DNA of 64,000 nt from Nanobdellota archaeon (GTDB taxonomy: Archaea; Nanobdellota; Nanobdellia; Woesearchaeales; UBA10107): contig JBHPFU010000001.1 in assembly GCA_042571125.1 (NCBI GenBank), forward strand, positions 193,225-257,224, given 5' to 3'. The translations under genes were made by a program, and so were the position numbers. This document shows positions 1 through 64,000 of this stretch, in pieces (position 1 is the first letter of the stretch; the number at the start of each line of letters is the position of its first letter). The notes under the pieces are model-generated. The model had not been told where the DNA came from, did no database searches, and saw only the letters and a program-made list of their open reading frames with translations.

Positions 1-1333
1 ATAGAGCAGTACCGCCTATAGCTATGCCTGTGTACATCAAAGGCTTATTTGATCTTAATTTACTTATTATTTCTCTTGGGTTGTATGATCCTGTGGCTGG
101 CTTACTAGTCGCACCACCGGTTGATTCTTTTGGTACTCCTTCGCTTGGTTGCTTAGGTTTTCTTTTAGTTAACGCACTAATCCAACCAAATGCTTTTGAT
201 CTGTATTTTTTTAATTTTGATTCTTTGTCTGGTCTTTCTCCTTTAACTTCGTGAGTATGTTCAATTCTGCTGCCTTCATCTCTGTTAGGAACTTCAATTG
301 ATGGTTGAACAACAACTTCTCTGTCAAGACCATAAACTCCTTTTAATTTTAATTCGATAGAATCTCCGAGTTTAGCCGACCAAGTTATTCCTCCTTCTTC
401 ATCTGCATCAGCTAATGTTAATAAATTTCTTGCGGGTTCTGATTTATGACGCACAGCAAGATAAAGAGCAATCGCTTCTTCCCATCTTAATTTAGATTTT
501 GCATTAGGCTCTGCTTCTCTTAAAAGTTTGCGAGGATCTGTTTCTTGCTTTTTTATTCCTCCCGTAGAAAGATCTCTTTCATACATTTCGTACCAAGTTT
601 TTCTTCCATCTTCAAATGCAATAAGTTCTAATAATGAAGTATTTTGAGCAAATCTGCCCCAGTTAGCATCTGGGATTATTAATCTTCTAGATTCTCCTAA
701 TTCTTTAGATTTTTCAGGGTTATCAATTCCCGCTTCAATAAATGATTCATCAAACCCTTCTCTATACAACTGATCACTAATCTTGTCTGCTCTTGAAACT
801 TTTCCTGCAGCACCAGTACGAACACCAACTCCCAAATCTTCAACAGCCAATGTTGCAAAAGCTTCGACCGATGGGTCTTTTGAATACTTTGGAATGTGTT
901 TGCCCTTACGAATCTCTCTACGAATTTTTTTTATTATTGAATCATATAGTGAAGGATCTCCCGGGAATACGCCAATCAGACCTGGCGTACCTTCTTTAGC
1001 TCCGTCAGATAATTCTTCCACATAAGGAATAGAAATGAGCTGTTGCTTTCCTAATCCAGGAACTTTAACAATTACGCTGTGATGTCTTCTGTAAGTGTAA
1101 CCTGGATGAAGAGAGCCCAGAAATTTCTTACCAAAACTATCTAATCTTTCACCATATCTTGAGTCAGTTCTTCGCATTTCTGCAGTTGTTCTTGGTAATT
1201 GCGAAGGATAATTATACTTTGGTCTTACTTCTGCTCCGATAGATTCTTGCGGTTCAGGACTTTTATATTCTTGTTTAGATTTGCTTCTAGAAAAAAGGTT
1301 ACTAACTTTTTCTCCAATTTCCCCCCATTTCAT
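1..1333 (-). CDS. Hypothetical protein; N-terminus complete, C-terminus runs off the left window edge (at least 444 codons)
   Basis: My own reverse-complement translation. ATG at 1333-1331 gives MKWGEIGEKVSNLFSRSKSKQEYKSPEPQESIGAEV... and I checked codon by codon that it stays open to position 2. It is missing from the ORF track only because no stop lies inside the window. It starts 5 nt after the stop of the upstream co-directional ORF. No family recognised. Confidence 0.6.
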   Translation of the reverse strand, partial: MKWGEIGEKVSNLFSRSKSKQEYKSPEPQESIGAEVRPKYNYPSQLPRTTAEMRRTDSRYGERLDSFGKKFLGSLHPGYTYRRHHSVIVKVPGLGKQQLISIPYVEELSDGAKEGTPGLIGVFPGDPSLYDSIIKKIRREIRKGKHIPKYSKDPSVEAFATLAVEDLGVGVRTGAAGKVSRADKISDQLYREGFDESFIEAGIDNPEKSKELGESRRLIIPDANWGRFAQNTSLLELIAFEDGRKTWYEMYERDLSTGGIKKQETDPRKLLREAEPNAKSKLRWEEAIALYLAVRHKSEPARNLLTLADADEEGGITWSAKLGDSIELKLKGVYGLDREVVVQPSIEVPNRDEGSRIEHTHEVKGERPDKESKLKKYRSKAFGWISALTKRKPKQPSEGVPKESTGGATSKPATGSYNPREIISKLRSNKPLMYTGIAIGGTAL

Positions 1334-1338
1334 TTTAA

Positions 1339-2538
1339 TCAACTTGATTTATTAGTTTCAAATGCATACTCTGGTTTTTCTGTAGAAACAACAACTATGT
1401 TTTCAGGAATTGTAAAATCATTAGGGTGTGTTTTCAAATGTGATGCAGGAATAAGGCTTTGCTCTGGAGTCGCTCCCAACCTAATATGCGCTTCCCATTT
1501 TTCGTTTATATCCCCAAGTGGAACAACTTTAATCGGTGATCCTTCTCCTTCTTCTGGAACCGATCCATCAATTAATAATTTTGGTCTTCCTTTCTTTGTT
1601 TTTCTTTCATAAATATACTTCTTTACTTTGCCAGGATCTCCTGCAGGTCTTAACAAAGTTTTATCTTCTTTATCATACCCAACTTCAGCTTCTAGAGCTT
1701 CAATTAATTGACCTTTTGTTTGGTCATCTTTAACCATACTAATCCAAAAACCATTTGAGCTATTTCCATCTATAAAGTAAACAGTGTCATCTAATGTCAT
1801 TAGCAATCCTGCGTGTTTCCACCTCTTGCTCCCTTTTTCAACTGGCCCCATGCTGGATATGCCCGTATCATGGAATGGACCTTTTAAATCTATAACATTG
1901 CCATATTTTTCTTGAACTTTTCCTTCTATTCTGTATCGACCATCAATGGCTGCGCCAAGTTTTTGACGAGTTGCAAAATAACCTGGAGCCCAAACTCTCA
2001 TCCAAAAGGATGGATCTTTCTTTTTCTCTTCAATCTGTTCTGCGCTAATGCCCAACTTTTGTGCTAATTTAGCTATGAGAGCGCCTGAGGAGTCAATTAT
2101 TTTTTCATCTTGTTCTCGGATACTTTCGAAATCTTCTCTATAGTCATCAGTATTAAAGTAAGGATGTTCATCATCATTCCCTCTTGTAAAAGCAAGAACA
2201 CCTTTTCCAGTTGGGAGTCCTATGTCATGAGGCATATATCCTGGGGTCATAGGCACTGTTCTTTTCATGTAATCGCTTATTTTTTTCTCAGCATTTTGTG
2301 TTACAAGAATAGCAAGACTGGCGCCCTCTCCCCCCTTTATTAACGGCAAATTATTAGTTTCAAAATGAGTTTTTATCCCTTCATCAATTGTATCTCCATC
2401 TTTCAAAAACATTAATTTAGTAAATGTTGCATAGAGATCGTTTTTAGGAACATTAACAATTTTATTCCGGTATGTAGAAACTTCTATCTGTTTAACTTTT
2501 CTAGTTCCACTCTTTGCTCTCTTTACTTCTCTCCCCAT
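1339..2538 (-). CDS. Hypothetical protein (399 aa), no recognisable motifs
   Basis: Long ORF in the dominant coding strand of this region. A TATA box lies 30 nt upstream (2561-2568). It is tightly followed by the 1-1333 ORF, which suggests an operon. No signal peptide or catalytic motif identified. Confidence 0.7.
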   Translation of the reverse strand: MGREVKRAKSGTRKVKQIEVSTYRNKIVNVPKNDLYATFTKLMFLKDGDTIDEGIKTHFETNNLPLIKGGEGASLAILVTQNAEKKISDYMKRTVPMTPGYMPHDIGLPTGKGVLAFTRGNDDEHPYFNTDDYREDFESIREQDEKIIDSSGALIAKLAQKLGISAEQIEEKKKDPSFWMRVWAPGYFATRQKLGAAIDGRYRIEGKVQEKYGNVIDLKGPFHDTGISSMGPVEKGSKRWKHAGLLMTLDDTVYFIDGNSSNGFWISMVKDDQTKGQLIEALEAEVGYDKEDKTLLRPAGDPGKVKKYIYERKTKKGRPKLLIDGSVPEEGEGSPIKVVPLGDINEKWEAHIRLGATPEQSLIPASHLKTHPNDFTIPENIVVVSTEKPEYAFETNKSS

Positions 2539-2560
2539 GGTTTTGTGTAAACTCTCCTTA

Positions 2561-2568
2561 TATATAAA
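2561..2568 (-). promoter_or_regulatory. Archaeal TATA box for the 1339-2538 operon
   Basis: The minus strand reads aatatTTTATATAtaaggagagtttacacaaaaccATG. The TATA element starts 30 nt from the ATG at 2538, the same spacing seen at most genes in this window, which implies a leaderless or near-leaderless mRNA. Confidence 0.5.
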
Positions 2569-2601
2569 TATTTTGGTTTTATTTACTATTGAGTAGTTTA
2601 T

Positions 2602-3873
2602 TTATCGGTTGTCCTTAAATTGGGACAAATCAAATGGAATTTCATCTTTAATCGTCCCATTGCCAGCCATAGTCTCAACTGCATTTCTAAACTCTTTGTT
2701 TGATTGTGAAAGCATACGTTCGTAACTAGGATCTTTTTTTGACCAACCTTGTTGTTTAAATACCCAATCCAAAACTTCTTTTTTTGTTATTGTTTTTTTA
2801 GGTTTGACTCCCCCGGTTTCTATTATTTTGAATTCAGACCAGTCGAGATTTCCGCCGATTTTGTAATTTTCTATATCTGCGAGATAAACTCCTTCTCCAA
2901 ATTTAGCATGCAAGTCAACAGATAAAATGTTTTGAGGACCCATTGTTTCGGCAGTTGCCAATAACAACAAACCAAGATCTGGAGCATATCTATTTCCTTC
3001 TATTCCTTCGTATCTTGCTTTTGATTTTGTAGATTCAAGATATATTGGGGTTGCACCGGAGTGTCCTTGTATCCATAGTTTTACTGGGATTCCGTCGGAA
3101 CTTAAAACTTCCAATGAATTTTCCATACCTTCAAGAGAATAATCATTTACTCTTAACTCTTCTTCTTCATCATCCTCTACAACTACTGTTTCCATTCTGT
3201 AACTTCCCCAACGCAAACTTTCAATTATCTTTTTGTTATTGTCATCTTCTAAGTCGCTTAGTTTCTTCGCGCCTTTTATTGGTCCAGAATGCGAAAAAGC
3301 ATAACCATTTGGAACTTTTGCAAAACGAGGCATATCACTAAAAAAGTTTTGCGATGCTTGATACAATCCTTGTGTTTTTTTTAATTCTTTGTCTAATTCT
3401 TCTGTTTGATTAACAGTCTTGGTTTCACCATCTATTTCAAGATCTTTTTCTACTGCATCTCCATCTGCTTGAGAAGCCTCATGATTCCCTTCAAGATATA
3501 ATGCATGATCACCAATTAATTTTGTAGTCTCAATCGCAGATGTAAGAACTCTTAGAGATCCATCGTTATCCGGATGACCATGAACAAGATCACCAAGCTG
3601 GATTAACCATGCATTTTTCCCTTGGAGAAGGTCTTCTAGAAATACTGACATTACTTTTTTGTATGCATCTTCATTACCATGAATGTCAGAAGCACAGTAT
3701 ATAACTCCTTCTTCAGCAGGAAGGACTTTAACTCTTTTGCCAGGCAGCGTTCCAACAGTACATCCTTTTTCTTTTAGTTTTTGTACTGCGCCTGTTAGCT
3801 CCTTTTCGTAATTAGAGCCTACAATCTCCGTTAGTATAGGATCTGCCCCCATGAGCAATTTAGAAACACACAT
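2602..3873 (-). CDS. Calcineurin-like metallophosphoesterase (PPP/ApaH-like) with an unrecognised C-terminal extension of about 200 aa
   Basis: Ordered motifs DIHGN, GDLVHG and GNHE are typical of calcineurin-like phosphoesterases. A TATA-like run at 3875-3882 lies only a few nt from the annotated ATG, so the second Met (start 3852, MGADPILTEIV...) may be the real start. Confidence 0.75.
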   Translation of the reverse strand: MCVSKLLMGADPILTEIVGSNYEKELTGAVQKLKEKGCTVGTLPGKRVKVLPAEEGVIYCASDIHGNEDAYKKVMSVFLEDLLQGKNAWLIQLGDLVHGHPDNDGSLRVLTSAIETTKLIGDHALYLEGNHEASQADGDAVEKDLEIDGETKTVNQTEELDKELKKTQGLYQASQNFFSDMPRFAKVPNGYAFSHSGPIKGAKKLSDLEDDNNKKIIESLRWGSYRMETVVVEDDEEEELRVNDYSLEGMENSLEVLSSDGIPVKLWIQGHSGATPIYLESTKSKARYEGIEGNRYAPDLGLLLLATAETMGPQNILSVDLHAKFGEGVYLADIENYKIGGNLDWSEFKIIETGGVKPKKTITKKEVLDWVFKQQGWSKKDPSYERMLSQSNKEFRNAVETMAGNGTIKDEIPFDLSQFKDNR

Positions 3874-3907
3874 AATATATATAGTTTTCTATTTAGAAGT
3901 AGTAAAA

Positions 3908-5194
3908 TTAGCTATAATTAAGCATTAATATGTCTATAATCCTCTTCAGCTTCTTTCTCAGGGTCTGATAGCTTATCTTGTCTTTAGCAATCTTAAAGTT
4001 CTTTTCTACTCTTTTTTGAGTTTCTTTTGGATTATTTAATGAATGAGCTATATTATTTACAACATTTTTACAGTATTTATTGAATGCTATGAAATCAAAA
4101 CCAAGCGGTTCGATATCAGTCCTATATACTGGATATCTTCTTACAACAAGCATTTTTTTGAATGCAATAGCTTCACCAATAGCATTTCCCCAACCTTCTA
4201 TCTTGCTAGGGTATAAAACAATGTCTGCATGAGGGTAAATATCCCACAAAGAATAGAATTTTTTATGACGTCTTGCTTTTATTCTATTATGAATAAATTT
4301 AATCTTAACTTTTAATCTTTTTGCCATCCTCATTAGATTTCTTTGATGAGGCTTACCAACATCAGATGTAAAACCACTTACGATTAAAACAACTTTTTTT
4401 CCTAATTTTTTATTCAGAGCAGAAACGATTCTTATCGCTGTTCTCAAATCTTTTCTAGGAATAACACGAACCGGTGAAAAAGCGATAATTTCATCCTCTT
4501 TTATTTTGAAATCTTCTCTAAATTTTCTATTGAAATCATCAGTTAGGTTGCGCATTCCATGATACATAAAAACATTAGGAAGGATTAAACTCTTGATTCC
4601 TTTTTTCTTGTAGAGTTCTTGTTCTGCAATTTTATTAATTACTACGTGCTGCACTGTTCTGTGATCGAAGGGAAAATACTCATCTATGTATTCCCTAACA
4701 ACGTCATTCATTTTTTTGTATTTTTTTCTTTCCCATTCAAAATCATGATGGTGAGCAATAGTTGGAATGTCGTTTCCTCTTACTAGGCGCCCGAGAGCAA
4801 CACCTAAAGGTAGGTGCATAGGTATTGCAGAAGCATTTTGGATAACGAGCATATCTATTTTTCTTCTGTCCATCCATTTTTCTATTTCATCTTTTATTTC
4901 TTCTGCATTTTTTTCTATTAACTCTCTTAATTCTGTGTGTCTCTTGCCATACGCGATTCTTTGGATTCTTTTGTTATCTTTTGTAGAGAAACTCATCTTT
5001 GGGATTATATGGGATTTTTTTAATTCAAAATAATCGTCTCCTGTCAATAAACTAGAACCCTTTTCATCTATTTTTTCTCCAACACAGAAATAAACCTCAT
5101 GACCCATTCTTTTTAGAACTGTTGTCCACTTATCAACCTCTAAAGAAACGCCGTCTAGGCCTCCAAGTCTTGAGCATATAATTCCAACTCTCAT
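3908..5194 (-). CDS. Glycosyltransferase, GT-B fold, family 4-like
   Basis: N-terminus MRVGIICSRLGGLDGVSLEVDKW and the C-terminal E-x7-E motif (SKIEGWGNAIGEAIAFKKMLVV) are typical of GT4 enzymes. TATA TTTATAAA at 5217-5224 lies 30 nt upstream of the ATG. Confidence 0.8.
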   Translation of the reverse strand: MRVGIICSRLGGLDGVSLEVDKWTTVLKRMGHEVYFCVGEKIDEKGSSLLTGDDYFELKKSHIIPKMSFSTKDNKRIQRIAYGKRHTELRELIEKNAEEIKDEIEKWMDRRKIDMLVIQNASAIPMHLPLGVALGRLVRGNDIPTIAHHHDFEWERKKYKKMNDVVREYIDEYFPFDHRTVQHVVINKIAEQELYKKKGIKSLILPNVFMYHGMRNLTDDFNRKFREDFKIKEDEIIAFSPVRVIPRKDLRTAIRIVSALNKKLGKKVVLIVSGFTSDVGKPHQRNLMRMAKRLKVKIKFIHNRIKARRHKKFYSLWDIYPHADIVLYPSKIEGWGNAIGEAIAFKKMLVVRRYPVYRTDIEPLGFDFIAFNKYCKNVVNNIAHSLNNPKETQKRVEKNFKIAKDKISYQTLRKKLKRIIDILMLNYS

Positions 5195-5216
5195 GGTGGT
5201 TTTTTTGTTTTAATTT

Positions 5217-5224
5217 TTTATAAA
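5217..5224 (-). promoter_or_regulatory. Archaeal TATA box for the glycosyltransferase gene
   Basis: The minus strand reads gcaaagcTTTATAAAaaattaaaacaaaaaaaccaccATG, which gives 30-nt spacing to the ATG at 5194. Confidence 0.5.
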
Positions 5225-5231
5225 GCTTTGC

Positions 5232-6533
5232 TTATTTAGGAACGCCCCATTTCCCAAGGGCAGAAGCAAGTTCTAAGTGTGTTTTTGCGTATTGTTTTAA
5301 TGGTATTTTTTTAAGATAAGCATCAACCGATTGTCTTATTGCAGCACCGCCTTGTCGTGTTCCGTTAGGATGACCGTGACATCCCCCGCCGTACTGAGCA
5401 ACAATGTCTTTTCCCATTATTTTAATTAATTGAGGAGTCATTCCGGGATGTAATCCTCCTGAAGCAACTGCCAGAACAGGTTTTATTTTATACCATTCTT
5501 GTGACAGATGATGCGCCCTTATGTTTTCACTTATGTGAGGATGTTCAACCTCATCTTCTATGTCTAATTCTTCATCTCTTGAACCGTGCATCTTTCCAAC
5601 TCCTGCGGTTCCTATGTGAAGTTGATCAACTCCAATCATTCTTGATAATTTTGCAAGGGTTAACATTGAAATTCCGTGTTTTGGATTTCTTGTTAATGCA
5701 CCATGCATTGCTCTGTGAGCATGAATAACTAATTTTAAGTCTTCATTATGCCTTCGCATTGTTTGAAGAGCTGCCCACCCAACTGTTAAGATGTCAATCA
5801 TCATGTATTCGCCACCATTATCTTTGATGACTTCTGCTCTTCTCAGCATTTCATCAGTTTCTGCAGTGATGTTTGGCATATACATCTTTTTTTCTCCTGT
5901 TTCTTTTTCTGCCTTATCTCTTAATTTTAATGTTCTTCTTACTCTTTCATCAAACTTATTAAATTTCATTGATGATAAGTTTTCATCATCTTTTACAACA
6001 TCTAGGCCTCCTGCCCAAGATTCATAAGCAACTTTTGCATGCTGCGGAGCAGTCAATCCTAATTTTGGCTTTACAATTGTTCCAACTAATGGACGGCCAT
6101 AAACCTTTGTTAACTTTCTTACTCCTTTTATCCCGAACTTTGGGCCAAGGAAAGAATCAATAATTGATTTTGGAAAATGAATGTCTTGTAAACGCAAATT
6201 AACAATCTGTTTCATTCCGTAAATGTTTCCTGCAATTGAGCTTAGAATTTCCGGAACATTTCCTTCTTCAAATAGTTCTACATTGTAAGCAACTTTTACT
6301 TCGTGAGTCTTTTTGTTGATATAGAAAACATGAGGTTTTAATCTTTTAGCAATCCAAGGATTCATTGTAGAAATCTTTGTCCAGGTTCCTATTGATGATT
6401 CTCCTGCAAGATATTCGCAAACTTTCTCAAAAGTGATTCCTTTTGCAGGATCAACATGGTATTCACAGACAACTTCTGTAGATTTAGGTTTATACTTTTT
6501 GTCAATAAACTCTAGACCGCCGTATATAGTCAT
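5232..6533 (-). CDS. rbcL: Ribulose-1,5-bisphosphate carboxylase/oxygenase large subunit, form III-like
   Basis: Catalytic signature motifs are all present: VKPKLGL, GGLDVVKDDENL (carbamylated Lys, Asp and Glu), MYMPNITA, HAHRAMHGA, GVDQLHIGT, ASGGLHPG, GGGCHGHPNG. The length (433 aa), the absence of a small-subunit gene and the archaeal context fit form III. Confidence 0.95.
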   Translation of the reverse strand: MTIYGGLEFIDKKYKPKSTEVVCEYHVDPAKGITFEKVCEYLAGESSIGTWTKISTMNPWIAKRLKPHVFYINKKTHEVKVAYNVELFEEGNVPEILSSIAGNIYGMKQIVNLRLQDIHFPKSIIDSFLGPKFGIKGVRKLTKVYGRPLVGTIVKPKLGLTAPQHAKVAYESWAGGLDVVKDDENLSSMKFNKFDERVRRTLKLRDKAEKETGEKKMYMPNITAETDEMLRRAEVIKDNGGEYMMIDILTVGWAALQTMRRHNEDLKLVIHAHRAMHGALTRNPKHGISMLTLAKLSRMIGVDQLHIGTAGVGKMHGSRDEELDIEDEVEHPHISENIRAHHLSQEWYKIKPVLAVASGGLHPGMTPQLIKIMGKDIVAQYGGGCHGHPNGTRQGGAAIRQSVDAYLKKIPLKQYAKTHLELASALGKWGVPK

Positions 6534-6537
6534 GTTA

Positions 6538-6543
6538 CACCTC
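6538..6543 (-). promoter_or_regulatory. Shine-Dalgarno-like site (GAGGTG) for rbcL
   Basis: The minus strand reads aaaaaGAGGTGtaacATG. GAGGTG lies 4 nt before the ATG and is complementary to the archaeal 16S 3' end (..CACCUCC). rbcL is one of the few genes here with a leader plus SD rather than a TATA at -30. A TTTAAATA element lies about 44 nt upstream. Confidence 0.5.
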
Positions 6544-6582
6544 TTTTTATATAATAATTAGATTTAAGTTATTTAAATGTTA

Positions 6583-7032
6583 TTATTTAACGCCAGAATA
6601 AAACATCTTTTCGACAGAAACATCCTCTGGCTTATAACCGCCGCTTCTTGGATGATCTTTCTTTTCTTCTGTATCTAACATCTTTTGTCTTTCTCTAGGA
6701 TTTTTTGTAGGCTCGCTAGTTTCTAATTTATTTACTTCTTTTATCAGTTCATTAACTACTCCCTGCAATTCATAAATCATCTTGGCTTGTTTAGATATAA
6801 GTTCAGAATGTTTTTCAAGTCTTCTTCTTAAATCTTGAACATCATCGTTCATTTCAACACCTTTTCGGTCTGTTTTTGAAATATTTATGTCTGGTACGTC
6901 TGTTCCTTCTATGTTTAGATCTTTATTAACTTGATCAAGCGCTTCTTGAGTAGATTCAACTATGTTATGTTGTTTTAGATTATCTGCCGTTTCCTGAACT
7001 TTTCTTAATTGTTCTATATCCATCTCAACCAA
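6583..7032 (-). CDS. Hypothetical coiled-coil protein (149 aa)
   Basis: ORF overlaps the stop of the upstream flavin-reductase-like gene by 8 nt. Charged, heptad-like sequence (LRRRLEKHSELISKQAKMIYELQGVVNELIKEVNKLE). No family recognised. Confidence 0.6.
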   Translation of the reverse strand: MVEMDIEQLRKVQETADNLKQHNIVESTQEALDQVNKDLNIEGTDVPDINISKTDRKGVEMNDDVQDLRRRLEKHSELISKQAKMIYELQGVVNELIKEVNKLETSEPTKNPRERQKMLDTEEKKDHPRSGGYKPEDVSVEKMFYSGVK

Positions 7033-7516
7033 CCGTTGTTGTAAAGGTTCTGCCTTTTGTTTGGAATAGCCTTTTACCTTTCTTATTCTCGCAAATATTT
7101 AAAACTTTCCCTATTATGATTAAATGATCTCCCCCCTCTATCTCATTAATAACTTCACATTCTAGGCATCCTAAACTTTCTTTTATTGATGGGCAGTCAA
7201 TTTTTGAACATTCTCCTTTTGTTAATTTAGTTTCTTTAAACTTATCCATGTGTTCGCCAGTCTGAGAACCGCAGAATAATGCTTGTTTTTTCAGATCTTT
7301 TGAAATAAAATTAACGCAAAAAACTCCCGATTCTTTTATTAATTTGTAAGAAAATCTTTTTGGGGATATAGATATTGCGTATAAAAAAGGTTCAAAAGAA
7401 ACCGGGGTGTGCCAACTAAGCGTAAAAATATTATCTTTTTTTATTTTTTTACTAAGAACTTCTGCATTTCCTCTTGTGCTAACAAGAATTGTTTGTCTTG
7501 GTTTTACGATTTCCAT
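7025..7516 (-). CDS. Flavin reductase-like FMN-binding (split-barrel) domain protein
   Basis: ILVSTRG...NIFTLSWHTPVSFEPFLYAISISP...GVFCVNF...GDHLIIIGKV matches the usual pattern of flavin reductase-like domain proteins. The 163-aa size is typical. Confidence 0.65.
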   Translation of the reverse strand: MEIVKPRQTILVSTRGNAEVLSKKIKKDNIFTLSWHTPVSFEPFLYAISISPKRFSYKLIKESGVFCVNFISKDLKKQALFCGSQTGEHMDKFKETKLTKGECSKIDCPSIKESLGCLECEVINEIEGGDHLIIIGKVLNICENKKGKRLFQTKGRTFTTTVG

Positions 7517-8310
7517 TATTCGTGAACCTCGACAAATCCGCCTTTAGATTTTTTATGTTTTCTTTCACCAAATTTACCTACTCTTGCAATTCCAGATATG
7601 AGATATGCAATAAACGGAACGAAATGCAAGTATCTTAAATCAGCTCCGAATGGAATAGTAACAATGCTTATAACAATAGTTAAAGAAGACGCAAACACAG
7701 CTATATTTATCGTCCTTCTTAATCCTATCTTGAATTTTATTGCCTTTGTGATTAGGTATGCAATTAAAGAACCGACAAGAATCATTATACTGTATTTTAT
7801 TGCAAACCAAAAATATAAAATCAACAAGATTGACGGGAGCATTAATACAAATAGGATTAAAATCAAAGGCATAAATGCGGTTCTATGCTCTTTTACATCA
7901 GAATATCCAGTTAGATCAATTAAAAATTGTTTGAACGGAATATTGTAATAAATTCTTCCACTATCAATAACAACCGTAGCATCATCAGACTCTACATCGC
8001 TCTCTGCATTGAATATAAACATTGGATTTTTTTCTGTAATCCTTATAGGGCTGGTTGTTTCAACATCCACTTCCACATCGAACTCTTCGAACTGATCAAA
8101 TTTTGAATTAAGTTGTGCAGGCCAGTCAACAATTACTGGCAGAAATAGAATCGCCATTATTACAAACATATTGAATATTAGTGACATATAATAGGTAAAA
8201 GCTGTTTTGAATGGATAATCTGCATACTCCCCATAGTTCCGAGGATTAAAACTTCCCAAGAATCTTCTATACAGTTTGAAATATTTGCCTATCTTATTTA
8301 ATAATTTCAT
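7516..8310 (-). CDS. Polytopic membrane protein, unknown function
   Basis: Several 20-aa hydrophobic segments (AILFLPVIVDW, LILILFVLMLPSILLILYFWFAI, ILVGSLIAYLI, VFASSLTIVISIVTIPF). One-nt overlap with the downstream gene. Confidence 0.65.
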   Translation of the reverse strand: MKLLNKIGKYFKLYRRFLGSFNPRNYGEYADYPFKTAFTYYMSLIFNMFVIMAILFLPVIVDWPAQLNSKFDQFEEFDVEVDVETTSPIRITEKNPMFIFNAESDVESDDATVVIDSGRIYYNIPFKQFLIDLTGYSDVKEHRTAFMPLILILFVLMLPSILLILYFWFAIKYSIMILVGSLIAYLITKAIKFKIGLRRTINIAVFASSLTIVISIVTIPFGADLRYLHFVPFIAYLISGIARVGKFGERKHKKSKGGFVEVHE

Positions 8311-8321
8311 TTCTCCTCTTT

Positions 8322-8798
8322 TTAGATAATGAATATTACGTCTTTTTCTTCATCAACTTCTTTTTTAACATCAAACGATTCTTTTATTTTGTTTTTTATT
8401 TCATTAAATTTTTCAGATTTTTTTAGGATTGTTAGGGCAAATTTTTTCTTGCCAACTCTTTTTATTTCACTTAATCCTTTTTCAATGTCATCGAAATTAT
8501 GAATTGCTGTTAATGAGACCACAACATCAAATTCATTGTCTTCAAACGGCATTTCTTCTGCATCTGCAAGCATAAACTGCCCATGAGGAAACTTCCTTTC
8601 TGCGTATTTAATCAGTTTTTCACTTGGATCAATTCCAGTAACATCACATTCAAAGTCAGCCGAGATTCCTGTTCCGCAGCCAACATCTAATAGTTTATCT
8701 GTTTTTTTAATTTTTAGATTATCTTTAACTATTGCTAATTTTTTCAACTGCTCTTCCTTGTGCAGTTCATCATAGCCCCCAGCAATCTCATTATACAT
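8322..8798 (-). CDS. Class I SAM-dependent methyltransferase
   Basis: Motif I LLDVGCGTGISA, followed by an acidic post-I residue and DVVVSLTAIHNF (motif III-like). Confidence 0.8.
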   Translation of the reverse strand: MYNEIAGGYDELHKEEQLKKLAIVKDNLKIKKTDKLLDVGCGTGISADFECDVTGIDPSEKLIKYAERKFPHGQFMLADAEEMPFEDNEFDVVVSLTAIHNFDDIEKGLSEIKRVGKKKFALTILKKSEKFNEIKNKIKESFDVKKEVDEEKDVIFII

Positions 8799-8817
8799 AG
8801 TGTTCTAAAAAAGACTT

Positions 8818-8830
8818 AAATTTATATATT
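8818..8830. promoter_or_regulatory. Single shared bidirectional TATA element for divergent genes 8322-8798 and 8851-9609
   Basis: aaaTTTATATAtt reads as TTTATATA on the + strand and TATATAAA on the - strand. Its centre (about 8824.5) is equidistant from both start codons (8798 and 8851), so each sees the -30 spacing. Confidence 0.5.
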
Positions 8831-8850
8831 CTTCGGCTTTCTATCTATAT

Positions 8851-9609
8851 ATGAAAGATAGTTTAAAAGAGCTTACAGGGCATAAAAACCTAGTTTTGAC
8901 AGATTCTGGAGATTCTGCTATTGAGAAAGCTTTTGGGATAGCAAAAAAACAAGGAAGAGCCTTGTTGATAGCTGACCAAGGCGGATGGTTTAGCTATAAG
9001 AAATTACCAAAAAAGCTTGATTTAGAAGTTAGGGAAATAAAAACAGATTATGGTTTGGTTGATTTTAATTCGTTAAAAAAAGAAAAAGATTGTGCATTGA
9101 TATTAACCAGCTTTGCAGGATATTTTGCAGAGCAGGATACAGAGGAGATTTCTTCTATTTGCAAACAGAACAATATTCTATTTATTGAAGATATTACTGG
9201 AATTATTGGATATAAAAAGATTTATGGGGATATTGCGGTCTGTTCATTTGCGAAATGGAAACCGATTAATTTTGGTTCCGGAGGGTTTATCTCTTCTAAT
9301 CAGGAATTAGATTTTGAGGATGAGTTCGATTTTGATGAAAAATTAGCAGATAAAATAAAAGATCTGCCAAACAGGTATAAACTATTCTTTGAAAATGTTG
9401 AAAAAATAAAAAAAGATTTGTCTGATTTTGAAATTCTGCATAAAGATAAGAAAGGGCTTAATGTTGTTGTTAAATTCAGTTCAGAAGAAGAAAAAAGCGA
9501 AATTATTAAATACTGCGAAAAGAACAATTATGAATGGGTTTTATGCCCTAATTACGTTAAAGTTAATACAGACGCAATTTCAATCGAGGTGAAAAGAATT
9601 GGTAACTGA
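8851..9609 (+). CDS. Hypothetical protein, possibly a short PLP-dependent (DegT/DnrJ/EryC1-like, fold type I) enzyme
   Basis: DSGDSAIE...ILFIEDITG...SFAKWKPINFGSGG resembles the SxHxxK...GEGG lysine region of DegT-type aminotransferases. At 252 aa the protein is much shorter than the family norm, so the call is weak. Confidence 0.4.
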   Translation: MKDSLKELTGHKNLVLTDSGDSAIEKAFGIAKKQGRALLIADQGGWFSYKKLPKKLDLEVREIKTDYGLVDFNSLKKEKDCALILTSFAGYFAEQDTEEISSICKQNNILFIEDITGIIGYKKIYGDIAVCSFAKWKPINFGSGGFISSNQELDFEDEFDFDEKLADKIKDLPNRYKLFFENVEKIKKDLSDFEILHKDKKGLNVVVKFSSEEEKSEIIKYCEKNNYEWVLCPNYVKVNTDAISIEVKRIGN

Positions 9610-9619
9610 ACCAGAATCA

Positions 9620-9994
9620 ATGGGCAATCTAATTTACATGACTAGAAGAGCAGATGATAAACTTAAAATTATGGCTTGGGTTTACAAAAAGAAATGTCCT
9701 GAATGTGATGGATCGATGAGTAAACCTAAAGACGAAAAAACAGGAAGACCGAAGATAAGAGCAACAGAGTATGTTTGTGGGAAATGCGGATACTCAGAAG
9801 AGAAAAAAGCCCATGAAGAATCATTAACTTTAGAAGCAAAATATACTTGTCCGCACTGCGGCAAAGAAGGAACAGGAGAAACACAATACAAAAGAAAAAC
9901 AATTGATGGAGTTCCATCTTACCTTATTCTTTGCGAACATTGTGGCGGAAAAATACCCGTAACTAAAAAAATGAAAGAGGCGAAAAAGAAGTGA
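9620..9994 (+). CDS. Tandem zinc-ribbon protein (four CxxC pairs)
   Basis: CPECDG..CGKCGY and CPHCGK..CEHCGG. The track start at 9599 is a TTG; the first ATG is at 9620 (MGNLIYMTRR). The stop overlaps the GTG start of metG (GTGA at 9991-9994). Confidence 0.65.
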   Translation: MGNLIYMTRRADDKLKIMAWVYKKKCPECDGSMSKPKDEKTGRPKIRATEYVCGKCGYSEEKKAHEESLTLEAKYTCPHCGKEGTGETQYKRKTIDGVPSYLILCEHCGGKIPVTKKMKEAKKK

Positions 9995-11922
9995 GTAAGT
10001 TCTACATAACAACCGCGATTGATTATCCAAGTGCAGCTCCGCACATGGGTCATGCGTATGAAAAAATTGTGACTGATGTTTATGCTAGATGGCATCGTTT
10101 AAAGAATGACGATGTTTTTTTCTTGACAGGAACAGATGAGCACGGACAGAAATTGCAAAGTGCGGCAGAAAAGGCAGGACTTGAACCAAAAGAATTTGTT
10201 GAGAAACAATCCGAGAAATTCAAAAAATTCTGCGAATTGTTAAATATTTCAAATGATGATTTCATAAAAACTTCTGAAACCAGGCACGAAATGGTCGCTG
10301 TTGAGATTTTTAAAAAAGTATTCGCAAAAGGAGATATTTATCTGGATGAATACGAAGGATTGTACTGTACCGAATGTGAAACTTTTTACTTAGAAAAAGA
10401 TTTAGTCGATGGAAAGTGCCCGATTCATGGCATTGAAGCTAAACAAGTCAAAGAACCTTCTTATTTTTTTAAACTAAGTAAGTATCAGGATCAATTATTA
10501 GAATTTATTAAGAAAAATAAAAATTTTATTCATCCTAAATCAAGATATAATGAGATATTATCAAGATTGAAAGAACCTTTGAAAGACTTATCTGTTTCAA
10601 GATCAACATTCAAATGGGGGATTCCTCTGCCAAATGATCCAGAACACATAATCTATGTTTGGTTCGATGCATTAATTAATTATCTTTCTGGGATTGAATA
10701 CGGCAAAGATAAATTCAGGAAATATTGGCCTGCAGACATACATGTAATTGGTAAAGACATAGCCTGGTTTCATACTGTAATCTGGCCGTGTATGCTTTTT
10801 GCAGCAGGCATAGAGCCCCCTAAACAAGTCTATGTTCACGGTTTTATCAATGATGAGCATGGCGAAAAGATGTCCAAGGCAAAAGGAAATGTTATAGATC
10901 CTTTAGAGGTTATTAAAAAGTATGGCTCAGATGTTCTGAAATATTTTATGATAAGATCTATTCCGTCTGGCTCAGATGGAAATTTCTCTGAAAAACAACT
11001 TGTTGAAAGATATAACACCGAACTTGCAAATGATCTTGGAAACTTGATTTCAAGAGCAACAAAAATTGTTGAAAAATTCGGAGAATTAAAAAATGAAAAC
11101 TTTAAGCAAGATTTATTTTTTGATGAACAGATTGATTCTGCAGATAAATTAATGGGTTTTTTAGAGCATAACAAATCGCTTGATGAAATCTGGAAAATTG
11201 TTAATAAAATAAATGCGTATATGAATGAAAAAGCACCTTGGAAGATTCAGGACGAGAAAGAATTGAAAGAGGTTATGTATAATGTTCTAGAGTCAATAAG
11301 AATTGTTAATATTTTACTTAGTGCGTTTATTCCTAAAACAACAGAAAAAATAAGAAATCAACTAGGATTAACAGAACAGACGTTTAAAGAAATTTCATTT
11401 GGGATTGGCTCGTTTAAGATTGGAGAACGAGAAACCCTATTCCCAAAAATAGAATACCAAGAAAAAGAATTATTTCCATTAGATCTAAGAGTTGGGAAAG
11501 TTTTATCTGTTGAAGAACATCCTGCTGCTGATCGATTGTACATTTTAAAAGTTGATGTTGGCGAAGAAAGACAATTAGTTGCAGGATTAAGAGAGCACTT
11601 AACGCCTGAAGAACTGATCGGAAAGAATATTGTGGTGCTTTATAACTTAAAACCTGCGAAGTTAAGAGGATACGAATCAAAGGGAATGGTTTTGGCTGCA
11701 CAAAAAGGAGACAAGTTAGTTGTTTTAACTGCAAATGATTCGCCTGGATCAAAAGTTTCTGTTGATGGTTACGAAACAAAAGAATCAAGAATTGAATTCA
11801 AAGATTTTGAAAAAGTTAAGCTTCAAGTTCTTGGTAAAAAGGTTTTATTTGATAACAAAGTTCTAGCAACTTCTAAAGTCGAGATTGAAGCAGACATTGA
11901 AGACGGTGCTCAGATAAGTTAA
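9991..11922 (+). CDS. metG: Methionyl-tRNA synthetase with C-terminal Trbp111/EMAPII-like tRNA-binding domain
   Basis: HIGH-type motif (PHMGHAYE), KMSKAKG (KMSKS), a zinc knuckle CTECE..CPIHG, and a C-terminal LDLRVGKVLSVEEHPAADRLYILKVDVG OB-fold. GTG start. Confidence 0.95.
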   Translation: MSKFYITTAIDYPSAAPHMGHAYEKIVTDVYARWHRLKNDDVFFLTGTDEHGQKLQSAAEKAGLEPKEFVEKQSEKFKKFCELLNISNDDFIKTSETRHEMVAVEIFKKVFAKGDIYLDEYEGLYCTECETFYLEKDLVDGKCPIHGIEAKQVKEPSYFFKLSKYQDQLLEFIKKNKNFIHPKSRYNEILSRLKEPLKDLSVSRSTFKWGIPLPNDPEHIIYVWFDALINYLSGIEYGKDKFRKYWPADIHVIGKDIAWFHTVIWPCMLFAAGIEPPKQVYVHGFINDEHGEKMSKAKGNVIDPLEVIKKYGSDVLKYFMIRSIPSGSDGNFSEKQLVERYNTELANDLGNLISRATKIVEKFGELKNENFKQDLFFDEQIDSADKLMGFLEHNKSLDEIWKIVNKINAYMNEKAPWKIQDEKELKEVMYNVLESIRIVNILLSAFIPKTTEKIRNQLGLTEQTFKEISFGIGSFKIGERETLFPKIEYQEKELFPLDLRVGKVLSVEEHPAADRLYILKVDVGEERQLVAGLREHLTPEELIGKNIVVLYNLKPAKLRGYESKGMVLAAQKGDKLVVLTANDSPGSKVSVDGYETKESRIEFKDFEKVKLQVLGKKVLFDNKVLATSKVEIEADIEDGAQIS

Positions 11923-11964
11923 ACGTAGAAAAGTTAATAAACTCTAATCTATTCTGGTTATTAT

Positions 11965-13077
11965 ATGGCTAAAGCCTATAGCTTACTCAAACAAGAAGAA
12001 GAGCTAGTCCGCAGAAAATACCAATTAATGAAAGTAATTCTCAAAGAAAAGAATCCCAAAAGAAAACAAAAAGCGCACTCTTTAGTTCTACAGATTATCA
12101 AAAGACAACAGGGAATAGAGAAACAAGAAATTGAAAAAGACCCCAAACTTAAGAATATTGCCCCTAAAAGAGAAAAATTACTAACCCAACAGAAAAATCT
12201 TATTCAATCCAATCAAATAAAAAACACAGAAGATAAAATTAAAGAAGAACTTCATCTTATTGAAAATCTAGAGGACTATGAAAAGAAAAAAGAGAAAGGA
12301 AAAGCCCCGGAAAAGGTTCCAGGAAAAGGATTACGATTTCCAAAACCAGTGCTTGTTGGTATTGCAGTATTTTTAATAATTGTTCTGTTTTTCGCGTTCA
12401 AACCGGGAGATCTAATGGCAGGAGTATTGGGTGAAGATATAGTAAAAGCAAAATTTAATGCTCTTGAACGAACATATATCGCAGCAGGTAAAATGCCGCA
12501 CACACAAGCATATGTAAGTACCCTTGCCGAAGCACTATCCGCAAAGACTGGCAGAGCTATCACCGCAGCAATGCTGCTTGATGATGATAATGAGAATTTT
12601 GAATTTACAGGCATAAAAATAGACGAATCAGACGACTTTAATCCGACTGCAACTCTTTACTTTAAGACTACTTCTGGAAAAGAAACAGAAGTTGGTCCAG
12701 TTAGTGCTGAAGATGAAGGTGCGTTTTACATAAGAGATGAAATAGAAAGCATGAAAGAGAATATAGGAGAAGGGCTTTCCGTTGCAAAGAAATCTAATGC
12801 CGTTTCAAACAAAAAAGGAAAACTCATCGATGCATTAGATAGGCAAGCCAAAGGACAGCTCGTTATGAGACCATCACTTGAAACCCAAATGAAATTTGCA
12901 TCCGAACAAGAAATGAGACAGGTTTTAGAATCAATAACAAAGATAACAATTGAATATGACCCTGCATCTGCTTGGGACGTAGGAACCGGAGAAGACTTTA
13001 AAATTACATATTATTTAAAAGACGGAAAAACACTAGTTAAGTATGTAGATGAGTTCCCTCTTTCTGTTTTGGTTTAA
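11965..13077 (+). CDS. Single-pass membrane protein: Lys/Glu-rich N-terminal region of about 135 aa, one TM, C-terminal domain of about 210 aa
   Basis: TM segment PVLVGIAVFLIIVLFFAF. A TATA-like GTTAATAAA lies about 30 nt upstream. It is the first gene of the surface-protein block. No family recognised. Confidence 0.65.
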   Translation: MAKAYSLLKQEEELVRRKYQLMKVILKEKNPKRKQKAHSLVLQIIKRQQGIEKQEIEKDPKLKNIAPKREKLLTQQKNLIQSNQIKNTEDKIKEELHLIENLEDYEKKKEKGKAPEKVPGKGLRFPKPVLVGIAVFLIIVLFFAFKPGDLMAGVLGEDIVKAKFNALERTYIAAGKMPHTQAYVSTLAEALSAKTGRAITAAMLLDDDNENFEFTGIKIDESDDFNPTATLYFKTTSGKETEVGPVSAEDEGAFYIRDEIESMKENIGEGLSVAKKSNAVSNKKGKLIDALDRQAKGQLVMRPSLETQMKFASEQEMRQVLESITKITIEYDPASAWDVGTGEDFKITYYLKDGKTLVKYVDEFPLSVLV

Positions 13078-13141
13078 TATTCTTCTACAGCCCCTAAAAC
13101 ATCATAAAATATATAAATAAAGCTTACAAATTCTATATATA

Positions 13142-13915
13142 ATGACTAAAAAGAGGAAGGGTTCTGTTAGGGGTAAAACTACTGGGCAGAAGCGACATAA
13201 AAAAGAGGGCTTGCCACCCGGAATAAAGGTGCTGATTACATACGCATCTGTTGTTTCTTTATTCTATTTAATCTACTTATTTGTTGGAATCCAAAAACCA
13301 ATTTCAATATTTTTTGGTAATCTAATAACTGGTGCCGGCGCAATGCTTATTGATGTTATTTCTGTTGTTTTACTAGGTTTAATCATTTTTGGATTGGCAA
13401 AAAAGAAGTATTGGGTTTTCTGGCTTTCTTTGGGTTGGTTTGCTTATGGTGTTATTAATGCAATTGTTTCAGCCTTCATGATTCAAACTCAGTTTTTAAT
13501 TTTAAAAAATATGATGTTGCTAAGCGCAGTATCTGTCTTATTGCTTAATGGATTAATTGTTTGGTATATTTATTCTGAAAAAGAATTTTTCAAAACAAAA
13601 CATCTGAATAAAGTTACAAGAGCAAAAGACCATATGTTTGTTTATATTATCGCTTCTGTTTTGATAATTTCAATTTTGCTTACTTTAACAATCGGTGTTA
13701 ACTTTTACAAAACAACAGTAAAAACAGCAAACAGCATTATCGAAGAATTTACTCTTGTTGGAGCATCAGAATTTGTTTGCGATCAAAAGATTGGAGAAGA
13801 ACGAGATATATGTTATGTTGTTCTTGCTGTTACGCTAAATGAAACAGATGGAGAGATGTGCGAGAGTGTAGAATCTGATTTTTACAAATTAACTTGCTAT
13901 AGGGCGATATCATGA
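13142..13915 (+). CDS. Polytopic membrane protein with a Cys-containing C-terminal tail
   Basis: Basic N-terminus, at least 5 hydrophobic helices, and a C-terminal EFVCDQ..DICYVV..EMCESV..LTCYRAIS. The stop overlaps the start of the next gene (ATGA at 13912-13915). Confidence 0.65.
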   Translation: MTKKRKGSVRGKTTGQKRHKKEGLPPGIKVLITYASVVSLFYLIYLFVGIQKPISIFFGNLITGAGAMLIDVISVVLLGLIIFGLAKKKYWVFWLSLGWFAYGVINAIVSAFMIQTQFLILKNMMLLSAVSVLLLNGLIVWYIYSEKEFFKTKHLNKVTRAKDHMFVYIIASVLIISILLTLTIGVNFYKTTVKTANSIIEEFTLVGASEFVCDQKIGEERDICYVVLAVTLNETDGEMCESVESDFYKLTCYRAIS

Positions 13916-16062
13916 TGAATAAGAAAGCACAGGTAACAGTATTCATTATTCTAGGTATTGTGCTATTGTTCTCATCAGCTTTTGTGTTCTACATTAAAGA
14001 ACAAGTTACAGAATCCAAACCTGCCATAGGATTAGTAGAAGATGTTCCTTTAGAGATTCAACCTGTGCAGATGTTTGTTACAGATTGTTTAAAGAGAACC
14101 GCGGTTGAAGGTTTGAATAAAGCGGGATTACAGGGAGGATACATTGATACAAGTCAATTGAAAATACTTCCAAATCCAACAGAGAGCGAAGGAGTTGAAT
14201 TTTCTCCTGGAGGAATAAGAGTTCCTTATTGGCACTATATGAGTGGAAGAAATGATTGCGAAGGGAACTGTCAATTAGGTTCTAAACTTCTTCCTTTGAA
14301 AGGGGAACTAGGCAAAACAGTAGAAACAGAACTTGGAACATATGTTGACGAAAGATTAGAATTATGTGCTAATCTTGCTTCATTCGAAGATCAAGGATTT
14401 GAGATTAGGACTGGAGATTCAAAAACAAAGGTTATTGTTGGTGCTAACGATGTACATTTCCAGACAGAATATCCAATTACACTCACAAAAGCAGGAGTTG
14501 TCTCTGAAATGTCAAGTTTCTATACTAAAGTTGATGTAAGTCTTAGTAAGTTCTATGATCTTGCAAGGGATATAACCGAAAACGAGCTTGAAACGAGCTT
14601 TTTAGAATTCCAGTTAATTAATTTAATAAGCAGTTATGCAAGACCTGACGAGACTAAGCTTCCACCGATAGCTCATACTGGCTTCAGTTCATCGCCAGTT
14701 TATTGGGTGAAGAAAAACGTTGAAGATAAACTAAAGGAAATATTATCTATGTATGTTCCAGCACTACAAACTTCAAATACTTTAAACTTTAAAGGAAACC
14801 TGTATACTGGGGAAAGTTCATTAGGTGAAGGAATTTATAGTAACTTTATTGTGCCTATAGGCCGAGACTATCCATTAGAATCAAGCTTTATTTATCTGGA
14901 CTGGCCGATTTATTTTGATATAAGCCCGATGGACGGAGCGCTTATAAAACCAACAGAAATATCTGTTCCTCTTGTAAGTTCACTGCTCCCTATCCCTCCG
15001 TTACAAAAATATCAATTCCTTTATGACGTTTCATACCCTGTTGTTATTGAACTTTACGATCCTAACGCAATGGAAGGTGATGGTTTCACATTCCAATTCG
15101 CTCTGGAAACAAACCTAAGAAATAATGCTCCATTCAACACTTCTGCGGTTAAAGTTAGATCAATGGGTGGAAGCACAATGGTCTGTGATTCTGATAAAAG
15201 AAATTCTGGAGAAGTAACAGTAACTGTTACAGATTCGATAACTGGAGAACCTATTCCAGAGGTTGCAGTTTATTCTTCATTCGGAGCTGAAACTTGCTTG
15301 ATTGGATATACAAAATTAGAAAATGGTACTGCTGTGCTGAAATCAAACATGCCTGTAGGTATTGGTGCGATAGTAGTATCTAAATCCGGATACGTAACCT
15401 CAGTACAAAGACATGGAACAAAAGTTGGACGCGATGATTCATTATCTTTTGTAATGCATCCTATTATTGAAAAAAATATAACTGTATCTAAAAAACAGGT
15501 CATAAAACAAATGAATGGAAACTTTTTGTTTAATCCTACTGCGAGACCATTGTCAGCAACAGATGGAGTTATTCTAACTTTAACAAGATTAAAACAAATT
15601 GAAGCAGAAACAAATGTTGTTGAATCAGTAGAGATAATCGGCAATCAAAGCGGAGCTACAATGAGGCTCGCGCCAGGAACTTATGAAGTTGATGCAAGTT
15701 TAATAACACATGAGAGAACAGTGATTCCACAAGATGAAGTGTGTTATAAAGACGATTGGTACGATTCTATTGGACTTGGTGATGAAGAATGCCAAACAAT
15801 TCAAGAAGTTGTATTTGATGAATCGTTCCCTCACGGAGGATTAATTCTTGACTCAAGATCAGGTTACTTTGTGATTCCTCCGCAAGCCTTAGTAGACAGC
15901 AAACAAATAGAGTTTTATGTAATCGAAGCACCCGCAGGATACATACGAAACCCGCTTGGCGTAACAAATCTAAAACATGAAGATCTAGAAGAAATAAATA
16001 ATATTGAAGAATATTCGCGTCAGAACAGAGGTCACCTAGAACCGAGGTTCATAAATGAATAA
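13912..16062 (+). CDS. Large (716 aa) protein with class III (archaeal type IV pilin-like) signal peptide; cassette A
   Basis: N-terminus MMNKKA|QVTVFIILGIVLLFSSAFVFY: short basic stretch, small residue, Gln at +1, then a hydrophobic helix. Clear paralog of the 23727-25577 product. Confidence 0.55.
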   Translation: MMNKKAQVTVFIILGIVLLFSSAFVFYIKEQVTESKPAIGLVEDVPLEIQPVQMFVTDCLKRTAVEGLNKAGLQGGYIDTSQLKILPNPTESEGVEFSPGGIRVPYWHYMSGRNDCEGNCQLGSKLLPLKGELGKTVETELGTYVDERLELCANLASFEDQGFEIRTGDSKTKVIVGANDVHFQTEYPITLTKAGVVSEMSSFYTKVDVSLSKFYDLARDITENELETSFLEFQLINLISSYARPDETKLPPIAHTGFSSSPVYWVKKNVEDKLKEILSMYVPALQTSNTLNFKGNLYTGESSLGEGIYSNFIVPIGRDYPLESSFIYLDWPIYFDISPMDGALIKPTEISVPLVSSLLPIPPLQKYQFLYDVSYPVVIELYDPNAMEGDGFTFQFALETNLRNNAPFNTSAVKVRSMGGSTMVCDSDKRNSGEVTVTVTDSITGEPIPEVAVYSSFGAETCLIGYTKLENGTAVLKSNMPVGIGAIVVSKSGYVTSVQRHGTKVGRDDSLSFVMHPIIEKNITVSKKQVIKQMNGNFLFNPTARPLSATDGVILTLTRLKQIEAETNVVESVEIIGNQSGATMRLAPGTYEVDASLITHERTVIPQDEVCYKDDWYDSIGLGDEECQTIQEVVFDESFPHGGLILDSRSGYFVIPPQALVDSKQIEFYVIEAPAGYIRNPLGVTNLKHEDLEEINNIEEYSRQNRGHLEPRFINE

Positions 16063-19057
16063 ATTGAGATTGATTGCAACATTCATGATTTTCCTAGTCT
16101 TATCTTTACCAGTTTATGCTTCAATAAGTCTTAGAACTTATAACAGCGACGGAGTTGAAGGATTCAGACGTGAAACAGGAGATACAATAACTGTTGAGGC
16201 AACAATTGATCAACAGAGTATTGCACCATCACAAGTTAGATTGGCTAATTATCAGTTTGATAATTGTACAACAGTCGGTTCAAATTCAGTTTGTACATTC
16301 ACTTCTCCAAACAATGTTTATGGTGGAGAATATTCTTTTGAAGTTACTCATGCAGGCGAATCAGCAGACGGTTCATTTATTTCTGACGATACACCTCCAG
16401 ATGTACAAGCTGTAAACGTCCATCAGCAAACAGACGGAGTCTATGTTAAGTATAAAATATTTGAACACGCATATAGTTCTGTTTGTGGCAGATTAGATCG
16501 TATTGAATATACTGTTGATGGCCAAACCATTGATACAAAAACTCAAGGATTAGAATTAAAACATAATTGCAAATTTCCTTTAAATGATTCTAACCCTAAA
16601 GGAGAAGATGAACACCGTTTAACAATTCCGAGTACAGGTCTAAAAGAGATATGTGTTGTTGCATATGATGTTGTTGGGAATAGCGGAGAATTATGTAAAG
16701 ATTTTTATGTTGATCATTCTGCTCCTGTTGCTTCTAATTTAGAGATTCATGATTCAAACGGTTTGTTAAAATACATCGCACCAAAAAGAGGAACGATAAT
16801 GGTGGATGTAAAATTCACAGTCAAAGAAGAATATCTGAAAGTGATTACTGGCGATCTTTCTGACTTAACTGAAGTTTCTGCGCTTAAATCAGGATTAAGA
16901 AATTTGGAACCTACATGCTATCCTCAAAACTGTTCAGGAACATGTGCTTGCGAATTTAAGAATGTTCCAATGCAAAGACCTTCTGCAGGAACAGTTAATA
17001 TTAATTTACATATGGAAGATGATTCTGAAAATAAAGTCGATCAAGTACCTTCTTACACATTTATCCTTGATGATGTTGCTCCGCAGGTAAAATCTGTTGA
17101 GACTATTGTTTTCCAAGGAACAAATTATGTTAATCAGCCATACAATGTTGTAAGAGTAACATTAGAAGAAGCTGGATCTGGATTTAATCAGCAAAAAGTA
17201 TTTTTAGACTTATCCCCATTTATGACTGGAGATAGGGAGAGAGTTTACCCAACTGAATGCAATCAGCAAGGAGCAGAATGGGTTTGTGAATGGCGCGGTG
17301 TTACTGCATATGAACTAACAGAGAATCTACAAAAAACACCGCTTACATTAGCGTATCCTTCACAAGACGATGCAGGAAATATGGTTGAAGGTGGGGATAG
17401 CTCTGTTACTTTAGATAAAGAATATCCTGTAGTCGATAGTTATAATGTAAGAGCGGTTGGAGCACTAGGAGAATTCCCTTCACAGTATCCAAAATCTGGA
17501 GACACTATTGTTGTGATTGTAAAAGCAGAAGATACACTGCCTGTTACAGCTTATGCTGATTTCTCACAAGTTGCGCAAGTTAGAGGATATCACAAAACAG
17601 ATTGTACTTATGAAAATCAAGTTTCAACATGTACTTGGGAACGAGTTGGTCCATTGTATAGCGGACCTTTGTTCAATCAACCAGTTAATTTAGTATTAGT
17701 CGATTTGGTAGGTAATAATAACAGTGAACAGATTTATATTAATATTTCTGGTGTTGAAGGACAAGTTTCTGATTACTGGTCAATAAATTCAGGCGATCCA
17801 AGTCCAGCAAGGATTGATAAGCAAGTATTGAATTTCGTTCCATTCAAAGTTTATTTCCCAACTAATCTATCTGGACCTCCAAGCGTTGAACCAATATCTG
17901 TAAAACTTGTTGATTGTGATGGTGAAACAGGATTCCTTGATTTAAACAGAGATGATCTGGCATTGCCTGACTTACTTGGTGCTCCTGGAAAACAATTCTA
18001 TACGAAATTCAATCTAAGAGAAGGCACAGCTCCGACAACCTCTACTTTAACTTTTAATTGTACTTTCAGAATAATATCCAGAACAGATTTTGGTTATATT
18101 TCTCAGCCAGAAATAGATTCTGAAGAATTTACAATAAACTTCTATAACTCAGAATTAGGAACAATTGATGATGAGATTCAAGAAAAAATTGATGAAGAAA
18201 AAGATAGTTGGTTAGTTAAGGGAGGCTGGATAACATCAATCAATAAAGTAATTGAATACATAAAAAAATCCTGTCAGGTAATTCAAATGTTTGATAATGT
18301 TCGAAGCATAATCAGAGGGATAGATTCTATATTGGATCCACTTAGAGCAACTCCTGCTGAAAGAGTAGCCAAAGTCTTTAGTTTTCTCGATTCAAAGACA
18401 GGAAAAGTATTTGAAAAAATATATAATAAATTAGGTGAAACTTGTTATTTTATATCTTGCAGCACAAAATCAAAATATTATCCTGGTGCAAAAATTAAAG
18501 AGTGGTTTGCTAAGTGGCAAGGTTTACCTTTAGCAAAAGCTTTTGGTCTTAAAAAAGCAAGTGTTGATGATTTTGTTAAACCAGAAGATAGCATAATAAT
18601 CAGTTTAGCAACAATTTGCCTTCCAGGAGTATTCTATAATTTAAATAAGTACAGACAAGTAGAATGTGCGCATATTTACTGCATGGAATCTCAGATTCCT
18701 GCAGGTCTTCCTGCATACTATTGTGATAGGTTAAAAGCAACACAGATGTGTAAATACTTTTACGGAGAGATATTCCAATTAATTCCTATTGCACAGTTTG
18801 TTGATTATGTGTTTAATTTTATTAAAGATGCTATACGAGATCCAATCATCCTTTTAGGTATTGGATGGGCGTATCTTTGTGATCACCTCAGGGAAGGAAG
18901 CGGAATTGCTACAGCATTATGTTTAAAACCAAAAGATCTTGCGAAAGCTGCACAAGCAATTGACGCATTATTTGTTTCAAAAACATGGAAATCGATTAAA
19001 TTTGGAAGTGTTGATTATTGTAAATTAATTGAGGAATCTGAAGAGGGCGAAGAATAA
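16055..19057 (+). CDS. Secreted 1000-aa protein: Sec signal peptide, repeated Ig-like modules, Cys-rich hydrophobic C-terminal domain; cassette A
   Basis: Signal peptide MNKLRLIATFMIFLVLSLPVYAS. Module boundaries recur as DDTPPDV, VDHSAPVA, LDDVAPQV, LDKEYPVV. The C-terminal 300 aa are Cys-rich (CYFISC, ICLPGVFYNLNKYRQVECAHIYC, YYCDRLKATQMCKYFYG) and share motifs with the middle of the 1628-aa protein. Confidence 0.6.
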   Translation: MNKLRLIATFMIFLVLSLPVYASISLRTYNSDGVEGFRRETGDTITVEATIDQQSIAPSQVRLANYQFDNCTTVGSNSVCTFTSPNNVYGGEYSFEVTHAGESADGSFISDDTPPDVQAVNVHQQTDGVYVKYKIFEHAYSSVCGRLDRIEYTVDGQTIDTKTQGLELKHNCKFPLNDSNPKGEDEHRLTIPSTGLKEICVVAYDVVGNSGELCKDFYVDHSAPVASNLEIHDSNGLLKYIAPKRGTIMVDVKFTVKEEYLKVITGDLSDLTEVSALKSGLRNLEPTCYPQNCSGTCACEFKNVPMQRPSAGTVNINLHMEDDSENKVDQVPSYTFILDDVAPQVKSVETIVFQGTNYVNQPYNVVRVTLEEAGSGFNQQKVFLDLSPFMTGDRERVYPTECNQQGAEWVCEWRGVTAYELTENLQKTPLTLAYPSQDDAGNMVEGGDSSVTLDKEYPVVDSYNVRAVGALGEFPSQYPKSGDTIVVIVKAEDTLPVTAYADFSQVAQVRGYHKTDCTYENQVSTCTWERVGPLYSGPLFNQPVNLVLVDLVGNNNSEQIYINISGVEGQVSDYWSINSGDPSPARIDKQVLNFVPFKVYFPTNLSGPPSVEPISVKLVDCDGETGFLDLNRDDLALPDLLGAPGKQFYTKFNLREGTAPTTSTLTFNCTFRIISRTDFGYISQPEIDSEEFTINFYNSELGTIDDEIQEKIDEEKDSWLVKGGWITSINKVIEYIKKSCQVIQMFDNVRSIIRGIDSILDPLRATPAERVAKVFSFLDSKTGKVFEKIYNKLGETCYFISCSTKSKYYPGAKIKEWFAKWQGLPLAKAFGLKKASVDDFVKPEDSIIISLATICLPGVFYNLNKYRQVECAHIYCMESQIPAGLPAYYCDRLKATQMCKYFYGEIFQLIPIAQFVDYVFNFIKDAIRDPIILLGIGWAYLCDHLREGSGIATALCLKPKDLAKAAQAIDALFVSKTWKSIKFGSVDYCKLIEESEEGEE

Positions 19058-20289
19058 TGCAGCAATATCAAGGAGAATATCCAATCGGAGCTGAACAGAA
19101 AAAGCTTCCATTGAAAATGATTTTAATAGTTTTAGCTGCAATTTTAGTTATTGTTCTTGCTGTGTTCTTCATCACAAGACCTGAAGCTCCTGAAGAGGTT
19201 GTACTTGAAGAACAGATTGTTGAAGAAGAATTAGACATTAATGTTGTTTTCGCATCATTTGTTGACGATAATTTTAACTATCAACCTCAACCAAGCGCAG
19301 AATATCTGCAAGACAGAGGAGTTTACATTTACATTGAAGTTAATGGATTTAAACAAGACAGAGACCTAAGTGTTGATCTTACTCAAGACATAGAGATTAG
19401 AGATTCTGAAGGAGAGATTGTGTTTTCACAAAAAGGATTAGGATCTTTGAAAGAAACGGGTATAGAAATTGCCAAATTTAGTAACGCAATTCCTACTCTT
19501 GACTGGGAACCAGGAAGATATTTTGCAAAAATTGTTGTAACCGACAATCTAGCAAGAAAATCTGCAGAAAAAATATTAGAATTTACAATAGTAGAAAAGT
19601 CAACAGAAGTTATTGAAAAAACTCTCGATTTAAGCGGAATTGTTTCAGAAAATATTGCAGAAACAAATTTGATAAGGCAACAAACAGTTTGGAATCCTGA
19701 TGGAAGTGTAATCCCAGAATTATCTTTTAATTATAGTTTTGTTGGGGATTTTGCTGAAGTAGACTTATCACAATTTAACGACGCGCCATTTAAAATTCCA
19801 GAAAGATTTGATGCTGGAATTTACAGCATAGAAATAAAATACATCAATTTAGAGAATGGCAAATCGGTTTCTGTTAAAGATGTAATAGAAGTGAAAAAAG
19901 AATTAAGTGTAGATCAGCTTGTGTTTGCGAGTTCAATAGATGAAGAATATAACTATGTTGCACAGCCAAACTCAATTTATTCAGTAGGTGATGCTGTTCA
20001 TGTTTATATGAGGATTGTTGATTATATTCATGTTGAAGGAGAAGGAAGATATAATGTTTGGTTTGTACAAGATGCAATAATACTTGACGAAAATGGAAAT
20101 GAGATCTCTTCAAGAGAAAATCTTACAAGAATAGACGATGTTAATGATGAAAAGAAAGATGCATATAATCTAAAAAATATATTTGAAACAAATAACCTTC
20201 CCTCTGGAACATATACTTATAGAGTAATTGTTAGAGACATAAACGGAGGACAAGAAACAATAAAGGAGGCCAAATTTTGGCTTGAATAA
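19057..20289 (+). CDS. N-terminally anchored protein (410 aa) with internally repeated beta-sandwich-like domains; cassette A
   Basis: TM anchor MILIVLAAILVIVLAVFFI. Internal repeats: VVFASFVDDNFNYQPQPSAEYLQDRGVYIYIEV...GRYFAKIVVTD versus LVFASSIDEEYNYVAQPNSIYSVGDAVHVYMRI...GTYTYRVIVRD. The start overlaps the upstream stop (TAATG). Confidence 0.6.
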   Translation: MQQYQGEYPIGAEQKKLPLKMILIVLAAILVIVLAVFFITRPEAPEEVVLEEQIVEEELDINVVFASFVDDNFNYQPQPSAEYLQDRGVYIYIEVNGFKQDRDLSVDLTQDIEIRDSEGEIVFSQKGLGSLKETGIEIAKFSNAIPTLDWEPGRYFAKIVVTDNLARKSAEKILEFTIVEKSTEVIEKTLDLSGIVSENIAETNLIRQQTVWNPDGSVIPELSFNYSFVGDFAEVDLSQFNDAPFKIPERFDAGIYSIEIKYINLENGKSVSVKDVIEVKKELSVDQLVFASSIDEEYNYVAQPNSIYSVGDAVHVYMRIVDYIHVEGEGRYNVWFVQDAIILDENGNEISSRENLTRIDDVNDEKKDAYNLKNIFETNNLPSGTYTYRVIVRDINGGQETIKEAKFWLE

Positions 20290-20291
20290 AA

Positions 20292-21077
20292 ATGAAATCT
20301 ACAAATAAAAAAATAGGGATCTTAACGGTATTTTTAATTCTCCTATTCGTTTTGCCAGTTACTTTTTCAGAAGAAGATAACAAAGTCCAACTAGATACAT
20401 CAGATATAGAAGTTTTTAAAGTTAGAAGAGATTTAACTAATGTGCTTGATGCGATAGATGAAGATTTGGAGAGGATTGGGAGAACAGCACCAGCATCAAT
20501 TAGTCTTCAATCATGGCAGAGCGATTTAAACTTTGAATCCTTCGACACTAAACAAGAGCTAGAAGACTTTAAATCTGTAGTACAACGAATGCAAGACGCA
20601 TACACAAAAACTGAATTTGGTGTACAAACAAGACCTATTGTTACAACTACGGGGTCTATGGATACATATAAAGAACTTGTGGATAATGAAGAAATAGGAT
20701 ATTCTGCATTCAGCAATATTGATATTACATTAGAAGTAAATGCAGATGCAGATTCCACAGTAAGTGACATCAACCGATATGATGGGATCAAACTAGCCGA
20801 TGCTGTAGAAAATGATTATTATTATGATCTTGAGTTTTTAGATGAAGATGGAGATCCGGTAGGCATCCTTGATGAAAGTATGCTAAAAGAAGCATTAACT
20901 GAATATATTGAAGTTGAAGGATCCGAAGATGAACCTGTTACTATTCCTTTGAAAGCAGAAACAGAAGAAGAGGAAGAAATAGTTGCATATACTGGGACAG
21001 GAGGAGAACCTGCTCCGAATGAATATCCTGGGGGCACAGATTATACAGGAGATCAATGTTACATATTTGGTGCATAG
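20292..21077 (+). CDS. Secreted acidic protein (261 aa); cassette A
   Basis: Signal peptide MKSTNKKIGILTVFLILLFVLPVTFS. Strongly Asp/Glu-rich mature part. Two-nt spacer from the upstream gene. Confidence 0.6.
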   Translation: MKSTNKKIGILTVFLILLFVLPVTFSEEDNKVQLDTSDIEVFKVRRDLTNVLDAIDEDLERIGRTAPASISLQSWQSDLNFESFDTKQELEDFKSVVQRMQDAYTKTEFGVQTRPIVTTTGSMDTYKELVDNEEIGYSAFSNIDITLEVNADADSTVSDINRYDGIKLADAVENDYYYDLEFLDEDGDPVGILDESMLKEALTEYIEVEGSEDEPVTIPLKAETEEEEEIVAYTGTGGEPAPNEYPGGTDYTGDQCYIFGA

Positions 21078-21081
21078 TAGA

Positions 21082-22977
21082 ATGAATAAATCATTAAAAA
21101 TATTGGCGCTGGCAATGTTTTTGTTAGTTATACTTTCATTAGATTCGTATGCCAAGGAAGAGTGTATTAATGGAGTGATATTTGAATTAGAACCTGGATA
21201 CGAACTTCGTGACAAACAGATATGTAAGGAAGGAACAAACGATTGTACGGATAGTATTAGCGAGGCATTAACTAAAGGAATGATGAGTAGTGATACAATA
21301 GTTACTGTTGAAAAAGTTGAGTCTAATAGTGGAGGAGAAACAAAAACTGGAGAAACAGTACAGAAAGAAGAAGATAAACCAGAAACAGAAACAAGTTCGG
21401 CGGCAGAAATTTTAACTACACTTGATGAAGCCGGAGTAGATTTTACAGTTAATAAAGAAAACAAAGTAATTTTTGAAGGGCAAACCATGACTGTTGTTGG
21501 ATCAGATGATACAGGAAGTTACATGTTTAATGAAGATAGAACTACTGGTGCACAAGTTGTAGACTCGGAAACTAAAACTACCATCGAATTAGTTGGAGGT
21601 TCTTTAAATATAGAAAGAGATGGAAAAGACGTTACCGGATTTTCTGAAGCAGATGATCTCACATATAATACTGATGAAGATTATTATACTAATAAAGATA
21701 ATTCTAGAACTGTACAGGTAAATGCTGACCCAGAAAATGGAGTAACAATTCAAGACATAAATAGAAATGAAGATAACTCTCGTAACATTCAAACACATTT
21801 TGTAAGAACCGGAGATACTTTTAATACAGAAATAGATGAAGATAACAAAGTTACATCAAGCAGTATTAGACATCTAAATGGAGATAGTTCTACTGGAGTG
21901 ATCGAAGATGGAAAAACTCTCGGATATGTAACAACTAATAGCGAAGGATTGTTGACCTCTTTCCGAGACTCAAACGGAGATGTAACCGCAACAGTTGATA
22001 TAGAAACCGGGCAAATAACAGTACTCAATGATTTAGGGCAAGAAGTAACTTGTTTGGATTATAATCATTGTAGTGCACTTGATAGACTTTCTGAAGACAC
22101 TGGTATCGATTATGCAGGACAAATTAGGTCACAAAGATTTTGGAGCGGCCAGTCAGTTATAGGAGCACCTGGAAGATTTTTAAGTGAAGCTATGGAATGG
22201 ACAAATGTATGGCGTACATTAACCTTCGCTGACAGATGGCTTGAGTATGATGGATGGAGCAGAGATGTAGATTCTTTCTTTTCAGAACATTCTCTTGGAT
22301 TAGATTATTATGCTTCAAATGTTTGTGAGGCAGAGATTGATTCAGAAACTGCACCAAGCAGCATGGCTATGACAAGAACAGGATTCCCCGGAGCGCATAT
22401 TGAAGGAGAAAGAATAGATGCTGTAGAATTAAATGAAACAAATATCCAACATCAAATCGAAAGACATATCTACAAAATCACATTTATGGTTGATCCGAGG
22501 GATATAACACGAAGAAATGATGATTATGCCAAATTCGGTATTTTCTATTCAAATGCTCCTGCAGGTTCTGTCGGAACAACATACGAAACAGATTACTATG
22601 ATATTGATCTTGATTTAGTTACAGCAGGAATACAAAACCAATTTAGTATTCAAAGAGATTCTCAACCAATAACTGCAGACGGAAGTAATATGATAATAAG
22701 AGAGAGAAACGATGTTTGGAATAAAGTTTGCATTAAATTCACAGATCTTGAAAAGCTAGATATAATATTCAGAAACAACTTAAATGATGACGGATCGTTA
22801 TGTAATTCATTAACTGTAACCACAATGCCGGACATGCCTCCACATTCAGACTACCTTGAGACCCTGTCTTGTGTAGGAACACTCGGAATCGCTTGCGCTG
22901 ATTGGGGCGGAGGGGGAGATTCAAATTCAGAAGGAAGAGAAGATACAGAGGTTGTAACAGATATAAACAATGGTTAA
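21082..22977 (+). CDS. Secreted 631-aa protein; the C-terminal part shares motifs with the C-terminal half of the 1628-aa protein; cassette A
   Basis: The track ORF starts at 20983 inside the previous gene. The Met at 21082 begins a canonical signal peptide (MNKSLKILALAMFLLVILSLDSYA) 4 nt after the upstream stop. Motif EWTNVWRTLTFADRWL...SNVCEAEIDSE resembles GETNVFRTAFTERKL..HSVCLAAFTGD in the 25579-30465 product. Confidence 0.6.
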   Translation: MNKSLKILALAMFLLVILSLDSYAKEECINGVIFELEPGYELRDKQICKEGTNDCTDSISEALTKGMMSSDTIVTVEKVESNSGGETKTGETVQKEEDKPETETSSAAEILTTLDEAGVDFTVNKENKVIFEGQTMTVVGSDDTGSYMFNEDRTTGAQVVDSETKTTIELVGGSLNIERDGKDVTGFSEADDLTYNTDEDYYTNKDNSRTVQVNADPENGVTIQDINRNEDNSRNIQTHFVRTGDTFNTEIDEDNKVTSSSIRHLNGDSSTGVIEDGKTLGYVTTNSEGLLTSFRDSNGDVTATVDIETGQITVLNDLGQEVTCLDYNHCSALDRLSEDTGIDYAGQIRSQRFWSGQSVIGAPGRFLSEAMEWTNVWRTLTFADRWLEYDGWSRDVDSFFSEHSLGLDYYASNVCEAEIDSETAPSSMAMTRTGFPGAHIEGERIDAVELNETNIQHQIERHIYKITFMVDPRDITRRNDDYAKFGIFYSNAPAGSVGTTYETDYYDIDLDLVTAGIQNQFSIQRDSQPITADGSNMIIRERNDVWNKVCIKFTDLEKLDIIFRNNLNDDGSLCNSLTVTTMPDMPPHSDYLETLSCVGTLGIACADWGGGGDSNSEGREDTEVVTDINNG

Positions 22978-23707
22978 AGAAATAAACAAAATAAAAAACG
23001 CATTTAATATAAAAACAGCACACATAGTTTTGTATGATATACTTTGTCTTGTTGGTTTTTTCTTAATAATTACTGCGTGGGGGAATCTTATTCAGAATTT
23101 ATTTGCTGATTTTGATTTTGCAGTACTTTCAGCAGCACAGCCAGAACAATTAGCAGGCTATGCTTCACAAATACAAACGATTGCATTCGGTTTAATCGGA
23201 TACACTTTATTGATGATTATTTTACAGATTGCAAACTATTCATTTTTCCAGGGAAAAATATGGAATCATATCTTTAATAGCAACTTAACAAAGAGGTATT
23301 TTTGGAAATTCTCGTTACTTAATTTAATTTGGATTGTTGCAGCAACCCTAGTTTCAATTTTGATATATTTATTATTCAATCAAACTCCGATGTTGGCTGC
23401 AGTTATGTACATTATTTTAACAATAATTATTGTGTGCTTGTTAGTTATTAATTATATTCAGTTCACGCAAAAAAATTTGGTTTTCAAATCAATAAAAAAC
23501 ACCTTTTTGATGTTAAATAAGATTAATAAGTTCATAAAACAGATAGGGGTAACAGCAGTAGTGTTCATATTGTTAAGTTTTGTTTCAATGATCTTTAATT
23601 TATTGCCTCAGGCAGTTAGCATGGTAGTGGTATCCTTCCTCTTACTAATCTATGCTGCCTGGGCAAGACTTTACCTTGCAGAAGCGCTTAAAAGCGTAAA
23701 AGTTTAA
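22970..23707 (+). CDS. Polytopic membrane protein, 'TM-X' family copy 1 (closes cassette A)
   Basis: At least 5 hydrophobic helices. Shares FFQGKIWNHIF..KRYFWKFSLLNLIWIV and VFKSIKNTFLML with the 32874-33704 product (LLQGSGWSMANKF..KLFSYVSKFALVNLFWFG, FLENIKTTFRVG). Overlaps the upstream gene by 8 nt. Confidence 0.65.
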   Translation: MVKEINKIKNAFNIKTAHIVLYDILCLVGFFLIITAWGNLIQNLFADFDFAVLSAAQPEQLAGYASQIQTIAFGLIGYTLLMIILQIANYSFFQGKIWNHIFNSNLTKRYFWKFSLLNLIWIVAATLVSILIYLLFNQTPMLAAVMYIILTIIIVCLLVINYIQFTQKNLVFKSIKNTFLMLNKINKFIKQIGVTAVVFILLSFVSMIFNLLPQAVSMVVVSFLLLIYAAWARLYLAEALKSVKV

Positions 23708-23726
23708 ATATAGCTAATATATAAAG

Positions 23727-25577
23727 ATGAAAATGACAGGAAAAAGAGGTCAGATTACCCTATTTATAATATTAGGGATAGTCATATTATTCTCTGTAGG
23801 TTTTGTTTTGTATATGAGGGAAACTCCTGAGTTTGATATAATCCCTAAAGATGAAACTCCTATTGGAACCTATGTAAGAGAATGCATTGAAGATGTAGGT
23901 GAAACCGCAGTTAAAATTTTAGCAACACAAGGCGGTTACATCGAAATACCTAATGATATCGCATTAAATCCAAGATCTCACTTGGCATTAAACCCTGGTG
24001 GAGAACCAATAGTTCCGTTTTGGTATTATCGTGGACAAAACAATATACCTTCTCGAGAATTTATGCAGAATGAAATCTCTAATTATGTTGTTAGAGCAGT
24101 TGACTTCTGCTTAGATGATTTTGAACCATTCAAGCAAGAATATGAAATAACAAAATTCGCAAACGTTTCAGCATCAACAACAATCGGAGAGAGTTCAGTT
24201 TTAATCAGATTAAATTATCCTATTAATGCAAGAGACCTTGCAAAAGGTTCAATCTCAAAACTAGATACTTTTGGAGCAGAACTTCAGGTTGGATTAGGAA
24301 GGATGCATGACCTAGCAAAAGATCTTATGAGAGCAGAAAACAGTGAACTATTCTTTGAGAGGGAAACAATAAATCTCATGACAATGAACCCAGACATTCC
24401 GTTTACAGGGATGACTGTTGATTGTACGCCTGATGTATGGTACAGATCCAATATCATAAACCAAATCCAGGATGTTTTGTACTGGAATATTCCTAGAATA
24501 AGAGTAAAATCAACAACATACCAACCATATAGATCAGAAGAACTTTATGCAAAGAATCATTTCTTATGGGACGCAACAGATAAAAAATATCGAGACCTAA
24601 AAGCGTCATTCAGATACCTGCAAGACTGGGGACTTGAATTCAGGTCAAGACCTGGCGGAGAGATTTTAAGATCAAATGCAGGAAGAGCAGGAACAAGCAT
24701 GTTAAGATTCCTTTGCTTTAATCTTTATCACTTTACATATGATGTTAGGTATCCTTTACTGGGAATGATTAGAGATGATTCATCTTTTAATGGAGAAGGA
24801 TTGATCTTTAATTTTGCTTTCCCTGTTTTAATAGATCATAACGAAGGAAACAGAGCAGACCTTCCAATTGTTGATTCATTATCACCAGAACTTAGCCATC
24901 AATTCTGTAATGAAGTATCTCCTCAGACAGTTGATGTAAGAGCAAAAGATTATTACACATTAGAAGAGCTTTATCATGCAAATATTACTTACAGTTGTAT
25001 CAGATATACATGTGAATTAGGACAGACAGTTCCAGATTCAAATAAATACAGATTACTTACTCAGCTTCCTGAAGCATGTTCAGGAGGAGTATTGTTTGGT
25101 AATGCTCCAGGCTATTTAGAAGGATTTGTTCAGGACGATGGAAGTGGACGTCTTGATATAATTATGAAACCATTGCAAAAATTCGCAGTTAGTTTCACAA
25201 ATCACAGAACAGACGACTTTTCAAGAACAAGTCCTATTGATACAGAAAGGCAGCAAGTTTCAGTACACATAACCGGACCTGAAGGATTTGAAGAGTTTAT
25301 GGTTTATCCTGGAGAAGACCAAGAAATAGAACTAATACAAGGTGATGCAACATACAATCTTGATTTAATAGTTATTGAAGATGAAGAAAGAATTGTTGGC
25401 GGCTACACAGGAAAATGGTCTGTTAAATATTCTGAACTGATTAATAAGAATGCTTTGAACTTTAAAATCGCTCAGTACATACCCATCCCAATCACAGTAG
25501 AGCAGCAAGCAGATGCTGCGCTTTACTTAGATGAAAACACAGAATATAAAAACGTGTTAAGACCAGTATTTAGCTAA
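23727..25577 (+). CDS. Large (616 aa) protein with class III (type IV pilin-like) signal peptide; cassette B paralog of 13912-16062
   Basis: N-terminus MKMTGKRG|QITLFIILGIVILFSVGFVLY. Shared blocks with the 716-aa paralog: TQGGYIE/LQGGYID, PGGEPIVPFWYY/PGGIRVPYWHY, YHFTYDVRYPLLGMIRD..GEGLIFNFAFP/YQFLYDVSYPVVIELYD..GDGFTFQFALE. TTTAAATA at 23703 fits a start at the second ATG (23733). Confidence 0.55.
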   Translation: MKMTGKRGQITLFIILGIVILFSVGFVLYMRETPEFDIIPKDETPIGTYVRECIEDVGETAVKILATQGGYIEIPNDIALNPRSHLALNPGGEPIVPFWYYRGQNNIPSREFMQNEISNYVVRAVDFCLDDFEPFKQEYEITKFANVSASTTIGESSVLIRLNYPINARDLAKGSISKLDTFGAELQVGLGRMHDLAKDLMRAENSELFFERETINLMTMNPDIPFTGMTVDCTPDVWYRSNIINQIQDVLYWNIPRIRVKSTTYQPYRSEELYAKNHFLWDATDKKYRDLKASFRYLQDWGLEFRSRPGGEILRSNAGRAGTSMLRFLCFNLYHFTYDVRYPLLGMIRDDSSFNGEGLIFNFAFPVLIDHNEGNRADLPIVDSLSPELSHQFCNEVSPQTVDVRAKDYYTLEELYHANITYSCIRYTCELGQTVPDSNKYRLLTQLPEACSGGVLFGNAPGYLEGFVQDDGSGRLDIIMKPLQKFAVSFTNHRTDDFSRTSPIDTERQQVSVHITGPEGFEEFMVYPGEDQEIELIQGDATYNLDLIVIEDEERIVGGYTGKWSVKYSELINKNALNFKIAQYIPIPITVEQQADAALYLDENTEYKNVLRPVFS

Positions 25578-25578
25578 A

Positions 25579-28500
25579 ATGAAAGAGATGAAAGAAGCAA
25601 TAGCATTGTTTTGTATACTTCTAGTTCTAACTTTGCCTGTTGGCGTGGCTGATGCGTTATCTATATCTAATATTGACCTAGAAGTTTCTGATAGGTACGC
25701 AATTGTGAACTGGGAGACAGACGAAGCTTCAAATAGCCTTGTTCATTACGATGTAACTAATGTTACTCTTGCTCTTCAAGGACAAGATTCTGTTCTGAAA
25801 ACAAATCATAGCTTAATGTTGACTAATTTAATTGCAGATACTAAATACTATTATTCTGTTGAATCCTCAAATCCGAATGGAACAGTGGTTGATAATAATT
25901 CTGGAGCATACCATGAATTTATGACAGATTTAGTAGATACAACTCCTCCGTTTATTATCGCAGATATCCCTGAATATAATGCTGGGGCTTTGATTGATAT
26001 AGAAGTCTCTACAGAACCGGACAGCATAATATTCCTGTATGTTAATAATAACTTGACAAGATTCTATAATGGTTCATCTTTTACTTTCCCTTCTGTTAGA
26101 TTAGAATCAGGACTTAACACAATCAAAATAATCACAAGAGATCCTTCTTTTAATGAAAACGAAGAATCATTTAATGTTTTTGCAGATACTGCTCCGCCAG
26201 ATGTTACATACAGTCCTGCGATTAAGAAAGCATACACAACATTATCCGTTACATTCAGCGGTTCTGTTACAGATAATTCTGGACAGCCAGTATCAATGTG
26301 GTTTTATATTGATGGAAGTACAAAACCAAACGCAACAATAGCAAACCTAAGCTCGCCTTGGTCTACAACATTAGATTTTAAAACAGAAGGGTACCATGAT
26401 CTTAAGATTGTTGCAAAAGATGTTGCAGGTGTTGAATATAGTAATGATTTACAAGATATCTGGTTCGATACAACTCCTTTAAGATTTAATAATACAAATT
26501 TAAACGAACTTTCCCCTGCTTACACATTATTCCAGACAATAAGAGGTAATGTTAACAAACCTCATGCGAAAATAATAGCAAAAGTAAATAATGAAACAAC
26601 TTCTGGTACTTTTACAACAAGTTTACAAGATTTAATTAGAAGTTTAGCAGCAGGAGAAATGTCATTTGATACAGAAGCAGATGAAAACGGAGATTTCTCT
26701 TTAGAGATAAGACTTTCCCAAGAACCTAAGTATCAAGTAAGATCTGCAGAAGATGTTCCAGCAGAAGCTTCATCTTCATTAAGCTATATTGACTTTACTA
26801 CAGGAAGATTCTGGATGAATGATGTAGAACTTATCGTAATTGATGAGCATGATTTATGGAATTCAACAGAAGAAGAGTGGGTTGCATACACAAAATGTGG
26901 TTCAGGAGGTCAGTGGAGAATTGATGGTCCAAACGCTCCAACTCCGCCATCATTACCCGAACCAATATTTAGAGAAGGTTTTGCTCAATTCCATCAAGAA
27001 TTTAAATTGAAGTGGAACGGAGGAACACCAAGACAGGATGTTGATGTACATCATGTTGAAGTAAACCCAAGAGTTGAACTTACCAGACAAACAGGTGAAA
27101 GATTAGATTTAGAACGTGAATTATTTGAAGGTGTTAAGTTATTTCCTTCAGCACCACCGTATGGAGAAAGTTTCTACTTGACTTATGACTTGGCTCCATT
27201 GACAGAAAAATTAGAAGGAGACTACAAATGGTATGATATCCAAGAATTAAGTTTCCCTGTGCAATTAGAAGTTGAGTATAGTTATGAAAAAGCAGGAGGA
27301 AGACCTTCTGGAACATTAACACAGATTGAATGCTGGGAGGTAAACATACAGATTGAAAGAACAATTCCTCCTGATCACATACCTGAAAACTTTTTGAAAG
27401 GAATGGTTAAATTCTTTAACGGATCTATTAATTTGATTGATAAGATATTAAAACCATTAAAAACAATAAAAACCTATGCATACATTTCCTGTTTTGCAAC
27501 ATGGCCTGTTTATTTTGTTATGTGGGTTCGTGCAAGATTCTCTTGCTTTGGAATAGGTTCAGACAAAGTTGAAGAGTATTGTGCAATGGATGCAGATGGG
27601 GAGATGAGCGTTGAAGGAGATAATCCTCCGACAGGCATGCAAACATGTTGTAATGCTGTTGGCAGTCAATTGAATAAACAAAAATGGATGAACCTGTTCT
27701 GTGACAGGGTTTTCTGTCCAAGCGTACCTTCCTTAAGCCACCATGTTGATACATATTCTGATGCGATTACAAGAAGAGGTTCTTCTGAATGTAACGGCTG
27801 GCAAGGATTAGACAAGGGTTCTGATCAATATGAAAAATGTAAAAGAGAATTCAATAGAGCATGGGGAGATGTTTTCATAATAGATTATCCATTTGAAGAT
27901 GAATTCCAGGCAGCAAGAGTTGCAGCAGGACTTGAAACAGGAAGAACAGGAATATTTGCAAGCATATTCAAGAATGTTGGAGGATTTGCGACTAATGTTT
28001 GTTCAAGAAGACATGTTGGAGAAGAACAGATCTATTATCCTGAAGGAACAAAAGCAACCGATAAAGAAGTTAGAGGAAACCAGACAGTTAACAATGCATT
28101 TAGAATAAATCCTGATGGAAGCGTTAATGTAGGAAATGTTAAAATTATCCGTGTTTACAGAGGAGGGAAGTGGCAGGAAGACACAACTCAGTTTACTGCT
28201 ACAGGAAACATACTCGTAGTAACACCAGAAGGATGTTGCGGTACAAGTTGTAGCAAACCAGATGGAACTGCAGAGTATACTAGATGCAGTAAAGCAGTAA
28301 CTGGTTTCGGTACTCCTCCTAAAGCAGATGTAGTAAGACTTCCAAACTATGTACAGAATGCAAGAGGGGTAAAAGCAACAGATAAATACATATTAAATCC
28401 AACAAGAGGACCAATCGCTGCTACAAAAGCAGGATGTATACCTGCGGTTTATTCTTACTTAACTGTATGGAGAGGATTGATGGATGTAGGAAGAACATGC

Positions 28501-30465
28501 TTCCAGTCAATACTTAAGACCGGTGAAGGAGATTCAGGAGTTTGCCAGACATTTATAGGGCAGGTAGCTTGTGATCTTATTATTGATGTACTAAGTTGTG
28601 CTAAGAATATAATCAACAAAGGAGGAGTTGGTATTTCTGGTGAAAAAGCAAGAACAGCTAATCCTTTAACTAAATTCTTTAGTGCTGTAGCCTCTGGAGG
28701 AGATGAGATTGAACGTACTATCAGCGGAAGGTACGGAGAAACAAATGTTTTCAGAACAGCATTCACAGAACGAAAACTAATTCACTCTGTCTGTCTAGCT
28801 GCATTTACAGGAGACTGGGATATGGACATCATGGCAGACATATTAGGTGAAGCATTTGAAATGCCAGTAGACAGTATTGGTTCTGTTTTCCCTGCTGACA
28901 GAAGATTCATGGGTTCAAATCCATTAGACTTTGGAAGAACAAATTATATTTATCACGCAGGAGTATTGCTATCTGCAGGAGCAGACTTAAATTACGAAGT
29001 TCAATTGGTGTGCAGTAAATCAAATGACTGTGCGAGATATAGTGAAGAAAGTAATCCTGGTGGAAGATGTGATTGCTTCTACAAAGAAGATGAAAGAACA
29101 TTCACTGTTAAGTCTGGTTCATTAGAACAAGGAGAGATGTTGAATGAAGATATTTACGAAACAATTGAAGGTTCTGACTTTAGGTATGATCATGCAAGAT
29201 TAATCTGGAGATACACAGATTCTAATGATGAAACTGTTCCAGGTAAAAAAGAAACTTTCCTAAGCCAGAGAGGAATTGAACCTCCTGCAAAATGTGAGCT
29301 TGATATAGACACAGGTAATTTCAGATGTTCATTTGATGTTGCAGACCAAGGTGTTGCATACTTTGTTGACGGACCAAGACCTGCAAATCCTGATACAGTT
29401 TATTCAACAGGTAATCCTCTAAATCTGGAAACAAAAATTGAAGTAATAAGTCCAGAAGGAAGACAACTAACCAAATTCATAGGATTTATAGTAAGGAATC
29501 AAAACAAGAGAATTGTATACCCTAATTCAAGAGACGGGGGAGTATTCCAATTAGATGAAGGAGAAAAAACATACAGTTTCCCTGGAAGTGTAATGACTCT
29601 GCGTGAAGATGATTTCGGATCTGCAGATATAGAAAGAGTTGCAGCTAGAACAAGCCAAATACAAGTAAAAGATAACCTAGGTTATGTTGTGGCAACAAAT
29701 CCCACCTCTAACTTTGCGGTTGTGTTTATTGATACTTCAGGAAAATACGCGTGCGTAGATACAACTATAATTAATGATGGAATACAATTATTGGGGGGTT
29801 TACCAACAACTTCAACAACAACCTATACTCCTGGAACCGCAGTAAGATGTAAAGGATTGAGTTTTACGATTATGACCGCGCATGCCGATATAAAGATAAC
29901 AGAACTTAAAGCAAATCAAATTTATGATAAAGGAAGTCTAATCGAATTTAGACCCCCTACAACAACAAGCGTAGGACAATGTTCACCAGAGCAAGTCCAA
30001 TGGAATGTAACTGCCACACTTTATTATGGTACAAGAGATGGAAATACAAATACATGGTCTTCAACAGGAACTCCTGTCAGACATCAAGGAAGAAAACAGG
30101 AAAAGAGTGTTTTAATTCCTGCTAAATGTGTTCATCAACCTAGCGAAACCGATAAGCCAGCGATTACTGGTTTCAAAGTAACTCCTGACGAAATAAAGTT
30201 AGATACTGAAAGAGTAGATTTCGAAGCAACAGTAATTGATGCTAGTAGAATGCAAGAAGTAATCTTACTTGTAAATGGAGAAAGAACAAAGCAAGCAGCT
30301 AAAGGAGATAATAATCTTTGGTCTGGATCAATAAGTATCGCTGACTATGTAGGCATCCTTAAATCAGGAAATAATGAGTTCAATATCACTGCTAGGGACA
30401 GCCAAGGAAATGTAAGGTCAGTTACAACTTCGAGTCCAGTTACATACGTCACATCAACACAGTAA
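25579..30465 (+). CDS. Giant (1628 aa) secreted Cys-rich protein: signal peptide, FN3-like domain, Ig-like modules, Cys-rich core; cassette B
   Basis: Signal peptide MKEMKEAIALFCILLVLTLPVGVADA. The FN3-like segment is AIVNWETDEASNSLVHYD...HSLMLTNLIADTKYYYSVESSNPNG. Module boundaries are VDTTPPF, ADTAPPDV, FDTTPLRF. The central region has many Cys pairs (CCNAVG, CDRVFC, CCGTSC, GCIPAVYSYLTVWR). Confidence 0.65.
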   Translation: MKEMKEAIALFCILLVLTLPVGVADALSISNIDLEVSDRYAIVNWETDEASNSLVHYDVTNVTLALQGQDSVLKTNHSLMLTNLIADTKYYYSVESSNPNGTVVDNNSGAYHEFMTDLVDTTPPFIIADIPEYNAGALIDIEVSTEPDSIIFLYVNNNLTRFYNGSSFTFPSVRLESGLNTIKIITRDPSFNENEESFNVFADTAPPDVTYSPAIKKAYTTLSVTFSGSVTDNSGQPVSMWFYIDGSTKPNATIANLSSPWSTTLDFKTEGYHDLKIVAKDVAGVEYSNDLQDIWFDTTPLRFNNTNLNELSPAYTLFQTIRGNVNKPHAKIIAKVNNETTSGTFTTSLQDLIRSLAAGEMSFDTEADENGDFSLEIRLSQEPKYQVRSAEDVPAEASSSLSYIDFTTGRFWMNDVELIVIDEHDLWNSTEEEWVAYTKCGSGGQWRIDGPNAPTPPSLPEPIFREGFAQFHQEFKLKWNGGTPRQDVDVHHVEVNPRVELTRQTGERLDLERELFEGVKLFPSAPPYGESFYLTYDLAPLTEKLEGDYKWYDIQELSFPVQLEVEYSYEKAGGRPSGTLTQIECWEVNIQIERTIPPDHIPENFLKGMVKFFNGSINLIDKILKPLKTIKTYAYISCFATWPVYFVMWVRARFSCFGIGSDKVEEYCAMDADGEMSVEGDNPPTGMQTCCNAVGSQLNKQKWMNLFCDRVFCPSVPSLSHHVDTYSDAITRRGSSECNGWQGLDKGSDQYEKCKREFNRAWGDVFIIDYPFEDEFQAARVAAGLETGRTGIFASIFKNVGGFATNVCSRRHVGEEQIYYPEGTKATDKEVRGNQTVNNAFRINPDGSVNVGNVKIIRVYRGGKWQEDTTQFTATGNILVVTPEGCCGTSCSKPDGTAEYTRCSKAVTGFGTPPKADVVRLPNYVQNARGVKATDKYILNPTRGPIAATKAGCIPAVYSYLTVWRGLMDVGRTCFQSILKTGEGDSGVCQTFIGQVACDLIIDVLSCAKNIINKGGVGISGEKARTANPLTKFFSAVASGGDEIERTISGRYGETNVFRTAFTERKLIHSVCLAAFTGDWDMDIMADILGEAFEMPVDSIGSVFPADRRFMGSNPLDFGRTNYIYHAGVLLSAGADLNYEVQLVCSKSNDCARYSEESNPGGRCDCFYKEDERTFTVKSGSLEQGEMLNEDIYETIEGSDFRYDHARLIWRYTDSNDETVPGKKETFLSQRGIEPPAKCELDIDTGNFRCSFDVADQGVAYFVDGPRPANPDTVYSTGNPLNLETKIEVISPEGRQLTKFIGFIVRNQNKRIVYPNSRDGGVFQLDEGEKTYSFPGSVMTLREDDFGSADIERVAARTSQIQVKDNLGYVVATNPTSNFAVVFIDTSGKYACVDTTIINDGIQLLGGLPTTSTTTYTPGTAVRCKGLSFTIMTAHADIKITELKANQIYDKGSLIEFRPPTTTSVGQCSPEQVQWNVTATLYYGTRDGNTNTWSSTGTPVRHQGRKQEKSVLIPAKCVHQPSETDKPAITGFKVTPDEIKLDTERVDFEATVIDASRMQEVILLVNGERTKQAAKGDNNLWSGSISIADYVGILKSGNNEFNITARDSQGNVRSVTTSSPVTYVTSTQ

Positions 30466-30503
30466 TTCTATATAATATTGTCACTTTAAAGTGGTCAAAA
30501 AAG

Positions 30504-30518
30504 AGAAAGGTTTATATA
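30504..30518 (+). promoter_or_regulatory. BRE/TATA promoter (AGAAAGGTTTATATA) for 30541-31338
   Basis: The purine-rich BRE-like GAAAGG lies directly 5' of TTTATATA. The TATA starts 30 nt before the ATG at 30541. Near-identical 15-mers occur at 50114-50128 and 34463-34477 (minus strand). Confidence 0.55.
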
Positions 30519-30540
30519 CGAGTTAGGCATAGCTAAATAC

Positions 30541-31338
30541 ATGAAAACCCCTAAAAAGAGCACTATACTGGCTACAGCAGCCTTAATGAGCACTTCTCCG
30601 GTTATTTTACCTAATGTTAATGCTCAACAGCAAGCTCAAGCAGGACAAGCTCAAACTGCTTCTACACAAGCAAGTACTTCAACTGCTCAGACAACAGTTG
30701 CATATAATCCTGGAGAGGGATTTAAGTATAAATACAGCAGAAAAGCAACACTTGCTGATCTTACTAATGGTTCTATGGGTGGAAATAAAAGAGAGATATT
30801 AAATGATGGTTTGCTAACATTAGGTTTTGCAGGCACGGGCGCATTAATGTTTTATCTTGGAGACAAGAATCCAGAGAGTAAAGAAAGACTTACTTATGGT
30901 GGAATCGCATTCTCAGGAGCAGCATTAAAATCAACTTATGATTTCTTTAAAGGAGTAATCAGACGTGAACCTTCACATCCTCTTACTCAGGATGAAAGAA
31001 CATTGTTAACAAAAAGACTTGATGAAAGAAATAATGAAATTGATGATTATAATAAAGAAGCTAAAAGAAGAAACATAATCCAACAACAAGCACATGATCA
31101 AAGAAAAGCTGAAGCAGGAGCAAGACTTGCTAATGTTAAGTGGAAAAAATATGCAGTTATTGGCGGAACAGGTTTAGCAATTGGAACAGGAATGCTAGTT
31201 TACGCAAATAACGATCCAAAATTACCAGAAAGAAGAAAAGAAAACGTACAGATTGCAGCAGCAATACCTTTATCAGCATTTATTGGATGTCTTTATCAAG
31301 GCGGTTCGAAAGTTCTTGAATATAAATTCGGAAAATAA
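30541..31338 (+). CDS. Secreted/membrane protein (265 aa) with Gln/Ala/Thr-rich linker and hydrophobic hairpins; cassette B
   Basis: Signal peptide MKTPKKSTILATAALMSTSPVILPNVNA, a low-complexity stretch QQQAQAGQAQTASTQASTSTAQTT, hydrophobic segments LLTLGFAGTGALMFYLG and AVIGGTGLAIGTGMLVY. The N-terminal module is paralogous to the next gene. Confidence 0.6.
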   Translation: MKTPKKSTILATAALMSTSPVILPNVNAQQQAQAGQAQTASTQASTSTAQTTVAYNPGEGFKYKYSRKATLADLTNGSMGGNKREILNDGLLTLGFAGTGALMFYLGDKNPESKERLTYGGIAFSGAALKSTYDFFKGVIRREPSHPLTQDERTLLTKRLDERNNEIDDYNKEAKRRNIIQQQAHDQRKAEAGARLANVKWKKYAVIGGTGLAIGTGMLVYANNDPKLPERRKENVQIAAAIPLSAFIGCLYQGGSKVLEYKFGK

Positions 31339-31383
31339 AACTAAATACTAACATTTAAATATTAATTCTATTTAGTAAAACTC

Positions 31384-32838
31384 ATGGTGGGGGGCAGAAG
31401 AAAGAGTACAGCTTTAACTATATGTGCGGTTACTGCAGCATTAGTCCCTTCTCCAGTACAAGCCACAGAATATGAATTAAGTCCTTTAGTTAAAGGAGAA
31501 GATATTAAAGAAGAAAGAGTTTCTGAATTGCGAAAAGAAGGATTCTGGGGGACTATAACTTCATTAGGTTTAGGAGCAGGATTGGCCTTTGCAGCAAGCA
31601 AAAATGAAGATGGCAAGTGGATGTATATCGGATCTGTAGCAACAATCCCATTTACAGTTAAATATCTAAGAAAAGGAGTAAATGCACGCTCTAAAGTTGA
31701 ATATAGATTTGGAGAAGATAGAACTTCATTTGATAGGGAAGCAGAACAAAGAAACAGAGAGATTAAGAAATTCAATAAATGGGTTTTAGATGAGAGAGGT
31801 ACACCAGAGCAAAAAGAATTGCTTTTATCAGACAAAGAAAAAAAAGAACTTGCAGATTATAGAGCAAAACAAAAGAGTTATGACAGGTTAGATCATATTA
31901 TCGGTGCAGTAAGTGTTCACTTAACTCATCCAATAACTGATTCTACAAAAAGAGAAGTAAGTTCTTATGTTGGACAGCTTAAATCGCTTAAAAGACAAGG
32001 AAGTTCTCTATCTAAGTCTGAATTTGATTTAAAAGTAGCATCTTTAACAAAAGAAGCAGCAAGCCACAGACTTTCATGGATTCAAGAAGCAGAAATAGCA
32101 GAAGAAAAAAAGCAAACATTAAATGAATTAATTATGAGATACAGAAATAATCCTTGTTTCTCTGAAGACCTAAAAAACAAAAAGATCTCAAGACTAAAAA
32201 GGCAGTTTAGCGAATGCGTGTCAATTGGAGATTTTACAGAATGTGAAAATGATTTTGAAGCTCATGAATTAGGATTCCAAGCAAGAGCAGCAAAAGCAGA
32301 TGAACGAGCAAAACCCGCAAGAGGATTAATGGATTATCTATCTGGGAAAGCAGACAAAATAAATGAAAATGAACTAGTATTGTATGTAGAGGGGGTTAGA
32401 GATCTAAAAAAACAAGCAAGATGCGGAAAAATAGATTCAAGTTCTTTATTCCAACTTAGAAATGATATAGACCTAGCAGTCAAAAGGAATATGTTTGATG
32501 TTTACGCAGAAAGGTACGTACAACAATTATCAAAAGAAGAAGTTCCAGATAAAAAAGGAGCATTCATAAGAAGAAAAGTAGAAGAAGTAGGCAGAACAAA
32601 TTTCATTAATGGTACAAAAGCAATACATTATGTTGGATTAGAATACGATCCATTTGGGGACCTTCAAGGAAAAGTTTATTTTGCCACATTAGCAGGATAT
32701 ACTCCCGAACAAGAGAGGTGGGAGGAGATAATGTCTAAAGAAAGAGATGTCCGTCCAAACACCAAAGTTGACTTGATAATAGAAGATGTTGTTAGAGAAC
32801 TAAAAAAAGTAGAACCTTTGATTAAATTTGTTAAGTAG
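31384..32838 (+). CDS. Secreted/membrane protein (484 aa) sharing the N-terminal module of 30541-31338, followed by a long charged helical region; cassette B
   Basis: RKSTALTICAVTAALVPSPVQA (signal). FWGTITSLGLGAGLAFAASKNEDGKWMYIGSVATIPFTVKYLRKG aligns with LLTLGFAGTGALMFYLGDKNPESKERLTYGGIAFSGAALKSTYDFFKG. DRTSFDREAEQRNREIKKFNK aligns with ERTLLTKRLDERNNEIDDYNK. TTTAAATA lies 30 nt upstream. Confidence 0.6.
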   Translation: MVGGRRKSTALTICAVTAALVPSPVQATEYELSPLVKGEDIKEERVSELRKEGFWGTITSLGLGAGLAFAASKNEDGKWMYIGSVATIPFTVKYLRKGVNARSKVEYRFGEDRTSFDREAEQRNREIKKFNKWVLDERGTPEQKELLLSDKEKKELADYRAKQKSYDRLDHIIGAVSVHLTHPITDSTKREVSSYVGQLKSLKRQGSSLSKSEFDLKVASLTKEAASHRLSWIQEAEIAEEKKQTLNELIMRYRNNPCFSEDLKNKKISRLKRQFSECVSIGDFTECENDFEAHELGFQARAAKADERAKPARGLMDYLSGKADKINENELVLYVEGVRDLKKQARCGKIDSSSLFQLRNDIDLAVKRNMFDVYAERYVQQLSKEEVPDKKGAFIRRKVEEVGRTNFINGTKAIHYVGLEYDPFGDLQGKVYFATLAGYTPEQERWEEIMSKERDVRPNTKVDLIIEDVVRELKKVEPLIKFVK

Positions 32839-32873
32839 AAAGCTTTTTAAAAGAAGAATATAAATTATATTGT

Positions 32874-33704
32874 ATGTACTTAGAGAAAGCAAAAGAAGCA
32901 TTAAATCTAATCAAAAAGAGGCCTTTTGTTCTGCCAATTATTGTTTTAGTAGATCTTTTATTCTTGGTTTCATACGGATTCAGTAGATCAATAATACAAA
33001 GAAAACTGGCTCCTTTTTTACAGGTAATAATTGATTTATCAAGTAAAGTTACATCAAGCGCAACAGAACTATTTAATGCAGGAGGAGATCCATTACAAAT
33101 GATCCTAAGTGATCCGACATTCACCACAAGCGTGGTTTCAATAGCAAAGATCTTCCTTGTTTTTGCACTTTCAATTTATTTACTATGGACATTACTTCAA
33201 GGTTCTGGATGGTCTATGGCCAACAAATTCATAGATAAAAAGATTAAATTATTTAGTTATGTAAGTAAATTCGCTCTTGTTAACTTATTCTGGTTTGGCT
33301 TGGCATCATTAGTAATATTTGGATTCATGAGATTTACATTATATAATTTATTTTCATTAAACAATTCGGTTTCAGCAGCAATTCCAAACTGGGTTAGTAT
33401 TGTTGCGAATGCAATAATTATTTATTTTGTGTTTATATCAATTGCATTAGTAACTAAATTAGATTTTCTTGAGAACATAAAGACAACATTCAGGGTTGGA
33501 TTCAAGAAATTCCCCAAGATAATAACAACTTACGCATTAATTATTGCAGTAATTGCTACTCTTAATCTTTTTATATCTTTTTTAATGAAAACAAGCTTGA
33601 GTTTAGGCATTGGTGTAGGGATTGTTATGGTAATTCCCATGCTAACATATTCTAGAATATATTTCATGCTAATAATAGAAAAAGTAATAAAAGAAAAAAA
33701 TTAA
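32874..33704 (+). CDS. Polytopic membrane protein, 'TM-X' family copy 2 (closes cassette B)
   Basis: Paralog of the 22970-23707 product (motifs listed there). TTTTAAAA at 32844-32851 lies 30 nt upstream of the ATG. Confidence 0.65.
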   Translation: MYLEKAKEALNLIKKRPFVLPIIVLVDLLFLVSYGFSRSIIQRKLAPFLQVIIDLSSKVTSSATELFNAGGDPLQMILSDPTFTTSVVSIAKIFLVFALSIYLLWTLLQGSGWSMANKFIDKKIKLFSYVSKFALVNLFWFGLASLVIFGFMRFTLYNLFSLNNSVSAAIPNWVSIVANAIIIYFVFISIALVTKLDFLENIKTTFRVGFKKFPKIITTYALIIAVIATLNLFISFLMKTSLSLGIGVGIVMVIPMLTYSRIYFMLIIEKVIKEKN

Positions 33705-33706
33705 TT

Positions 33707-34381
33707 TTAAGCAGCTCTTAGTCTCTCTTCAAGGTTTTCAGCTTCTTCTGGTTTACCTTGTGACTTTAGAGTTGACTTGTACTTATCTTGTATTCCTCGC
33801 GCGTAGTTTTCACCAGTCTTTGTGTGTTCTTTTGCTTCATCTTCTGCCCTTCTTTCTGCGACAGTACTCATGTAGCTTGCTAATGAAACAACAACTTCTT
33901 CTGGTTTCTTTTTCTTAAGCGCTGGAATCTCTTTTTGTAATTCTCTTGCAACATCCATCTTGTCGTCAATGCTTAATTGTTCAATTTCGTTTTGCTTAAT
34001 TCCAACTACGTTTTGAATGTATTTTTGCTTATGGATTGTTTTGATCATTTCATATACTGCATCAATGTCTGGTCTTTCTGTGTTAAGTGCAGCTATAATT
34101 TTTGCATAGTTGCTCCTTCCTTGTTCATCTGTGCCTACTTGCATTGCAAGTAATCCTAGAATCTCTTCATCTTTTTCATACATGCTAGTGTCGTGACCAA
34201 CTGTTTGATAGAATGCTCTTGCTACTTTTGCTGCAGCTTGCTGTGGTGATTTTGCTTTTAATGCTGGGGTTAGGTCTGCTCCTTTCTTATCAAAAGGTGA
34301 TTGTATGTCAGCCTTTCCAGTAGCGTACTTAATTACCTCTTCATAGGTTTTTTGCCCTTTTGTTTTTTCGTCTTTTGCCAT
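33707..34381 (-). CDS. Hypothetical soluble protein (224 aa), Lys/Glu/Ala-rich
   Basis: ORF with no signal peptide. A consensus BRE/TATA lies 82-96 nt upstream, so the leader is unusually long. Its stop is only 2 nt from the convergent stop of 32874-33704. Confidence 0.65.
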   Translation of the reverse strand: MAKDEKTKGQKTYEEVIKYATGKADIQSPFDKKGADLTPALKAKSPQQAAAKVARAFYQTVGHDTSMYEKDEEILGLLAMQVGTDEQGRSNYAKIIAALNTERPDIDAVYEMIKTIHKQKYIQNVVGIKQNEIEQLSIDDKMDVARELQKEIPALKKKKPEEVVVSLASYMSTVAERRAEDEAKEHTKTGENYARGIQDKYKSTLKSQGKPEEAENLEERLRAA

Positions 34382-34462
34382 TTTATTTTACCACCCTTCT
34401 TTTGTTTTAAACTTTTTGGTGAGTTTTTCGTCACCACTTAGTAATTAATATATCTTAAGTAG

Positions 34463-34477
34463 TATATAAACCTTTCG
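34463..34477 (-). promoter_or_regulatory. BRE/TATA promoter (CGAAAGGTTTATATA on the minus strand) for 33707-34381
   Basis: Exact copy of the 15-mer at 50114-50128. The TATA lies about 85 nt from the ATG at 34381, which implies a 5' leader of about 60 nt. That leader contains the inverted repeat TGGTGA-N8-TCACCA (34417-34436) and a GGGTGG SD-like element. Confidence 0.5.
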
Positions 34478-34568
34478 TTTTTTTAAGGGTTCTCAGACGT
34501 TCTAGAAAGCCTATTTGAGCCTTTCAGAAGGGATTTTAAGGACATTTCAGAGGGTAAGAACATAGAAT

Positions 34569-36767
34569 TTAACAAGATTTTGTTTCTATGTATGTTGTTG
34601 TTCCGCAGGCAGTATCTGTGCATGTTCTTCCCTGTTTGTCAATCAAAATACCATTCATGAAAACAGGACACTCGCTTGGTCCCCATGTGCTACATTCAAT
34701 TTTTGGTTCACAAATTTGACTAGGACATTCTTTTGTTTCTGTATACTCTTCTGTGCATCCATTTAGGTCTCTACAAGTTCTTCCCTGTTTGTCAATCAAA
34801 ATACCATTCATGAAAACAGGGCAAGTTTCAGGACCCCAGTTATCGCAGACAATATTTGGTTCACAAACTTGTTCAGGACATTCTTTTGTTTCTGTGTAAT
34901 CTGAAATACATTCGTTTAGATCCTTGCATGTTCTTGCTTGATTTGTTATTGGAATTCCATTTTGGAATGTGTTGCACGTAGGTCCCCAGTTCTCACAAAC
35001 AATATCTGATTGACATTGTTGTTCAGGACAATCTCGCATTTCATCATATGATTCAGATCCAGTACATTCGTTCTGATCAGAGCAAGTTCTTTTTTGTTTA
35101 TTTGTTGGTACTCCATTTACAAATCCCGGACAAGTTCCAGGGAACCAATCATCACAAGTATAATCTGGAACGCAAAGGTCTCCATTATTCCCAATTCTCA
35201 GTGTAAAGCTTGATTTTGTTTTCAAATCATTTGATTCTACGTATTCAACATAAAGATCCTGCACACCATTTTGATTTGGAGCATTAAATGTTAATGATCT
35301 TGTTGCGATTTGCCCTGGATTTAGTGAAATTGATGTTGAACGCAGTACTGTTCCATCACTTTTGGTGATTCTTAAGTTTCCAGATGAAGAAGTTCCTATA
35401 TTTTCTAATAAAATATCAATTAAAACTTCATTTCCAGGATTAGTTTGATCATCATATGTTAATTCTTGAATCATAACGTTTGAATAAGGGATATAATCTA
35501 TTGCATACCTTACTTTCCCATAAACTCTTAGCAAACCATTCTGGCAATCAAGTATTTCGATTGGATTTACCTTAACTAAAACTGCTTCTTGATCTTCTGT
35601 AAATGAATGAGCGTATTCAATACCCGGGTTTGTTGTGCTATTACACCCTCTTGCGATAAATGAATTGTTCCATTCAGGAATATTTGCAGTTATATCTGCA
35701 TAATTATCTAAACCAACTAAAGAAACATTTGTGATGACTGTTTTTAGCGGGAATCTTGATGCTTTTATTGTTGTTGGAAGAACTAAGTCTCTAAATCCGA
35801 ATTCCTGTACAGTATTCTGAGATGTTACCAGATTAAATCCGTCTTGTGTTGTTATGTAATATGTGTCCTCAAATTCATAATATTTTTTGTATGGTCTTGG
35901 TTCTGCAGGTACAGTTATCAGAGCCATTGGTTGTGCCGACATTGAAGAAGTTGTAGAGACTGGAGTTGCATCATAGTTCTTTAAGAAATCTTCACAGAAA
36001 TCATCAATGTCTGCTTTACTATAGTAAGGAACATCAACATTTAATGTAGGAACTCCGTATAATGTGTAAGATAGTAATGCTAATCCTACAAATTCATCAT
36101 CTCTAAATATATTATCAACATCCATGTGAGCCCAGTAATAATTATTTCTGGCTCTTTTGAATGCTTCGCCCACTGTTGAAGACCTTCCTACGTTACAAAT
36201 AAAGCTTTTTACAAACTCTCTGCTTGGATATGCAGTAGGAGCGATAATAACAGAATCTTGTCCTATTTCTTTAATGAATGAATCTAGGTTTTTTGGCAAG
36301 TATAGGCCACTATAGTGAGAATCGAATACAACTAATGGATTTTTAGTTTGGAATGTTGAGACCCAAGAGCTTGCTGTTGAAGGCGATAATCCTCCTGCTT
36401 TTATTGTATTACCAACAACCTCTCCTTCTTCCTCAACTATTAAAAATTCATTTGTTTGGAAATTGTTTAAACTATTTGTTACATCATTCAAATTCCATGA
36501 GAATTTATCAATGTATTTTGAACTTCCAAATTCTTCATTCAACACATCAACTTTATCATCTGAAAATAAGTTAAACACGTCACCATCTCCGAAATAAGTT
36601 GCGTGCTGAAGATCAATGTTTGAAGATTGAAGCTGATTAATTAATTCTTGCGGAGTATCTCCTACAAGTCTTCCAACAGCTGCAGTTTCGTAGCTTGTTG
36701 TTAGAGCAAAAGCTGGAACTGCAAGTATCAAAATCATGCAAATTCCGATTAGGAAGTTTTTATTCAT
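34569..36767 (-). CDS. Secreted 732-aa protein: signal peptide, gingipain/C25-like fold (catalytic residues not evident), CARDB-like domain, four C-terminal Cys/Trp repeats
   Basis: Signal peptide MNKNFLIGICMILILAVPAFA. PLVVFDSHYSG...SVIIAPTAYPS...STVGEAFKRARNNYYW resembles the clan CD/C25 strand-His and strand-Cys regions, but with Tyr and Pro-Thr at the expected Gly and Cys positions. PGNEVLIDILLENIGTSSSGNLRI...LNPGQIATRSLTFNAP is CARDB-like. The repeats are listed as a separate feature. Confidence 0.55.
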   Translation of the reverse strand: MNKNFLIGICMILILAVPAFALTTSYETAAVGRLVGDTPQELINQLQSSNIDLQHATYFGDGDVFNLFSDDKVDVLNEEFGSSKYIDKFSWNLNDVTNSLNNFQTNEFLIVEEEGEVVGNTIKAGGLSPSTASSWVSTFQTKNPLVVFDSHYSGLYLPKNLDSFIKEIGQDSVIIAPTAYPSREFVKSFICNVGRSSTVGEAFKRARNNYYWAHMDVDNIFRDDEFVGLALLSYTLYGVPTLNVDVPYYSKADIDDFCEDFLKNYDATPVSTTSSMSAQPMALITVPAEPRPYKKYYEFEDTYYITTQDGFNLVTSQNTVQEFGFRDLVLPTTIKASRFPLKTVITNVSLVGLDNYADITANIPEWNNSFIARGCNSTTNPGIEYAHSFTEDQEAVLVKVNPIEILDCQNGLLRVYGKVRYAIDYIPYSNVMIQELTYDDQTNPGNEVLIDILLENIGTSSSGNLRITKSDGTVLRSTSISLNPGQIATRSLTFNAPNQNGVQDLYVEYVESNDLKTKSSFTLRIGNNGDLCVPDYTCDDWFPGTCPGFVNGVPTNKQKRTCSDQNECTGSESYDEMRDCPEQQCQSDIVCENWGPTCNTFQNGIPITNQARTCKDLNECISDYTETKECPEQVCEPNIVCDNWGPETCPVFMNGILIDKQGRTCRDLNGCTEEYTETKECPSQICEPKIECSTWGPSECPVFMNGILIDKQGRTCTDTACGTTTYIETKSC
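34572..35174 (-). repeat. Four tandem coding repeats (47-53 aa, about 150 nt each) of a Cys/Trp-rich module at the C-terminus of the 732-aa protein
   Basis: Protein repeats follow C-x-(P/S)-x-I-x-C-x-x-W-G-P-x-x-C-P-V-F-M-N-G-I-L-I-D-K-Q-G-R-T-C-x-D-x-x-x-C-x3-Y-x-E-T-K-(E/S)-C. The two distal copies share a near-identical DNA stretch (gttcttccctgtttgtcaatcaaaataccattcatgaaaacagg at 34624-34667 and 34777-34820, 153 nt apart). Confidence 0.85.
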
Positions 36768-36990
36768 CTTGTATGAATTCTACTTCTTCAAAATCTCCTA
36801 TTTTATTACATTTAGGACAAGTTATCCATTCTAATTTAGGATAGATAAACTCTTTATTGCCACATTTTTTACATTTTAAGTCTTCACCAAGTTTGTAATA
36901 GTCAAAATGATGACACTTTTTACACATGTATGTACGTCCTCCTACAATCTTGAGTTCGTTCTTACATCCGTTACATTTTATTCTTAACAT
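36760..36990 (-). CDS. Small zinc-ribbon protein (76 aa, four CxxC pairs)
   Basis: CNGCKN..CKKCHH..CKKCGN..CPKCNK. It starts 9 nt after the stop of the 1389-aa gene and overlaps the start of the 732-aa gene by 8 nt, so translational coupling is likely. Confidence 0.65.
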   Translation of the reverse strand: MLRIKCNGCKNELKIVGGRTYMCKKCHHFDYYKLGEDLKCKKCGNKEFIYPKLEWITCPKCNKIGDFEEVEFIQDE

Positions 36991-36999
36991 TTTTTTGAA

Positions 37000-39900
37000 T
37001 CACCCTTTTATTTTTTTAACCTCGTTTAATACAGTTAATAATGCATCATCATAATTTTGTGAAGTTAATGTGCCTGCCTTTTGCAACATTATATTTTTTA
37101 ATGCAATTATCTCGCTTTTTAATCCCGGAGCAGTATTATCTATTAACGATAAGATCATATTGTTTTTAGCACTGAATCCAAATTTTTCTGTTTCCGCAAG
37201 ACTTTTTGCTATAAAATCTACTTCACTATGCCCTGCAGAAACACGGCGAATAATTTCTCCATCAAAAATTTCGTCGTATACGTGTTTTCCTATATTATCT
37301 CTATATTTTGCAGCTTCGCTAGGATCCATGATATGATACATTCTTGCATTTGCATCAAATTCAAAGAAATTTTTTAGATATTTCTCGCTATCTAATTTTT
37401 GAATATTTAATCTAGTCATTCTAGCTATGAATCTCTCGCTGAACACAATTCCGTCTTCAAGTGCATGAGCGTGTTCATGAATTATTGTGAAATCTTTTAA
37501 TCTGTCTCTTGCTACATCTATGTGTTTTACATTTAGTATTATCTCTTGCTTAGCGGGGATGTATACTCCATACATGAGTTTATCCGCTGTTTCATCTAGT
37601 TCTCCGAAACTTATTTTTACGTTTTTAAATTCTTCTTCAAAACCTTTTCTGGAAATGTCTATGTTTTTGATAACAGTGTCTTCTCCAAAATATTCATAGA
37701 CTTTTTTAGGATTAAGGCCCCCATAAACATTATTATCAAATATCCTGTACCTTTTTGTTATCCTTAGTTCTTCAACATTGCCTGCACCTTTTAATGCATC
37801 TGCCGAAAAATCAAAATTCAAATTTTTCACAGCACTAAACGAACTTTCAGCAACTTCAGGACCATGTTTTAGAATATGTATCCCTCCTTCTACCATCTGT
37901 GCAAGCAGTTTAGGAGATCTTGCTACTAATTTAACTAACCCCCCGATTAATTTAGGAGCTGCAACTATTGTTTCAACAGCTTCTTTCACAACTTTTCTTC
38001 CTAGTGTTGTGACAATATTTGGTAAGAAGTTCTTTAATCCAACTTTCAGCATGGCAATGCTACCATCAAATACCTCCCCTCCAAATCCTGCGGCACCCGC
38101 TGTAATAAACGCAGCACCCCATGTTGCAAGATCATATGCTGTAGCAAAATCAACAACCTTGCAGATGAAGAAGTCTGCAACGCCCGCGTCTGTATCTGTA
38201 TCACCCACACCCCAAGACCACATACATTTCCAGGAATCTCTTAAGTCTGGCGCAAGTTCAACTAAAGGAATCATATTACAAGTTATTTCAGCACTTACCG
38301 GATGCGGCGCCCCTTCAAATTTACCATCCCAAAGACAAGCAACAACAGCATCACCAAATGTCCAGTCTGCTTGAGGACCGTCTTCAACAATCTTTTTTAA
38401 AGCAAGGATATTATCGTAAATATCTTCATCTGAATTTAGAACAATAGAATAATCAAGATCGCTCCAAACATTTCTCTCTAAACTCATAGAACTTATTTCA
38501 TCAGAAACAAAAGGAAGACAAGCCATAGCATTATTGGTTTTTTCTGTTCCAATCAAGATTAATGTCTTGTCTTCAAGATCGTTAAATGAATTACATCCAA
38601 CATCAGACTCATCTATCATTTCAACTGTTCCATACTTACTTTCAATGGTATTTTTTAGATCATTAACTGCATCTTGCATTTCCCCAGATAATGAAGGAAT
38701 AACCATCGCAACATCTTTTCCAACGAATAAGTCTCTTAACTCAGAAAATGGTTTCTTTGTTCTAGGAATGTATGGCAAATCAGAGTAAATAGACTCTGTT
38801 GCACTATATTTCTCCCACCACAAGAAATTTGTTCCGTGATACTGTTCAATATTTCTTCTATAATGCGGAACAACAAAATCATCTCCAATTATTAAGACAT
38901 CATTGCATGTTTCATGACATTTATTTCTTATTATTTCTGAAGATTTAATTACATAATCATTATCGGTTTGAGGCGCGATTGGAGTTTCAGAATAACTTGA
39001 GAAGCTAGACCAAGGTCGTCCAACAATGTAATCATCTATGAAGTATACAACACCATTTTCAGATTCTGCAAGAATAAAAGCTTCCTCTAAAACATCTTTT
39101 ACATTATGGTCATAATTGTAACGTTCATATAATCCAACTCTATCTGTTACTAATATTAATGCAGGATTATCAATAACTTGAACATATTCATTTCTGTTAT
39201 CAATCTCAAATTTATAAGACATTCTCGCAGCATTTTCAGGAATAATGAATTGAATTATGTTTAATCCTGACTGTACGCTTGCTTGATCATTCGAAACTTG
39301 TCCTTTTACAATAGGCCAGCTAGAAGGACGATCTAAGTGAACTGTTCCGCTGCCCGAAGCAGTAATAACAACATTTACATAATCTCCTGGCTGTTTGTAA
39401 ACAATGGTTCCAGCAGGAGCATCTTCTAATGAAACTGAGAAAGTATTTGAAACAGGAATTGAGTTACATTGACCTTGACTATTACAAACTTCATTCGAAT
39501 TACAGTCTGAATTTGAATAACATTCATAATTTAATGAATTACAGCTTGATTGTCCGATAATACATTCTTCTCCGAATCCGCAGTATGCAGATTCTGTCCA
39601 ATCAGTATATGTTGACGCTCCTGCACAAGTATTTGTTGTTCCAGAACAACGCTGTTCTCTTGTTCTTGTTTCAACATTCCCTTGCAAAGTACATCCATAT
39701 TGCGCTTGAGTATCGCAGACTACAGAACTATCTGCGAATATTCCATTATCGCAACAAGCACCGGAAGTACATTCAACTACACATGAACCTGCAGAACAAA
39801 TGCCAGTTCCACAAGTTTCTACAAGTTGTTCTTCTGTGTATGGATTTTCATAACATCCTCCACTTGAACAACCTCTTGTGTAACAAGTTCTACTTTGGTA

Positions 39901-41169
39901 TTTTGCTCCATTTTTACAGTAGGTTGGTCCCCACGCATCACAACTATCAATTCCACAGTCTTGTTGCACTATGGGGGCGGTGGAAGATGTACAACCAGAA
40001 CCGCTACATCCTTTTGTTTCATAATTTCTATAAACATCGTCACCAGAACAATAATTGCTTCCAACATATTCGCTTGTTCCGCAATTTGTTTTTACTTCTT
40101 CTCTGTTTCCGCAGGAATCATACCAATAGACATGTCCGCTAGAACAAGAATAACTAGTATGAGAATAACATGGAGTTTCGCAACTATTGCCATCCCATTC
40201 TTTTCCATAAGGACAACAGTAATCAGTTGTTCCAAGCCAAGCAACATCACAATAATGGCCAGAAGCGCATTCATCTCCTCCAATTATATCGCAGTCCCCC
40301 TCTCCTTCTGTACAAGCACATCCTGCATCTAATGCTTTGTCACAATAATCTCCATCACCTTCTTGACTTACTATATCATATTGTGTACTTGAAGATTCTC
40401 CGCATGAAGACGGAGAACAGTATTCAGTATAAACGGTACGTTTTCTTTTGATATTATCGCCAGAACAATAATTAGAGCTCCAACTTGTTGTACTAACATC
40501 ATCGCACGTTTCAAGAGTTTTCCATGTAGTATCACAATCTGAATACTGATATTTTCTTTGTCTAGAATCTCCGCTGCATCTGTATTCATTTAAGTATCCT
40601 GAATCACATGTCTCATAGCAATCATCTCCATCATATTCTTCGCCAGAATAACAACAACCTTCTATTGTCCCCGGACCACCAACGCATTCGTATTTGCTTG
40701 AACATTCGGAATCCCAATCACAATCTCCTGCTTCGTATCCACATATAAAATCTGTCTCTGCCTTAAGAACTTTACAGAAATCAGAGTCACCTTCTTCACT
40801 TTCTAATTCCCAGCAAAGCAGTTTTCCAAATACAATCATGTCATTACATTGCCATAATCTTAGACCGCCATCTGTATAGCCCCATTGACCTTCTATACTG
40901 CAAGAACCTAATGTATTTGAATAATCGCTACATGATTCGGTTATCCCCATAGTAGTTGCTGAAGAAAGCCCGTATGGAGCATTAATCATTGTAGTATAAG
41001 TGCTAGAACCAGAAGAAATATCCCCAACAAAAGTTCCATCAAGTTCGGTTTGTTCTTCTATTGTTTTAGATCTTATTTCAGGTCCTTCAATCGGAAGAGA
41101 AAAAGCTTGTGGCATAATTGACAATATAAACATTAAACAAATCATTATTGTTAATGTTTTTTCATGCAT
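37000..41169 (-). CDS. Giant (1389 aa) secreted Cys-rich protein with a Gly/Ala-rich hydrophobic segment and a C-terminal HExxH (putative zinc metallopeptidase-like) domain
   Basis: Signal peptide MHEKTLTIMICLMFILSIMPQAFS. Residues about 80-570 (nt about 39465-40930) are dense in Cys, with repeated modules (YCSGDNIKRKRTVYTEYCSPSSC, YCSGDDVYRNYETKGCSGSGC, CDAWGPTYCKNGAKYQSRTCYTRGC). The hydrophobic segment is DLATWGAAFITAGAAGFGGEVF (nt about 38065-38140). HEHAH lies at nt 37465-37479 within DFTIIHEHAHALEDG. Confidence 0.65.
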   Translation of the reverse strand: MHEKTLTIMICLMFILSIMPQAFSLPIEGPEIRSKTIEEQTELDGTFVGDISSGSSTYTTMINAPYGLSSATTMGITESCSDYSNTLGSCSIEGQWGYTDGGLRLWQCNDMIVFGKLLCWELESEEGDSDFCKVLKAETDFICGYEAGDCDWDSECSSKYECVGGPGTIEGCCYSGEEYDGDDCYETCDSGYLNEYRCSGDSRQRKYQYSDCDTTWKTLETCDDVSTTSWSSNYCSGDNIKRKRTVYTEYCSPSSCGESSSTQYDIVSQEGDGDYCDKALDAGCACTEGEGDCDIIGGDECASGHYCDVAWLGTTDYCCPYGKEWDGNSCETPCYSHTSYSCSSGHVYWYDSCGNREEVKTNCGTSEYVGSNYCSGDDVYRNYETKGCSGSGCTSSTAPIVQQDCGIDSCDAWGPTYCKNGAKYQSRTCYTRGCSSGGCYENPYTEEQLVETCGTGICSAGSCVVECTSGACCDNGIFADSSVVCDTQAQYGCTLQGNVETRTREQRCSGTTNTCAGASTYTDWTESAYCGFGEECIIGQSSCNSLNYECYSNSDCNSNEVCNSQGQCNSIPVSNTFSVSLEDAPAGTIVYKQPGDYVNVVITASGSGTVHLDRPSSWPIVKGQVSNDQASVQSGLNIIQFIIPENAARMSYKFEIDNRNEYVQVIDNPALILVTDRVGLYERYNYDHNVKDVLEEAFILAESENGVVYFIDDYIVGRPWSSFSSYSETPIAPQTDNDYVIKSSEIIRNKCHETCNDVLIIGDDFVVPHYRRNIEQYHGTNFLWWEKYSATESIYSDLPYIPRTKKPFSELRDLFVGKDVAMVIPSLSGEMQDAVNDLKNTIESKYGTVEMIDESDVGCNSFNDLEDKTLILIGTEKTNNAMACLPFVSDEISSMSLERNVWSDLDYSIVLNSDEDIYDNILALKKIVEDGPQADWTFGDAVVACLWDGKFEGAPHPVSAEITCNMIPLVELAPDLRDSWKCMWSWGVGDTDTDAGVADFFICKVVDFATAYDLATWGAAFITAGAAGFGGEVFDGSIAMLKVGLKNFLPNIVTTLGRKVVKEAVETIVAAPKLIGGLVKLVARSPKLLAQMVEGGIHILKHGPEVAESSFSAVKNLNFDFSADALKGAGNVEELRITKRYRIFDNNVYGGLNPKKVYEYFGEDTVIKNIDISRKGFEEEFKNVKISFGELDETADKLMYGVYIPAKQEIILNVKHIDVARDRLKDFTIIHEHAHALEDGIVFSERFIARMTRLNIQKLDSEKYLKNFFEFDANARMYHIMDPSEAAKYRDNIGKHVYDEIFDGEIIRRVSAGHSEVDFIAKSLAETEKFGFSAKNNMILSLIDNTAPGLKSEIIALKNIMLQKAGTLTSQNYDDALLTVLNEVKKIKG

Positions 41170-41176
41170 TTTTTGT

Positions 41177-42745
41177 CTACTTCACCCCCAATAAAGGACT
41201 TGTTGCAATGTTTGCTCCAAGATAAACTCTTGTTTCATTGTCCTTAGGAATCTCAATAGTTCCTTTTGATCTCCTCCTTTCATGTTCAATACCAAGATCT
41301 ATCTTAAGGAAGTTCATGATCCTTGCAAATAGATTCACATCATAGATAATTCTTTGATCTCTGTAGTCTTCGTAAATATCTGTAAAGAATTTTTCATTTG
41401 ATCCTGTCTGTTCAATCTTTTTTCTAATAAAATTCATATTTAGTTCTAATCCAATCTCATCAAATGAACCTTTTTCTAATCTTTTAGCTGCTCCGAGATA
41501 TGTTGATACCATATGCAGAAAAGCATCTCTATCTCTTCTATACTTAACATCTCCTGGAAAAGTTTTATCTTCATGTTCTGAATCAAATATCTCTTTGCCC
41601 ATTAAGCCATCATATTCTAGCTGTACTTTGAATATCCAGGTGTTATCATATCGTGCGAATATTCTTGCTAAGATCCCTTTAGCGTGCAATTGTCTATCTG
41701 TTTCAATTTTGTATTCATACTTTCCTACTGTTTGTTTATACTCTCGTCCTTCTTGATCAAGTAGATATACAAAACCAAGCCCTCCACCAAGACTTCTTTT
41801 ATGGTTACCAAGTTCGAGCAAAACTTTTGAAAGATTATTTATTTCTTCTTTCTTGCCTTCTTCTGTTCCACCTGAGCTTAATAAAGATTCAAAATCATTA
41901 GTGAAAGTTCCATTTTGAATTCGTAGAATATCTTCTAAAGCTAAACCAAGCATAAATGCGCCAGTATAACCTCCTGCCGCGATTCTTCCTCTCCCTACAA
42001 AATTGTCAAGATCAAGTTCTTCTAAATTATCTATTACCATTGTTGGAGAAGTATCTTTAATGCTTCTTGTTCTTTGAGAAGAAGGAGAGTATCTTGCTCC
42101 TGCTAAGAATTCAAAATATGAATTTGGAAGGGAGGGAGGTAGATTTTTCCTTAATTCGTTACGCTTAAAAACATCTTCTAATTTTACAAGAGTATCTGCA
42201 TTTTTAACAGGCGATAAATCTATTGGACCAACATCTTCTTTCAATTCGGAACATTTGTACCATTTACCATCCGAACTTCTAACGTAGTTTTTCCTAGAAT
42301 CATCTCCGTCAAACTGAGCTTTAATTTTTATTCCTGTATCAAATACTTTGCCATCTTCTATGATTCTATCTCTAAGAAACTGAGTTTTTGGCGGAACATA
42401 AGGAACAGTTGTAGCAGTAGGAGTTTGTGTTACTGTTGCGGTTGGCTGAGGCGTTGGAGTTTGTGTTACCGTATTTGTTGGGATTGGTGTGTTTGTAGGT
42501 TGAGGCGTATGAGTTAGAGTAGGATCTTCATCAATTTCAATAAATTCAACATCTTCTATCTCTTCAATTTCATCAATATCTTCAGCATCGCTCTCAAGTT
42601 CAGGGATAACTTCTCCTTCGGATTCATCAAGAAGAACAATTCCATCATCTTGAGCAATGGCATTAGTAACAATATTAGAACTTCCAAGGGCTAAAATTCC
42701 TGCAAGCGAACTCACTAAACACTTTTTTACATACATTTGGTACAT
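41177..42745 (-). CDS. Secreted protein (about 520 aa): signal peptide, acidic stretch, Thr/Pro/Gln-rich linker, Cys-poor beta-rich C-terminal domain
   Basis: The track start at 42775 is a GTG inside a GC-rich leader. In-frame ATGs at 42745 (MYQMYVKK) and 42736 (MYVKKCLVSSLAGILALGSSNIVTNAIA) give a canonical signal peptide. The linker is THTPQPTNTPIPTNTVTQTPTPQPTATVTQTPTATT. It is the first gene of the four-gene minus-strand operon (7-nt spacer to the next gene). Confidence 0.6.
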   Translation of the reverse strand: MYQMYVKKCLVSSLAGILALGSSNIVTNAIAQDDGIVLLDESEGEVIPELESDAEDIDEIEEIEDVEFIEIDEDPTLTHTPQPTNTPIPTNTVTQTPTPQPTATVTQTPTATTVPYVPPKTQFLRDRIIEDGKVFDTGIKIKAQFDGDDSRKNYVRSSDGKWYKCSELKEDVGPIDLSPVKNADTLVKLEDVFKRNELRKNLPPSLPNSYFEFLAGARYSPSSQRTRSIKDTSPTMVIDNLEELDLDNFVGRGRIAAGGYTGAFMLGLALEDILRIQNGTFTNDFESLLSSGGTEEGKKEEINNLSKVLLELGNHKRSLGGGLGFVYLLDQEGREYKQTVGKYEYKIETDRQLHAKGILARIFARYDNTWIFKVQLEYDGLMGKEIFDSEHEDKTFPGDVKYRRDRDAFLHMVSTYLGAAKRLEKGSFDEIGLELNMNFIRKKIEQTGSNEKFFTDIYEDYRDQRIIYDVNLFARIMNFLKIDLGIEHERRRSKGTIEIPKDNETRVYLGANIATSPLLGVK

Positions 42746-42963
42746 CCCCCGTCGGTCGCGCAGTGCAGAGCGCACTCTTTTATACCTCTTTTTCTGTCAA
42801 CCACTAGTGTTATAAGTTAAGATATCGCTTTTAATAACTGTTTTCGTCTAAGTTTCGTATCTATTTCGGTTATTAATGTCGAAAACCGTTTATTCTAGAT
42901 TAGTGGTGAATGAAATATATAAACTTTGTGCAGTTCCTTTATAAATGAACTAGAAATCACATT

Positions 42964-43698
42964 TTAGGCATTATTGGCCTTATTCCACAAAATTTCAAAT
43001 TGTTTTCTGTAACCTTCAGCAACTGCTTTGTCTTTTATTAGAATTCCATAAGGATTTTCTGTAAAAATAGCTATTCCTACATAATCTCCTATGATTATTG
43101 TTTCCTGCAACTGTGCGTATTCTTTTGGTAGGAATTTAATTTTAGTTAATCGTCTTTTATTCAGTTCATTCCCAAATTTTCTTATTGTTTCATCAAAAAC
43201 CTGTCTGCAAGGTATCTTTTTAGCAATTCTTTTAGTATGCAGGCCTTTCCACCAAGTTTCTCCCATAACGTCATAAGTTACTGCTGAACCTCCTCCAAAC
43301 GTGTTGTATTCTTTTCCTTTAGAATTAAGCAAGGTTATGTACATCTGATTTATTCCTCTCTTCCCTTTGAAAATCTCTCCAAAAGTTATTTTTTTAGAAA
43401 TCTTTTGTTTATTCTTTAACTCAGGTAAAATTTGATCAAATCTTTTTCTTTTATTTTCGATAAAATCGTGAAAATTCTCAGGGTTTGTTGCTTGATAGAT
43501 TTTCTTTTTACCTTCAAGAATAAAGCTGATCAGTCCTTTTTCAATTAGAGTGTTTAATGCTCTATGCACTACAGAGTTTTGCAAACCTGATTTTTCAAGA
43601 ATATTTCCTGCTGAACTGCTACCTAATTCAAGCAGAGATACATATACTTTAATCTCTGCATGTGTAAGTCCAAGATCTTCTAATATTGATATATCCAT
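42964..43698 (-). CDS. trmB: TrmB-family transcriptional regulator
   Basis: N-terminal winged helix MDISILEDLGLTHAEIKVYVSLLELGSSSAGNILEKSGLQNSVVHRALNTLIEKGLI is a typical TrmB signature. The size (244 aa) and C-terminal effector-like domain fit the family. Confidence 0.8.
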   Translation of the reverse strand: MDISILEDLGLTHAEIKVYVSLLELGSSSAGNILEKSGLQNSVVHRALNTLIEKGLISFILEGKKKIYQATNPENFHDFIENKRKRFDQILPELKNKQKISKKITFGEIFKGKRGINQMYITLLNSKGKEYNTFGGGSAVTYDVMGETWWKGLHTKRIAKKIPCRQVFDETIRKFGNELNKRRLTKIKFLPKEYAQLQETIIIGDYVGIAIFTENPYGILIKDKAVAEGYRKQFEILWNKANNA

Positions 43699-43721
43699 AT
43701 AAGGAGGTATTGCGCATTTAA

Positions 43722-43736
43722 TATTTAAACCTTTCT
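43722..43736 (-). promoter_or_regulatory. BRE/TATA promoter (AGAAAGGTTTAAATA on the minus strand) for trmB
   Basis: The TATA starts 31 nt from the ATG at 43698. It is divergent from the promoter of the aaRS-like/radical SAM operon. Confidence 0.5.
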
Positions 43737-43764
43737 AATATAGTCTCATTTGGGAGGATAAATG

Positions 43765-43772
43765 TTTATATA
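43765..43772 (+). promoter_or_regulatory. TATA box (TTTATATA) for the aaRS-like/radical SAM operon
   Basis: It lies 52 nt upstream of the ATG at 43817, which implies a leader of about 25 nt (containing GGGGCGG), unlike the -30 spacing of most genes here. Confidence 0.4.
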
Positions 43773-43816
43773 GGTGAGAGTTCACTACTATCTTATAACA
43801 ATTTGGGGCGGCACTA

Positions 43817-44581
43817 ATGATGAAAAACATAATAAAAGAATTTGTTAAAGGCTCAGGACAATATACTATCTTACCTGAAGGAAAAAGAATAAAGAACGCA
43901 ATAGAAGAAAAATTAGAATCCTATCTCACAAAAGAAATTGGTTTTGAAGAAGTAGAACTGCCAAAGATTGTACCAAGAAGCACGTTAGAAAAAGCAGGAA
44001 TTTTAGATAGATGGAATGATTATCTAATCTCAGTAAAACCTTATGGTGAAACAAAAGGCGTAAAAGACGAATATATTATGGATCCTTTACAATGTTTAGC
44101 TTGCTATCAGGCATTTGAAGATGACACAATTGATGTAAGTAAAGGTCCTCTTAAATGGTATGATTGTTCTGGACCTACTTATAGAAACGAAGAATTAGAT
44201 AAGATCAAACCAGGTGTGAAACAAAGAGAGTTTCATAGAGCAGAATATGTTTACATAGGAACTAAAGAACAAGTAGAAGAAACAAGAGAAAAATGTCTTT
44301 CACAATTAATTAAATTATGCACTGATTTAGGACTAAAAAATAGAGAAGTCACAGGAGATAGCTGTTATCAAGAAGGAGGAAACATAAAAGATGTTGAAGT
44401 TTATATTCCTCATGAAAACAAATGGCTAGAATTAGCAGGAGCAGCGGTATTGCATGAAATAGTTACATCTAAATTCAATATCAAAGGAGAAAATGGAGAA
44501 CAATTACATAGTGGATGTACTGGAATTGGATTAGATAGATTCATGTACGCATTAGTATCAAATGGAGTCGATTTAAAATGA
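43817..44581 (+). CDS. Stand-alone class II aminoacyl-tRNA synthetase-like catalytic core (SerRS-like; no tRNA-binding domain)
   Basis: Motif 2-like CSGPTYRNEELDKIKPGVKQREFHRAEYVYIG and motif 3-like GCTGIGLDRFMYAL. At only 254 aa it lacks the N-terminal coiled coil and any anticodon-binding domain. Confidence 0.6.
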   Translation: MMKNIIKEFVKGSGQYTILPEGKRIKNAIEEKLESYLTKEIGFEEVELPKIVPRSTLEKAGILDRWNDYLISVKPYGETKGVKDEYIMDPLQCLACYQAFEDDTIDVSKGPLKWYDCSGPTYRNEELDKIKPGVKQREFHRAEYVYIGTKEQVEETREKCLSQLIKLCTDLGLKNREVTGDSCYQEGGNIKDVEVYIPHENKWLELAGAAVLHEIVTSKFNIKGENGEQLHSGCTGIGLDRFMYALVSNGVDLK

Positions 44582-45222
44582 AAAACATGACTTATAGATT
44601 TAAAACACCAAAATATCCTAGGAATATATTATATGTAAATCTAATTGCAAACTATGCTTGTACTAATAACTGTAGATTTTGCAGTAGAGAAGATGCAATA
44701 AATAAAAAAAAGAACATCTATGAAAAAAAAGCAAAAACATCATTATACTTGCCAAAATCTCCATCAGTAGATGAGATAGTTGATGCTATTGGCAGGGATA
44801 TAAGAGAAGACGATCAAGAACTTGCAATAATTGGTTTAGGAGAACCTTTAATATATTTTTCAAAAGTTGCCGAAGTAATTAAAAGAGTAAAAGAAAAATA
44901 TAACATTAAGACAAGAATAGATACGAATGGAGTAACTAATAAATCGGCAGAACAATTGCAAGGCTTAGATGAAATAAGAATATCTCTTAATGCTGTAAAT
45001 GAACAAGAATATAATGAATTATGCAGACCAAAAGTTGAAAACGCCTTTCTAAATCTAGTTAATTTTGTTAAAAGCTGTGCAAACTCAACAATTGATACTT
45101 ATGTAAGTTTTGTAGTTGGATTTAAAGGAACAAGAACAAAAGAAGAATATGCACAATACGCGGAATCACTTGGAGTCAAAAAGAAAAATATAATCTTCAG
45201 AAATTATGTTAAGTTAAACTAA
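44578..45222 (+). CDS. Radical SAM protein (214 aa)
   Basis: CX3CX2C cluster motif in NYACTNNCRFC, followed by a GLGEPL glycine-rich SAM-binding motif. The start overlaps the upstream stop (ATGA at 44578-44581). Confidence 0.8.
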   Translation: MKNMTYRFKTPKYPRNILYVNLIANYACTNNCRFCSREDAINKKKNIYEKKAKTSLYLPKSPSVDEIVDAIGRDIREDDQELAIIGLGEPLIYFSKVAEVIKRVKEKYNIKTRIDTNGVTNKSAEQLQGLDEIRISLNAVNEQEYNELCRPKVENAFLNLVNFVKSCANSTIDTYVSFVVGFKGTRTKEEYAQYAESLGVKKKNIIFRNYVKLN

Positions 45223-45283
45223 AAGAAAGAACATCAAAAAATCACATTCCTGGCAAAATTCTAGAATTTACTCCAAATTCCTA

Positions 45284-45991
45284 TTAAATCGGTTTGTAAT
45301 TCAGGATTTTTTTAGCTTTAGAAATATCAACACCTTCTATTTCATCAACAATAGAAAACGCTTCATACCATATTTTCTTATCTGTTTCTATTGAATTTTC
45401 AATAGCTTGTAATGCGTTTTCAATTTTAACATGCAATTTTAACTCACCAAATGGTTTGTAAACACCTTTCGGTCTTGTTGGTCCCAAACGAAGAATGATG
45501 ACTTCAAACTTTTTCCTCATCCCATAATTTGCAAGAACTTGTTCCGCAATAACTTTGCTAGTGGAATATGCAACATCACAATCTCTAACAGCTGGAGGAA
45601 GATCTTCTGTTTTTACTCTTTGAGTTAAAACTGTGCTATCTTCAACAACAGGAATTTTGATAGGCATACCTTTTTCCATCCCATAATAACTCATTGAACT
45701 TGTAAAAATTAATTTTTTAATCCCATTTTCCATGCATGCTTGGGCCACATTAAAAGTTCCCTGGCAATTTGTTTCAAAATAATCCTTGAAAGTTTTGTCT
45801 TCATAAGGTTTTCTGTGAGCAGCTAAATGAACTACAACATCACACCCTTTCATAGCTGATTTTAATTGTTCATAGTTAAGAAGATCACACCCTTTATCAT
45901 GCGCAAAACCAACTATCTCATGTTTTGGAGAAATGTGATTGACCAATTCTTTACCAATAAATCCTGAACTGCCTGTAATAAATATTTTCAT
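45284..45991 (-). CDS. NAD(P)-dependent epimerase/dehydratase family (short SDR-type) protein
   Basis: Rossmann motif MKIFITGSSGFIGKELV and catalytic YSTSK (YxxxK). Confidence 0.8.
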   Translation of the reverse strand: MKIFITGSSGFIGKELVNHISPKHEIVGFAHDKGCDLLNYEQLKSAMKGCDVVVHLAAHRKPYEDKTFKDYFETNCQGTFNVAQACMENGIKKLIFTSSMSYYGMEKGMPIKIPVVEDSTVLTQRVKTEDLPPAVRDCDVAYSTSKVIAEQVLANYGMRKKFEVIILRLGPTRPKGVYKPFGELKLHVKIENALQAIENSIETDKKIWYEAFSIVDEIEGVDISKAKKILNYKPI

Positions 45992-45995
45992 AATT

Positions 45996-47339
45996 TCACA
46001 TCCCAGGCATCTTGCCCATCTTTTTCATCATGTTGTCCATTCCTTTCTTTCCTTTCATCATTTTAACCATTTTTTTGGACATTTTATATTGTTTAAGTAA
46101 ATCCCTAACTTCAGAAGTTGAAACACCTGCACCTTTTGCAATCCTTTCAATTCTTGTTCCAGTTATTAAATCCGGATCTTCTAATTCTTCTTTTGTCATT
46201 GAATCCATTAAAAATTTCCATGTTTTTAATTTTCCTTCTTGAACTTGCATTGCTTCTTTTGGTATTTTTAACTGGCCCATTCCAGGAATCATTTCCATAA
46301 CTTTTCCTAACGGACCCATCTTTGACATTGCTTCCATCTGAGAATATAAATCAACTAAGTTAAATTCACCTTTTAATATTTTTTTACCTAGGTCTTTTGC
46401 CTCGTCTTCTGAAATTGCTTCTTTTGCTTTTTCTAATAACGTTTCTAGGTCTCCCATCCCAAGCATTCTTCCAACAAAACGTTCAGGATCAAATTCTTCT
46501 AGGTCATCTGGCTTTTCACCTACACCCAAGAATTTAACAGGAGCTTTTGTGATTGCACATGCGGATAGTGCACCTCCTGCTTTTGCTGTACCATCCATCT
46601 TTGTGATAACAACCCCCGTAACATGAGAACTTTTATGGAATTGTTCTGCCTGTGACTGCGCAGCCTGACCGATATCTGCAGAAATAACTAATAATGTTTC
46701 ATCTGGTTCGATTAATTTGTATATTTTTTCCAGTTCTTTAACTAACTCAGCCGATAATTTATCACGTCCAGCAGTATCAATAAGAATAACATCAAATTTT
46801 TGCAAGTCTTTTGAATATTTTTTATAAATTTTAACAGGATCTTTTTCTTTTTTTTCTATAAAACAAGGAATCTTTAATGGTTTGCAGACTTGTTCTAATT
46901 GATCTGCTGCCGCAGGTCTCCAGACATCTAAACCAATTGCAGCAACTTTAAATCCTCTTTTTGTGTAGTATTTTGCTAATTTACCTATCCCTGTTGTTTT
47001 ACCAGAACCATAAAGACCAACCATCATTATTTTGAATGGCTTTTTCTTCCCTATCTCAATTCCTTTTTTTTCTTCACCTAAGAATTTAACAAGCTCTTCA
47101 TAAACAATTTTTATCAGATGTTCTTTTTTTGATAATGCTCCCGGTTCTTTTTCTTTCAGAGTTCTTTCTTTGATTCCTTTTGTAAGTTCAAAAACAAGTT
47201 TAACATTTACATCTGCTTGAAGTAATGCCTTTTGAATGTCTTTGACAAGCTCATTTATCAGTTTTTCATCTACAAACATCGCTTTTGTTATCTTGCTTAG
47301 CGTATCCTTCAATGAACTTCCTAGCTTCTCTAATACCAT
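45996..47339 (-). CDS. srp54: Signal recognition particle protein SRP54
   Basis: N domain, G domain (GLYGSGKTTGIGKLA, DTAGR, TKMDGTAKAGGALS) and a Met-rich M domain (MGPLGKVMEMIPGMG...MKKMGKMPGM). Confidence 0.95.
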   Translation of the reverse strand: MVLEKLGSSLKDTLSKITKAMFVDEKLINELVKDIQKALLQADVNVKLVFELTKGIKERTLKEKEPGALSKKEHLIKIVYEELVKFLGEEKKGIEIGKKKPFKIMMVGLYGSGKTTGIGKLAKYYTKRGFKVAAIGLDVWRPAAADQLEQVCKPLKIPCFIEKKEKDPVKIYKKYSKDLQKFDVILIDTAGRDKLSAELVKELEKIYKLIEPDETLLVISADIGQAAQSQAEQFHKSSHVTGVVITKMDGTAKAGGALSACAITKAPVKFLGVGEKPDDLEEFDPERFVGRMLGMGDLETLLEKAKEAISEDEAKDLGKKILKGEFNLVDLYSQMEAMSKMGPLGKVMEMIPGMGQLKIPKEAMQVQEGKLKTWKFLMDSMTKEELEDPDLITGTRIERIAKGAGVSTSEVRDLLKQYKMSKKMVKMMKGKKGMDNMMKKMGKMPGM

Positions 47340-47415
47340 TATATAGCAGAAATAGGCGCTGTATTTATAATATTTACCATAAGATTTAAAAACATTTAGT
47401 ATATAAACTTAATAT

Positions 47416-48387
47416 ATGGACACTATCCTGCAATTAAGAGGTGTTAGCAAGCGCTTTGGTAAAAAGACAGTTCTAAATGATGTTGATCTTGATGTTAAGT
47501 CTGGAGAGATTTTTGGCATTATAGGGATGAGTGGAGCAGGAAAAACAACTCTATTAGAAACATTAATAGGATTCATAAAACCAGAAAAAGGAACAATCAT
47601 GTTTCAGCCCAGAGTTGCAAAAACAGTACTGCCTGAACAAGTTTCTTTGGTTTCAATAACAAAACAGCCGAAGATAGTAAAGACTATGTTTGGGTTTGCA
47701 ACACAAGAACCAAGCTTTTATGAAAAATTAACAATCGAGGAGAACATGAAGTACTTTTCTTCTTTGTACAATCTTCCAAAAGAAGCAATAGCAAATAATA
47801 TTAATTCGATCTTAGACTTTGTTGACCTAGCAGATGAAAAACATAGTCTCGCAGGAGAACTGTCGGGAGGTATGCAGAAGCGTTTAGATGTTGCATGCTC
47901 TCTTTTAAATGATCCTGCAATCTTAATTTTAGACGAGCCTACCGCTGACCTTGACCCGGTTTCAAGAAAGCACATCTGGGCATTAATAAAAAAAATAAAT
48001 GAAAAAGGAACAACGATTCTTATTTCATCTCATTTCTTAGATGAGATGGATGCTCTTTGTGATAGAATCGCACTTATACATGACAAAACAATTGTTCACA
48101 GAGGTACTGCAGATGAACTAAGGGTAGAGTATGATAAAAATGTAGAGATTCATCTTGAAACAGAATCTGCGGACTATGACAACATCATAAAAAAACTAAA
48201 AGATTTTCATGCTTCAAAAATAAGAAAGGAAGGTTCAAAATTAATCATGTTTGCAAAAGATTCAGAAAGTGTGTTACATAAATTATTACATATAATTGAA
48301 GATGAAAAAGAGGTGCTTGTTGATGTTGATGTGAGGAAACCTTCGTTGGATGAAGTGTTTGAGTCAATGGTTAACAAGAAAAAATGA
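47416..48387 (+). CDS. ABC transporter ATP-binding protein
   Basis: Walker A GMSGAGKTT, signature LSGGMQKRL, Walker B ILILDEPTADLD. TTTAAAAA lies 31 nt upstream. Confidence 0.9.
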   Translation: MDTILQLRGVSKRFGKKTVLNDVDLDVKSGEIFGIIGMSGAGKTTLLETLIGFIKPEKGTIMFQPRVAKTVLPEQVSLVSITKQPKIVKTMFGFATQEPSFYEKLTIEENMKYFSSLYNLPKEAIANNINSILDFVDLADEKHSLAGELSGGMQKRLDVACSLLNDPAILILDEPTADLDPVSRKHIWALIKKINEKGTTILISSHFLDEMDALCDRIALIHDKTIVHRGTADELRVEYDKNVEIHLETESADYDNIIKKLKDFHASKIRKEGSKLIMFAKDSESVLHKLLHIIEDEKEVLVDVDVRKPSLDEVFESMVNKKK

Positions 48388-50081
48388 AGTTATTAAATAT
48401 AATCCAGAAAAATTTTAAGATACTGCTTAGATCTAGATCGTCAGCTACGATTACATTCCTGGGACCTTTAATGCTTGTTGTTTTAGTGGGATTAGCATTC
48501 AGCAATACCGAAACTTACGGACTAAACATCGGAACTTATTCTGAAAACTATAATGATTTTTCAAATTCTTTATTAGACAAATTAACAGAGAACAATTTCC
48601 AGATTACAAAATTTGATTCTCAGGGCAAATGTATTTCCGGAGCAAAACAAGGAGATTCAAACATCTGCATAGTATTCCCTAAAGATATGAACCTGGAAAA
48701 TAACGAAGTTGTTTTTCATGTAGATTATTCAAAAGTAAACATTGTTTGGATGGTTCTTGATTCAATCTCTGAGAAAATATCCTCAAAATCAAAAGAGATC
48801 AGAGAATCACTCACCTCTAACATTCTTGAAAAGATGATTGAGACGAAATCCAGTATGGATTCCCATAAAGAATCTGCCGAAAAGATAAAAAAAGCAGAAT
48901 CAGCTATGCAGGAAAAAGCAACAACGATTCAGACCGGTCTAGATGGGATGGATGTTTCAATAAGCTTGACAGACCTAAAATTAAGTGATATTAGAGATAA
49001 AGTAGAAGATATTGAAAGTACTGCGGATTATGCATCAGAAGACCTGGAAGAACTTATTGAAACTGTGAATGACTCAAGCTTGCCAAGTTCAGAGAAAAAT
49101 GATATTATCGGAGATATAGAAAGCATACAAGGCGATGTTAATGATGTTCTTGATATTGTTTCTGGCAATGGGACTGGAACAGTCATAAAACTTGTGGAAG
49201 AGCTTGAAGGAAAACTAATTCTTGTCCAAGGAAAACTTGCGAGTCTAGCAACAACAAGAGGGGATGCAGAAGAAGACCTTGGGATTATCAAAAACCTACT
49301 AGAAGATAATATGAAAAAGGTTGATAATCTGAAAAGTGCGATATCTGTTGCGATTAGTAATATTGCAGATGTTGGATCAGACCAAACATCACAGATAGTA
49401 AGTCCTATCAAAACAAGAATACAGCCATTAACAACCCAAAAAACTCACTTTAATTACTTGTTCCCGACATTGATTGTTTTAGTTATAATGATCACTGCTA
49501 TTTTATTAAGCTCAACATTAGTAATGAATGAAAAGAAATCAAAATCATTCTTTAGAAACTTTATCACACCAACAAAAGATATTATATTTAACTTAGGCAT
49601 ATTTATTACATCATTTTTGGTTATCTTAGCACAGCTTGTTTTATTCTTATTAATCGCTTCAATATTCTTTGAAACAAATATTTGGAGTTCAATCTTAACA
49701 ACGCCGCTTATCCTGCTGCTTGTTATATCTATTTTTGTTTTCCTTGGAATGTTTATTGGATATATTTTCAAATCTCCAGAAACAAATGTTCTTGCTTCAA
49801 TATCTGTAAGTGCGGTCTTGTTATTCTTTTCAAGTACAGTGCTTCCATTAGAAAGCATACCTGGAGCATTAAGAACAATGGCAAACCTAAGTCCGTTTGT
49901 TCTGAGCGAGAATCTTCTAAGACAGACCTTGTTCTTTAATTTCGGATATGGGGAGATTTGGGTTGGTTTAATCAATCTTTTAGGTTATGTTTTGTTGTTG
50001 TTTATCGCTACCCTGATTGCCCAGAAACTGCTTAAAAGCAACATCCGCCTACATCTAAGCATTAAACGTAAAAAGAAATAG
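48384..50081 (+). CDS. ABC-2-type permease with a large coiled-coil extracytoplasmic insert (YhgE/Pip-like architecture)
   Basis: One N-terminal TM, a charged helical loop of about 330 aa, then 5 C-terminal TM helices. ATGA overlap with the ATPase gene. Confidence 0.7.
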   Translation: MKLLNIIQKNFKILLRSRSSATITFLGPLMLVVLVGLAFSNTETYGLNIGTYSENYNDFSNSLLDKLTENNFQITKFDSQGKCISGAKQGDSNICIVFPKDMNLENNEVVFHVDYSKVNIVWMVLDSISEKISSKSKEIRESLTSNILEKMIETKSSMDSHKESAEKIKKAESAMQEKATTIQTGLDGMDVSISLTDLKLSDIRDKVEDIESTADYASEDLEELIETVNDSSLPSSEKNDIIGDIESIQGDVNDVLDIVSGNGTGTVIKLVEELEGKLILVQGKLASLATTRGDAEEDLGIIKNLLEDNMKKVDNLKSAISVAISNIADVGSDQTSQIVSPIKTRIQPLTTQKTHFNYLFPTLIVLVIMITAILLSSTLVMNEKKSKSFFRNFITPTKDIIFNLGIFITSFLVILAQLVLFLLIASIFFETNIWSSILTTPLILLLVISIFVFLGMFIGYIFKSPETNVLASISVSAVLLFFSSTVLPLESIPGALRTMANLSPFVLSENLLRQTLFFNFGYGEIWVGLINLLGYVLLLFIATLIAQKLLKSNIRLHLSIKRKKK

Positions 50082-50113
50082 GAGTTGTTACTACCTATTA
50101 GTTACTACTTAAA

Positions 50114-50128
50114 CGAAAGGTTTATATA
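50114..50128 (+). promoter_or_regulatory. BRE/TATA promoter (CGAAAGGTTTATATA) for the DAHP synthase-like gene
   Basis: The TATA starts 26 nt before the first ATG (50147). The 15-mer is identical to the one at 34463-34477 (minus strand). Confidence 0.55.
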
Positions 50129-50146
50129 TTAGTTCTTGTTTTTTTG

Positions 50147-51172
50147 ATGAAAATGACTAATATATCAATTGTTGCAGGACCATGCGCTGTAGAATCTAAA
50201 ACCCAGCTTATGAATACTGCATATAAACTAAGTCTAATGAGAGATATTGCCAAACCTTACGGAGTAGATTTTAAACTAAGGGGCGGAGCATGGAAACCAA
50301 GAACAACATACAAAGTAGAGAATAATGGCAATAGTGAAAGAGTTTTTGAAGGGATTGGAGAAAGTGCATTAAAATGGCTTGGTGAAGCAGGAGATAAGTA
50401 TGACTTGCCGATTGTTTCAGAGCTAATGTCTGAGCAAGACATGAGATATTTTCATAGACACTTAAATCCTGAAAGAGATTATATTCAGATCGGAGCAAGA
50501 ACTTCTCAAGCATTTGCATTGCTATTCGCTGCAGGCGTTACAAACTTTGGAGTTATTCTAAAAAATCCTCAGCACGGGATTGATATAAAAGAAGCACTCG
50601 GAGCAATAGAGCGGTTTGAAAATAATAGAGAAGTAGTTTACTGCACTCGCGGTCAGAAAAGACCAATCTCTCCTCATAACGATGAGTCAAAAGCATATAG
50701 ACAATTTGTAGGAAGATTAAATCACAGTCCTAATCAACACCCAGACTCAAGAAATTTAAATAATATGGCTTGGCATAGTATCCTTAGAGAACAATTAGAT
50801 CCAAAAGTAAAACTTTGCCATGATCCAAGCCACACTTGGGGCGGAAAAACAGAAGAGATGAAAAGAACGATTGGAGAATACGCGATCAAAGCAATCCAGC
50901 AAGGTTATGATTGGGTTATGCTTGAAGTAAATGATAAATCAAGAGGATTGAAATGTGATGGAGATCAAGCGATGCTTACAACAACAAAGGGTGTTGACTG
51001 GTCAAAAACTTGTTTTGGTGAAAAACCAAAAAAAGAACCAATAACATTGATTGATGTGGTTATAGGTGCAATGGAACATCAGATTGATAACGGAGCTTCT
51101 AAAGATGATTTTGATGAAGACAAAAGAAGATTAAAAAAACTTCGTTGGGATCTTGAACAACCAACTAAATAA
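50147..51172 (+). CDS. DAHP synthase / KDO8P synthase family (type I-beta-like) aldolase
   Basis: IVAGPCAVES, LRGGAWKPRT and CHDPSH motifs are typical of the 3-deoxy-7-phosphoheptulonate / 3-deoxy-8-phosphooctulonate synthase family. The track start at 50144 is a TTG; the first ATG is at 50147. Substrate specificity is not assignable by eye. Confidence 0.7.
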   Translation: MKMTNISIVAGPCAVESKTQLMNTAYKLSLMRDIAKPYGVDFKLRGGAWKPRTTYKVENNGNSERVFEGIGESALKWLGEAGDKYDLPIVSELMSEQDMRYFHRHLNPERDYIQIGARTSQAFALLFAAGVTNFGVILKNPQHGIDIKEALGAIERFENNREVVYCTRGQKRPISPHNDESKAYRQFVGRLNHSPNQHPDSRNLNNMAWHSILREQLDPKVKLCHDPSHTWGGKTEEMKRTIGEYAIKAIQQGYDWVMLEVNDKSRGLKCDGDQAMLTTTKGVDWSKTCFGEKPKKEPITLIDVVIGAMEHQIDNGASKDDFDEDKRRLKKLRWDLEQPTK

Positions 51173-51853
51173 TTATTTCTTAATAGCAGATAAAAATTTT
51201 ATATATTCGTTAACATCATTAAATACGTCAACCGCTCCTGCTCTTTTTAATTTTTCAGCAAGTCCATCCTGATAACGAGGAGGAAGGATTCCATATGGTT
51301 TAACATTTGGATTGCTTGCAACATCTCTTAAGCTTGGCTCACGATCATCACAAAACCACATTGTTTCTGCACCAAACTTGCGCAATACTTGTTCGGCACC
51401 ATCCGCTTTTCCTTCACAATCACCCATCCCTAAGATTAAATCAATATAATCAATCGCTTCATTTTTTCTAGCTGCGTATTTAATTTCTTCTTTTGGTGCA
51501 CTGCTGATAACAACAATGTGGAATTTTTTAGCCAATTCAGCAAGCAATTTAATATCAACTAACCATGGTTCATTCTGGATATAACCAGAAAAGTCTCTTT
51601 CTTTTCCAAGATAGAGATCCTGAAAATGTTCAGTTATTGTGTCTAGGTCTCTATAGACTCCTCTACCCTCTAATATCCATTGAGTACCTACCCAATCATT
51701 ATTTGAATGAGCCATAGAACCAGCCATCTCTTGACTTGTTGGAGATCTTCTGCTAGGATCAAAATGTGTTACAGTCTCTCGTTTACATCTTTGATAAGAG
51801 CGAGACTCATCCCTACATACCCCATCAAAATCAAATCCTGCAATTGGTTTCAT
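51173..51853 (-). CDS. HAD-superfamily hydrolase
   Basis: Motif I FDFDGV, motif II VVISSA, motif IV FCDDREPSLRD. Its stop directly abuts the stop of the convergent 50147-51172 gene (TAATTA). Confidence 0.7.
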   Translation of the reverse strand: MKPIAGFDFDGVCRDESRSYQRCKRETVTHFDPSRRSPTSQEMAGSMAHSNNDWVGTQWILEGRGVYRDLDTITEHFQDLYLGKERDFSGYIQNEPWLVDIKLLAELAKKFHIVVISSAPKEEIKYAARKNEAIDYIDLILGMGDCEGKADGAEQVLRKFGAETMWFCDDREPSLRDVASNPNVKPYGILPPRYQDGLAEKLKRAGAVDVFNDVNEYIKFLSAIKK

Positions 51854-51884
51854 CTCAGCAAAGAAGGAGTACTAATTTATTAAT

Positions 51885-53777
51885 CTATTTCTTTTCTTCA
51901 ATCTCTTTCAATAACTCTTTTGAGAAATCATCTACTTTCTTTTCACCGTGTACTTGGTTGTCTCGTGTTCTGACATTTACTGATTTATTCTCTCCTTCCT
52001 TATCTCCAACAACTAGAATATAATTGAATTTCTGCAGTTCAGCATCACGAACCTTTTTTGATGTTGATTCTGCTCTGTCATCAATTTCAACTCTTAAGCC
52101 AGCTTCAAATAATTTTTTCTTAACTTCTTCTGCATACTTCTGATGTCTATCTGCGATTGGTAAAATCCTAACCTGGTTTGGTGATAACCAAAGAGGGAAT
52201 TTTCCTGCGTAATGTTCTACCATTATTCCGATAAATCTTTCTAAACTCCCTAAAATTGCCCTGTGAATCATAACTGGTGTTTTCTTGGTTCCATCATTTG
52301 ATTCATAAGTCGCTTCAAATTTAGCAGGCATAGAAAAGTCAATCTGGATTGTACCAAGTTGCCATCTTCTTCCGATAGCATCTTTTAGATTTATTTCAAT
52401 CTTAGGGCCATAGAATGCACCTTCACCTTCTTTTATTTTATACTCTAATTTTTTCTTTTTCATTGAATTTTCTAATGCAGAAGTTGCCTTTTCCCAAACT
52501 TTATCACTGCCCATTGCGCTTTCTGGTTTTGTTGCTATAAACCATTCATATTCTTCAAACCCAAATGCTTTGTAAACTTCAAGAGAATATTCAACCATGC
52601 CGATTATTTCATCTTCTAATTGATCTTCTGTGCAGAAAACATGGGCATCGTCTTGAGTAAATGACCTTACTCTAAACAAACCATGTAAAACACCCGAAAG
52701 TTCATGCCTGTGAACATAACCAAACTCAGCATTTCTTATTGGAAGTTCTCTATAAGAATGCATTCTTGATTTGTAAATTAATAATCCTCCTGGACAGTTC
52801 ATAGGTTTAACTGCAAATTCTCTCTCATCTATTTTTGTGAAGTACATATCTTCTTTGAAATGATCCCAGTGTCCAGAAGTTTTCCATAATGATTCGTTAA
52901 GAATAACAGGAGTCATTACTTCATTAAATCCGTATTTTTTATTCAGTTCTTTCGCATAATTAATTAGTTCTTTGTAGATCACTGCTCCTTTTGGATGCCA
53001 GAATGGAAATCCAGGACCTTCTTCATGGAAACTGTACAAATCCATCTCCTTTCCAAGTTTAATGTGATCTCTTTTCTTTGCCTCTTCAAGAATTTCCAGA
53101 TATTTTTTTAGTTCTTTTTTCTCTGGGAAAGAAATTCCATAAATTCTCTGTAAAGATTCTTTTTCTGAATCTCCTCTCCAGTATGATGCGCCCTGTTTTG
53201 TGAGCGTTATCGCTTTTATGTATCCTGTTGATGGAACATGTGGACCTTTACAAAGGTCTTCAAAATTTCCAATCGTATAAGAAGATAGGTCCTTTCCATA
53301 TTCATTAACTAATTCTAATTTGAATTTGTTATCTTTGAATAATTTCTTTGCTTCGTCTTTTGTTAATTCAGTTCTTTCAAATTTTAAATCTTTATCAATT
53401 ATCTCCTGCATCTTTTTTTCTATTTTTTCCAAATCTTCTGGTTTGAAAGGTTCAACCTCAAAATCATAATAGAATCCTTCTTCAACAGCAGGTCCGATTG
53501 TTGGTTTCGCTCTTTTGAAAAGTTCTGTAACAGCTGCGGCCATAATATGTGCTGAACTATGTCTAAATATCTCAACCCCTTCTTTATCTTTGAATGTGAT
53601 AATCCTTATCTTAGAGTCCTTTTCTAGCTTAGAATTAAGGTCTTTTAGCTCTCCATCCACTTCAATGGCTAAGGCAGCTTTAGCAAGCCTCTCACCTATT
53701 GATTTAGCGATTTCAGTGCCTGTGACGCCTTTTTTGAATTCCTCCACGATACCATCCGGGAAGGTTATTTTAACCAT
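51885..53777 (-). CDS. thrS: Threonyl-tRNA synthetase, bacterial-type architecture (TGS + N2 editing + class II core + anticodon-binding domain)
   Basis: TGS start MVKITFPDGIVEEFKKGVTG. Editing-domain zinc motifs HSSAH and CKGPH. Class II motif 2 HRHELSGVLHGLFRVRSFTQDDAH. The 45-codon upstream extension in the track overlaps the promoter and SD of the divergent gene, so I place the start at 53777. TTTAAAAA lies 28 nt upstream. Confidence 0.9.
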   Translation of the reverse strand: MVKITFPDGIVEEFKKGVTGTEIAKSIGERLAKAALAIEVDGELKDLNSKLEKDSKIRIITFKDKEGVEIFRHSSAHIMAAAVTELFKRAKPTIGPAVEEGFYYDFEVEPFKPEDLEKIEKKMQEIIDKDLKFERTELTKDEAKKLFKDNKFKLELVNEYGKDLSSYTIGNFEDLCKGPHVPSTGYIKAITLTKQGASYWRGDSEKESLQRIYGISFPEKKELKKYLEILEEAKKRDHIKLGKEMDLYSFHEEGPGFPFWHPKGAVIYKELINYAKELNKKYGFNEVMTPVILNESLWKTSGHWDHFKEDMYFTKIDEREFAVKPMNCPGGLLIYKSRMHSYRELPIRNAEFGYVHRHELSGVLHGLFRVRSFTQDDAHVFCTEDQLEDEIIGMVEYSLEVYKAFGFEEYEWFIATKPESAMGSDKVWEKATSALENSMKKKKLEYKIKEGEGAFYGPKIEINLKDAIGRRWQLGTIQIDFSMPAKFEATYESNDGTKKTPVMIHRAILGSLERFIGIMVEHYAGKFPLWLSPNQVRILPIADRHQKYAEEVKKKLFEAGLRVEIDDRAESTSKKVRDAELQKFNYILVVGDKEGENKSVNVRTRDNQVHGEKKVDDFSKELLKEIEEKK

Positions 53778-53831
53778 AGAATGCCTTATTTTACCTGTTT
53801 TTAAATAGTTTTTGGTGGTTTGATGATAAAG

Positions 53832-53845
53832 GAAAGGTTTATAAA
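53832..53845 (+). promoter_or_regulatory. BRE/TATA promoter (GAAAGGTTTATAAA) for 53879-54283, followed by a GGAGG SD
   Basis: The TATA lies 41 nt upstream of the ATG. GGAGG at 53867-53871 lies 7 nt before the ATG. Confidence 0.5.
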
Positions 53846-53878
53846 TTAAAACTTTACACTCCTTTCGGAGGGTAAAAA

Positions 53879-54283
53879 ATGACAGGAAATCCAATAGGTG
53901 CAATCGCACCAAGCACAGTAAAAACAGATGTGGCTAGACAAGAGTTTACAGCGCAAGACATAGAAGCAGCTAACAATTCTAAACTTTTTGCAGAAGCACT
54001 TAGAGTGGCTGGGTTTAGAGCAGAGTATGAAAGCATGGCAAGAAACCATTTTATTTATGGTCCGACTCACGCAGTTACTTCTGCTGAAGATTTTGTTCAC
54101 GCAGTAATTCAAGGAGAAGGAACTGTTCGTGTTTGTAAGAAAGACGACCTTTCTGTAAAGCTTGCAATGAAATCAGGTAATATCGAAGACGTAGAAGCAA
54201 CAATACAGGATGTAATATCAAGACCTGAGGCAGAATATAAAAGTTCAGCATATCAGGGATACGCAAGAACAGTTAGAAAATAA
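53879..54283 (+). CDS. Hypothetical small soluble protein (134 aa)
   Basis: The ORF has both a consensus promoter and a strong SD. Its composition (Ala/Val/Gly/Glu-rich, few Lys/Ile/Asn) differs visibly from neighbouring proteins. No family recognised. Confidence 0.6.
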   Translation: MTGNPIGAIAPSTVKTDVARQEFTAQDIEAANNSKLFAEALRVAGFRAEYESMARNHFIYGPTHAVTSAEDFVHAVIQGEGTVRVCKKDDLSVKLAMKSGNIEDVEATIQDVISRPEAEYKSSAYQGYARTVRK

Positions 54284-54286
54284 TTT

Positions 54287-55375
54287 TTATATTAAATGTA
54301 TTTCTAGAACATCTTCATCTTTTAATTCATGCTTTAGCTGGAATACTTGGCCAGGGAACTTAGCTGATTTGCCCCATACTCTGGCAAATCTGAATTTGTT
54401 AATGAAATCTCGATGTATTTTGGAGCATGCTCCTTCGATTGTTGTTCCTTTTTTAATTATCAAAGGTTCTTTCATATCTGCGTCCTTACCCACTTCCTTC
54501 AAATAAATTCGCATAAGATCTAATTTTTTGAAAATCAAATCTTTTAGTTCATCCAATCTTATTTTTTTATCAGCAGAGATTTCTAGATCTGGTTTTAATT
54601 TTTTTCTTAATTCTTTTAGTTTCCCTTCATCAACAGTATCAATCTTATTTAGAATAGTAATCGCAGGAATATAAATACGATTACCTTCAATTGCATCGAT
54701 CAACAAATCAATATCTACTTTAGTTCTTATTAAAACATCTGCATTTGTTATCTTGAATTCTTTTAAAATATCTGTGATCGTTTCTTTTGTTAATTCTAAT
54801 TTAACTGTTGAACCAATGCGAATCCCGTCTTTTGCTGTTTTTCTAATCCTTACATCCGGTCTTTTTTGATTTACGCGAATACCCGACTCATAAATTTCAC
54901 TTAGAATAGTTTCATAATGCTGCGGCCTGTTAACATCAATCAAAACAATAATCATTTCAGCAGCTCTGACCATAGACAGAACTTCTTTTCCACGGCCAGT
55001 TCCAGCTGCAGCACCATGAACAATCCCTGGAACATCAACAATCTGTATTTTTGCGTGTTTATGATCTAGCATGCCTGGGATAACGGTTAATGTTGTAAAC
55101 TCATAATCCGCAACTTTCGACTTGGCGTCTGTTATGGCATTTAATAGTGTAGATTTGCCCACAGAAGGAAAACCTAGCAATGCGACAGTTGCATCACCTG
55201 TTTTTTTGATAGCATATCCTTCTGTCTTGAATTTTTTAGAAGATTTTGCAGCTGATTTATCTTTAAGCTTTGCAAGCTGAGCCTTATAGAGTCCTATTGC
55301 TCTCTGGGTCCTCTTGTTGTATTTTGACTTGGATATAAGCTCTTCAAGCTCTTTTATCCTTTCTTCTTCTCCCAT
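54287..55375 (-). CDS. Developmentally regulated GTP-binding protein (DRG/Rbg-type Obg-family GTPase) with C-terminal TGS domain
   Basis: G1 GFPSVGKSTLLN, G3 DVPG, G4 NKID, and a TGS-like C-terminus. The family N-terminus MGEEERIKELEELISKSKYNKRTQ begins at the Met at 55375, which has a TTTAAA element 28 nt upstream. The track start at 55438 is probably too long. Confidence 0.85.
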   Translation of the reverse strand: MGEEERIKELEELISKSKYNKRTQRAIGLYKAQLAKLKDKSAAKSSKKFKTEGYAIKKTGDATVALLGFPSVGKSTLLNAITDAKSKVADYEFTTLTVIPGMLDHKHAKIQIVDVPGIVHGAAAGTGRGKEVLSMVRAAEMIIVLIDVNRPQHYETILSEIYESGIRVNQKRPDVRIRKTAKDGIRIGSTVKLELTKETITDILKEFKITNADVLIRTKVDIDLLIDAIEGNRIYIPAITILNKIDTVDEGKLKELRKKLKPDLEISADKKIRLDELKDLIFKKLDLMRIYLKEVGKDADMKEPLIIKKGTTIEGACSKIHRDFINKFRFARVWGKSAKFPGQVFQLKHELKDEDVLEIHLI

Positions 55376-55453
55376 ACATCTAAAAATCGCTGTTTTGTTT
55401 AAATTATTTGCTATTTCGCAACATTTAAAAAGAGACATTTTGTAAGTTTATAT

Positions 55454-56539
55454 ATGTTCTCAAGCAAGACAGAAACAGACAAATCATTAGAATGGTTAAA
55501 GAGAAAGAATCTGCTAACACTAGCAAAATCGCATTCTAAAGAACTTGAAAAGACATTTAATGAATGTCTTAATGCAACAAATGAACAGGTGTTAGTTATT
55601 GGAGATAGAGGATACAGAAATCAAAGAATTTCTGCACTGCTTTCAGCTTCATACTATTTTGCTGCAAAAAAAGAAGGACGTAAACCTATTCTTATCCTGC
55701 AAAAGCCAAAACTTGTAGGAGAAATCGCAGATAAAATGGTGACCGATGTTCTGTCTGCTCTTCCGGAGAAAAGCATAATCATCACAGCATTATCGCATAA
55801 ACTTGGAAGATTAAACAAAGAGAGCGGTAAGAGTTTTAGAAAGTTCTGTAAAACAAATAAACATAAATTTGTTTCTTGCGGAGGATTAGCGAACTTAACA
55901 ACAGAACAATTCAGTTATGTTGCAGAATCAATTAATATAGACTATAAAGAACTGCAAAAAAAACACGCAAACTTGAAAAAAATATTATCAAAAGCAAAAA
56001 AAATTCAAATTACAACAGATAAAGGAACAAACCTAACATTGGATGTTACAGGGATTGTTGCACATTCTTCTGATGGAAAGTATACTCTGCCTGGTGTTGG
56101 AGGAAATCTTCCTGCAGGAGAAGTTTATATCGCTCCAAAAAATGCGAATGGCATCGTGATTGTTGACGGAAGTTCAAAAAGAAGAGGAGGAACAACATTG
56201 ATCAAAGAGCCAATTACTTTAATTATTGAAAACGGGCAGGTTATTAAGATTGAAGGGGGATTTGAGGCAAATCTTCTACAAAAAACAGTTGACTGGGCCA
56301 AAAAAAGAGCAAAAAAACCAGAAAACATAACAAGACTTGCAGAATTTGGCATTGGTCTGAATCCAAAAGCAAAGATTGTTGGAGCAACGATTATTGATGA
56401 AAAAACAATCGGAACTGCCCACGTTGCACTTGGTTCAAATTATTGGTTTGGAGGAAACATTTTTACAATTATACACTTAGACCAGGTTTTTAGGAATCCT
56501 AAAATTTATGTTGACAATAAAGAACTGCTTATTGAATAA
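55454..56539 (+). CDS. Aminopeptidase, M29 (AmpS/PepS-like thermophilic metalloprotease) family
   Basis: LPAGEVYIAP, AEFGIGLNPKA and DEKTIGTAHVALG are characteristic M29 blocks. The 361-aa size is typical. Confidence 0.75.
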   Translation: MFSSKTETDKSLEWLKRKNLLTLAKSHSKELEKTFNECLNATNEQVLVIGDRGYRNQRISALLSASYYFAAKKEGRKPILILQKPKLVGEIADKMVTDVLSALPEKSIIITALSHKLGRLNKESGKSFRKFCKTNKHKFVSCGGLANLTTEQFSYVAESINIDYKELQKKHANLKKILSKAKKIQITTDKGTNLTLDVTGIVAHSSDGKYTLPGVGGNLPAGEVYIAPKNANGIVIVDGSSKRRGGTTLIKEPITLIIENGQVIKIEGGFEANLLQKTVDWAKKRAKKPENITRLAEFGIGLNPKAKIVGATIIDEKTIGTAHVALGSNYWFGGNIFTIIHLDQVFRNPKIYVDNKELLIE

Positions 56540-56574
56540 AAAACTATATAAATGGCAAAACAAATTTCTAATAT

Positions 56575-56913
56575 ATGAAACAAGTTATCCTCTCTAGACA
56601 GGATTTAAAGCTTCCTAAGGGCAAATTAGCTGTTCAGGTAGCTCATGCTTCTGTTGATGCAGTTCTTAGATCTGATAAAAGAAAAGTGGATTCCTGGAAA
56701 AGTATAGGAATGAAAAAAGTAGTTTTGAAAGTAAAAGATTTGAGAGAATTAAAAAAATATATTTCATTAGCAAAAGAATCAAAATTAACAACGTCAATTA
56801 TACAAGATGCTGGCCTAACAACCATCCCTGCAGGAACAATAACTTGTGGTGCGATCGGTCCAGATGATGATGAGTCAATAGATGCTATAACTGGCAAATT
56901 AAAGATGGTGTGA
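56575..56913 (+). CDS. pth2: Peptidyl-tRNA hydrolase, archaeal/eukaryotic type (Pth2)
   Basis: 112 aa. KLPKGKLAVQVAHASV and IQDAGLTTIPAGTITCGAIGP are typical of the family. TATATAAA lies about 30 nt upstream. Confidence 0.9.
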   Translation: MKQVILSRQDLKLPKGKLAVQVAHASVDAVLRSDKRKVDSWKSIGMKKVVLKVKDLRELKKYISLAKESKLTTSIIQDAGLTTIPAGTITCGAIGPDDDESIDAITGKLKMV

Positions 56914-56914
56914 G

Positions 56915-58486
56915 ATGAGTAATAAAGAAGTAATCCACTGGGCAGATTCTGCCGCAAAAAAAATCATAGCAGAAAAAGGAAACAAAGAAAGCTATGTCTG
57001 TGAAGCAGCAATAACTCCTTCTGGAACTGTTCATATTGGAAATTTTAGAGAGATAATCACGGTTGATTTAGTCAGAAGAGCTCTAGAGTCAATAAAAAAG
57101 AAAGTTCGCTTTATTTATTCTTGGGATGATTATGATGTTTTTAGAAAAGTACCAAAAAACATGCCAAAACAGGAAGAATTAAAGAAATATCTAAGAATGC
57201 CCATCATAGAAACCCCCGATGTTTACGGATGTCACGATTCTTATGCAGAACATAATGAGAGTGAAGTTGAAGAAGACATTCCAAAAGTTGGAATAAATCC
57301 TGAATTTATTTATCAAAGTAAAAAATACAGAAAAGGAGATTATGCTGATGAAATCAAATTCTGTTTAGAAAACACAGACAAAATAAAAGAAGTATTAAAT
57401 GAATTTAGGACAGAACCTTTAAAAGATGACTGGCTGCCTGTTGCGGTTTTCTGTGAAAAATGCAAAAAAGACACTATAAATAGTTTAAAATATGAAGGAG
57501 GCCATGAAATAACATATGAATGCGACTGCGGTCATAAAGAAACGTTTGACTTTAGAAAAAAAGGAATTGTTAAACTTGCCTGGAGAGTAGACTGGCCAAT
57601 GAGGTGGGTTTATGAAAAAGTTGATTTTGAATCTGGCGGAAAAGATCACTTTACAGCAGGAGGCTCTTTTGACAGCGCAAATAAATTAATTAAGGCACTT
57701 TGGGATAGAGACGCACCTTCACAGTTTAGATATGATTTTGTTAGAATAAAAGGCGCAGGCGGAAAAATATCAAGTTCAGAAGGAAACGTTATAACATTGA
57801 AAGACGTTTTAGAGGTTTATGAACCAGACATGGTTCGATGGCTATTCGCAGGAACAAGACCAGGAACAGAATTCGCGATATCTTTTGATACAGAAGTAAT
57901 AAAGAATTACGAAGAGTTTGATAAAGTCGAAAGAATATACTATGGAGAAGAGAATGTTTCAGACAAAGAAAAATCAAAACAAAAAAGAATCTATGAATTA
58001 TCTTGTGTTGATAAACCGCAGAAGAAAATACCCTTCCAGCCTTCATTTAGAAACCTAACAAATGTTCTTCAAACTCACGTTATGGATGTTGAGAAATCAA
58101 TTGGTTATTACGAAAAAGAATTAAAGCACGAATTTGACAAGGAAAGATTAAGATTAAGAGCAAATTGCGCAAAGAATTGGCTTGAAAAGCATGCTCCAGA
58201 AGATTTTAGATTTGTTGTGCAGGATAAACTTCCCAAATTAAAACTATCTGAAAATATTAAAAAGCTTCTGAAAGAAATTGCTAAGAAATTAAAAGAACGG
58301 GACTGGACAGATAAAGAATTGCATGAAGAATTCTATGTTTTAGTCAATAACAGCGAAGTAAACAACAAAGACTTCTTTAAATCAGCATATAATGTTTTAA
58401 TTAACAAAGACAAAGGACCGCAATTAGCAAACTTTATTCTAACAATTGGCAAGGACCGAGTTATTAATCTATTTGAGAAATTATGA
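56915..58486 (+). CDS. lysK: Lysyl-tRNA synthetase, class I
   Basis: HIGH-like PSGTVHIGNFRE, KMSKS-like GGKISSSEGN, and a Zn-binding CEKC..CDCGH insertion. The 523-aa length is typical of archaeal class I LysRS. Confidence 0.9.
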   Translation: MSNKEVIHWADSAAKKIIAEKGNKESYVCEAAITPSGTVHIGNFREIITVDLVRRALESIKKKVRFIYSWDDYDVFRKVPKNMPKQEELKKYLRMPIIETPDVYGCHDSYAEHNESEVEEDIPKVGINPEFIYQSKKYRKGDYADEIKFCLENTDKIKEVLNEFRTEPLKDDWLPVAVFCEKCKKDTINSLKYEGGHEITYECDCGHKETFDFRKKGIVKLAWRVDWPMRWVYEKVDFESGGKDHFTAGGSFDSANKLIKALWDRDAPSQFRYDFVRIKGAGGKISSSEGNVITLKDVLEVYEPDMVRWLFAGTRPGTEFAISFDTEVIKNYEEFDKVERIYYGEENVSDKEKSKQKRIYELSCVDKPQKKIPFQPSFRNLTNVLQTHVMDVEKSIGYYEKELKHEFDKERLRLRANCAKNWLEKHAPEDFRFVVQDKLPKLKLSENIKKLLKEIAKKLKERDWTDKELHEEFYVLVNNSEVNNKDFFKSAYNVLINKDKGPQLANFILTIGKDRVINLFEKL

Positions 58487-59148
58487 AACTAGCAGCACTT
58501 ACATCTGGGGGAAAAGATTCTTTATTTGCTATTTACAAAGCTAATGAACAGCACGAAACAGTCTGCTTGATTTCATTAAAGCCAGAAAGAGATGATTCTT
58601 ACATGTTCCATGTTCCAAATATTGATTTAGTTCAAGATATATCAGAAAACATGGGCTTACCATTAATAGCTGAAACTTCTTCAGGAATAAAAGAAAAAGA
58701 ATTAGAAGATTTGGAAAGAGCAATAAAAAAAGCAAAAGAACAATATCAGATAGAAGGGGTTGTTGCTGGAGCAATAGGATCAAACTATCAATACGAAAGA
58801 GTTGAAAAAATTTGCAGAAAACTACACCTAGAAGTCATCACACCTATCTGGCAGATGGATGAAGAAGAATACATGAAAGAGCTAATAAAAACATTTAAAG
58901 TTATGATTGTAGAGATAGCAGCAGACGGTTTAGATGAATCTTGGTTAGGAAAAACCATCGATGAATCCGTTTTAAACGATTTAAATGAACTAAACAAAAA
59001 AACAGGACTCAATATTGCCGGCGAAGGAGGAGAATACGAATCTTTTGTTCTAAACTGTCCATTATACCAAAAAGAATTTCAAGTCAAAACCTCTGAAAAA
59101 CGAATGGAGAACGCCTGTACTGGCAATTTACTCATTTCTCTCGGATAA
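58483..59148 (+). CDS. PP-loop ATP pyrophosphatase of the MJ0570/diphthine-ammonia ligase (Dph6-like) family
   Basis: N-terminal MKLAALTSGGKDS PP-loop and a C-terminal GEGGEYESFVLNCP block. Overlaps the lysK stop by 4 nt. Confidence 0.8.
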   Translation: MKLAALTSGGKDSLFAIYKANEQHETVCLISLKPERDDSYMFHVPNIDLVQDISENMGLPLIAETSSGIKEKELEDLERAIKKAKEQYQIEGVVAGAIGSNYQYERVEKICRKLHLEVITPIWQMDEEEYMKELIKTFKVMIVEIAADGLDESWLGKTIDESVLNDLNELNKKTGLNIAGEGGEYESFVLNCPLYQKEFQVKTSEKRMENACTGNLLISLG

Positions 59149-59289
59149 ACCACAGAAAAGAAATATATAGTATATATGGACTACTGTATAGTAACAGAAA
59201 ATAGTAAGATTTATAAATTATTCAAGCCTACTTTTTACAGGGGAAAGCTTTAATATGGCTTTATTGGTAGCTAGGCATGCAATGTTAAA

Positions 59290-61071
59290 ATGGATAAAAA
59301 ATCGAGCGATCTAGAAGAAAAAGTTTCTGATCAACCAAAGAAAAAAGTAGTTGTTGCTAGCTCTGAATATTCAATGTATGGTTTTATTAAGCAAATGCTT
59401 AATGCGCAAGGCTATGAAGTTGTACATGCAAGAGATAGAGATAAATTAGTTGAAATCCTTACAAAAGAAAAAGGAAATCTTGCTGCTTGTATTGCAAATC
59501 CTGAATCAGCTATGGAAGAGCGTAAAGAACTTACAAAAGCAAGGCAGATTTATAAAAGATTAAAAGACCTCAGAGGCAAAATAGATCAAAAAGAGATTGA
59601 TAAGATTGAAAGAGAGTATAATAAAGCAAAGAAAGACGAGCTTTCTTTAGAAGCAATAAAATTAATTGCAGATGGTCATAAACTAAATTTAGTTTTATGT
59701 GGGTCTCCTAATTACAGAAAAAGAAAACAAGCAGTAGTTAGAGATGCTAAAAGCAATGACCGATATTTCAACATGGAAAGATTGCTTAGTTCTGAAGATA
59801 TGAGAACTAAGCTTACTAACGTGTTATTCGAACCTTTTGAACCTCGTGGAAGAAACAATGTTGGCATCCTGTTGATGGGAACAACAGGTAGTGCAAAATC
59901 TACTTACGCATGGTACACTGCAAAAGAATTAGGAAAAGATGCAAAAGTTTGCGACAGAGCTACAGATAGATATATAAGGGAAGAGGAGAAAAAAAGAGGA
60001 GGAATAAAACCAATATCAAAAAAAGAAAGATACCTATATAGATTTGAATTAGAAGGAGATGAATTTGCAATCCCTGAAACAGCATGCACAGATCTAGAGG
60101 AATTTGATGTTTTCCTAGAATCCTCTGTTTATGAGCAAAAGGGAGAGATCATAAAGGCATTTCCAAAAGAACTTAGAGAAAAAATAGTTCCAATTCTAAT
60201 TTATACTAGTCCAGAACGGGCAAAACAAGGATTAGAGCAGAGGCTAGGAGCAGCAGAAACATTAAAAAGAAGCGAGATAGTAGAAAAACAAGATAAAAAA
60301 TTCTTAGAACATGCACACGAGTTTGATTTTATTGCGTATAATGGTGTCCCCATAATAAAAAATAAAGCAGCTATGCTTCAAGCATTGCATGATTATGTGC
60401 ACAAAAAGATTATTCCTGTAAGAAACTTCTTGGTTGCGGGGCATAGTAAAGAAGATTATGTTCCTCTTTGTTTAGAAAAATTGTTTGGAAATAGGTATAA
60501 AAGTCTTGAAAAACTTGAAAGGGCTGTTAATAACAGCAAAACTGGTGTTGGTTTTGATCTTGATGAAGACATTATGAGAAGTGCAGAAGAACTTTCACCA
60601 GAAGTTGCTAAAATCCTAAAAAAGAGTGTAAGAGTAAAACAGATTAAAAAAGCACACGGAAGACTTACTCTTGTTCTTGACGAATATAAAGACTGGAAAG
60701 AAAGAAATGGTATCATAAAATATCTTGAAGCTCAGTTGGGGATGTCTGCGAGGTATATAAACAAAGATTCAAATTATAGAAGATTCTCTTCATTTGGATT
60801 ATTAAAAGCATCTTATAGAACTGGAGAAGATATTAGAGCAGAAGGAACCGAAACAGAAGGATTGCATGATGGGGCGGTATTCTCATTAACCGACTTTGCT
60901 GGAAATCTTTTAGGAACTGATGCCCCATGTTACGCATTAAATATAGCTTTCTTAAAAAGAGCACATAAAGATAAAGAAATCAGTCTAGACCCTATATCTT
61001 CTGAAGAATATAAAGAAAAACAACAAGGACTTTCGATATCCGAATTAAACCGAGGAATAGAAACAAAATGA
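59290..61071 (+). CDS. Hypothetical 593-aa protein with a central P-loop (Walker A-like) motif
   Basis: GILLMGTTGSAKSTYAW (GxxGxxKS/T). The N-terminal segment of about 100 aa (KKVVVASSEYSMYGFIKQMLNAQGYEVV) loosely resembles a receiver fold but lacks the acidic pocket. The remainder is unrecognised. Confidence 0.55.
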   Translation: MDKKSSDLEEKVSDQPKKKVVVASSEYSMYGFIKQMLNAQGYEVVHARDRDKLVEILTKEKGNLAACIANPESAMEERKELTKARQIYKRLKDLRGKIDQKEIDKIEREYNKAKKDELSLEAIKLIADGHKLNLVLCGSPNYRKRKQAVVRDAKSNDRYFNMERLLSSEDMRTKLTNVLFEPFEPRGRNNVGILLMGTTGSAKSTYAWYTAKELGKDAKVCDRATDRYIREEEKKRGGIKPISKKERYLYRFELEGDEFAIPETACTDLEEFDVFLESSVYEQKGEIIKAFPKELREKIVPILIYTSPERAKQGLEQRLGAAETLKRSEIVEKQDKKFLEHAHEFDFIAYNGVPIIKNKAAMLQALHDYVHKKIIPVRNFLVAGHSKEDYVPLCLEKLFGNRYKSLEKLERAVNNSKTGVGFDLDEDIMRSAEELSPEVAKILKKSVRVKQIKKAHGRLTLVLDEYKDWKERNGIIKYLEAQLGMSARYINKDSNYRRFSSFGLLKASYRTGEDIRAEGTETEGLHDGAVFSLTDFAGNLLGTDAPCYALNIAFLKRAHKDKEISLDPISSEEYKEKQQGLSISELNRGIETK

Positions 61072-61691
61072 CTCAAAACTACATATTTGATTTATTCAGG
61101 ACTTTAGTAACCGAGCCAGGTTTTAGAACATTATTTAGAGATCTGTTTAAGATGGAATATGATGAAATTAGAAAACATACTACAGTAGCAGATTTTGGCG
61201 GTATTGAAAACTGTGTTGATCATGTTGTCGAAGCGTATCGTTTAGGATTTAACAGAGAAAAAAAAGAGAAAATTGTTAAAACAATAAAAGAATGGCAGCA
61301 TACGCCTCAATTATATCCTGGTGTTTTGGAAACATTAACCGATCTGAAAGGAAGAGGCGCTAAAATAGGTTTGATTTCTAATTGTGATGATATGATATAC
61401 GGTGTTTTTGATAAAACAGAGTTGAGTACTTTTTTTGATGCTTGTATTTTTTCTCATAAAGAAGGAGTCTCAAAACCAGACCCGACAATCTACCACATAT
61501 GTTTAGATCAAATGAAAGCTTCTCCACTGAATACAACAATGGTAGGAGATCGTATGGATAATGATGTTGCCCCTGCAAGAGAAATGGGAATGCGCGGAGT
61601 TTTGATTGATTATAGTTATAAGAAAAAGCCAAGTGATTCTTCAGAGCCCGATAGAATTATATCATTAAAAGAACTTCTTGTTCAAGAATAA
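61068..61691 (+). CDS. HAD-superfamily hydrolase, subfamily IA-like, with non-canonical motif I (DLFRT)
   Basis: Motif I YIFDLFRTL (the Asp+2 position is Phe, as in dehalogenase-type or atypical members), motif II GLISNC, Lys in SKPDP, motif IV GDRMDNDV. ATGA overlap with the upstream gene. Confidence 0.7.
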   Translation: MTQNYIFDLFRTLVTEPGFRTLFRDLFKMEYDEIRKHTTVADFGGIENCVDHVVEAYRLGFNREKKEKIVKTIKEWQHTPQLYPGVLETLTDLKGRGAKIGLISNCDDMIYGVFDKTELSTFFDACIFSHKEGVSKPDPTIYHICLDQMKASPLNTTMVGDRMDNDVAPAREMGMRGVLIDYSYKKKPSDSSEPDRIISLKELLVQE

Positions 61692-61699
61692 GCAACAAA

Positions 61700-62659
61700 T
61701 CAATGAGCCATAGATATTTTAGCTTCTATTAAATCATTCAATAATTCTAAAGAACCTTGCATTTCTACAAGCATCCAATATTCTTTATAAGGAATCTTTT
61801 TTTCAGCGGCTAGTTCTTTCATTTTAATTGCAGCACCATACCGGTCTTTACTTAATTTATCAACCTTTTTAATATCAAATTTATAGAAGAAATCATAATA
61901 ATCTCTCCATGATTGAATTACTAGAAGGAGTAATTCAATCGTCTCAGTTTTCAATGGTTTAGAATAATCTGCTACTTTTCTAGCGCAGAATTTCAAAGAA
62001 TCAGTTATTTTATCTAGATTTGCAATTATATGATACATAAAAAAAGCATTTTTTTTGTCTTCAAATTTTCCTTTGTTTATAACTCTTAAACAATAACTAA
62101 CAAATTTAGATATTGTGTTATGTTTCTCATATATTGTTTCAATAAGAGCTTTATCGGTTGTTTTTACTCCCGTCATTAGATCATCTGAAGCATCCATTAA
62201 AAGCAAAAATAATCTTCTTAAAACTATTTCAAATTCCTTTGGAGATGGCTCTGTTATGCTTCTTACAATACATGAATTTTCTTTTTGCCCCGTTATTTCA
62301 ACGCCCGTCAATCGATTTACTTCTTCATGGATTACAGAGACTACTCTATTATTTTTTCCTTCCCTATAATGGGGGCATGTCTGATTATTAAATGTGATTC
62401 TTATAACATCATAGCCTTTTCTATAAACGCTTCTTATTAAGTACATTATAGAAGTTCTATCTAAACCATCAAGACAAAGCTCAATCTCTTCTGGTTTTCT
62501 TTCTGAATCAATAAACTTAGGAGTTAAGAGAAGATTTCCTTCTTGTTCATCTAATGTTACTAAGTCTCCTTTTTTTAAGTTATTCTTATCAACCCAACTT
62601 TTAGGCAAGGAGACTACGCTAGAAGAGTTTCCAAATTTGATTAGTTTTCTATATTCCAT
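61700..62659 (-). CDS. AbrB/SpoVT DNA-binding domain fused to a PhoU-like domain (archaeal PhoU-type regulator)
   Basis: N-terminal KLIKFGNSSSVVSLPKSWVDKNNLKKGDLV (swapped-hairpin AbrB/SpoVT signature), followed by a helical region of about 220 aa typical of PhoU-domain regulators. Confidence 0.7.
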   Translation of the reverse strand: MEYRKLIKFGNSSSVVSLPKSWVDKNNLKKGDLVTLDEQEGNLLLTPKFIDSERKPEEIELCLDGLDRTSIMYLIRSVYRKGYDVIRITFNNQTCPHYREGKNNRVVSVIHEEVNRLTGVEITGQKENSCIVRSITEPSPKEFEIVLRRLFLLLMDASDDLMTGVKTTDKALIETIYEKHNTISKFVSYCLRVINKGKFEDKKNAFFMYHIIANLDKITDSLKFCARKVADYSKPLKTETIELLLLVIQSWRDYYDFFYKFDIKKVDKLSKDRYGAAIKMKELAAEKKIPYKEYWMLVEMQGSLELLNDLIEAKISMAH

Positions 62660-62803
62660 TGTTATTCACCCGCCCCTTTGTCTATGTTGTTGGAATATCT
62701 GCGAATAAGCATATACCCCTGTTATAGTATATATAGTATATGGAAAAAGTATATATTAATAAATGTTTCTATACTATATATTAACCTCGGTGGGGTGATG
62801 TAT

Positions 62804-62953
62804 ATGCGAGATATTGACCTTATAACGGAAGAAGAAGACTATTTGGAGGATTTTGACTTTTATTCAGAAAACCTCAGAGAAGACATGCTGGAGGAGGATG
62901 GGCTGTCATCATCTGAAGCAGCGTTTATGCAGGGATATGAAGAAGCTGAATAA
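62804..62953 (+). CDS. Small acidic protein (about 49 aa)
   Basis: The track ORF (from 62678) begins in an AT-rich promoter region with implausible sequence. GGTGAT (SD, 62794-62799) precedes the ATG at 62804 (MRDIDLITEEEDYLEDFDF...). An oligo-T run follows the stop. Confidence 0.45.
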   Translation: MRDIDLITEEEDYLEDFDFYSENLREDMLEEDGLSSSEAAFMQGYEEAE

Positions 62954-63031
62954 GTTTACACATTTTTTCTTATATTTTTAATATAGGGCTCTATTCTGTT
63001 AATATAAGCCACTCTGGAGTGGTAAACAATC

Positions 63032-63045
63032 AAAAAGTTTATATA
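63032..63045 (+). promoter_or_regulatory. BRE/TATA promoter (AAAAAGTTTATATA) for the cupin gene
   Basis: The TATA starts 31 nt before the ATG at 63069. The palindrome CCACTC-TG-GAGTGG (63009-63022) lies just upstream. Confidence 0.5.
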
Positions 63046-63068
63046 TATCAGATACTTATCATTTTTTT

Positions 63069-63923
63069 ATGAAGCCTAAAGATGAGTTTAAAAATAGGGG
63101 AAATACTCCTCATGGTATGTCAGATCAACTAAATTCAGAGAATGGATACCCTTCTATTTCTTTAGAAAAACCAGTATATGAGGCATTAGAAGCAAAAAAA
63201 AGAAATGGTAAAATTGATCTTTATCTTGGCGGTATTTCTGTTGTTTCTTTCTCTGGTTTGAATGGTACTGAACCTGGCGAAGGGGAAGCAATTATGTTGG
63301 GTGATATTAGAGGGAGCTTGGCGCTTAATCCTGACCTGTTTAATGGAGCACATTCGTTAGAAAAAAACGGAACAAAATCAGATATGAAAAATCTTGCGAA
63401 AACTTTCTTTGGAGTTAATGGAGACAATTATGTTGCATTAGTTCAATATCTTTCTCCAAGAGGAGAAAGCCATGAACACTACCACACGTTAGATGAAACA
63501 ATTGTTCAGCTTGTTGGAAGAAGTTATCTTGAATTTAGATCTGTTGATGATGATACGTCAGTAGATAAAATCGAACTTATCCCTGGAGATATACAAAAGA
63601 TTCCTCCGAATTTATCGCATGTTGTCAAAACAGCAGACAAAGGAAGCATAACAGTACCGATAAAACAGACAATCAATGGCAAGAAAGATCATCTTTATGC
63701 TCTTAAAAGTGAAAAAAGAATGAGCGGGGAAGTAGAGAGATTGATTGTTGTTCCACATTATAATTCAGGTAATGAAATGATAGAAGCATTATCAGATTAT
63801 TATGCTGAACTTTCTAATCCAGATAAAAAAACTTTTGAAAAACACGTAATGAATAGATTAAAACAAGAAGGAAACCCTAATATTAGAGTTGTTTTAGAAG
63901 AAGTAATCGGACCTCAATTATGA
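63069..63923 (+). CDS. Cupin-domain metalloprotein (sugar-phosphate isomerase-like)
   Basis: Cupin motif 1 GESHEHYHTLDETIVQLVG fits G-x5-HxH-x3-E-x6-G. Motif 2 GDIQKIPPNLSH fits G-x5-P-x-x-x2-H. Confidence 0.7.
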   Translation: MKPKDEFKNRGNTPHGMSDQLNSENGYPSISLEKPVYEALEAKKRNGKIDLYLGGISVVSFSGLNGTEPGEGEAIMLGDIRGSLALNPDLFNGAHSLEKNGTKSDMKNLAKTFFGVNGDNYVALVQYLSPRGESHEHYHTLDETIVQLVGRSYLEFRSVDDDTSVDKIELIPGDIQKIPPNLSHVVKTADKGSITVPIKQTINGKKDHLYALKSEKRMSGEVERLIVVPHYNSGNEMIEALSDYYAELSNPDKKTFEKHVMNRLKQEGNPNIRVVLEEVIGPQL

Positions 63924-64000
63924 ACTCTCCATTTCTCTTTCTGCGCATGTCTTTTGTCAAGATTTCTGGTTAAATATCTCCCGCCAATAACAACCGAACC

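Follow-up and report, generated by a model that had tools for sequence, protein, structure and literature searches.

What is the run of 12 co-directional, close-packed genes at positions 13142-33704 of this window (the whole 64-kb stretch of DNA analysed) there to do? An earlier note, made from sequence alone, had read it as two tandem paralogous cassettes encoding a candidate undescribed archaeal surface apparatus. The follow-up shows a ~20-kb operon-like block consisting of two copies, A and B, of a core of three protein families, fam1, fam2 and fam6 (Table 1). The coordinates, strand and gene lengths listed in that note agree with the open reading frames, and the NCBI annotation has the same genes (the 716-aa product is tagged ACFLZ7_01175, the 245-aa product ACFLZ7_01200). 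The spacers, described as 0-45 nt or overlaps, are so except between 30465 and 30541, where there are 75 nt. That no product could be assigned to a named family also held: Pfam and NCBIfam scans of all 12 gave no match above cut-offs. The block products match no PDB sequence beyond generic Ig-like/beta-sandwich domains, their AlphaFold models match nothing in the PDB apart from generic beta-sandwiches, and no S-layer, archaellum, Aap/Ups or other characterised family was matched by sequence or fold.

Table 1. Genes of the block, with positions in the window.
Gene	Position	Strand	Product
w01	13142..13915	+	257-aa polytopic membrane protein, 5 predicted TM segments, small Cys-containing C-terminal domain
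A1 (fam1, A-type)	13912..16062	+	716 aa, class-III-like signal MMNKKA-QVTVFIILG
A2 (fam2, A-type giant)	16055..19057	+	1000 aa, Sec signal, 27 Cys
A3	19057..20289	+	410 aa, acidic, anchored at N-terminus, weak Ig-like signals; variable slot
A4	20292..21077	+	261 aa, secreted, very acidic (23% D+E); variable slot
A5	21082..22977	+	631 aa, secreted
A6 (fam6)	22970..23707	+	245-aa membrane protein, 5-6 TM segments
B1 (fam1, B-type)	23727..25577	+	616 aa, class-III-like signal MKMTGKRG-QITLFIILG; A1 paralogue
B2 (fam2, B-type giant)	25579..30465	+	1628 aa, Sec signal, 33 Cys
B3	30541..31338	+	265 aa, signal-like N-terminus, Q/A-rich stretch, Gly-rich hydrophobic segments; variable slot
B4	31384..32838	+	484 aa, signal-like N-terminus, rest charged helical; variable slot
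B5 (fam6)	32874..33704	+	276-aa membrane protein, 6 TM segments; A6 paralogue

Are the two cassettes really related? For fam1 the similarity is direct, A1 and B1 aligning in BLASTP at E=4e-37 with 26% identity across 533 aa. For fam6, pairwise comparison of A6 with B5 gives only E=0.006; an HMM made from A6 and 16 orthologues located directly upstream of B1-type genes aligns with the whole of B5 (49.3 bits, E=1.4e-16). Against this HMM, two further polytopic proteins of the window had negative scores, 200 shuffles of B5 reached at most -3.8 bits, and the B-cassette orthologues L084_261 and L088_264 match the A6-only HMM at ~1e-8. The giants A2 and B2 give no significant pairwise alignment, and their homology is visible at the profile level only. 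When independent A2-only and B2-only profiles were compared with hhalign, the Ig-like repeats aligned (94% and 90% probability), as did a Cys motif, ..CLPG/A..Y/NL...[YW]R.., over 68 columns (81% probability, E=1.2e-5); beyond generic Ig-like repeats, the homology of the giants depends on these columns. The first of two motifs that the earlier note had paired between the giants is thereby upheld, but the second, CYFISC/AYISCF, was not recovered. A3, A4 and A5 have no similarity to B3 and B4, and therefore only three of the 5-6 genes per cassette are paralogous. The proposed paralogy is thus significant for all three core families, but not a property of all cassette genes. An assembly artefact was considered and rejected: the two cassettes share no repeat at the DNA level, so the duplication must be ancient.

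Is the arrangement peculiar to this genome? The module occurs in 479 tblastn-confirmed loci among species-representative genomes, in Woesearchaeota/Nanoarchaeota MAGs, and the trio recurs in dozens of the related genomes sampled. A giant lies immediately downstream of A-type fam1 genes in 48 of 63 cases and of B-type genes in all 15, while for 16 of 20 B1-type genes the gene directly before is fam6; where a B1-type gene is within reach, A6 precedes it (21/21 loci). A fam6 gene is found downstream at all in 29 of 37 informative loci. B-type fam1 orthologues also occur in stand-alone B cassettes, which retain the linkage, and in nine loci the trio is linked but permuted, running giant, small gene, fam6, fam1. 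Each type of fam1 gene is paired with its cognate giant, A-type genes adjoining giants of ~1000-1300 aa and B-type genes adjoining giants of ~1400-2700 aa (complete ones). The module is chromosomal, syntenic with MetRS here and in at least two relatives (L001, L089), and was not found on viral contigs. Gene order is thus strongly conserved.

The genes around this core are far less constant, A3, A4, B3 and B4 being missing from the related loci examined or having other genes in their place. Homologues of A3, in which Pfam detects sub-threshold Ig-like domains only, occur in just three loci and are missing from L089, a 40%-identical relative; none of A4, B3 or B4 was found in the related loci collected, and B3 and B4 resemble each other weakly (E=0.12). 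The A5 family, on the other hand, is found in 36 loci with lengths of 359-1527 aa, an acidic variable N-terminal part being followed by a conserved C-terminal domain of ~230 aa (invariant C415, Y464, C550 and C574). Neither A5 nor B4 has a PDB match. Homologues of w01 occur in 12 loci, immediately upstream of A1-type genes in 9 of 71; w01 is a frequent neighbour of A1 and might be an accessory component.

What kind of protein is fam1? The class III signal peptides recognised in A1 and B1 held up, a FlaFind-like pattern being present behind a leader of 4-8 aa in 91 of 109 members. The consensus is [KR][KR][GA]-Q[VLI]T[IVL]FII[IL]G, with T at +3, and no segment of this fast-evolving family is better conserved than the N-terminal helix. 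The Pfam class-III signal and pilin N-terminal models give no match. All 108 homologues of A1 are labelled 'hypothetical' and none carries a Pfam domain. In A1 an orphan alpha/beta domain (residues 47-410) is followed by three beta-sandwich domains (430-716), and Foldseek matches of the AF2 model (pLDDT 86.7) are restricted to beta-sandwiches. The signal type is established; processing by a prepilin peptidase and an anchoring role are inferences, without experimental or expression evidence.

Might fam1 proteins then be large minor pilins, at the tip or base of a type-IV-pilus-like filament? This remains possible, though unlikely. The giants would ride on them as PilY1/PilC do on bacterial minor pilins, with the ATPase, platform protein, peptidase and major pilin encoded elsewhere. 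The FlaFind-type motif and the exceptionally conserved helix are in its favor, DPANN genomes reportedly encode TFF systems 1 (Epd/EppA type) and 4A, archaeal T4P loci often contain large adhesin-like class-III proteins and Cys-rich components, and episymbiosis of the Saccharibacteria, an analogous ultrasmall group, is driven by type IV pili (PMC9894109). However, neither a prepilin peptidase nor a secretion ATPase or platform protein turned up anywhere in the 64 kb of the window, or within +/-10 kb in eight further gene contexts, all distinct and with precomputed Pfam annotation. No small pilin with the fam1 motif was found in the window or in the related loci collected, where the motif is confined to proteins of 600-900 aa and four of 256-378 aa. 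The residue at +5 is Phe rather than Glu; in the A1 model the N-terminal helix is joined to the globular domain through a linker of low confidence (residues 33-38), in place of the continuous alpha-1 helix of pilins; and each cassette has its own polytopic membrane protein, not obviously needed by a tip complex. 'Pilin-like' thus held in part, filament formation not being shown.

The giants are modular. A2 has 5-6 Ig-like repeats followed by a C-terminal Cys-rich helical domain bearing the CLPGVFYNLNKYRQ motif, and a profile search of the PDB gave Ig-like matches only. B2 starts with an fn3/Ig-like array, followed by a Cys-rich helical region (~558-1134), best conserved in a core at residues 935-1134, and a beta-rich C-terminal part; Pfam found weak fn3/Big matches only, and a model of residues 540-1180 (AF2, pLDDT 70.5) matched no PDB fold (best E=1.3). 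Homologues of A2 are present in 73 of 83 loci collected, and the B2 core family comprises 494 representative clusters. Giant lengths vary strongly between genomes (~824-3073 aa among the listed representatives), and Sec-type signals are found on the giants and on the A4 and A5 proteins. The fam6 proteins have no Pfam or PDB match; conserved residues in A6 are D23, W98, N118, W121 and W231-x-R233-x-Y235.

A large secreted protein beside a presumed anchor raises the possibility of an S-layer or similar lattice of Woesearchaeales, with fam1 as anchor or stalk and fam2 as canopy, analogous to SlaB/SlaA and present in two or three paralogous sets. The module is indeed widespread in the sampled Woesearchaeota/Nanoarchaeota and syntenic with the housekeeping MetRS gene in at least three genomes, the pairing resembles slaB-slaA, and SlaB (8qox_B) is the second-ranked Foldseek match of the A1 model (E=1.2e-5). 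In one metatranscriptome, S-layer genes are among the top-expressed Woesearchaeota genes, their identity not being given. An S-layer is nevertheless unlikely. The SlaB match is limited to generic beta-sandwich domains (TM-score 0.12-0.18), and the anchor of fam1 is an N-terminal class-III-type helix, not a C-terminal TM helix with a coiled coil. S-layer proteins are usually Cys-poor, and the giants have 27-33 Cys each. Variable lengths and payloads with fused enzymes fit adhesins or effectors better than a lattice subunit, and known S-layer systems have no dedicated polytopic membrane protein per set.

What, then, could the giants be carrying? B2-family giants elsewhere bear SLT, Amidase_2, VanY or M74 domains. 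The cassette members with hydrolases include P0163 (M74), P0164 and P0208 (Amidase_2), P0225 (SLT and VanY) and P0136 (SLT), the cassette context being checked for P0164 and P0225. One cassette (L085) has a stand-alone SLT protein, and a 1455-aa protein in the A5 slot of L019 has a Peptidase_M23 domain (E=3.8e-17), so that five types of peptidoglycan-hydrolase domain are found across homologous giants and cassette partners of other genomes. The fusions are established but sporadic, being present in at least 5 of the 150 B2-family representatives listed; the rate of 5/10 among scanned homologues is biased, since these were picked by length or phmmer leads. In this window neither the giants nor the slot proteins carry an enzymatic domain, hydrolase or otherwise, and therefore cell-wall attack cannot be claimed for this organism. 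The host contact suggested at the outset nonetheless gains independent support from these domains on cassette members of other genomes.

Such enzymes could also serve simple feeding. The giants and slot proteins would then be released or loosely attached exoproteins that bind and digest bacterial necromass (peptidoglycan) as a nutrient, with no organised apparatus, and linkage to fam1 and fam6 would reflect co-regulation only. In support, there are five murein-hydrolase families among cassette members, DPANN archaea are metabolically dependent scavengers, the window encodes a form III RuBisCO as a marker of nucleotide salvage, and peptidoglycan degradation has been proposed as a nutritional strategy (PMC9723730). 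This explanation is very unlikely, however. Most family members, both window giants included, lack an enzyme domain, and conservation sits in the anchor helix, the orphan domain and the Cys-rich core rather than in enzymes. Since the strict cognate linkage of three non-enzymatic families has survived permutation and ancient duplication, physical interaction is favored.

The reading we prefer, as likely to prove wrong as right, is a cell-contact module anchored on the surface, with murein hydrolases as swappable payloads. The block would be two ancient paralogous copies of a three-component surface module specific to Woesearchaeota-type DPANN archaea. Fam1 would be exported and processed like a class-III (prepilin-type) protein and retained via its conserved hydrophobic N-terminal helix, with the orphan domain membrane-proximal and the three beta-sandwich domains next in the chain. 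The Sec-secreted giant may be a distal adhesive arm, an Ig/fn3 array with a disulfide-rich helical core, held on the cell by its cognate fam1. Fam6 would be the membrane-embedded partner, perhaps a base or a dedicated assembly factor for the fam1 helix, a role for which experimental and expression evidence is likewise lacking. For a fam1-fam2-fam6 complex, gene linkage is the sole basis. The lineage-variable A3, A4, A5, B3 and B4 and the variable distal parts of the giants would be exchangeable payloads; because payloads elsewhere are murein hydrolases, the module would contact other cells and, in those lineages, breach bacterial walls. Cell contact is only inferred for this organism, but since the trio recurs in relatives, some with wall-cutting enzymes, it is a good candidate for cell contact by these archaea. 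The overall interpretation of the earlier note is thus supported. It would have been refuted by a lack of A/B similarity, by matches to well-characterised families or by an arrangement conserved in no related genome, and none of these was met.

How does the module compare with known systems? Non-filament class-III proteins (the Sulfolobus bindosome sugar-binding proteins and DUF361/EppA substrates) share with fam1 a leader that is short and basic, [GA] at -1, Q at +1 in the case of DUF361, and a ~20-residue hydrophobic helix borne by a large extracellular protein of globular type. Fam1, however, has no Pfam Class_IIIsignal or pilin match, has T and F, not S and E, at +3 and +5, lacks an adjacent peptidase or assembly ATPase, and has an orphan fold in its globular part. 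PilY1-type tip complexes and Saccharibacteria T4P likewise couple a prepilin-type protein genetically to a very large adhesin-like one, and T4P-mediated episymbiosis similarly involves an ultrasmall organism, here a presumed episymbiont; the cassettes differ in having no PilY1/DUF2341 domain, linked ATPase or platform protein, or small pilins with the same motif, and in their dedicated 5-6 TM protein. Sulfolobales SlaA/SlaB also pair a membrane-anchored beta-sandwich protein with a very large secreted neighbor, but the module has the opposite anchoring polarity, many Cys, no coiled coil, a very low global TM-score to SlaB (0.12), variable enzymatic payloads and an extra membrane protein. Predatory Omnitrophota (bioRxiv 10.1101/2023.11.21.568195) resemble it in the giant genes of predicted predators, which are implicated in cell-wall degradation and stand for giant surface proteins with wall-degrading domains; these are bacterial, not archaeal, and the abstract mentions neither a class-III partner nor cassette duplication.

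The giants themselves have partly been noted already, by Castelle 2021 (fam00969, 'Module 98') and by Vigneron et al. 2022, as large extracellular murein-transglycosylase proteins specific to Woese-/Pacearchaeota and proposed for attachment to bacteria (PMC8204110, PMC9723730). 'Undescribed' thus held only in part: no description of the trio or its cassette organisation was found in the literature searched. The published giants come from the same lineage, reach ~3000 aa, are extracellular and are proposed to bind or degrade bacterial walls, and the B2-family proteins P0225 and P0136 bear SLT on the same Cys-rich core as B2. Those papers, however, define one family by its SLT domain, and identity with fam00969 is not established. 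Here the defining element is the Cys-rich core (~200 aa at its best conserved), usually without a hydrolase, four other hydrolase types occur on cassettes, and the giant is part of a conserved trio that has been duplicated into A, B and permuted cassettes.

The cassettes share a constant core of three protein families, to which the family of A5 (the 631-aa protein of cassette A) can be added, with variable slots lying between them; this emerges from comparing gene order across related loci. The three are fam1 (A1 and B1, of 716 and 616 aa, with a class-III-like signal), fam2 (the giants A2 and B2, of 1000 and 1628 aa) and fam6 (the polytopic membrane proteins A6 and B5, of 245 and 276 aa). In one-genome-per-species contigs, 479 stretches with the fam1 N-terminal motif were confirmed by tblastn, and the gene-order counts rest on ORF maps of 83 loci. 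A giant is found directly downstream of fam1 in 48 of 63 A-type and 15 of 15 B-type cases, fam6 is immediately upstream of B1 genes in 16 of 20, and the complete order A1-A2-(A5)-A6-B1-B2 is present in at least 14 loci. Another 9 loci have the three families rearranged as giant, small gene, fam6, fam1, and B cassettes are found alone as well. L089, the locus of a relative with 40% identity, reads MetRS-137 aa-w01-A1-A2-A5-A6-B1-B2, w01 being the 257-aa protein that precedes A1, and is without A3 and A4. (MetRS is upstream of the block in the window, in L089 and in a further related locus, L001, where an extra partial fam1/fam2 pair is inserted between the two. Its association with the surface-protein cluster, which extends into distant Woesearchaeota relatives, is an unusually stable synteny for a housekeeping gene.) Virus or mobile-element cargo can be rejected, since no relatives were found on viral (IMG/VR) contigs and the block keeps synteny with MetRS.

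The source organism is listed by NCBI as "Nanoarchaeota archaeon", a DPANN archaeon (locus tags ACFLZ7_...), and the window, with a GC content of ~34%, encodes class I LysRS, TrmB, SRP54 and a form III RuBisCO. In DPANN archaea, RuBisCO of the form III type typically belongs to nucleotide salvage. The earlier note had described closely spaced or overlapping genes on a single strand and had recognized no named family for any of 11 cassette products. Both claims held, with one gap corrected: all 12 products of the block fall below the Pfam and NCBIfam cut-offs, and the only Pfam-type signals in the block are sub-threshold fn3/Ig-like ones in the giants and A3. Outside the block, a 254-aa protein contains a class II aminoacyl-tRNA-synthetase core and nothing else, and the 3' end of its gene shares 4 nt with the start of a radical-SAM gene; the protein could be a stand-alone synthetase paralogue. 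A convergent neighboring operon supplies a secreted 1389-aa protein with no homology to fam2, which carries an HExxH motif and might be a cryptic zinc metalloprotease. A secreted 732-aa protein ends (residues 538-732) in four tandem Cys-rich repeats of ~50 aa, with the pattern C-x2-W-G/F-P...C...R-T-C...C...C-P.

Positions and domain annotations of the features discussed; L numbers are related loci in other genomes and P numbers are large B2-family homologues
Feature	Sequence	Position	Strand	Annotation
Form III-type RuBisCO large subunit	window	5232-6533	-	Pfam E=6e-92
MetRS	window	9991-11922		
Cassette block, 12 ORFs	window	13142-33704	+	
Corrected gap in the block	window	30465 to 30541		75 nt
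Secreted 732-aa protein	window	34569-36767	-	weak CARDB the only Pfam signal
Secreted 1389-aa protein	window	37000-41169	-	67 Cys; no Pfam match
HEHAH motif of the 1389-aa protein	window	37465-37479		residue 1231
254-aa synthetase-core protein	window	43817-44581	+	tRNA-synt_2b, 1.4e-16
Short fam1 variants	L004/L089	about 224-6071	-	
Short fam1 variant	L087	13551-14327		
A2-type giant, 1184 aa	L028	12139-15690		Cupredoxin_1 1.4e-9; Copper-bind 6e-9
C-terminal domain	P0163			Peptidase_M74, 2e-19, above Pfam cut-off
C-terminal domain	P0164			Amidase_2, 6e-21, above Pfam cut-off
C-terminal domain	P0208			Amidase_2, 2e-18, above Pfam cut-off
C-terminal domains	P0225			SLT, 1.6e-9, and VanY, 8e-10, above Pfam cut-off
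C-terminal domain	P0136			SLT, 4e-10, above Pfam cut-off
Separate protein in B cassette	L085			SLT, 3e-11
A5-slot protein	L019			Peptidase_M23, 4e-17

How old is the duplication? That the two cassettes are paralogous, as the earlier note proposed, held for the core and only in part for the whole unit, since A3, A4, A5, B3 and B4 each lack an equivalent in the opposite cassette. The similarity of A1 and B1 is evident by BLASTP (E=4e-37, with 26% identity across 533 residues). Pairwise BLASTP is insufficient for the giants and the membrane pair, which need independent profiles: A6 and B5 are borderline (E=0.006), and A2 and B2 show no significant similarity. An HMM made only from A6 and 16 orthologues from the equivalent genomic position elsewhere, on the other hand, matches B5 end to end (49.3 bits, E=1.4e-16), while two other polytopic proteins of the window are negative and 200 shuffles of B5 reach at most -3.8 bits. 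For the giants, an iterated B2 HMM matched A2 with E=3e-24, a result discarded as circular because A2-type proteins had been absorbed into the profile. When A2-only and B2-only profiles were built independently, their N-terminal Ig-like repeats aligned with 94% and 90% probability, and the pairing of the ATICLPGVFYNLNKYR and KAGCIPAVYSYLTVWR motifs claimed by eye was recovered with a deep B2 profile from an exhaustive search (68 columns, 81% probability, E=1.2e-5). With this moderate support from profile alignments, A2 and B2 are likely to be homologous. That B2 arose by joining A2 to A5 is unsupported: compared by hhalign, the C-terminal domain of A5 and the C-terminal region of B2 match with 1.6% probability. 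No DNA-level repeats link the cassettes, and the closer fam1 orthologues share ~30-43% identity, compared with 26% for the paralogues A1 and B1. The duplication is therefore ancient, and a recent tandem duplication or an assembly artifact can be rejected on the same grounds.

There are 108 fam1 homologues in the protein collection, all "hypothetical" and none with a Pfam domain, and every named source is Woesearchaeota or Nanoarchaeota. Exhaustive HMMER searching with the B2 core gives 494 representative clusters with a limit of E<=1e-3 and 220 with one of E<=1e-30; lengths among the 150 representatives listed are 824-3073 aa, and all gene contexts examined are Woesearchaeota/Nanoarchaeota MAGs or unnamed metagenome contigs. 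A word-indexed protein search with the same B2 query returned 0 matches, not even itself (and only 2 for the fam6 profile), so its negatives reflect a limit of the index and, for Cys-rich or TM-rich sequences, cannot be read as absence. (Dozens of cluster-bearing MAG records, including the 0.77-Mb "chromosome 1" of L004, OZ246410.1, are titled "uncultured Methanosarcinales archaeon"; the labels of this series are probably wrong.)

The fam1 proteins begin with the consensus [KR][KR][GA]|Q[VLI]T[IVL]FII[IL]G. Both A1 (K-A|Q-V-T-V) and B1 (R-G|Q-I-T-L) have the short charged leader ending in [KRDE][GA] of a class-III signal, with small or hydrophobic residues behind it, and a hydrophobic helix of ~20 residues directly follows the predicted cleavage site, as judged from hydropathy and from the AF2 model of A1 (helix 4-33). 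A FlaFind-like pattern for such signals is matched by 91 of 109 members, with a leader of 4-8 aa in most, and the N-terminal helix is the best-conserved segment of the family (0.55-0.58 vs 0.30-0.43 elsewhere). Class-III/pilin N-terminal models gave no Pfam match in A1 and B1 (E<=0.1) or in 33 fam1 members (E<=0.001), and there was no NCBIfam match. The Q at +1 and S/T at +3 recall the DUF361 substrates (QXSXEXXXL) of the peptidase EppA, and DPANN genomes are reported to carry TFF system 1, which is of the DUF361/EppA type. In the A1 model (pLDDT 86.7), the N-terminal helix is predicted to be followed by a low-confidence linker (33-38), a separate helix (47-73) that opens an alpha/beta domain (47-410) in which Cys59 and Cys152 are invariant, and three beta-sandwich domains. 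With this model, Foldseek searches of PDB and BFVD gave only generic beta-sandwich matches (SlaB, TIE, SpaC, CnaB, transthyretin-like), with TM-scores on the query of <=0.17. Short fam1 variants of 247-258 aa, comprising only the N-terminal helix and the first part of the protein, adjoin giants in L089 or open what appears to be a further cassette in the related locus L087; truncation or gene splitting might account for them, or they might represent a subtype of their own.

The giants have Sec signals, 27 (A2) and 33 (B2) cysteines, and arrays of Ig/fn3 domains together with a Cys-rich helical core. Residues 540-1180 of B2, modeled with AF2 (pLDDT 70.5), are mostly helical, and Foldseek finds no matching fold for them in PDB (best E=1.3). 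The fam1 N-domain and the giant core, the two large domains modeled, both have an orphan fold without a PDB match. Profiles compared with PDB sequences yielded nothing for fam1 and nothing useful for the A2 and A5 families. The fam6 proteins have 5-6 TM segments and conserve one Asp in TM1, a G-x-I-W motif, N/W in TM3 and a C-terminal W-x-R-x-Y; conserved Cys, His and Ser are absent, and there is no catalytic-looking signature and no relative in Pfam or PDB. With a single conserved Asp and no such match, a prepilin peptidase, archaeosortase, rhomboid or CPBP protease was rejected as the identity of fam6.

In some other genomes, the module carries enzymes. Several large B2-family homologues end in peptidoglycan-hydrolase domains, one B cassette (L085) includes a separate SLT protein, and one A5-slot protein (L019) has a Peptidase_M23 domain. 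The cassette context was confirmed for P0164 by a fam1 gene directly upstream (E=1e-137) and for P0225 by a fam6 gene directly downstream (E=3e-14). The fusions are sporadic (at least 5 of 150 listed B2-family representatives), the scanned homologues are a biased sample, chosen by length and phmmer leads, and phmmer with the hydrolase domains found revealed no clear further copies. Archaea are not known to make murein; therefore, these domains point at bacterial walls, and the five murein-hydrolase families present on the module in some genomes count as direct genomic evidence for an action of some of these archaea on bacteria. None of the window's own proteins has such a domain, A2 and B2 showing no match to SLT or any other hydrolase at E<=0.1, so whether the target is bacterial or archaeal is undetermined in the source organism. 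A separate A2-type giant ends in a cupredoxin/plastocyanin-like copper-binding domain, which, judged by sequence, is a further payload, not a hydrolase, on this scaffold.

What would such a module do? Three non-enzymatic families stay strictly linked, in cognate pairings and through permutations of gene order, which argues for a physical complex. From this gene linkage, we infer a secretion-exposed module and not a loose set of exoproteins; that these are unorganized proteins scavenging outside the cell is very improbable. In the reading we favor, fam1 would be cleaved at its class-III signal (by PibD, FlaK or EppA, as is inferred) and retained by its N-terminal helix, and would then hold the giant as an adhesive arm. 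The fam6 protein would be the membrane partner, with variable payloads attached, including murein hydrolases in some lineages, and the whole would serve to make contact with cells that are partners or prey. Both cleavage and complex are inferences, and the scheme as a whole could as easily be wrong as right. A bolder version, which we consider less likely than not, is that the trio is an unrecognized, self-contained surface organelle of Woesearchaeales that docks onto bacteria and opens their walls enzymatically. It would consist of a prepilin-type anchored stalk, a disulfide-locked giant arm of new fold and a dedicated membrane base, assembled without a linked pilus ATPase and diversified into A, B and C paralogues. 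If this were true, episymbiosis or predation of archaea on bacteria would have its molecular basis in the trio. Few uncultivated archaea are as widespread as Woesearchaeota and their relatives, whose hosts and mode of attachment are unknown. With this analysis, a block of "hypothetical proteins" becomes a defined module with three testable components and hundreds of loci, recognizable by diagnostic motifs ([KR][GA]|QxTxFIIxG for fam1, CLP[GA]...L...[YW]R for the giants and the C-terminal motif of fam6), and supplies targets for metaproteomics, antibodies, cryo-ET and complex-structure prediction.

In pilins, which polymerize, the alpha-1 helix runs continuously into the globular domain and packs on it. 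The A1 model places a linker between helices, at low confidence. No prepilin peptidase, secretion ATPase or platform protein is encoded in the 64-kb window (the rest of the genome was outside inspection) or, for eight further distinct contexts that had precomputed Pfam annotation, within +/-10 kb. FlaI/FlaJ-type ATPase, platform, archaellin/pilin and accessory Pfam families of archaellum, Aap and Ups systems are likewise absent from the locus and window. The fam1 motif occurs only in A1 and B1 within the window, and in the related loci examined only in proteins of 600-900 aa and four of 256-378 aa; no small pilins bearing it were found in either. That the cassettes encode a pilus-tip or minor-pilin complex and other parts of the genome its machinery is possible but rather unlikely. 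An S-layer-like envelope, which would form a 2-D lattice and rank among the most abundant proteins, is unlikely. No cassette protein matches an S-layer Pfam or NCBIfam family, and SlaB (8qox_B) is matched only in beta-sandwich domains (Foldseek TM-score 0.12-0.18). Moreover, SlaA/SlaB layers have a C-terminal TM anchor and a coiled-coil stalk, whereas the fam1 anchor is N-terminal. Sortase-type pilins and adhesins (SpaC, BcpA, PitA) are matched by Foldseek only in CnaB/transthyretin-like beta-sandwiches (TM-score <=0.13). Such proteins bear a C-terminal LPXTG sorting signal, and A1 has no predicted C-terminal hydrophobic anchor segment.

For the giants there is a published counterpart. Castelle 2021 (PMC8204110) noted extracellular proteins, specific to Woese-/Pacearchaeota and as long as 3000 aa, that carry a lytic transglycosylase domain (fam00969); Vigneron 2022 (PMC9723730) makes a similar point. 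That family belongs to a module of 51 lineage-specific families, mostly of unknown function (PMC8204110); neither fam00969 nor "Module 98" was found in the supplementary files searched. B2 is likewise very large, Sec-secreted and of a Woese-/Pacearchaeota-type lineage. The published proteins have SLT (GH23), whereas A2 and B2 of the window are without it and the core-sharing homologues P0225 and P0136 possess it. No description of the fam1-fam2-fam6 trio or of its duplication was found in the literature searched, and giant murein transglycosylases noted earlier are now tied to specific partner proteins. The feature is real, conserved and uncharacterized, and it falls within two known classes, the surface proteins with class-III signals and the giant surface proteins of DPANN archaea.

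Follow-up and report, generated by a model that had tools for sequence, protein, structure and literature searches.

To our knowledge, DPANN archaea spend their lives attached to other cells, and little is known of how they compete or manipulate their hosts. Contact-dependent polymorphic toxin systems have reportedly been predicted by computation in archaea by Makarova et al. in 2019 (mBio 10:e00715-19), and we know from that work of no triad whose third partner is secreted and conserved. DUF4157 Zn-peptidases are a signature of the predicted archaeal polymorphic toxins, colicin-D and PD-DExK toxins being mentioned as well (PMC6393860); as of 2021 these systems were experimentally uncharacterised (PMC8416519). 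In bacterial Sec-type polymorphic toxins (Zhang et al. 2012, PMC3482391), a signal peptide, a long repeat-rich N-terminus and a conserved pre-toxin region precede a variable enzymatic tail (HExxH peptidase, ADP-ribosyltransferase or PD-(D/E)xK-like), and a co-varying small gene follows directly downstream, at times with tandem partners; HExxH metallopeptidase tails are an established class, Tox-MPTase1-5 (PMC3482391). VARTIG of the Thermococcales (PMC8416519) is a large secreted protein with a C-terminal domain that is hypervariable via recombination and with variable downstream genes, a module previously likened to polymorphic toxin systems. SPEARE proteins of the Nanohaloarchaeota (Hamm et al. 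2019, PMC6642349) are giant DPANN surface proteins with adhesion domains and, in some, an S8 protease; their C-terminal enzymatic domain follows a hydrophobic segment, and a role in the interaction with another cell was proposed.

The locus described here lies on the minus strand of a window of 64 kb, the whole stretch of DNA that was analysed, and consists of g1 (41177-42775; 532 aa from a GTG, 519 aa from the ATG at 42736 that is the NCBI start), g2 (37000-41169; 1389 aa; NCBI ACFLZ7_01245), g3 (36760-36990; 76 aa), and g4 (34569-36767; 732 aa). The ORF coordinates agree with the packing given in an earlier sequence-only reading, with spacers of 7 nt and 9 nt and then an 8-nt overlap. Gene overlaps are frequent across the whole window, and DPANN genomes are compact; Rfam and tRNA scans of the window returned no RNA genes. 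A signal-like hydrophobic segment is present at the N-terminus of g1, g2, and g4, and absent from g3. The earlier description of secreted Cys-rich giants holds for these three signal segments and for the Cys content of g2 (67 Cys) and g4 (29 Cys), not for that of g1, which has only 2 Cys. That reading knew of no characterised archaeal surface system that the products match, and no curated family was matched here either: sequence and profile searches with g1, g2, and g4, whole and in segments, gave nothing significant in Pfam, NCBIfam, PADLOC, or PDB.

What recurs in other genomes is g2-g3-g4. A giant, a small protein and a g4-like protein stand together in 12 loci of DPANN archaea; the junctions mostly lie between -17 and +1 nt and reach +13 and +20 at the extremes, and the third position is always occupied by a secreted protein with a conserved N-terminal region of ~525 aa; the flanking genes vary between loci and are mostly housekeeping or unrelated. 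The larger unit proposed earlier, made of a TrmB regulator, four genes and pilin-like cassettes, did not survive this comparison, as only g2-g3-g4 recur together. Nor did the contiguous exoproteome island of ~31 kb: no pilin-like cassette protein was found at the related loci L001-L009, in flanks of up to 10 kb, an absence that by that reading's own account speaks against the island.

Judged from sequence comparisons, g2-g3-g4 probably form a polymorphic effector-immunity system in DPANN archaea that depends on Sec. The features by which polymorphic toxins are recognised are found together: an export signal, a sharp variable-tail junction, some recognised toxin tails, and a co-varying downstream gene. 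The sequence-only reading missed this toxin-immunity architecture, with its variable tail after a conserved junction and its co-varying small gene. The logic of a polymorphic toxin, a weapon that bacteria turn on neighbouring cells, would here be carried by a previously unannotated triad whose parts match nothing in Pfam, NCBIfam, PADLOC, or PDB.

The giant g2 is a mosaic by homology, each relative covering <=30% of it in a word-indexed search. After the signal-like segment (aa 1-28), a region of variable Cys-rich repeats (aa 76-550; 39520-40944) is common to many DPANN surface proteins according to blastp mapping; it includes one copy, found by regex, of the Cys/Trp module (aa 410-429; 39883-39942), which is shared with g4 aa 538-732 (blastp E 4e-4), as had been claimed. 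The middle region (aa 556-935; 38365-39504) has a beta-sandwich followed by an alpha/beta domain, carries the motifs 'IIGDDFVVPHYRR' and 'LILIGTE.NNA..C', is mostly modelled by AF2 at pLDDT >85, and is 28-42% identical to the giants of L002, L003, L007-L009, L015, L018, and L019. This conserved domain of ~380 aa is the family hallmark of the giants. It has no PDB or Pfam match and no conserved His/Cys pair of the kind expected for a catalytic dyad; in Foldseek searches of PDB and BFVD, the AF2 model of aa 556-1389, an unsplit multidomain model, gave generic Ig-like matches and a weak match to the Nir2 C-terminus.

Behind the middle domain lies a conserved, Cys-free helical module that we regard as the putative pre-toxin part (aa 940-1120; 37810-38352). 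It contains a Gly-rich amphipathic helix, the motif ACLWDGKF...CNMIPLVELAPDLRDS with CNMIPLVEL at aa 964-972 (38254-38280), and the junction motif ILKHGPEVA (aa 1099-1107; 37849-37875); across the giants the module terminates in a [IL]LxHGxE[VI]A-like motif. Cysteines make up 3-8% of the residues ahead of this junction and are absent beyond it in g2 and altogether in 14 of the 17 members with the junction motif, which fits a module that works in, or crosses into, the reducing cytoplasm. Signal peptides are present in 9 of 11 giants having intact N-termini. The hydrophobic Gly-rich segment was considered as a transmembrane anchor and is disfavoured as such by its dG: g2 scores about +6.4 and most members lie between +4 and +8, against -3.8 to +2 for the signal peptides of the same proteins. 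Neither a delivery machinery nor a releasing peptidase was identified.

Beyond the junction, the giants part company. Between g2 and P0042, identity is 50-75% before aa ~1120 and 17-32% beyond it, a sharp breakpoint, and the portion exchanged among relatives measures ~230-450 aa. An exhaustive HMMER search with g2 aa 940-1389 returned 24 proteins, about 15 of which match only the first 150-200 aa and then diverge; the HExxH part is common to just 3. In g2 the variable tail (aa 1125-1389; 37003-37797) contains HEHAH at aa 1231-1235 (37465-37479), so that the HExxH noted earlier in the C-terminal domain of the 1389-aa protein is indeed there. In the alignment with tails of the same type (P0040, P0041, P0045, L014, L016), the H-E-H-x-H, an E-x-D 35-37 aa further on, and an LAExE..GF motif are all invariant, and AF2 places the g2 HExxH on a helix at pLDDT >90. 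In Pfam the g2 tail has only weak YgjP/SprT zincin matches (E ~0.09), and no zincin is listed among the Foldseek matches of the g2 model; alignment and model together predict a zincin-like domain.

Among 19 giants the tails fall into 11 clusters. The L002 giant terminates in a Scabin-like/pertussis-S1 ADP-ribosyltransferase (PF22596, 31.9 vs GA 27; PF02917, 21.5 vs GA 21.3) in which the R, S-T-x, and E-x-E motifs are visible. Other tails have PD-(D/E)xK-like motifs; most tails, g2 included, match no named toxin family, apart from a sub-threshold hit of the P0003 tail (L013) to Tox-REase-2 (E 0.058). Distant homology links the HExxH classes with one another, so that much of the polymorphism reflects fast divergence of one zincin family and not cassette swapping. 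In P0050 and P0059 the Cys-rich repeats return after the zincin module, which is thus not always terminal. Both points count against the effector-immunity reading, as does the lack of a named family for most tails.

A small partner gene lies directly downstream of the giant at every locus, usually overlapping it, and all 21 small partners are free of hydrophobic segments and export signals. In g3 the four CxxC pairs form a double zinc ribbon, in keeping with the zinc-ribbon protein of 76 aa recognised earlier. A g3-type orthologue follows the zincin tail in L004, L005, L006, L009, L014, L016, and L018; the one in L014 is 54% identical to g3 (E 2e-28), the corresponding tails being 58% identical. 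Multi-CxxC zinc-ribbon partners accompany all eight g2-type (A4) or A5-type zincin tails and none of 11 other tails, an association with a raw Fisher p = 1/C(19,8) = 1.3e-5 that ignores phylogeny and shared ancestry. The HEAGH tails of P0002/L010 and L019 have partners other than zinc ribbons, a further point against the effector-immunity reading. The other partner families are mutually unrelated, except for one pair (L012/L017). Partner genes are duplicated in L015 and L018, and these tandem partners resemble immunity-gene arrays. From the pairing with its tail, g3 is predicted to be a cytoplasmic cognate immunity protein, or inhibitor, of the zincin.

The third partner, g4, has a conserved N-terminal part of ~525 aa (35193-36767) with a signal peptide followed by a YETAAVGRLVG motif, and a variable C-terminus in which the four Cys/Trp repeats reported before, of ~50 aa each, were found at aa 538-732 (34572-35156). 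In L002, L003, L005, L008-L010, L012, L013, L016, L018, and L019 the small gene is followed by a g4 homologue (E 1e-37 to 8e-99), and signal peptides were found in 12 of 12 g4-like proteins. The CARDB-like domain assigned to g4 earlier is borderline: AF2 predicts a beta-sandwich at aa 433-514 (35226-35471), within the conserved part, whereas the PF07705 score there is 21.8 bits (E 2e-4), below the gathering cut-off of 22.7; CARDB domains are clear in the L002 giant (E 1.5e-36). The C25-like fold proposed for the same protein had to be given up. As a candidate for peptidase C25 or clan CD, the N-terminal domain has an invariant C191 but no invariant His among 7 homologues; its AF2 model is of low confidence (pLDDT 56.5), Foldseek gave only generic beta-sandwiches and, from RgpB, the pro-domain instead of the catalytic one, and neither Pfam nor a PDB profile search returned anything. 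Homology between this domain and the g2 middle domain was likewise rejected (blastp E 0.015, but hhalign probability 0.07%).

With the bacterial polymorphic toxins the triad thus has in common the signal peptide, the long repeat-rich N-terminus, the conserved pre-toxin region, the variable enzymatic tail (HExxH peptidase, ADP-ribosyltransferase, or PD-(D/E)xK-like), and the co-varying, at times tandem, small gene. Unlike them, it lacks RHS/YD, filamentous-haemagglutinin, LXG/WXG, HINT, PT-TG, and any other Pfam trafficking or pre-toxin domain (in g2 and its segments, neither Pfam nor NCBIfam matched RHS, FHA, LXG, HINT, PT-TG, caspase-like, or DUF4157 domains at E <=10), and orphan tail/immunity cassettes were not seen downstream. 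Nothing in the bacterial systems corresponds to the middle domain, to the CNxIPxVEL helical module, or to the g4-like third gene that is obligatory here, and the cell that carries the triad, a DPANN archaeon, has neither a peptidoglycan wall nor an outer membrane. From the predicted archaeal polymorphic toxins it differs in that g2, g3, and g4 match neither DUF4157 nor another Pfam family. VARTIG differs from the triad in lineage, domains, and downstream gene set, and what varies in it is an Ig domain instead of an enzyme. SPEARE proteins are larger (3,000-8,500 aa vs 1389 aa in g2), and their C-terminus (type III restriction-like, predicted cytoplasmic) is the most conserved part, whereas that of the triad giants is the most variable; neither a co-varying small partner nor a conserved third gene has been described for them. 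No sequence similarity between SPEARE and the giants was detected, and g2 matched no restriction-enzyme family.

As a working model, g2 would be exported by Sec and then displayed or released. Its Cys-rich N-terminal part, together with the variable repeats of g4, would bind to the cell under attack, be it a competitor or the archaeal host; g4 would probably dock onto the conserved middle domain and serve as adhesin or anchor subunit. The Cys-free helical module with its Gly-rich amphipathic helix, and the tail, would be set free close to the conserved junction and pass into the target, where the zincin (HEHAH and the downstream Glu) may cleave a cytoplasmic or membrane-proximal substrate, and g3 would bind and block the cognate zincin inside the producer and its kin. 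In its fullest form, which we put forward tentatively and with more doubt than confidence, the triad would be a new, DPANN-specific type of contact-dependent weapon, exported by Sec and made of three components, a giant carrier, a cognate cytoplasmic immunity protein, and a conserved secreted docking or adhesin partner, with the tail translocated into another archaeon, whether a competitor or the host that feeds the symbiont. If true, this weapon would add to the polymorphic toxin systems a new pair of zincin toxin and zinc-ribbon immunity protein, a pre-toxin translocation module that is likewise new, and a new delivery architecture, and dozens of 'hypothetical' DPANN giants would become annotated. 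The triad offers concrete candidates for effector (the zincin tail of ~265 aa) and inhibitor (the 76-aa double zinc ribbon), and further members can be sought with the sequence signatures of the middle domain, of the N-domain of g4-like proteins, and of the CNxIPxVEL module.

A topology like that of SPEARE, which we think unlikely, would make g2 a membrane-anchored adhesin with the Gly-rich segment spanning the membrane and the tail in the producer cytoplasm, where it would act on, or be restrained by, the small partner, in contact-triggered signalling or a self-directed action comparable to a BlaR1-type sensor-protease. Nanohaloarchaeal SPEARE giants do have a near-C-terminal transmembrane segment and a cytoplasmic nuclease-like domain (PMC6642349), some g2 relatives have S8 peptidase domains, a Lys/Arg cluster comes right after the g2 hydrophobic segment, and a few relatives are more hydrophobic there (dG 1.6 in P0006, 2.1 in P0059); the Cys-free tail and cytoplasmic small partner suit a cytoplasmic tail equally. 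At the dG of g2 and most members, however, the segment is a poor Sec stop-transfer signal, and in P0050 no transmembrane segment separates the zincin module from the extracellular-type CARDB/Cys-rich repeats behind it. The Scabin/pertussis-type ADP-ribosyltransferase is a typical exported toxin, and sequence similarity to type III restriction domains is lacking.

Zincins are also common extracellular proteases, and the homology of all zincin classes and the adhesin-type modules of both large proteins (CARDB and Cys-rich repeats; PKD/Big_9/cadherin-like in relatives) would suit a surface adhesion or degradation complex devoid of toxin-immunity logic. In such a complex g2 and g4 would attach to or digest a host envelope, the tail would act outside the cell as an enzyme or would be a peptidase that processes its own protein, and the small protein would serve in the cytoplasm as a dedicated chaperone or maturation factor; the episymbiotic DPANN archaea need host attachment (PMC6642349). 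We rate it slightly below the cytoplasmic-tail topology; it leaves unexplained the replacement of tails by unrelated domains, an ADP-ribosyltransferase toxin among them, the unrelated small protein for each tail class, and the Cys-free tail module in an otherwise Cys-rich secreted protein. That the four genes are mere neighbours with unrelated functions, packed because the genome is compact, is very improbable: compact DPANN genomes, the frequent overlaps in the window, and the lack of g1 relatives are in line with it, but for g2-g4 it is contradicted by an order, orientation, and overlaps kept in 12 loci despite different flanks. The protein g1, composed of an acidic region, the Thr/Pro linker seen earlier, and a C-terminal domain of no assigned family, has no Pfam, NCBIfam, or PDB match, finds only itself among 5.8e9 proteins, and has no homologue at the related loci L001-L009 or L010-L020. 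It stands outside the conserved triad and, in the effector-immunity reading, may be a lineage-specific accessory protein.

In the window itself, g1-g4 are very probably transcribed as one unit, as had been proposed, because the gaps leave no room for promoters, SD-like GGGTG motifs precede g2 and g3, and g3 and g4 overlap. The candidate promoter of this transcript is a BRE/TATA-like element, AAAGTTTATATA, at 42916-42927, which lies 152 nt ahead of the g1 GTG; an SD-like GAGGT is found 8 nt upstream of that GTG. The BRE/TATA-like motif has just 8 sites in the 64 kb, each intergenic and upstream of a gene. A near-identical element, GAAAGGTTTATATA (34463-34476), lies after g4 and precedes the next gene (33707-34381); it is taken as the downstream boundary of the g1-g4 unit. 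The co-directional trmB (42964-43698; 244 aa; PF01978, E 6e-15) lies 188 nt upstream of the g1 GTG, as described before. The candidate operator repeats placed in this spacer could not be substantiated: there are no direct repeats, and the best inverted repeat was matched in 40 of 300 shuffles, so that no repeat exceeds chance level. Membership of TrmB in the functional unit was not upheld either, as trmB has its own TATA-like element, GAAAGGTTTAAATA, 38 nt upstream of its ATG, and among L001-L020 a TrmB adjoins the triad only in L010; TrmB is a neighbour with loose linkage to the triad. The L010 homologue is full-length and divergently oriented (26% identity over 255 aa, E 4e-14), and TrmB may regulate the system within a sub-clade.

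Four minus-strand genes, here called g1 to g4, are tightly packed in the window (G+C about 34%), which is taken from a 323-kb contig of the DPANN MAG 'Nanoarchaeota archaeon' (locus tags ACFLZ7_01235 to 01250): g1, 41177-42775 (532 aa if started at a GTG that follows GAGGT; NCBI, 519 aa from an ATG at 42736); g2, 37000-41169 (1389 aa); g3, 36760-36990 (76 aa); g4, 34569-36767 (732 aa). Coordinates, spacers of 7 and 9 nt and the 8-nt g3/g4 overlap match those claimed by the sequence-only reading, as does a TrmB-family gene (trmB; 42964-43698; PF01978, E 6e-15) 188 nt upstream of g1. Signal-like N-terminal segments are present in g1, g2, and g4, and absent from g3. The 64 kb contain only eight copies of a BRE/TATA-like motif, AAAG(G)TTTATATA, each upstream of a gene; one lies upstream of g1 (42916-42927, minus strand; 152 nt before the GTG), and one between g4 and the next ORF of 224 aa (34463-34476, minus strand; 95 nt before that ORF). 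A separate TATA-like element precedes the ATG of trmB by 38 nt, and SD-like GGGTG motifs precede g2 and g3. From these promoter-like and SD-like motifs and the g4-g3 overlap, g1-g4 most probably form a single transcript with its own promoter, apart from trmB and the downstream 224-aa ORF. The usual distance from motif to start codon in the window is 29-37 nt; the longer distances at g1 and the 224-aa ORF would give unusually long 5' leaders (42776-42927 and 34382-34476, minus strand). The candidate operator repeats suggested for the trmB-g1 spacer are not supported: direct repeats are absent there, and the best inverted repeat was equalled or exceeded in 40 of 300 shuffles.

No homologue of g1 was found among 5.8 billion proteins. 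A giant protein with the g2 middle domain, a small protein, and a g4-like protein follow one another in the same order in 12 loci (the window and the related loci L002, L003, L005, L008, L009, L010, L012, L013, L016, L018, and L019), with junctions mostly of -17 to +1 nt. The genes flanking this triad vary by locus and are mostly housekeeping or unrelated; outside the window, only L010 has a full-length TrmB homologue beside it (E 4e-14), divergently oriented. Homologues of g1 and of the plus-strand pilin-like cassettes of the window were absent from the related loci checked for each, and the supposed co-occurrence of operon and cassettes was thus not borne out. The family is rare, its pre-toxin core having been found in 3 genomes out of 185,579 species representatives, plus seven metagenome contigs. 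Triad components also lie on two contigs labelled 'uncultured Methanosarcinales archaeon' (L007, CAZPRK010000020.1; L009, CAYUHB010000014.1), unlike all other named sources, which are DPANN (Nanoarchaeota/Woesearchaeota); these labels could reflect mis-binning, or a host and symbiont binned together.

The giant g2 (67 Cys; HEHAH at aa 1231) is a mosaic of Cys-rich repeats common to many DPANN giants (aa 76-550), a conserved middle region (aa 556-935), and a part (aa ~940-1389) for which word-indexed search detected no relatives. In an AF2 model of aa 556-1389 (mean pLDDT 79.6), a beta-sandwich, an alpha/beta domain, and a long helical bundle (aa ~940-1175) are followed by a confident alpha+beta domain, with the HExxH on a helix of the latter. 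Exhaustive HMMER search with aa 940-1389 returned 24 proteins; the HExxH part is common only to P0040, P0041, and P0045 among them, and about 15 are alike over the first 150-200 aa only and then diverge. Compared with P0042, another relative, g2 keeps 50-75% identity until aa ~1120, falling to 17-32% beyond. The shared pre-toxin module carries a near-invariant ACLWDGKF...CNxIPxVELxPDxRDS, a Gly-rich amphipathic helix, and ILKHGPEVA-like end motifs. Cys accounts for 3-8% of residues ahead of the junction with the variable C-terminal tail, and is wholly absent past it in 14 of the 17 members carrying the junction motif. The L005 giant (3137-10037) is split within the middle domain, by a stop TAA and then an ATG, yielding an S8 peptidase protein of 1620 aa and a second protein, of 678 aa, with its own signal peptide, the pre-toxin module, and the HExxH tail. 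In P0050 and P0059, Cys-rich repeats restart beyond the zincin-like module, which is internal there; P0059 has an extra hydrophobic segment after it.

Grouped by BLAST, the C-terminal 230 aa of 19 giants fall into 11 clusters. The L002 tail is an ADP-ribosyltransferase of the Scabin/pertussis-S1 type that shows R, S-T-x, and E-x-E motifs and scores above the Pfam gathering thresholds; PD-(D/E)xK-like motifs occur in several tails, and that of P0003 (L013) matches Tox-REase-2 at a sub-threshold E of 0.058. HExxH is present in many tails, those of the g2 type having an invariant HEHxH, E-x-D 35-37 aa downstream, and LAExE..GF. By hhalign, three HExxH classes are distantly homologous (A5-A6, 92%; A4, the g2 type, with A6, 81%; A4-A5, 16%), suggesting a single fast-evolving gluzincin-like family.

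The small downstream proteins likewise form 11 clusters. One, of zinc-ribbon proteins with multiple CxxC (four pairs in g3), matches exactly the eight loci whose tails are zincin-like of class A4 or A5 and is found at no other locus (the window, L004, L005, L006, L009, L014, L016, and L018; raw Fisher p 1.3e-5, uncorrected for phylogeny); the ORFs of L004 and L014, uncalled in the annotation, were recovered by translation. Identity between g3 and its L014 orthologue is 54%, and between the two matching tails 58%. Partners of other kinds accompany the HEAGH-type tails (L010, L019) and the HELGH tail (L015), and none of 21 partners has a hydrophobic segment. Tandem partners, two each, are found in L015 (7656-9146; paralogues of 249 and 235 aa, 35% identical) and L018 (3588-4338; zinc-ribbon proteins of 146 and 95 aa), and resemble immunity-gene arrays.

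The N-terminal ~525 aa of g4 are conserved in six proteins, and four Cys/Trp repeats of ~50 aa follow at aa 538-732; a single copy of this module at aa 410-429 of g2 confirms that the two proteins share it. The C25-like fold proposed for g4 in the sequence-only reading is not supported: no His is invariant, the model is poor, and Foldseek gave beta-sandwich matches and the RgpB pro-domain only. A few residues past the signal peptide, all 12 g4-like proteins have a YE[ST]xxV[GS]R[IL]VG motif (g4 aa 25-37; region 36656-36694), which may serve in sorting, anchoring, or docking. In L017 (2476-3607) and L020 (2251-4605), the third gene is a hybrid whose product starts like g4, with signal peptide and 'YETAAVGR', and continues with a middle domain like that of g2; the two large proteins may therefore have exchanged domains.

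In polymorphic toxin-immunity systems, a repeat-rich carrier with an export signal leads, past a conserved junction, into exchangeable enzymatic tails, and a partner protein co-varies with them (PMC3482391). The triad family shows all five of these marks; its tails include one recognised toxin domain, and the small partner is non-exported and encoded immediately downstream. Together, these marks lead us to read g2-g3-g4 as, rather probably, such a system of DPANN archaea, with g2 as putative carrier-effector and g3 as putative immunity protein or inhibitor of the predicted zincin tail of g2. Conserved and secreted, g4 would be an accessory subunit, adhesin, or anchor, its N-domain probably docking to the conserved middle domain of g2. 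Release would take place near the conserved junction, and the Cys-free module would enter the target cytoplasm; neither a peptidase for release nor an apparatus for delivery was identified.

The main rival, which we consider unlikely, is that the tail is held in the producer's own cytoplasm, a topology like that described for SPEARE proteins (PMC6642349). The would-be anchor is only weakly hydrophobic (dG ~+6.4 for the g2 helix, versus -3.8 to +2 for signal peptides), which makes a membrane anchor unlikely, and P0050 has repeats of extracellular type after its zincin-like module. A surface complex for adhesion or degradation alone, to which we give a slightly smaller chance, leaves both the co-variation of tail and partner and the Cys-free tail unexplained. 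The toxin-immunity logic is already known from polymorphic toxin systems. The conserved parts (middle domain, CNxIPxVEL helical module, g2-type zincin tail, zinc-ribbon partner as an immunity family, and g4 N-domain) have no match in Pfam, NCBIfam, PADLOC, or PDB sequences. We know of no polymorphic toxin system with an obligatory third gene; archaeal polymorphic toxins as such were reportedly predicted by Makarova et al. in 2019, and this family could already be among them. The triad offers a directly testable candidate effector-immunity pair in DPANN archaea.

The pilin-like cassettes are unrelated to g1-g4, and none lies near the triad in the related loci checked. They are a plus-strand duplication (13912-19057 and 23727-30465) with paralogues of 716 and 616 aa (26% identity, E 4e-36) that have class-III pilin-like N-termini ('KKAQVTVFIILG' and 'KRGQITLFIILG'), and a Cys-rich giant comes after each paralogue (27 Cys in 1000 aa; 33 Cys in 1628 aa). 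At 43817-45222 on the plus strand, divergent from trmB, two ORFs with a 4-nt overlap may form a small pair for modification or biosynthesis: one encodes a truncated class-II aaRS-core protein (254 aa) similar to methanogen-type SerRS (E 1e-33, well under the cut-off) and to amino acid--[ACP] ligase, the other a 214-aa radical SAM protein similar to the TIGR04100 / TatD-linked rSAM families.
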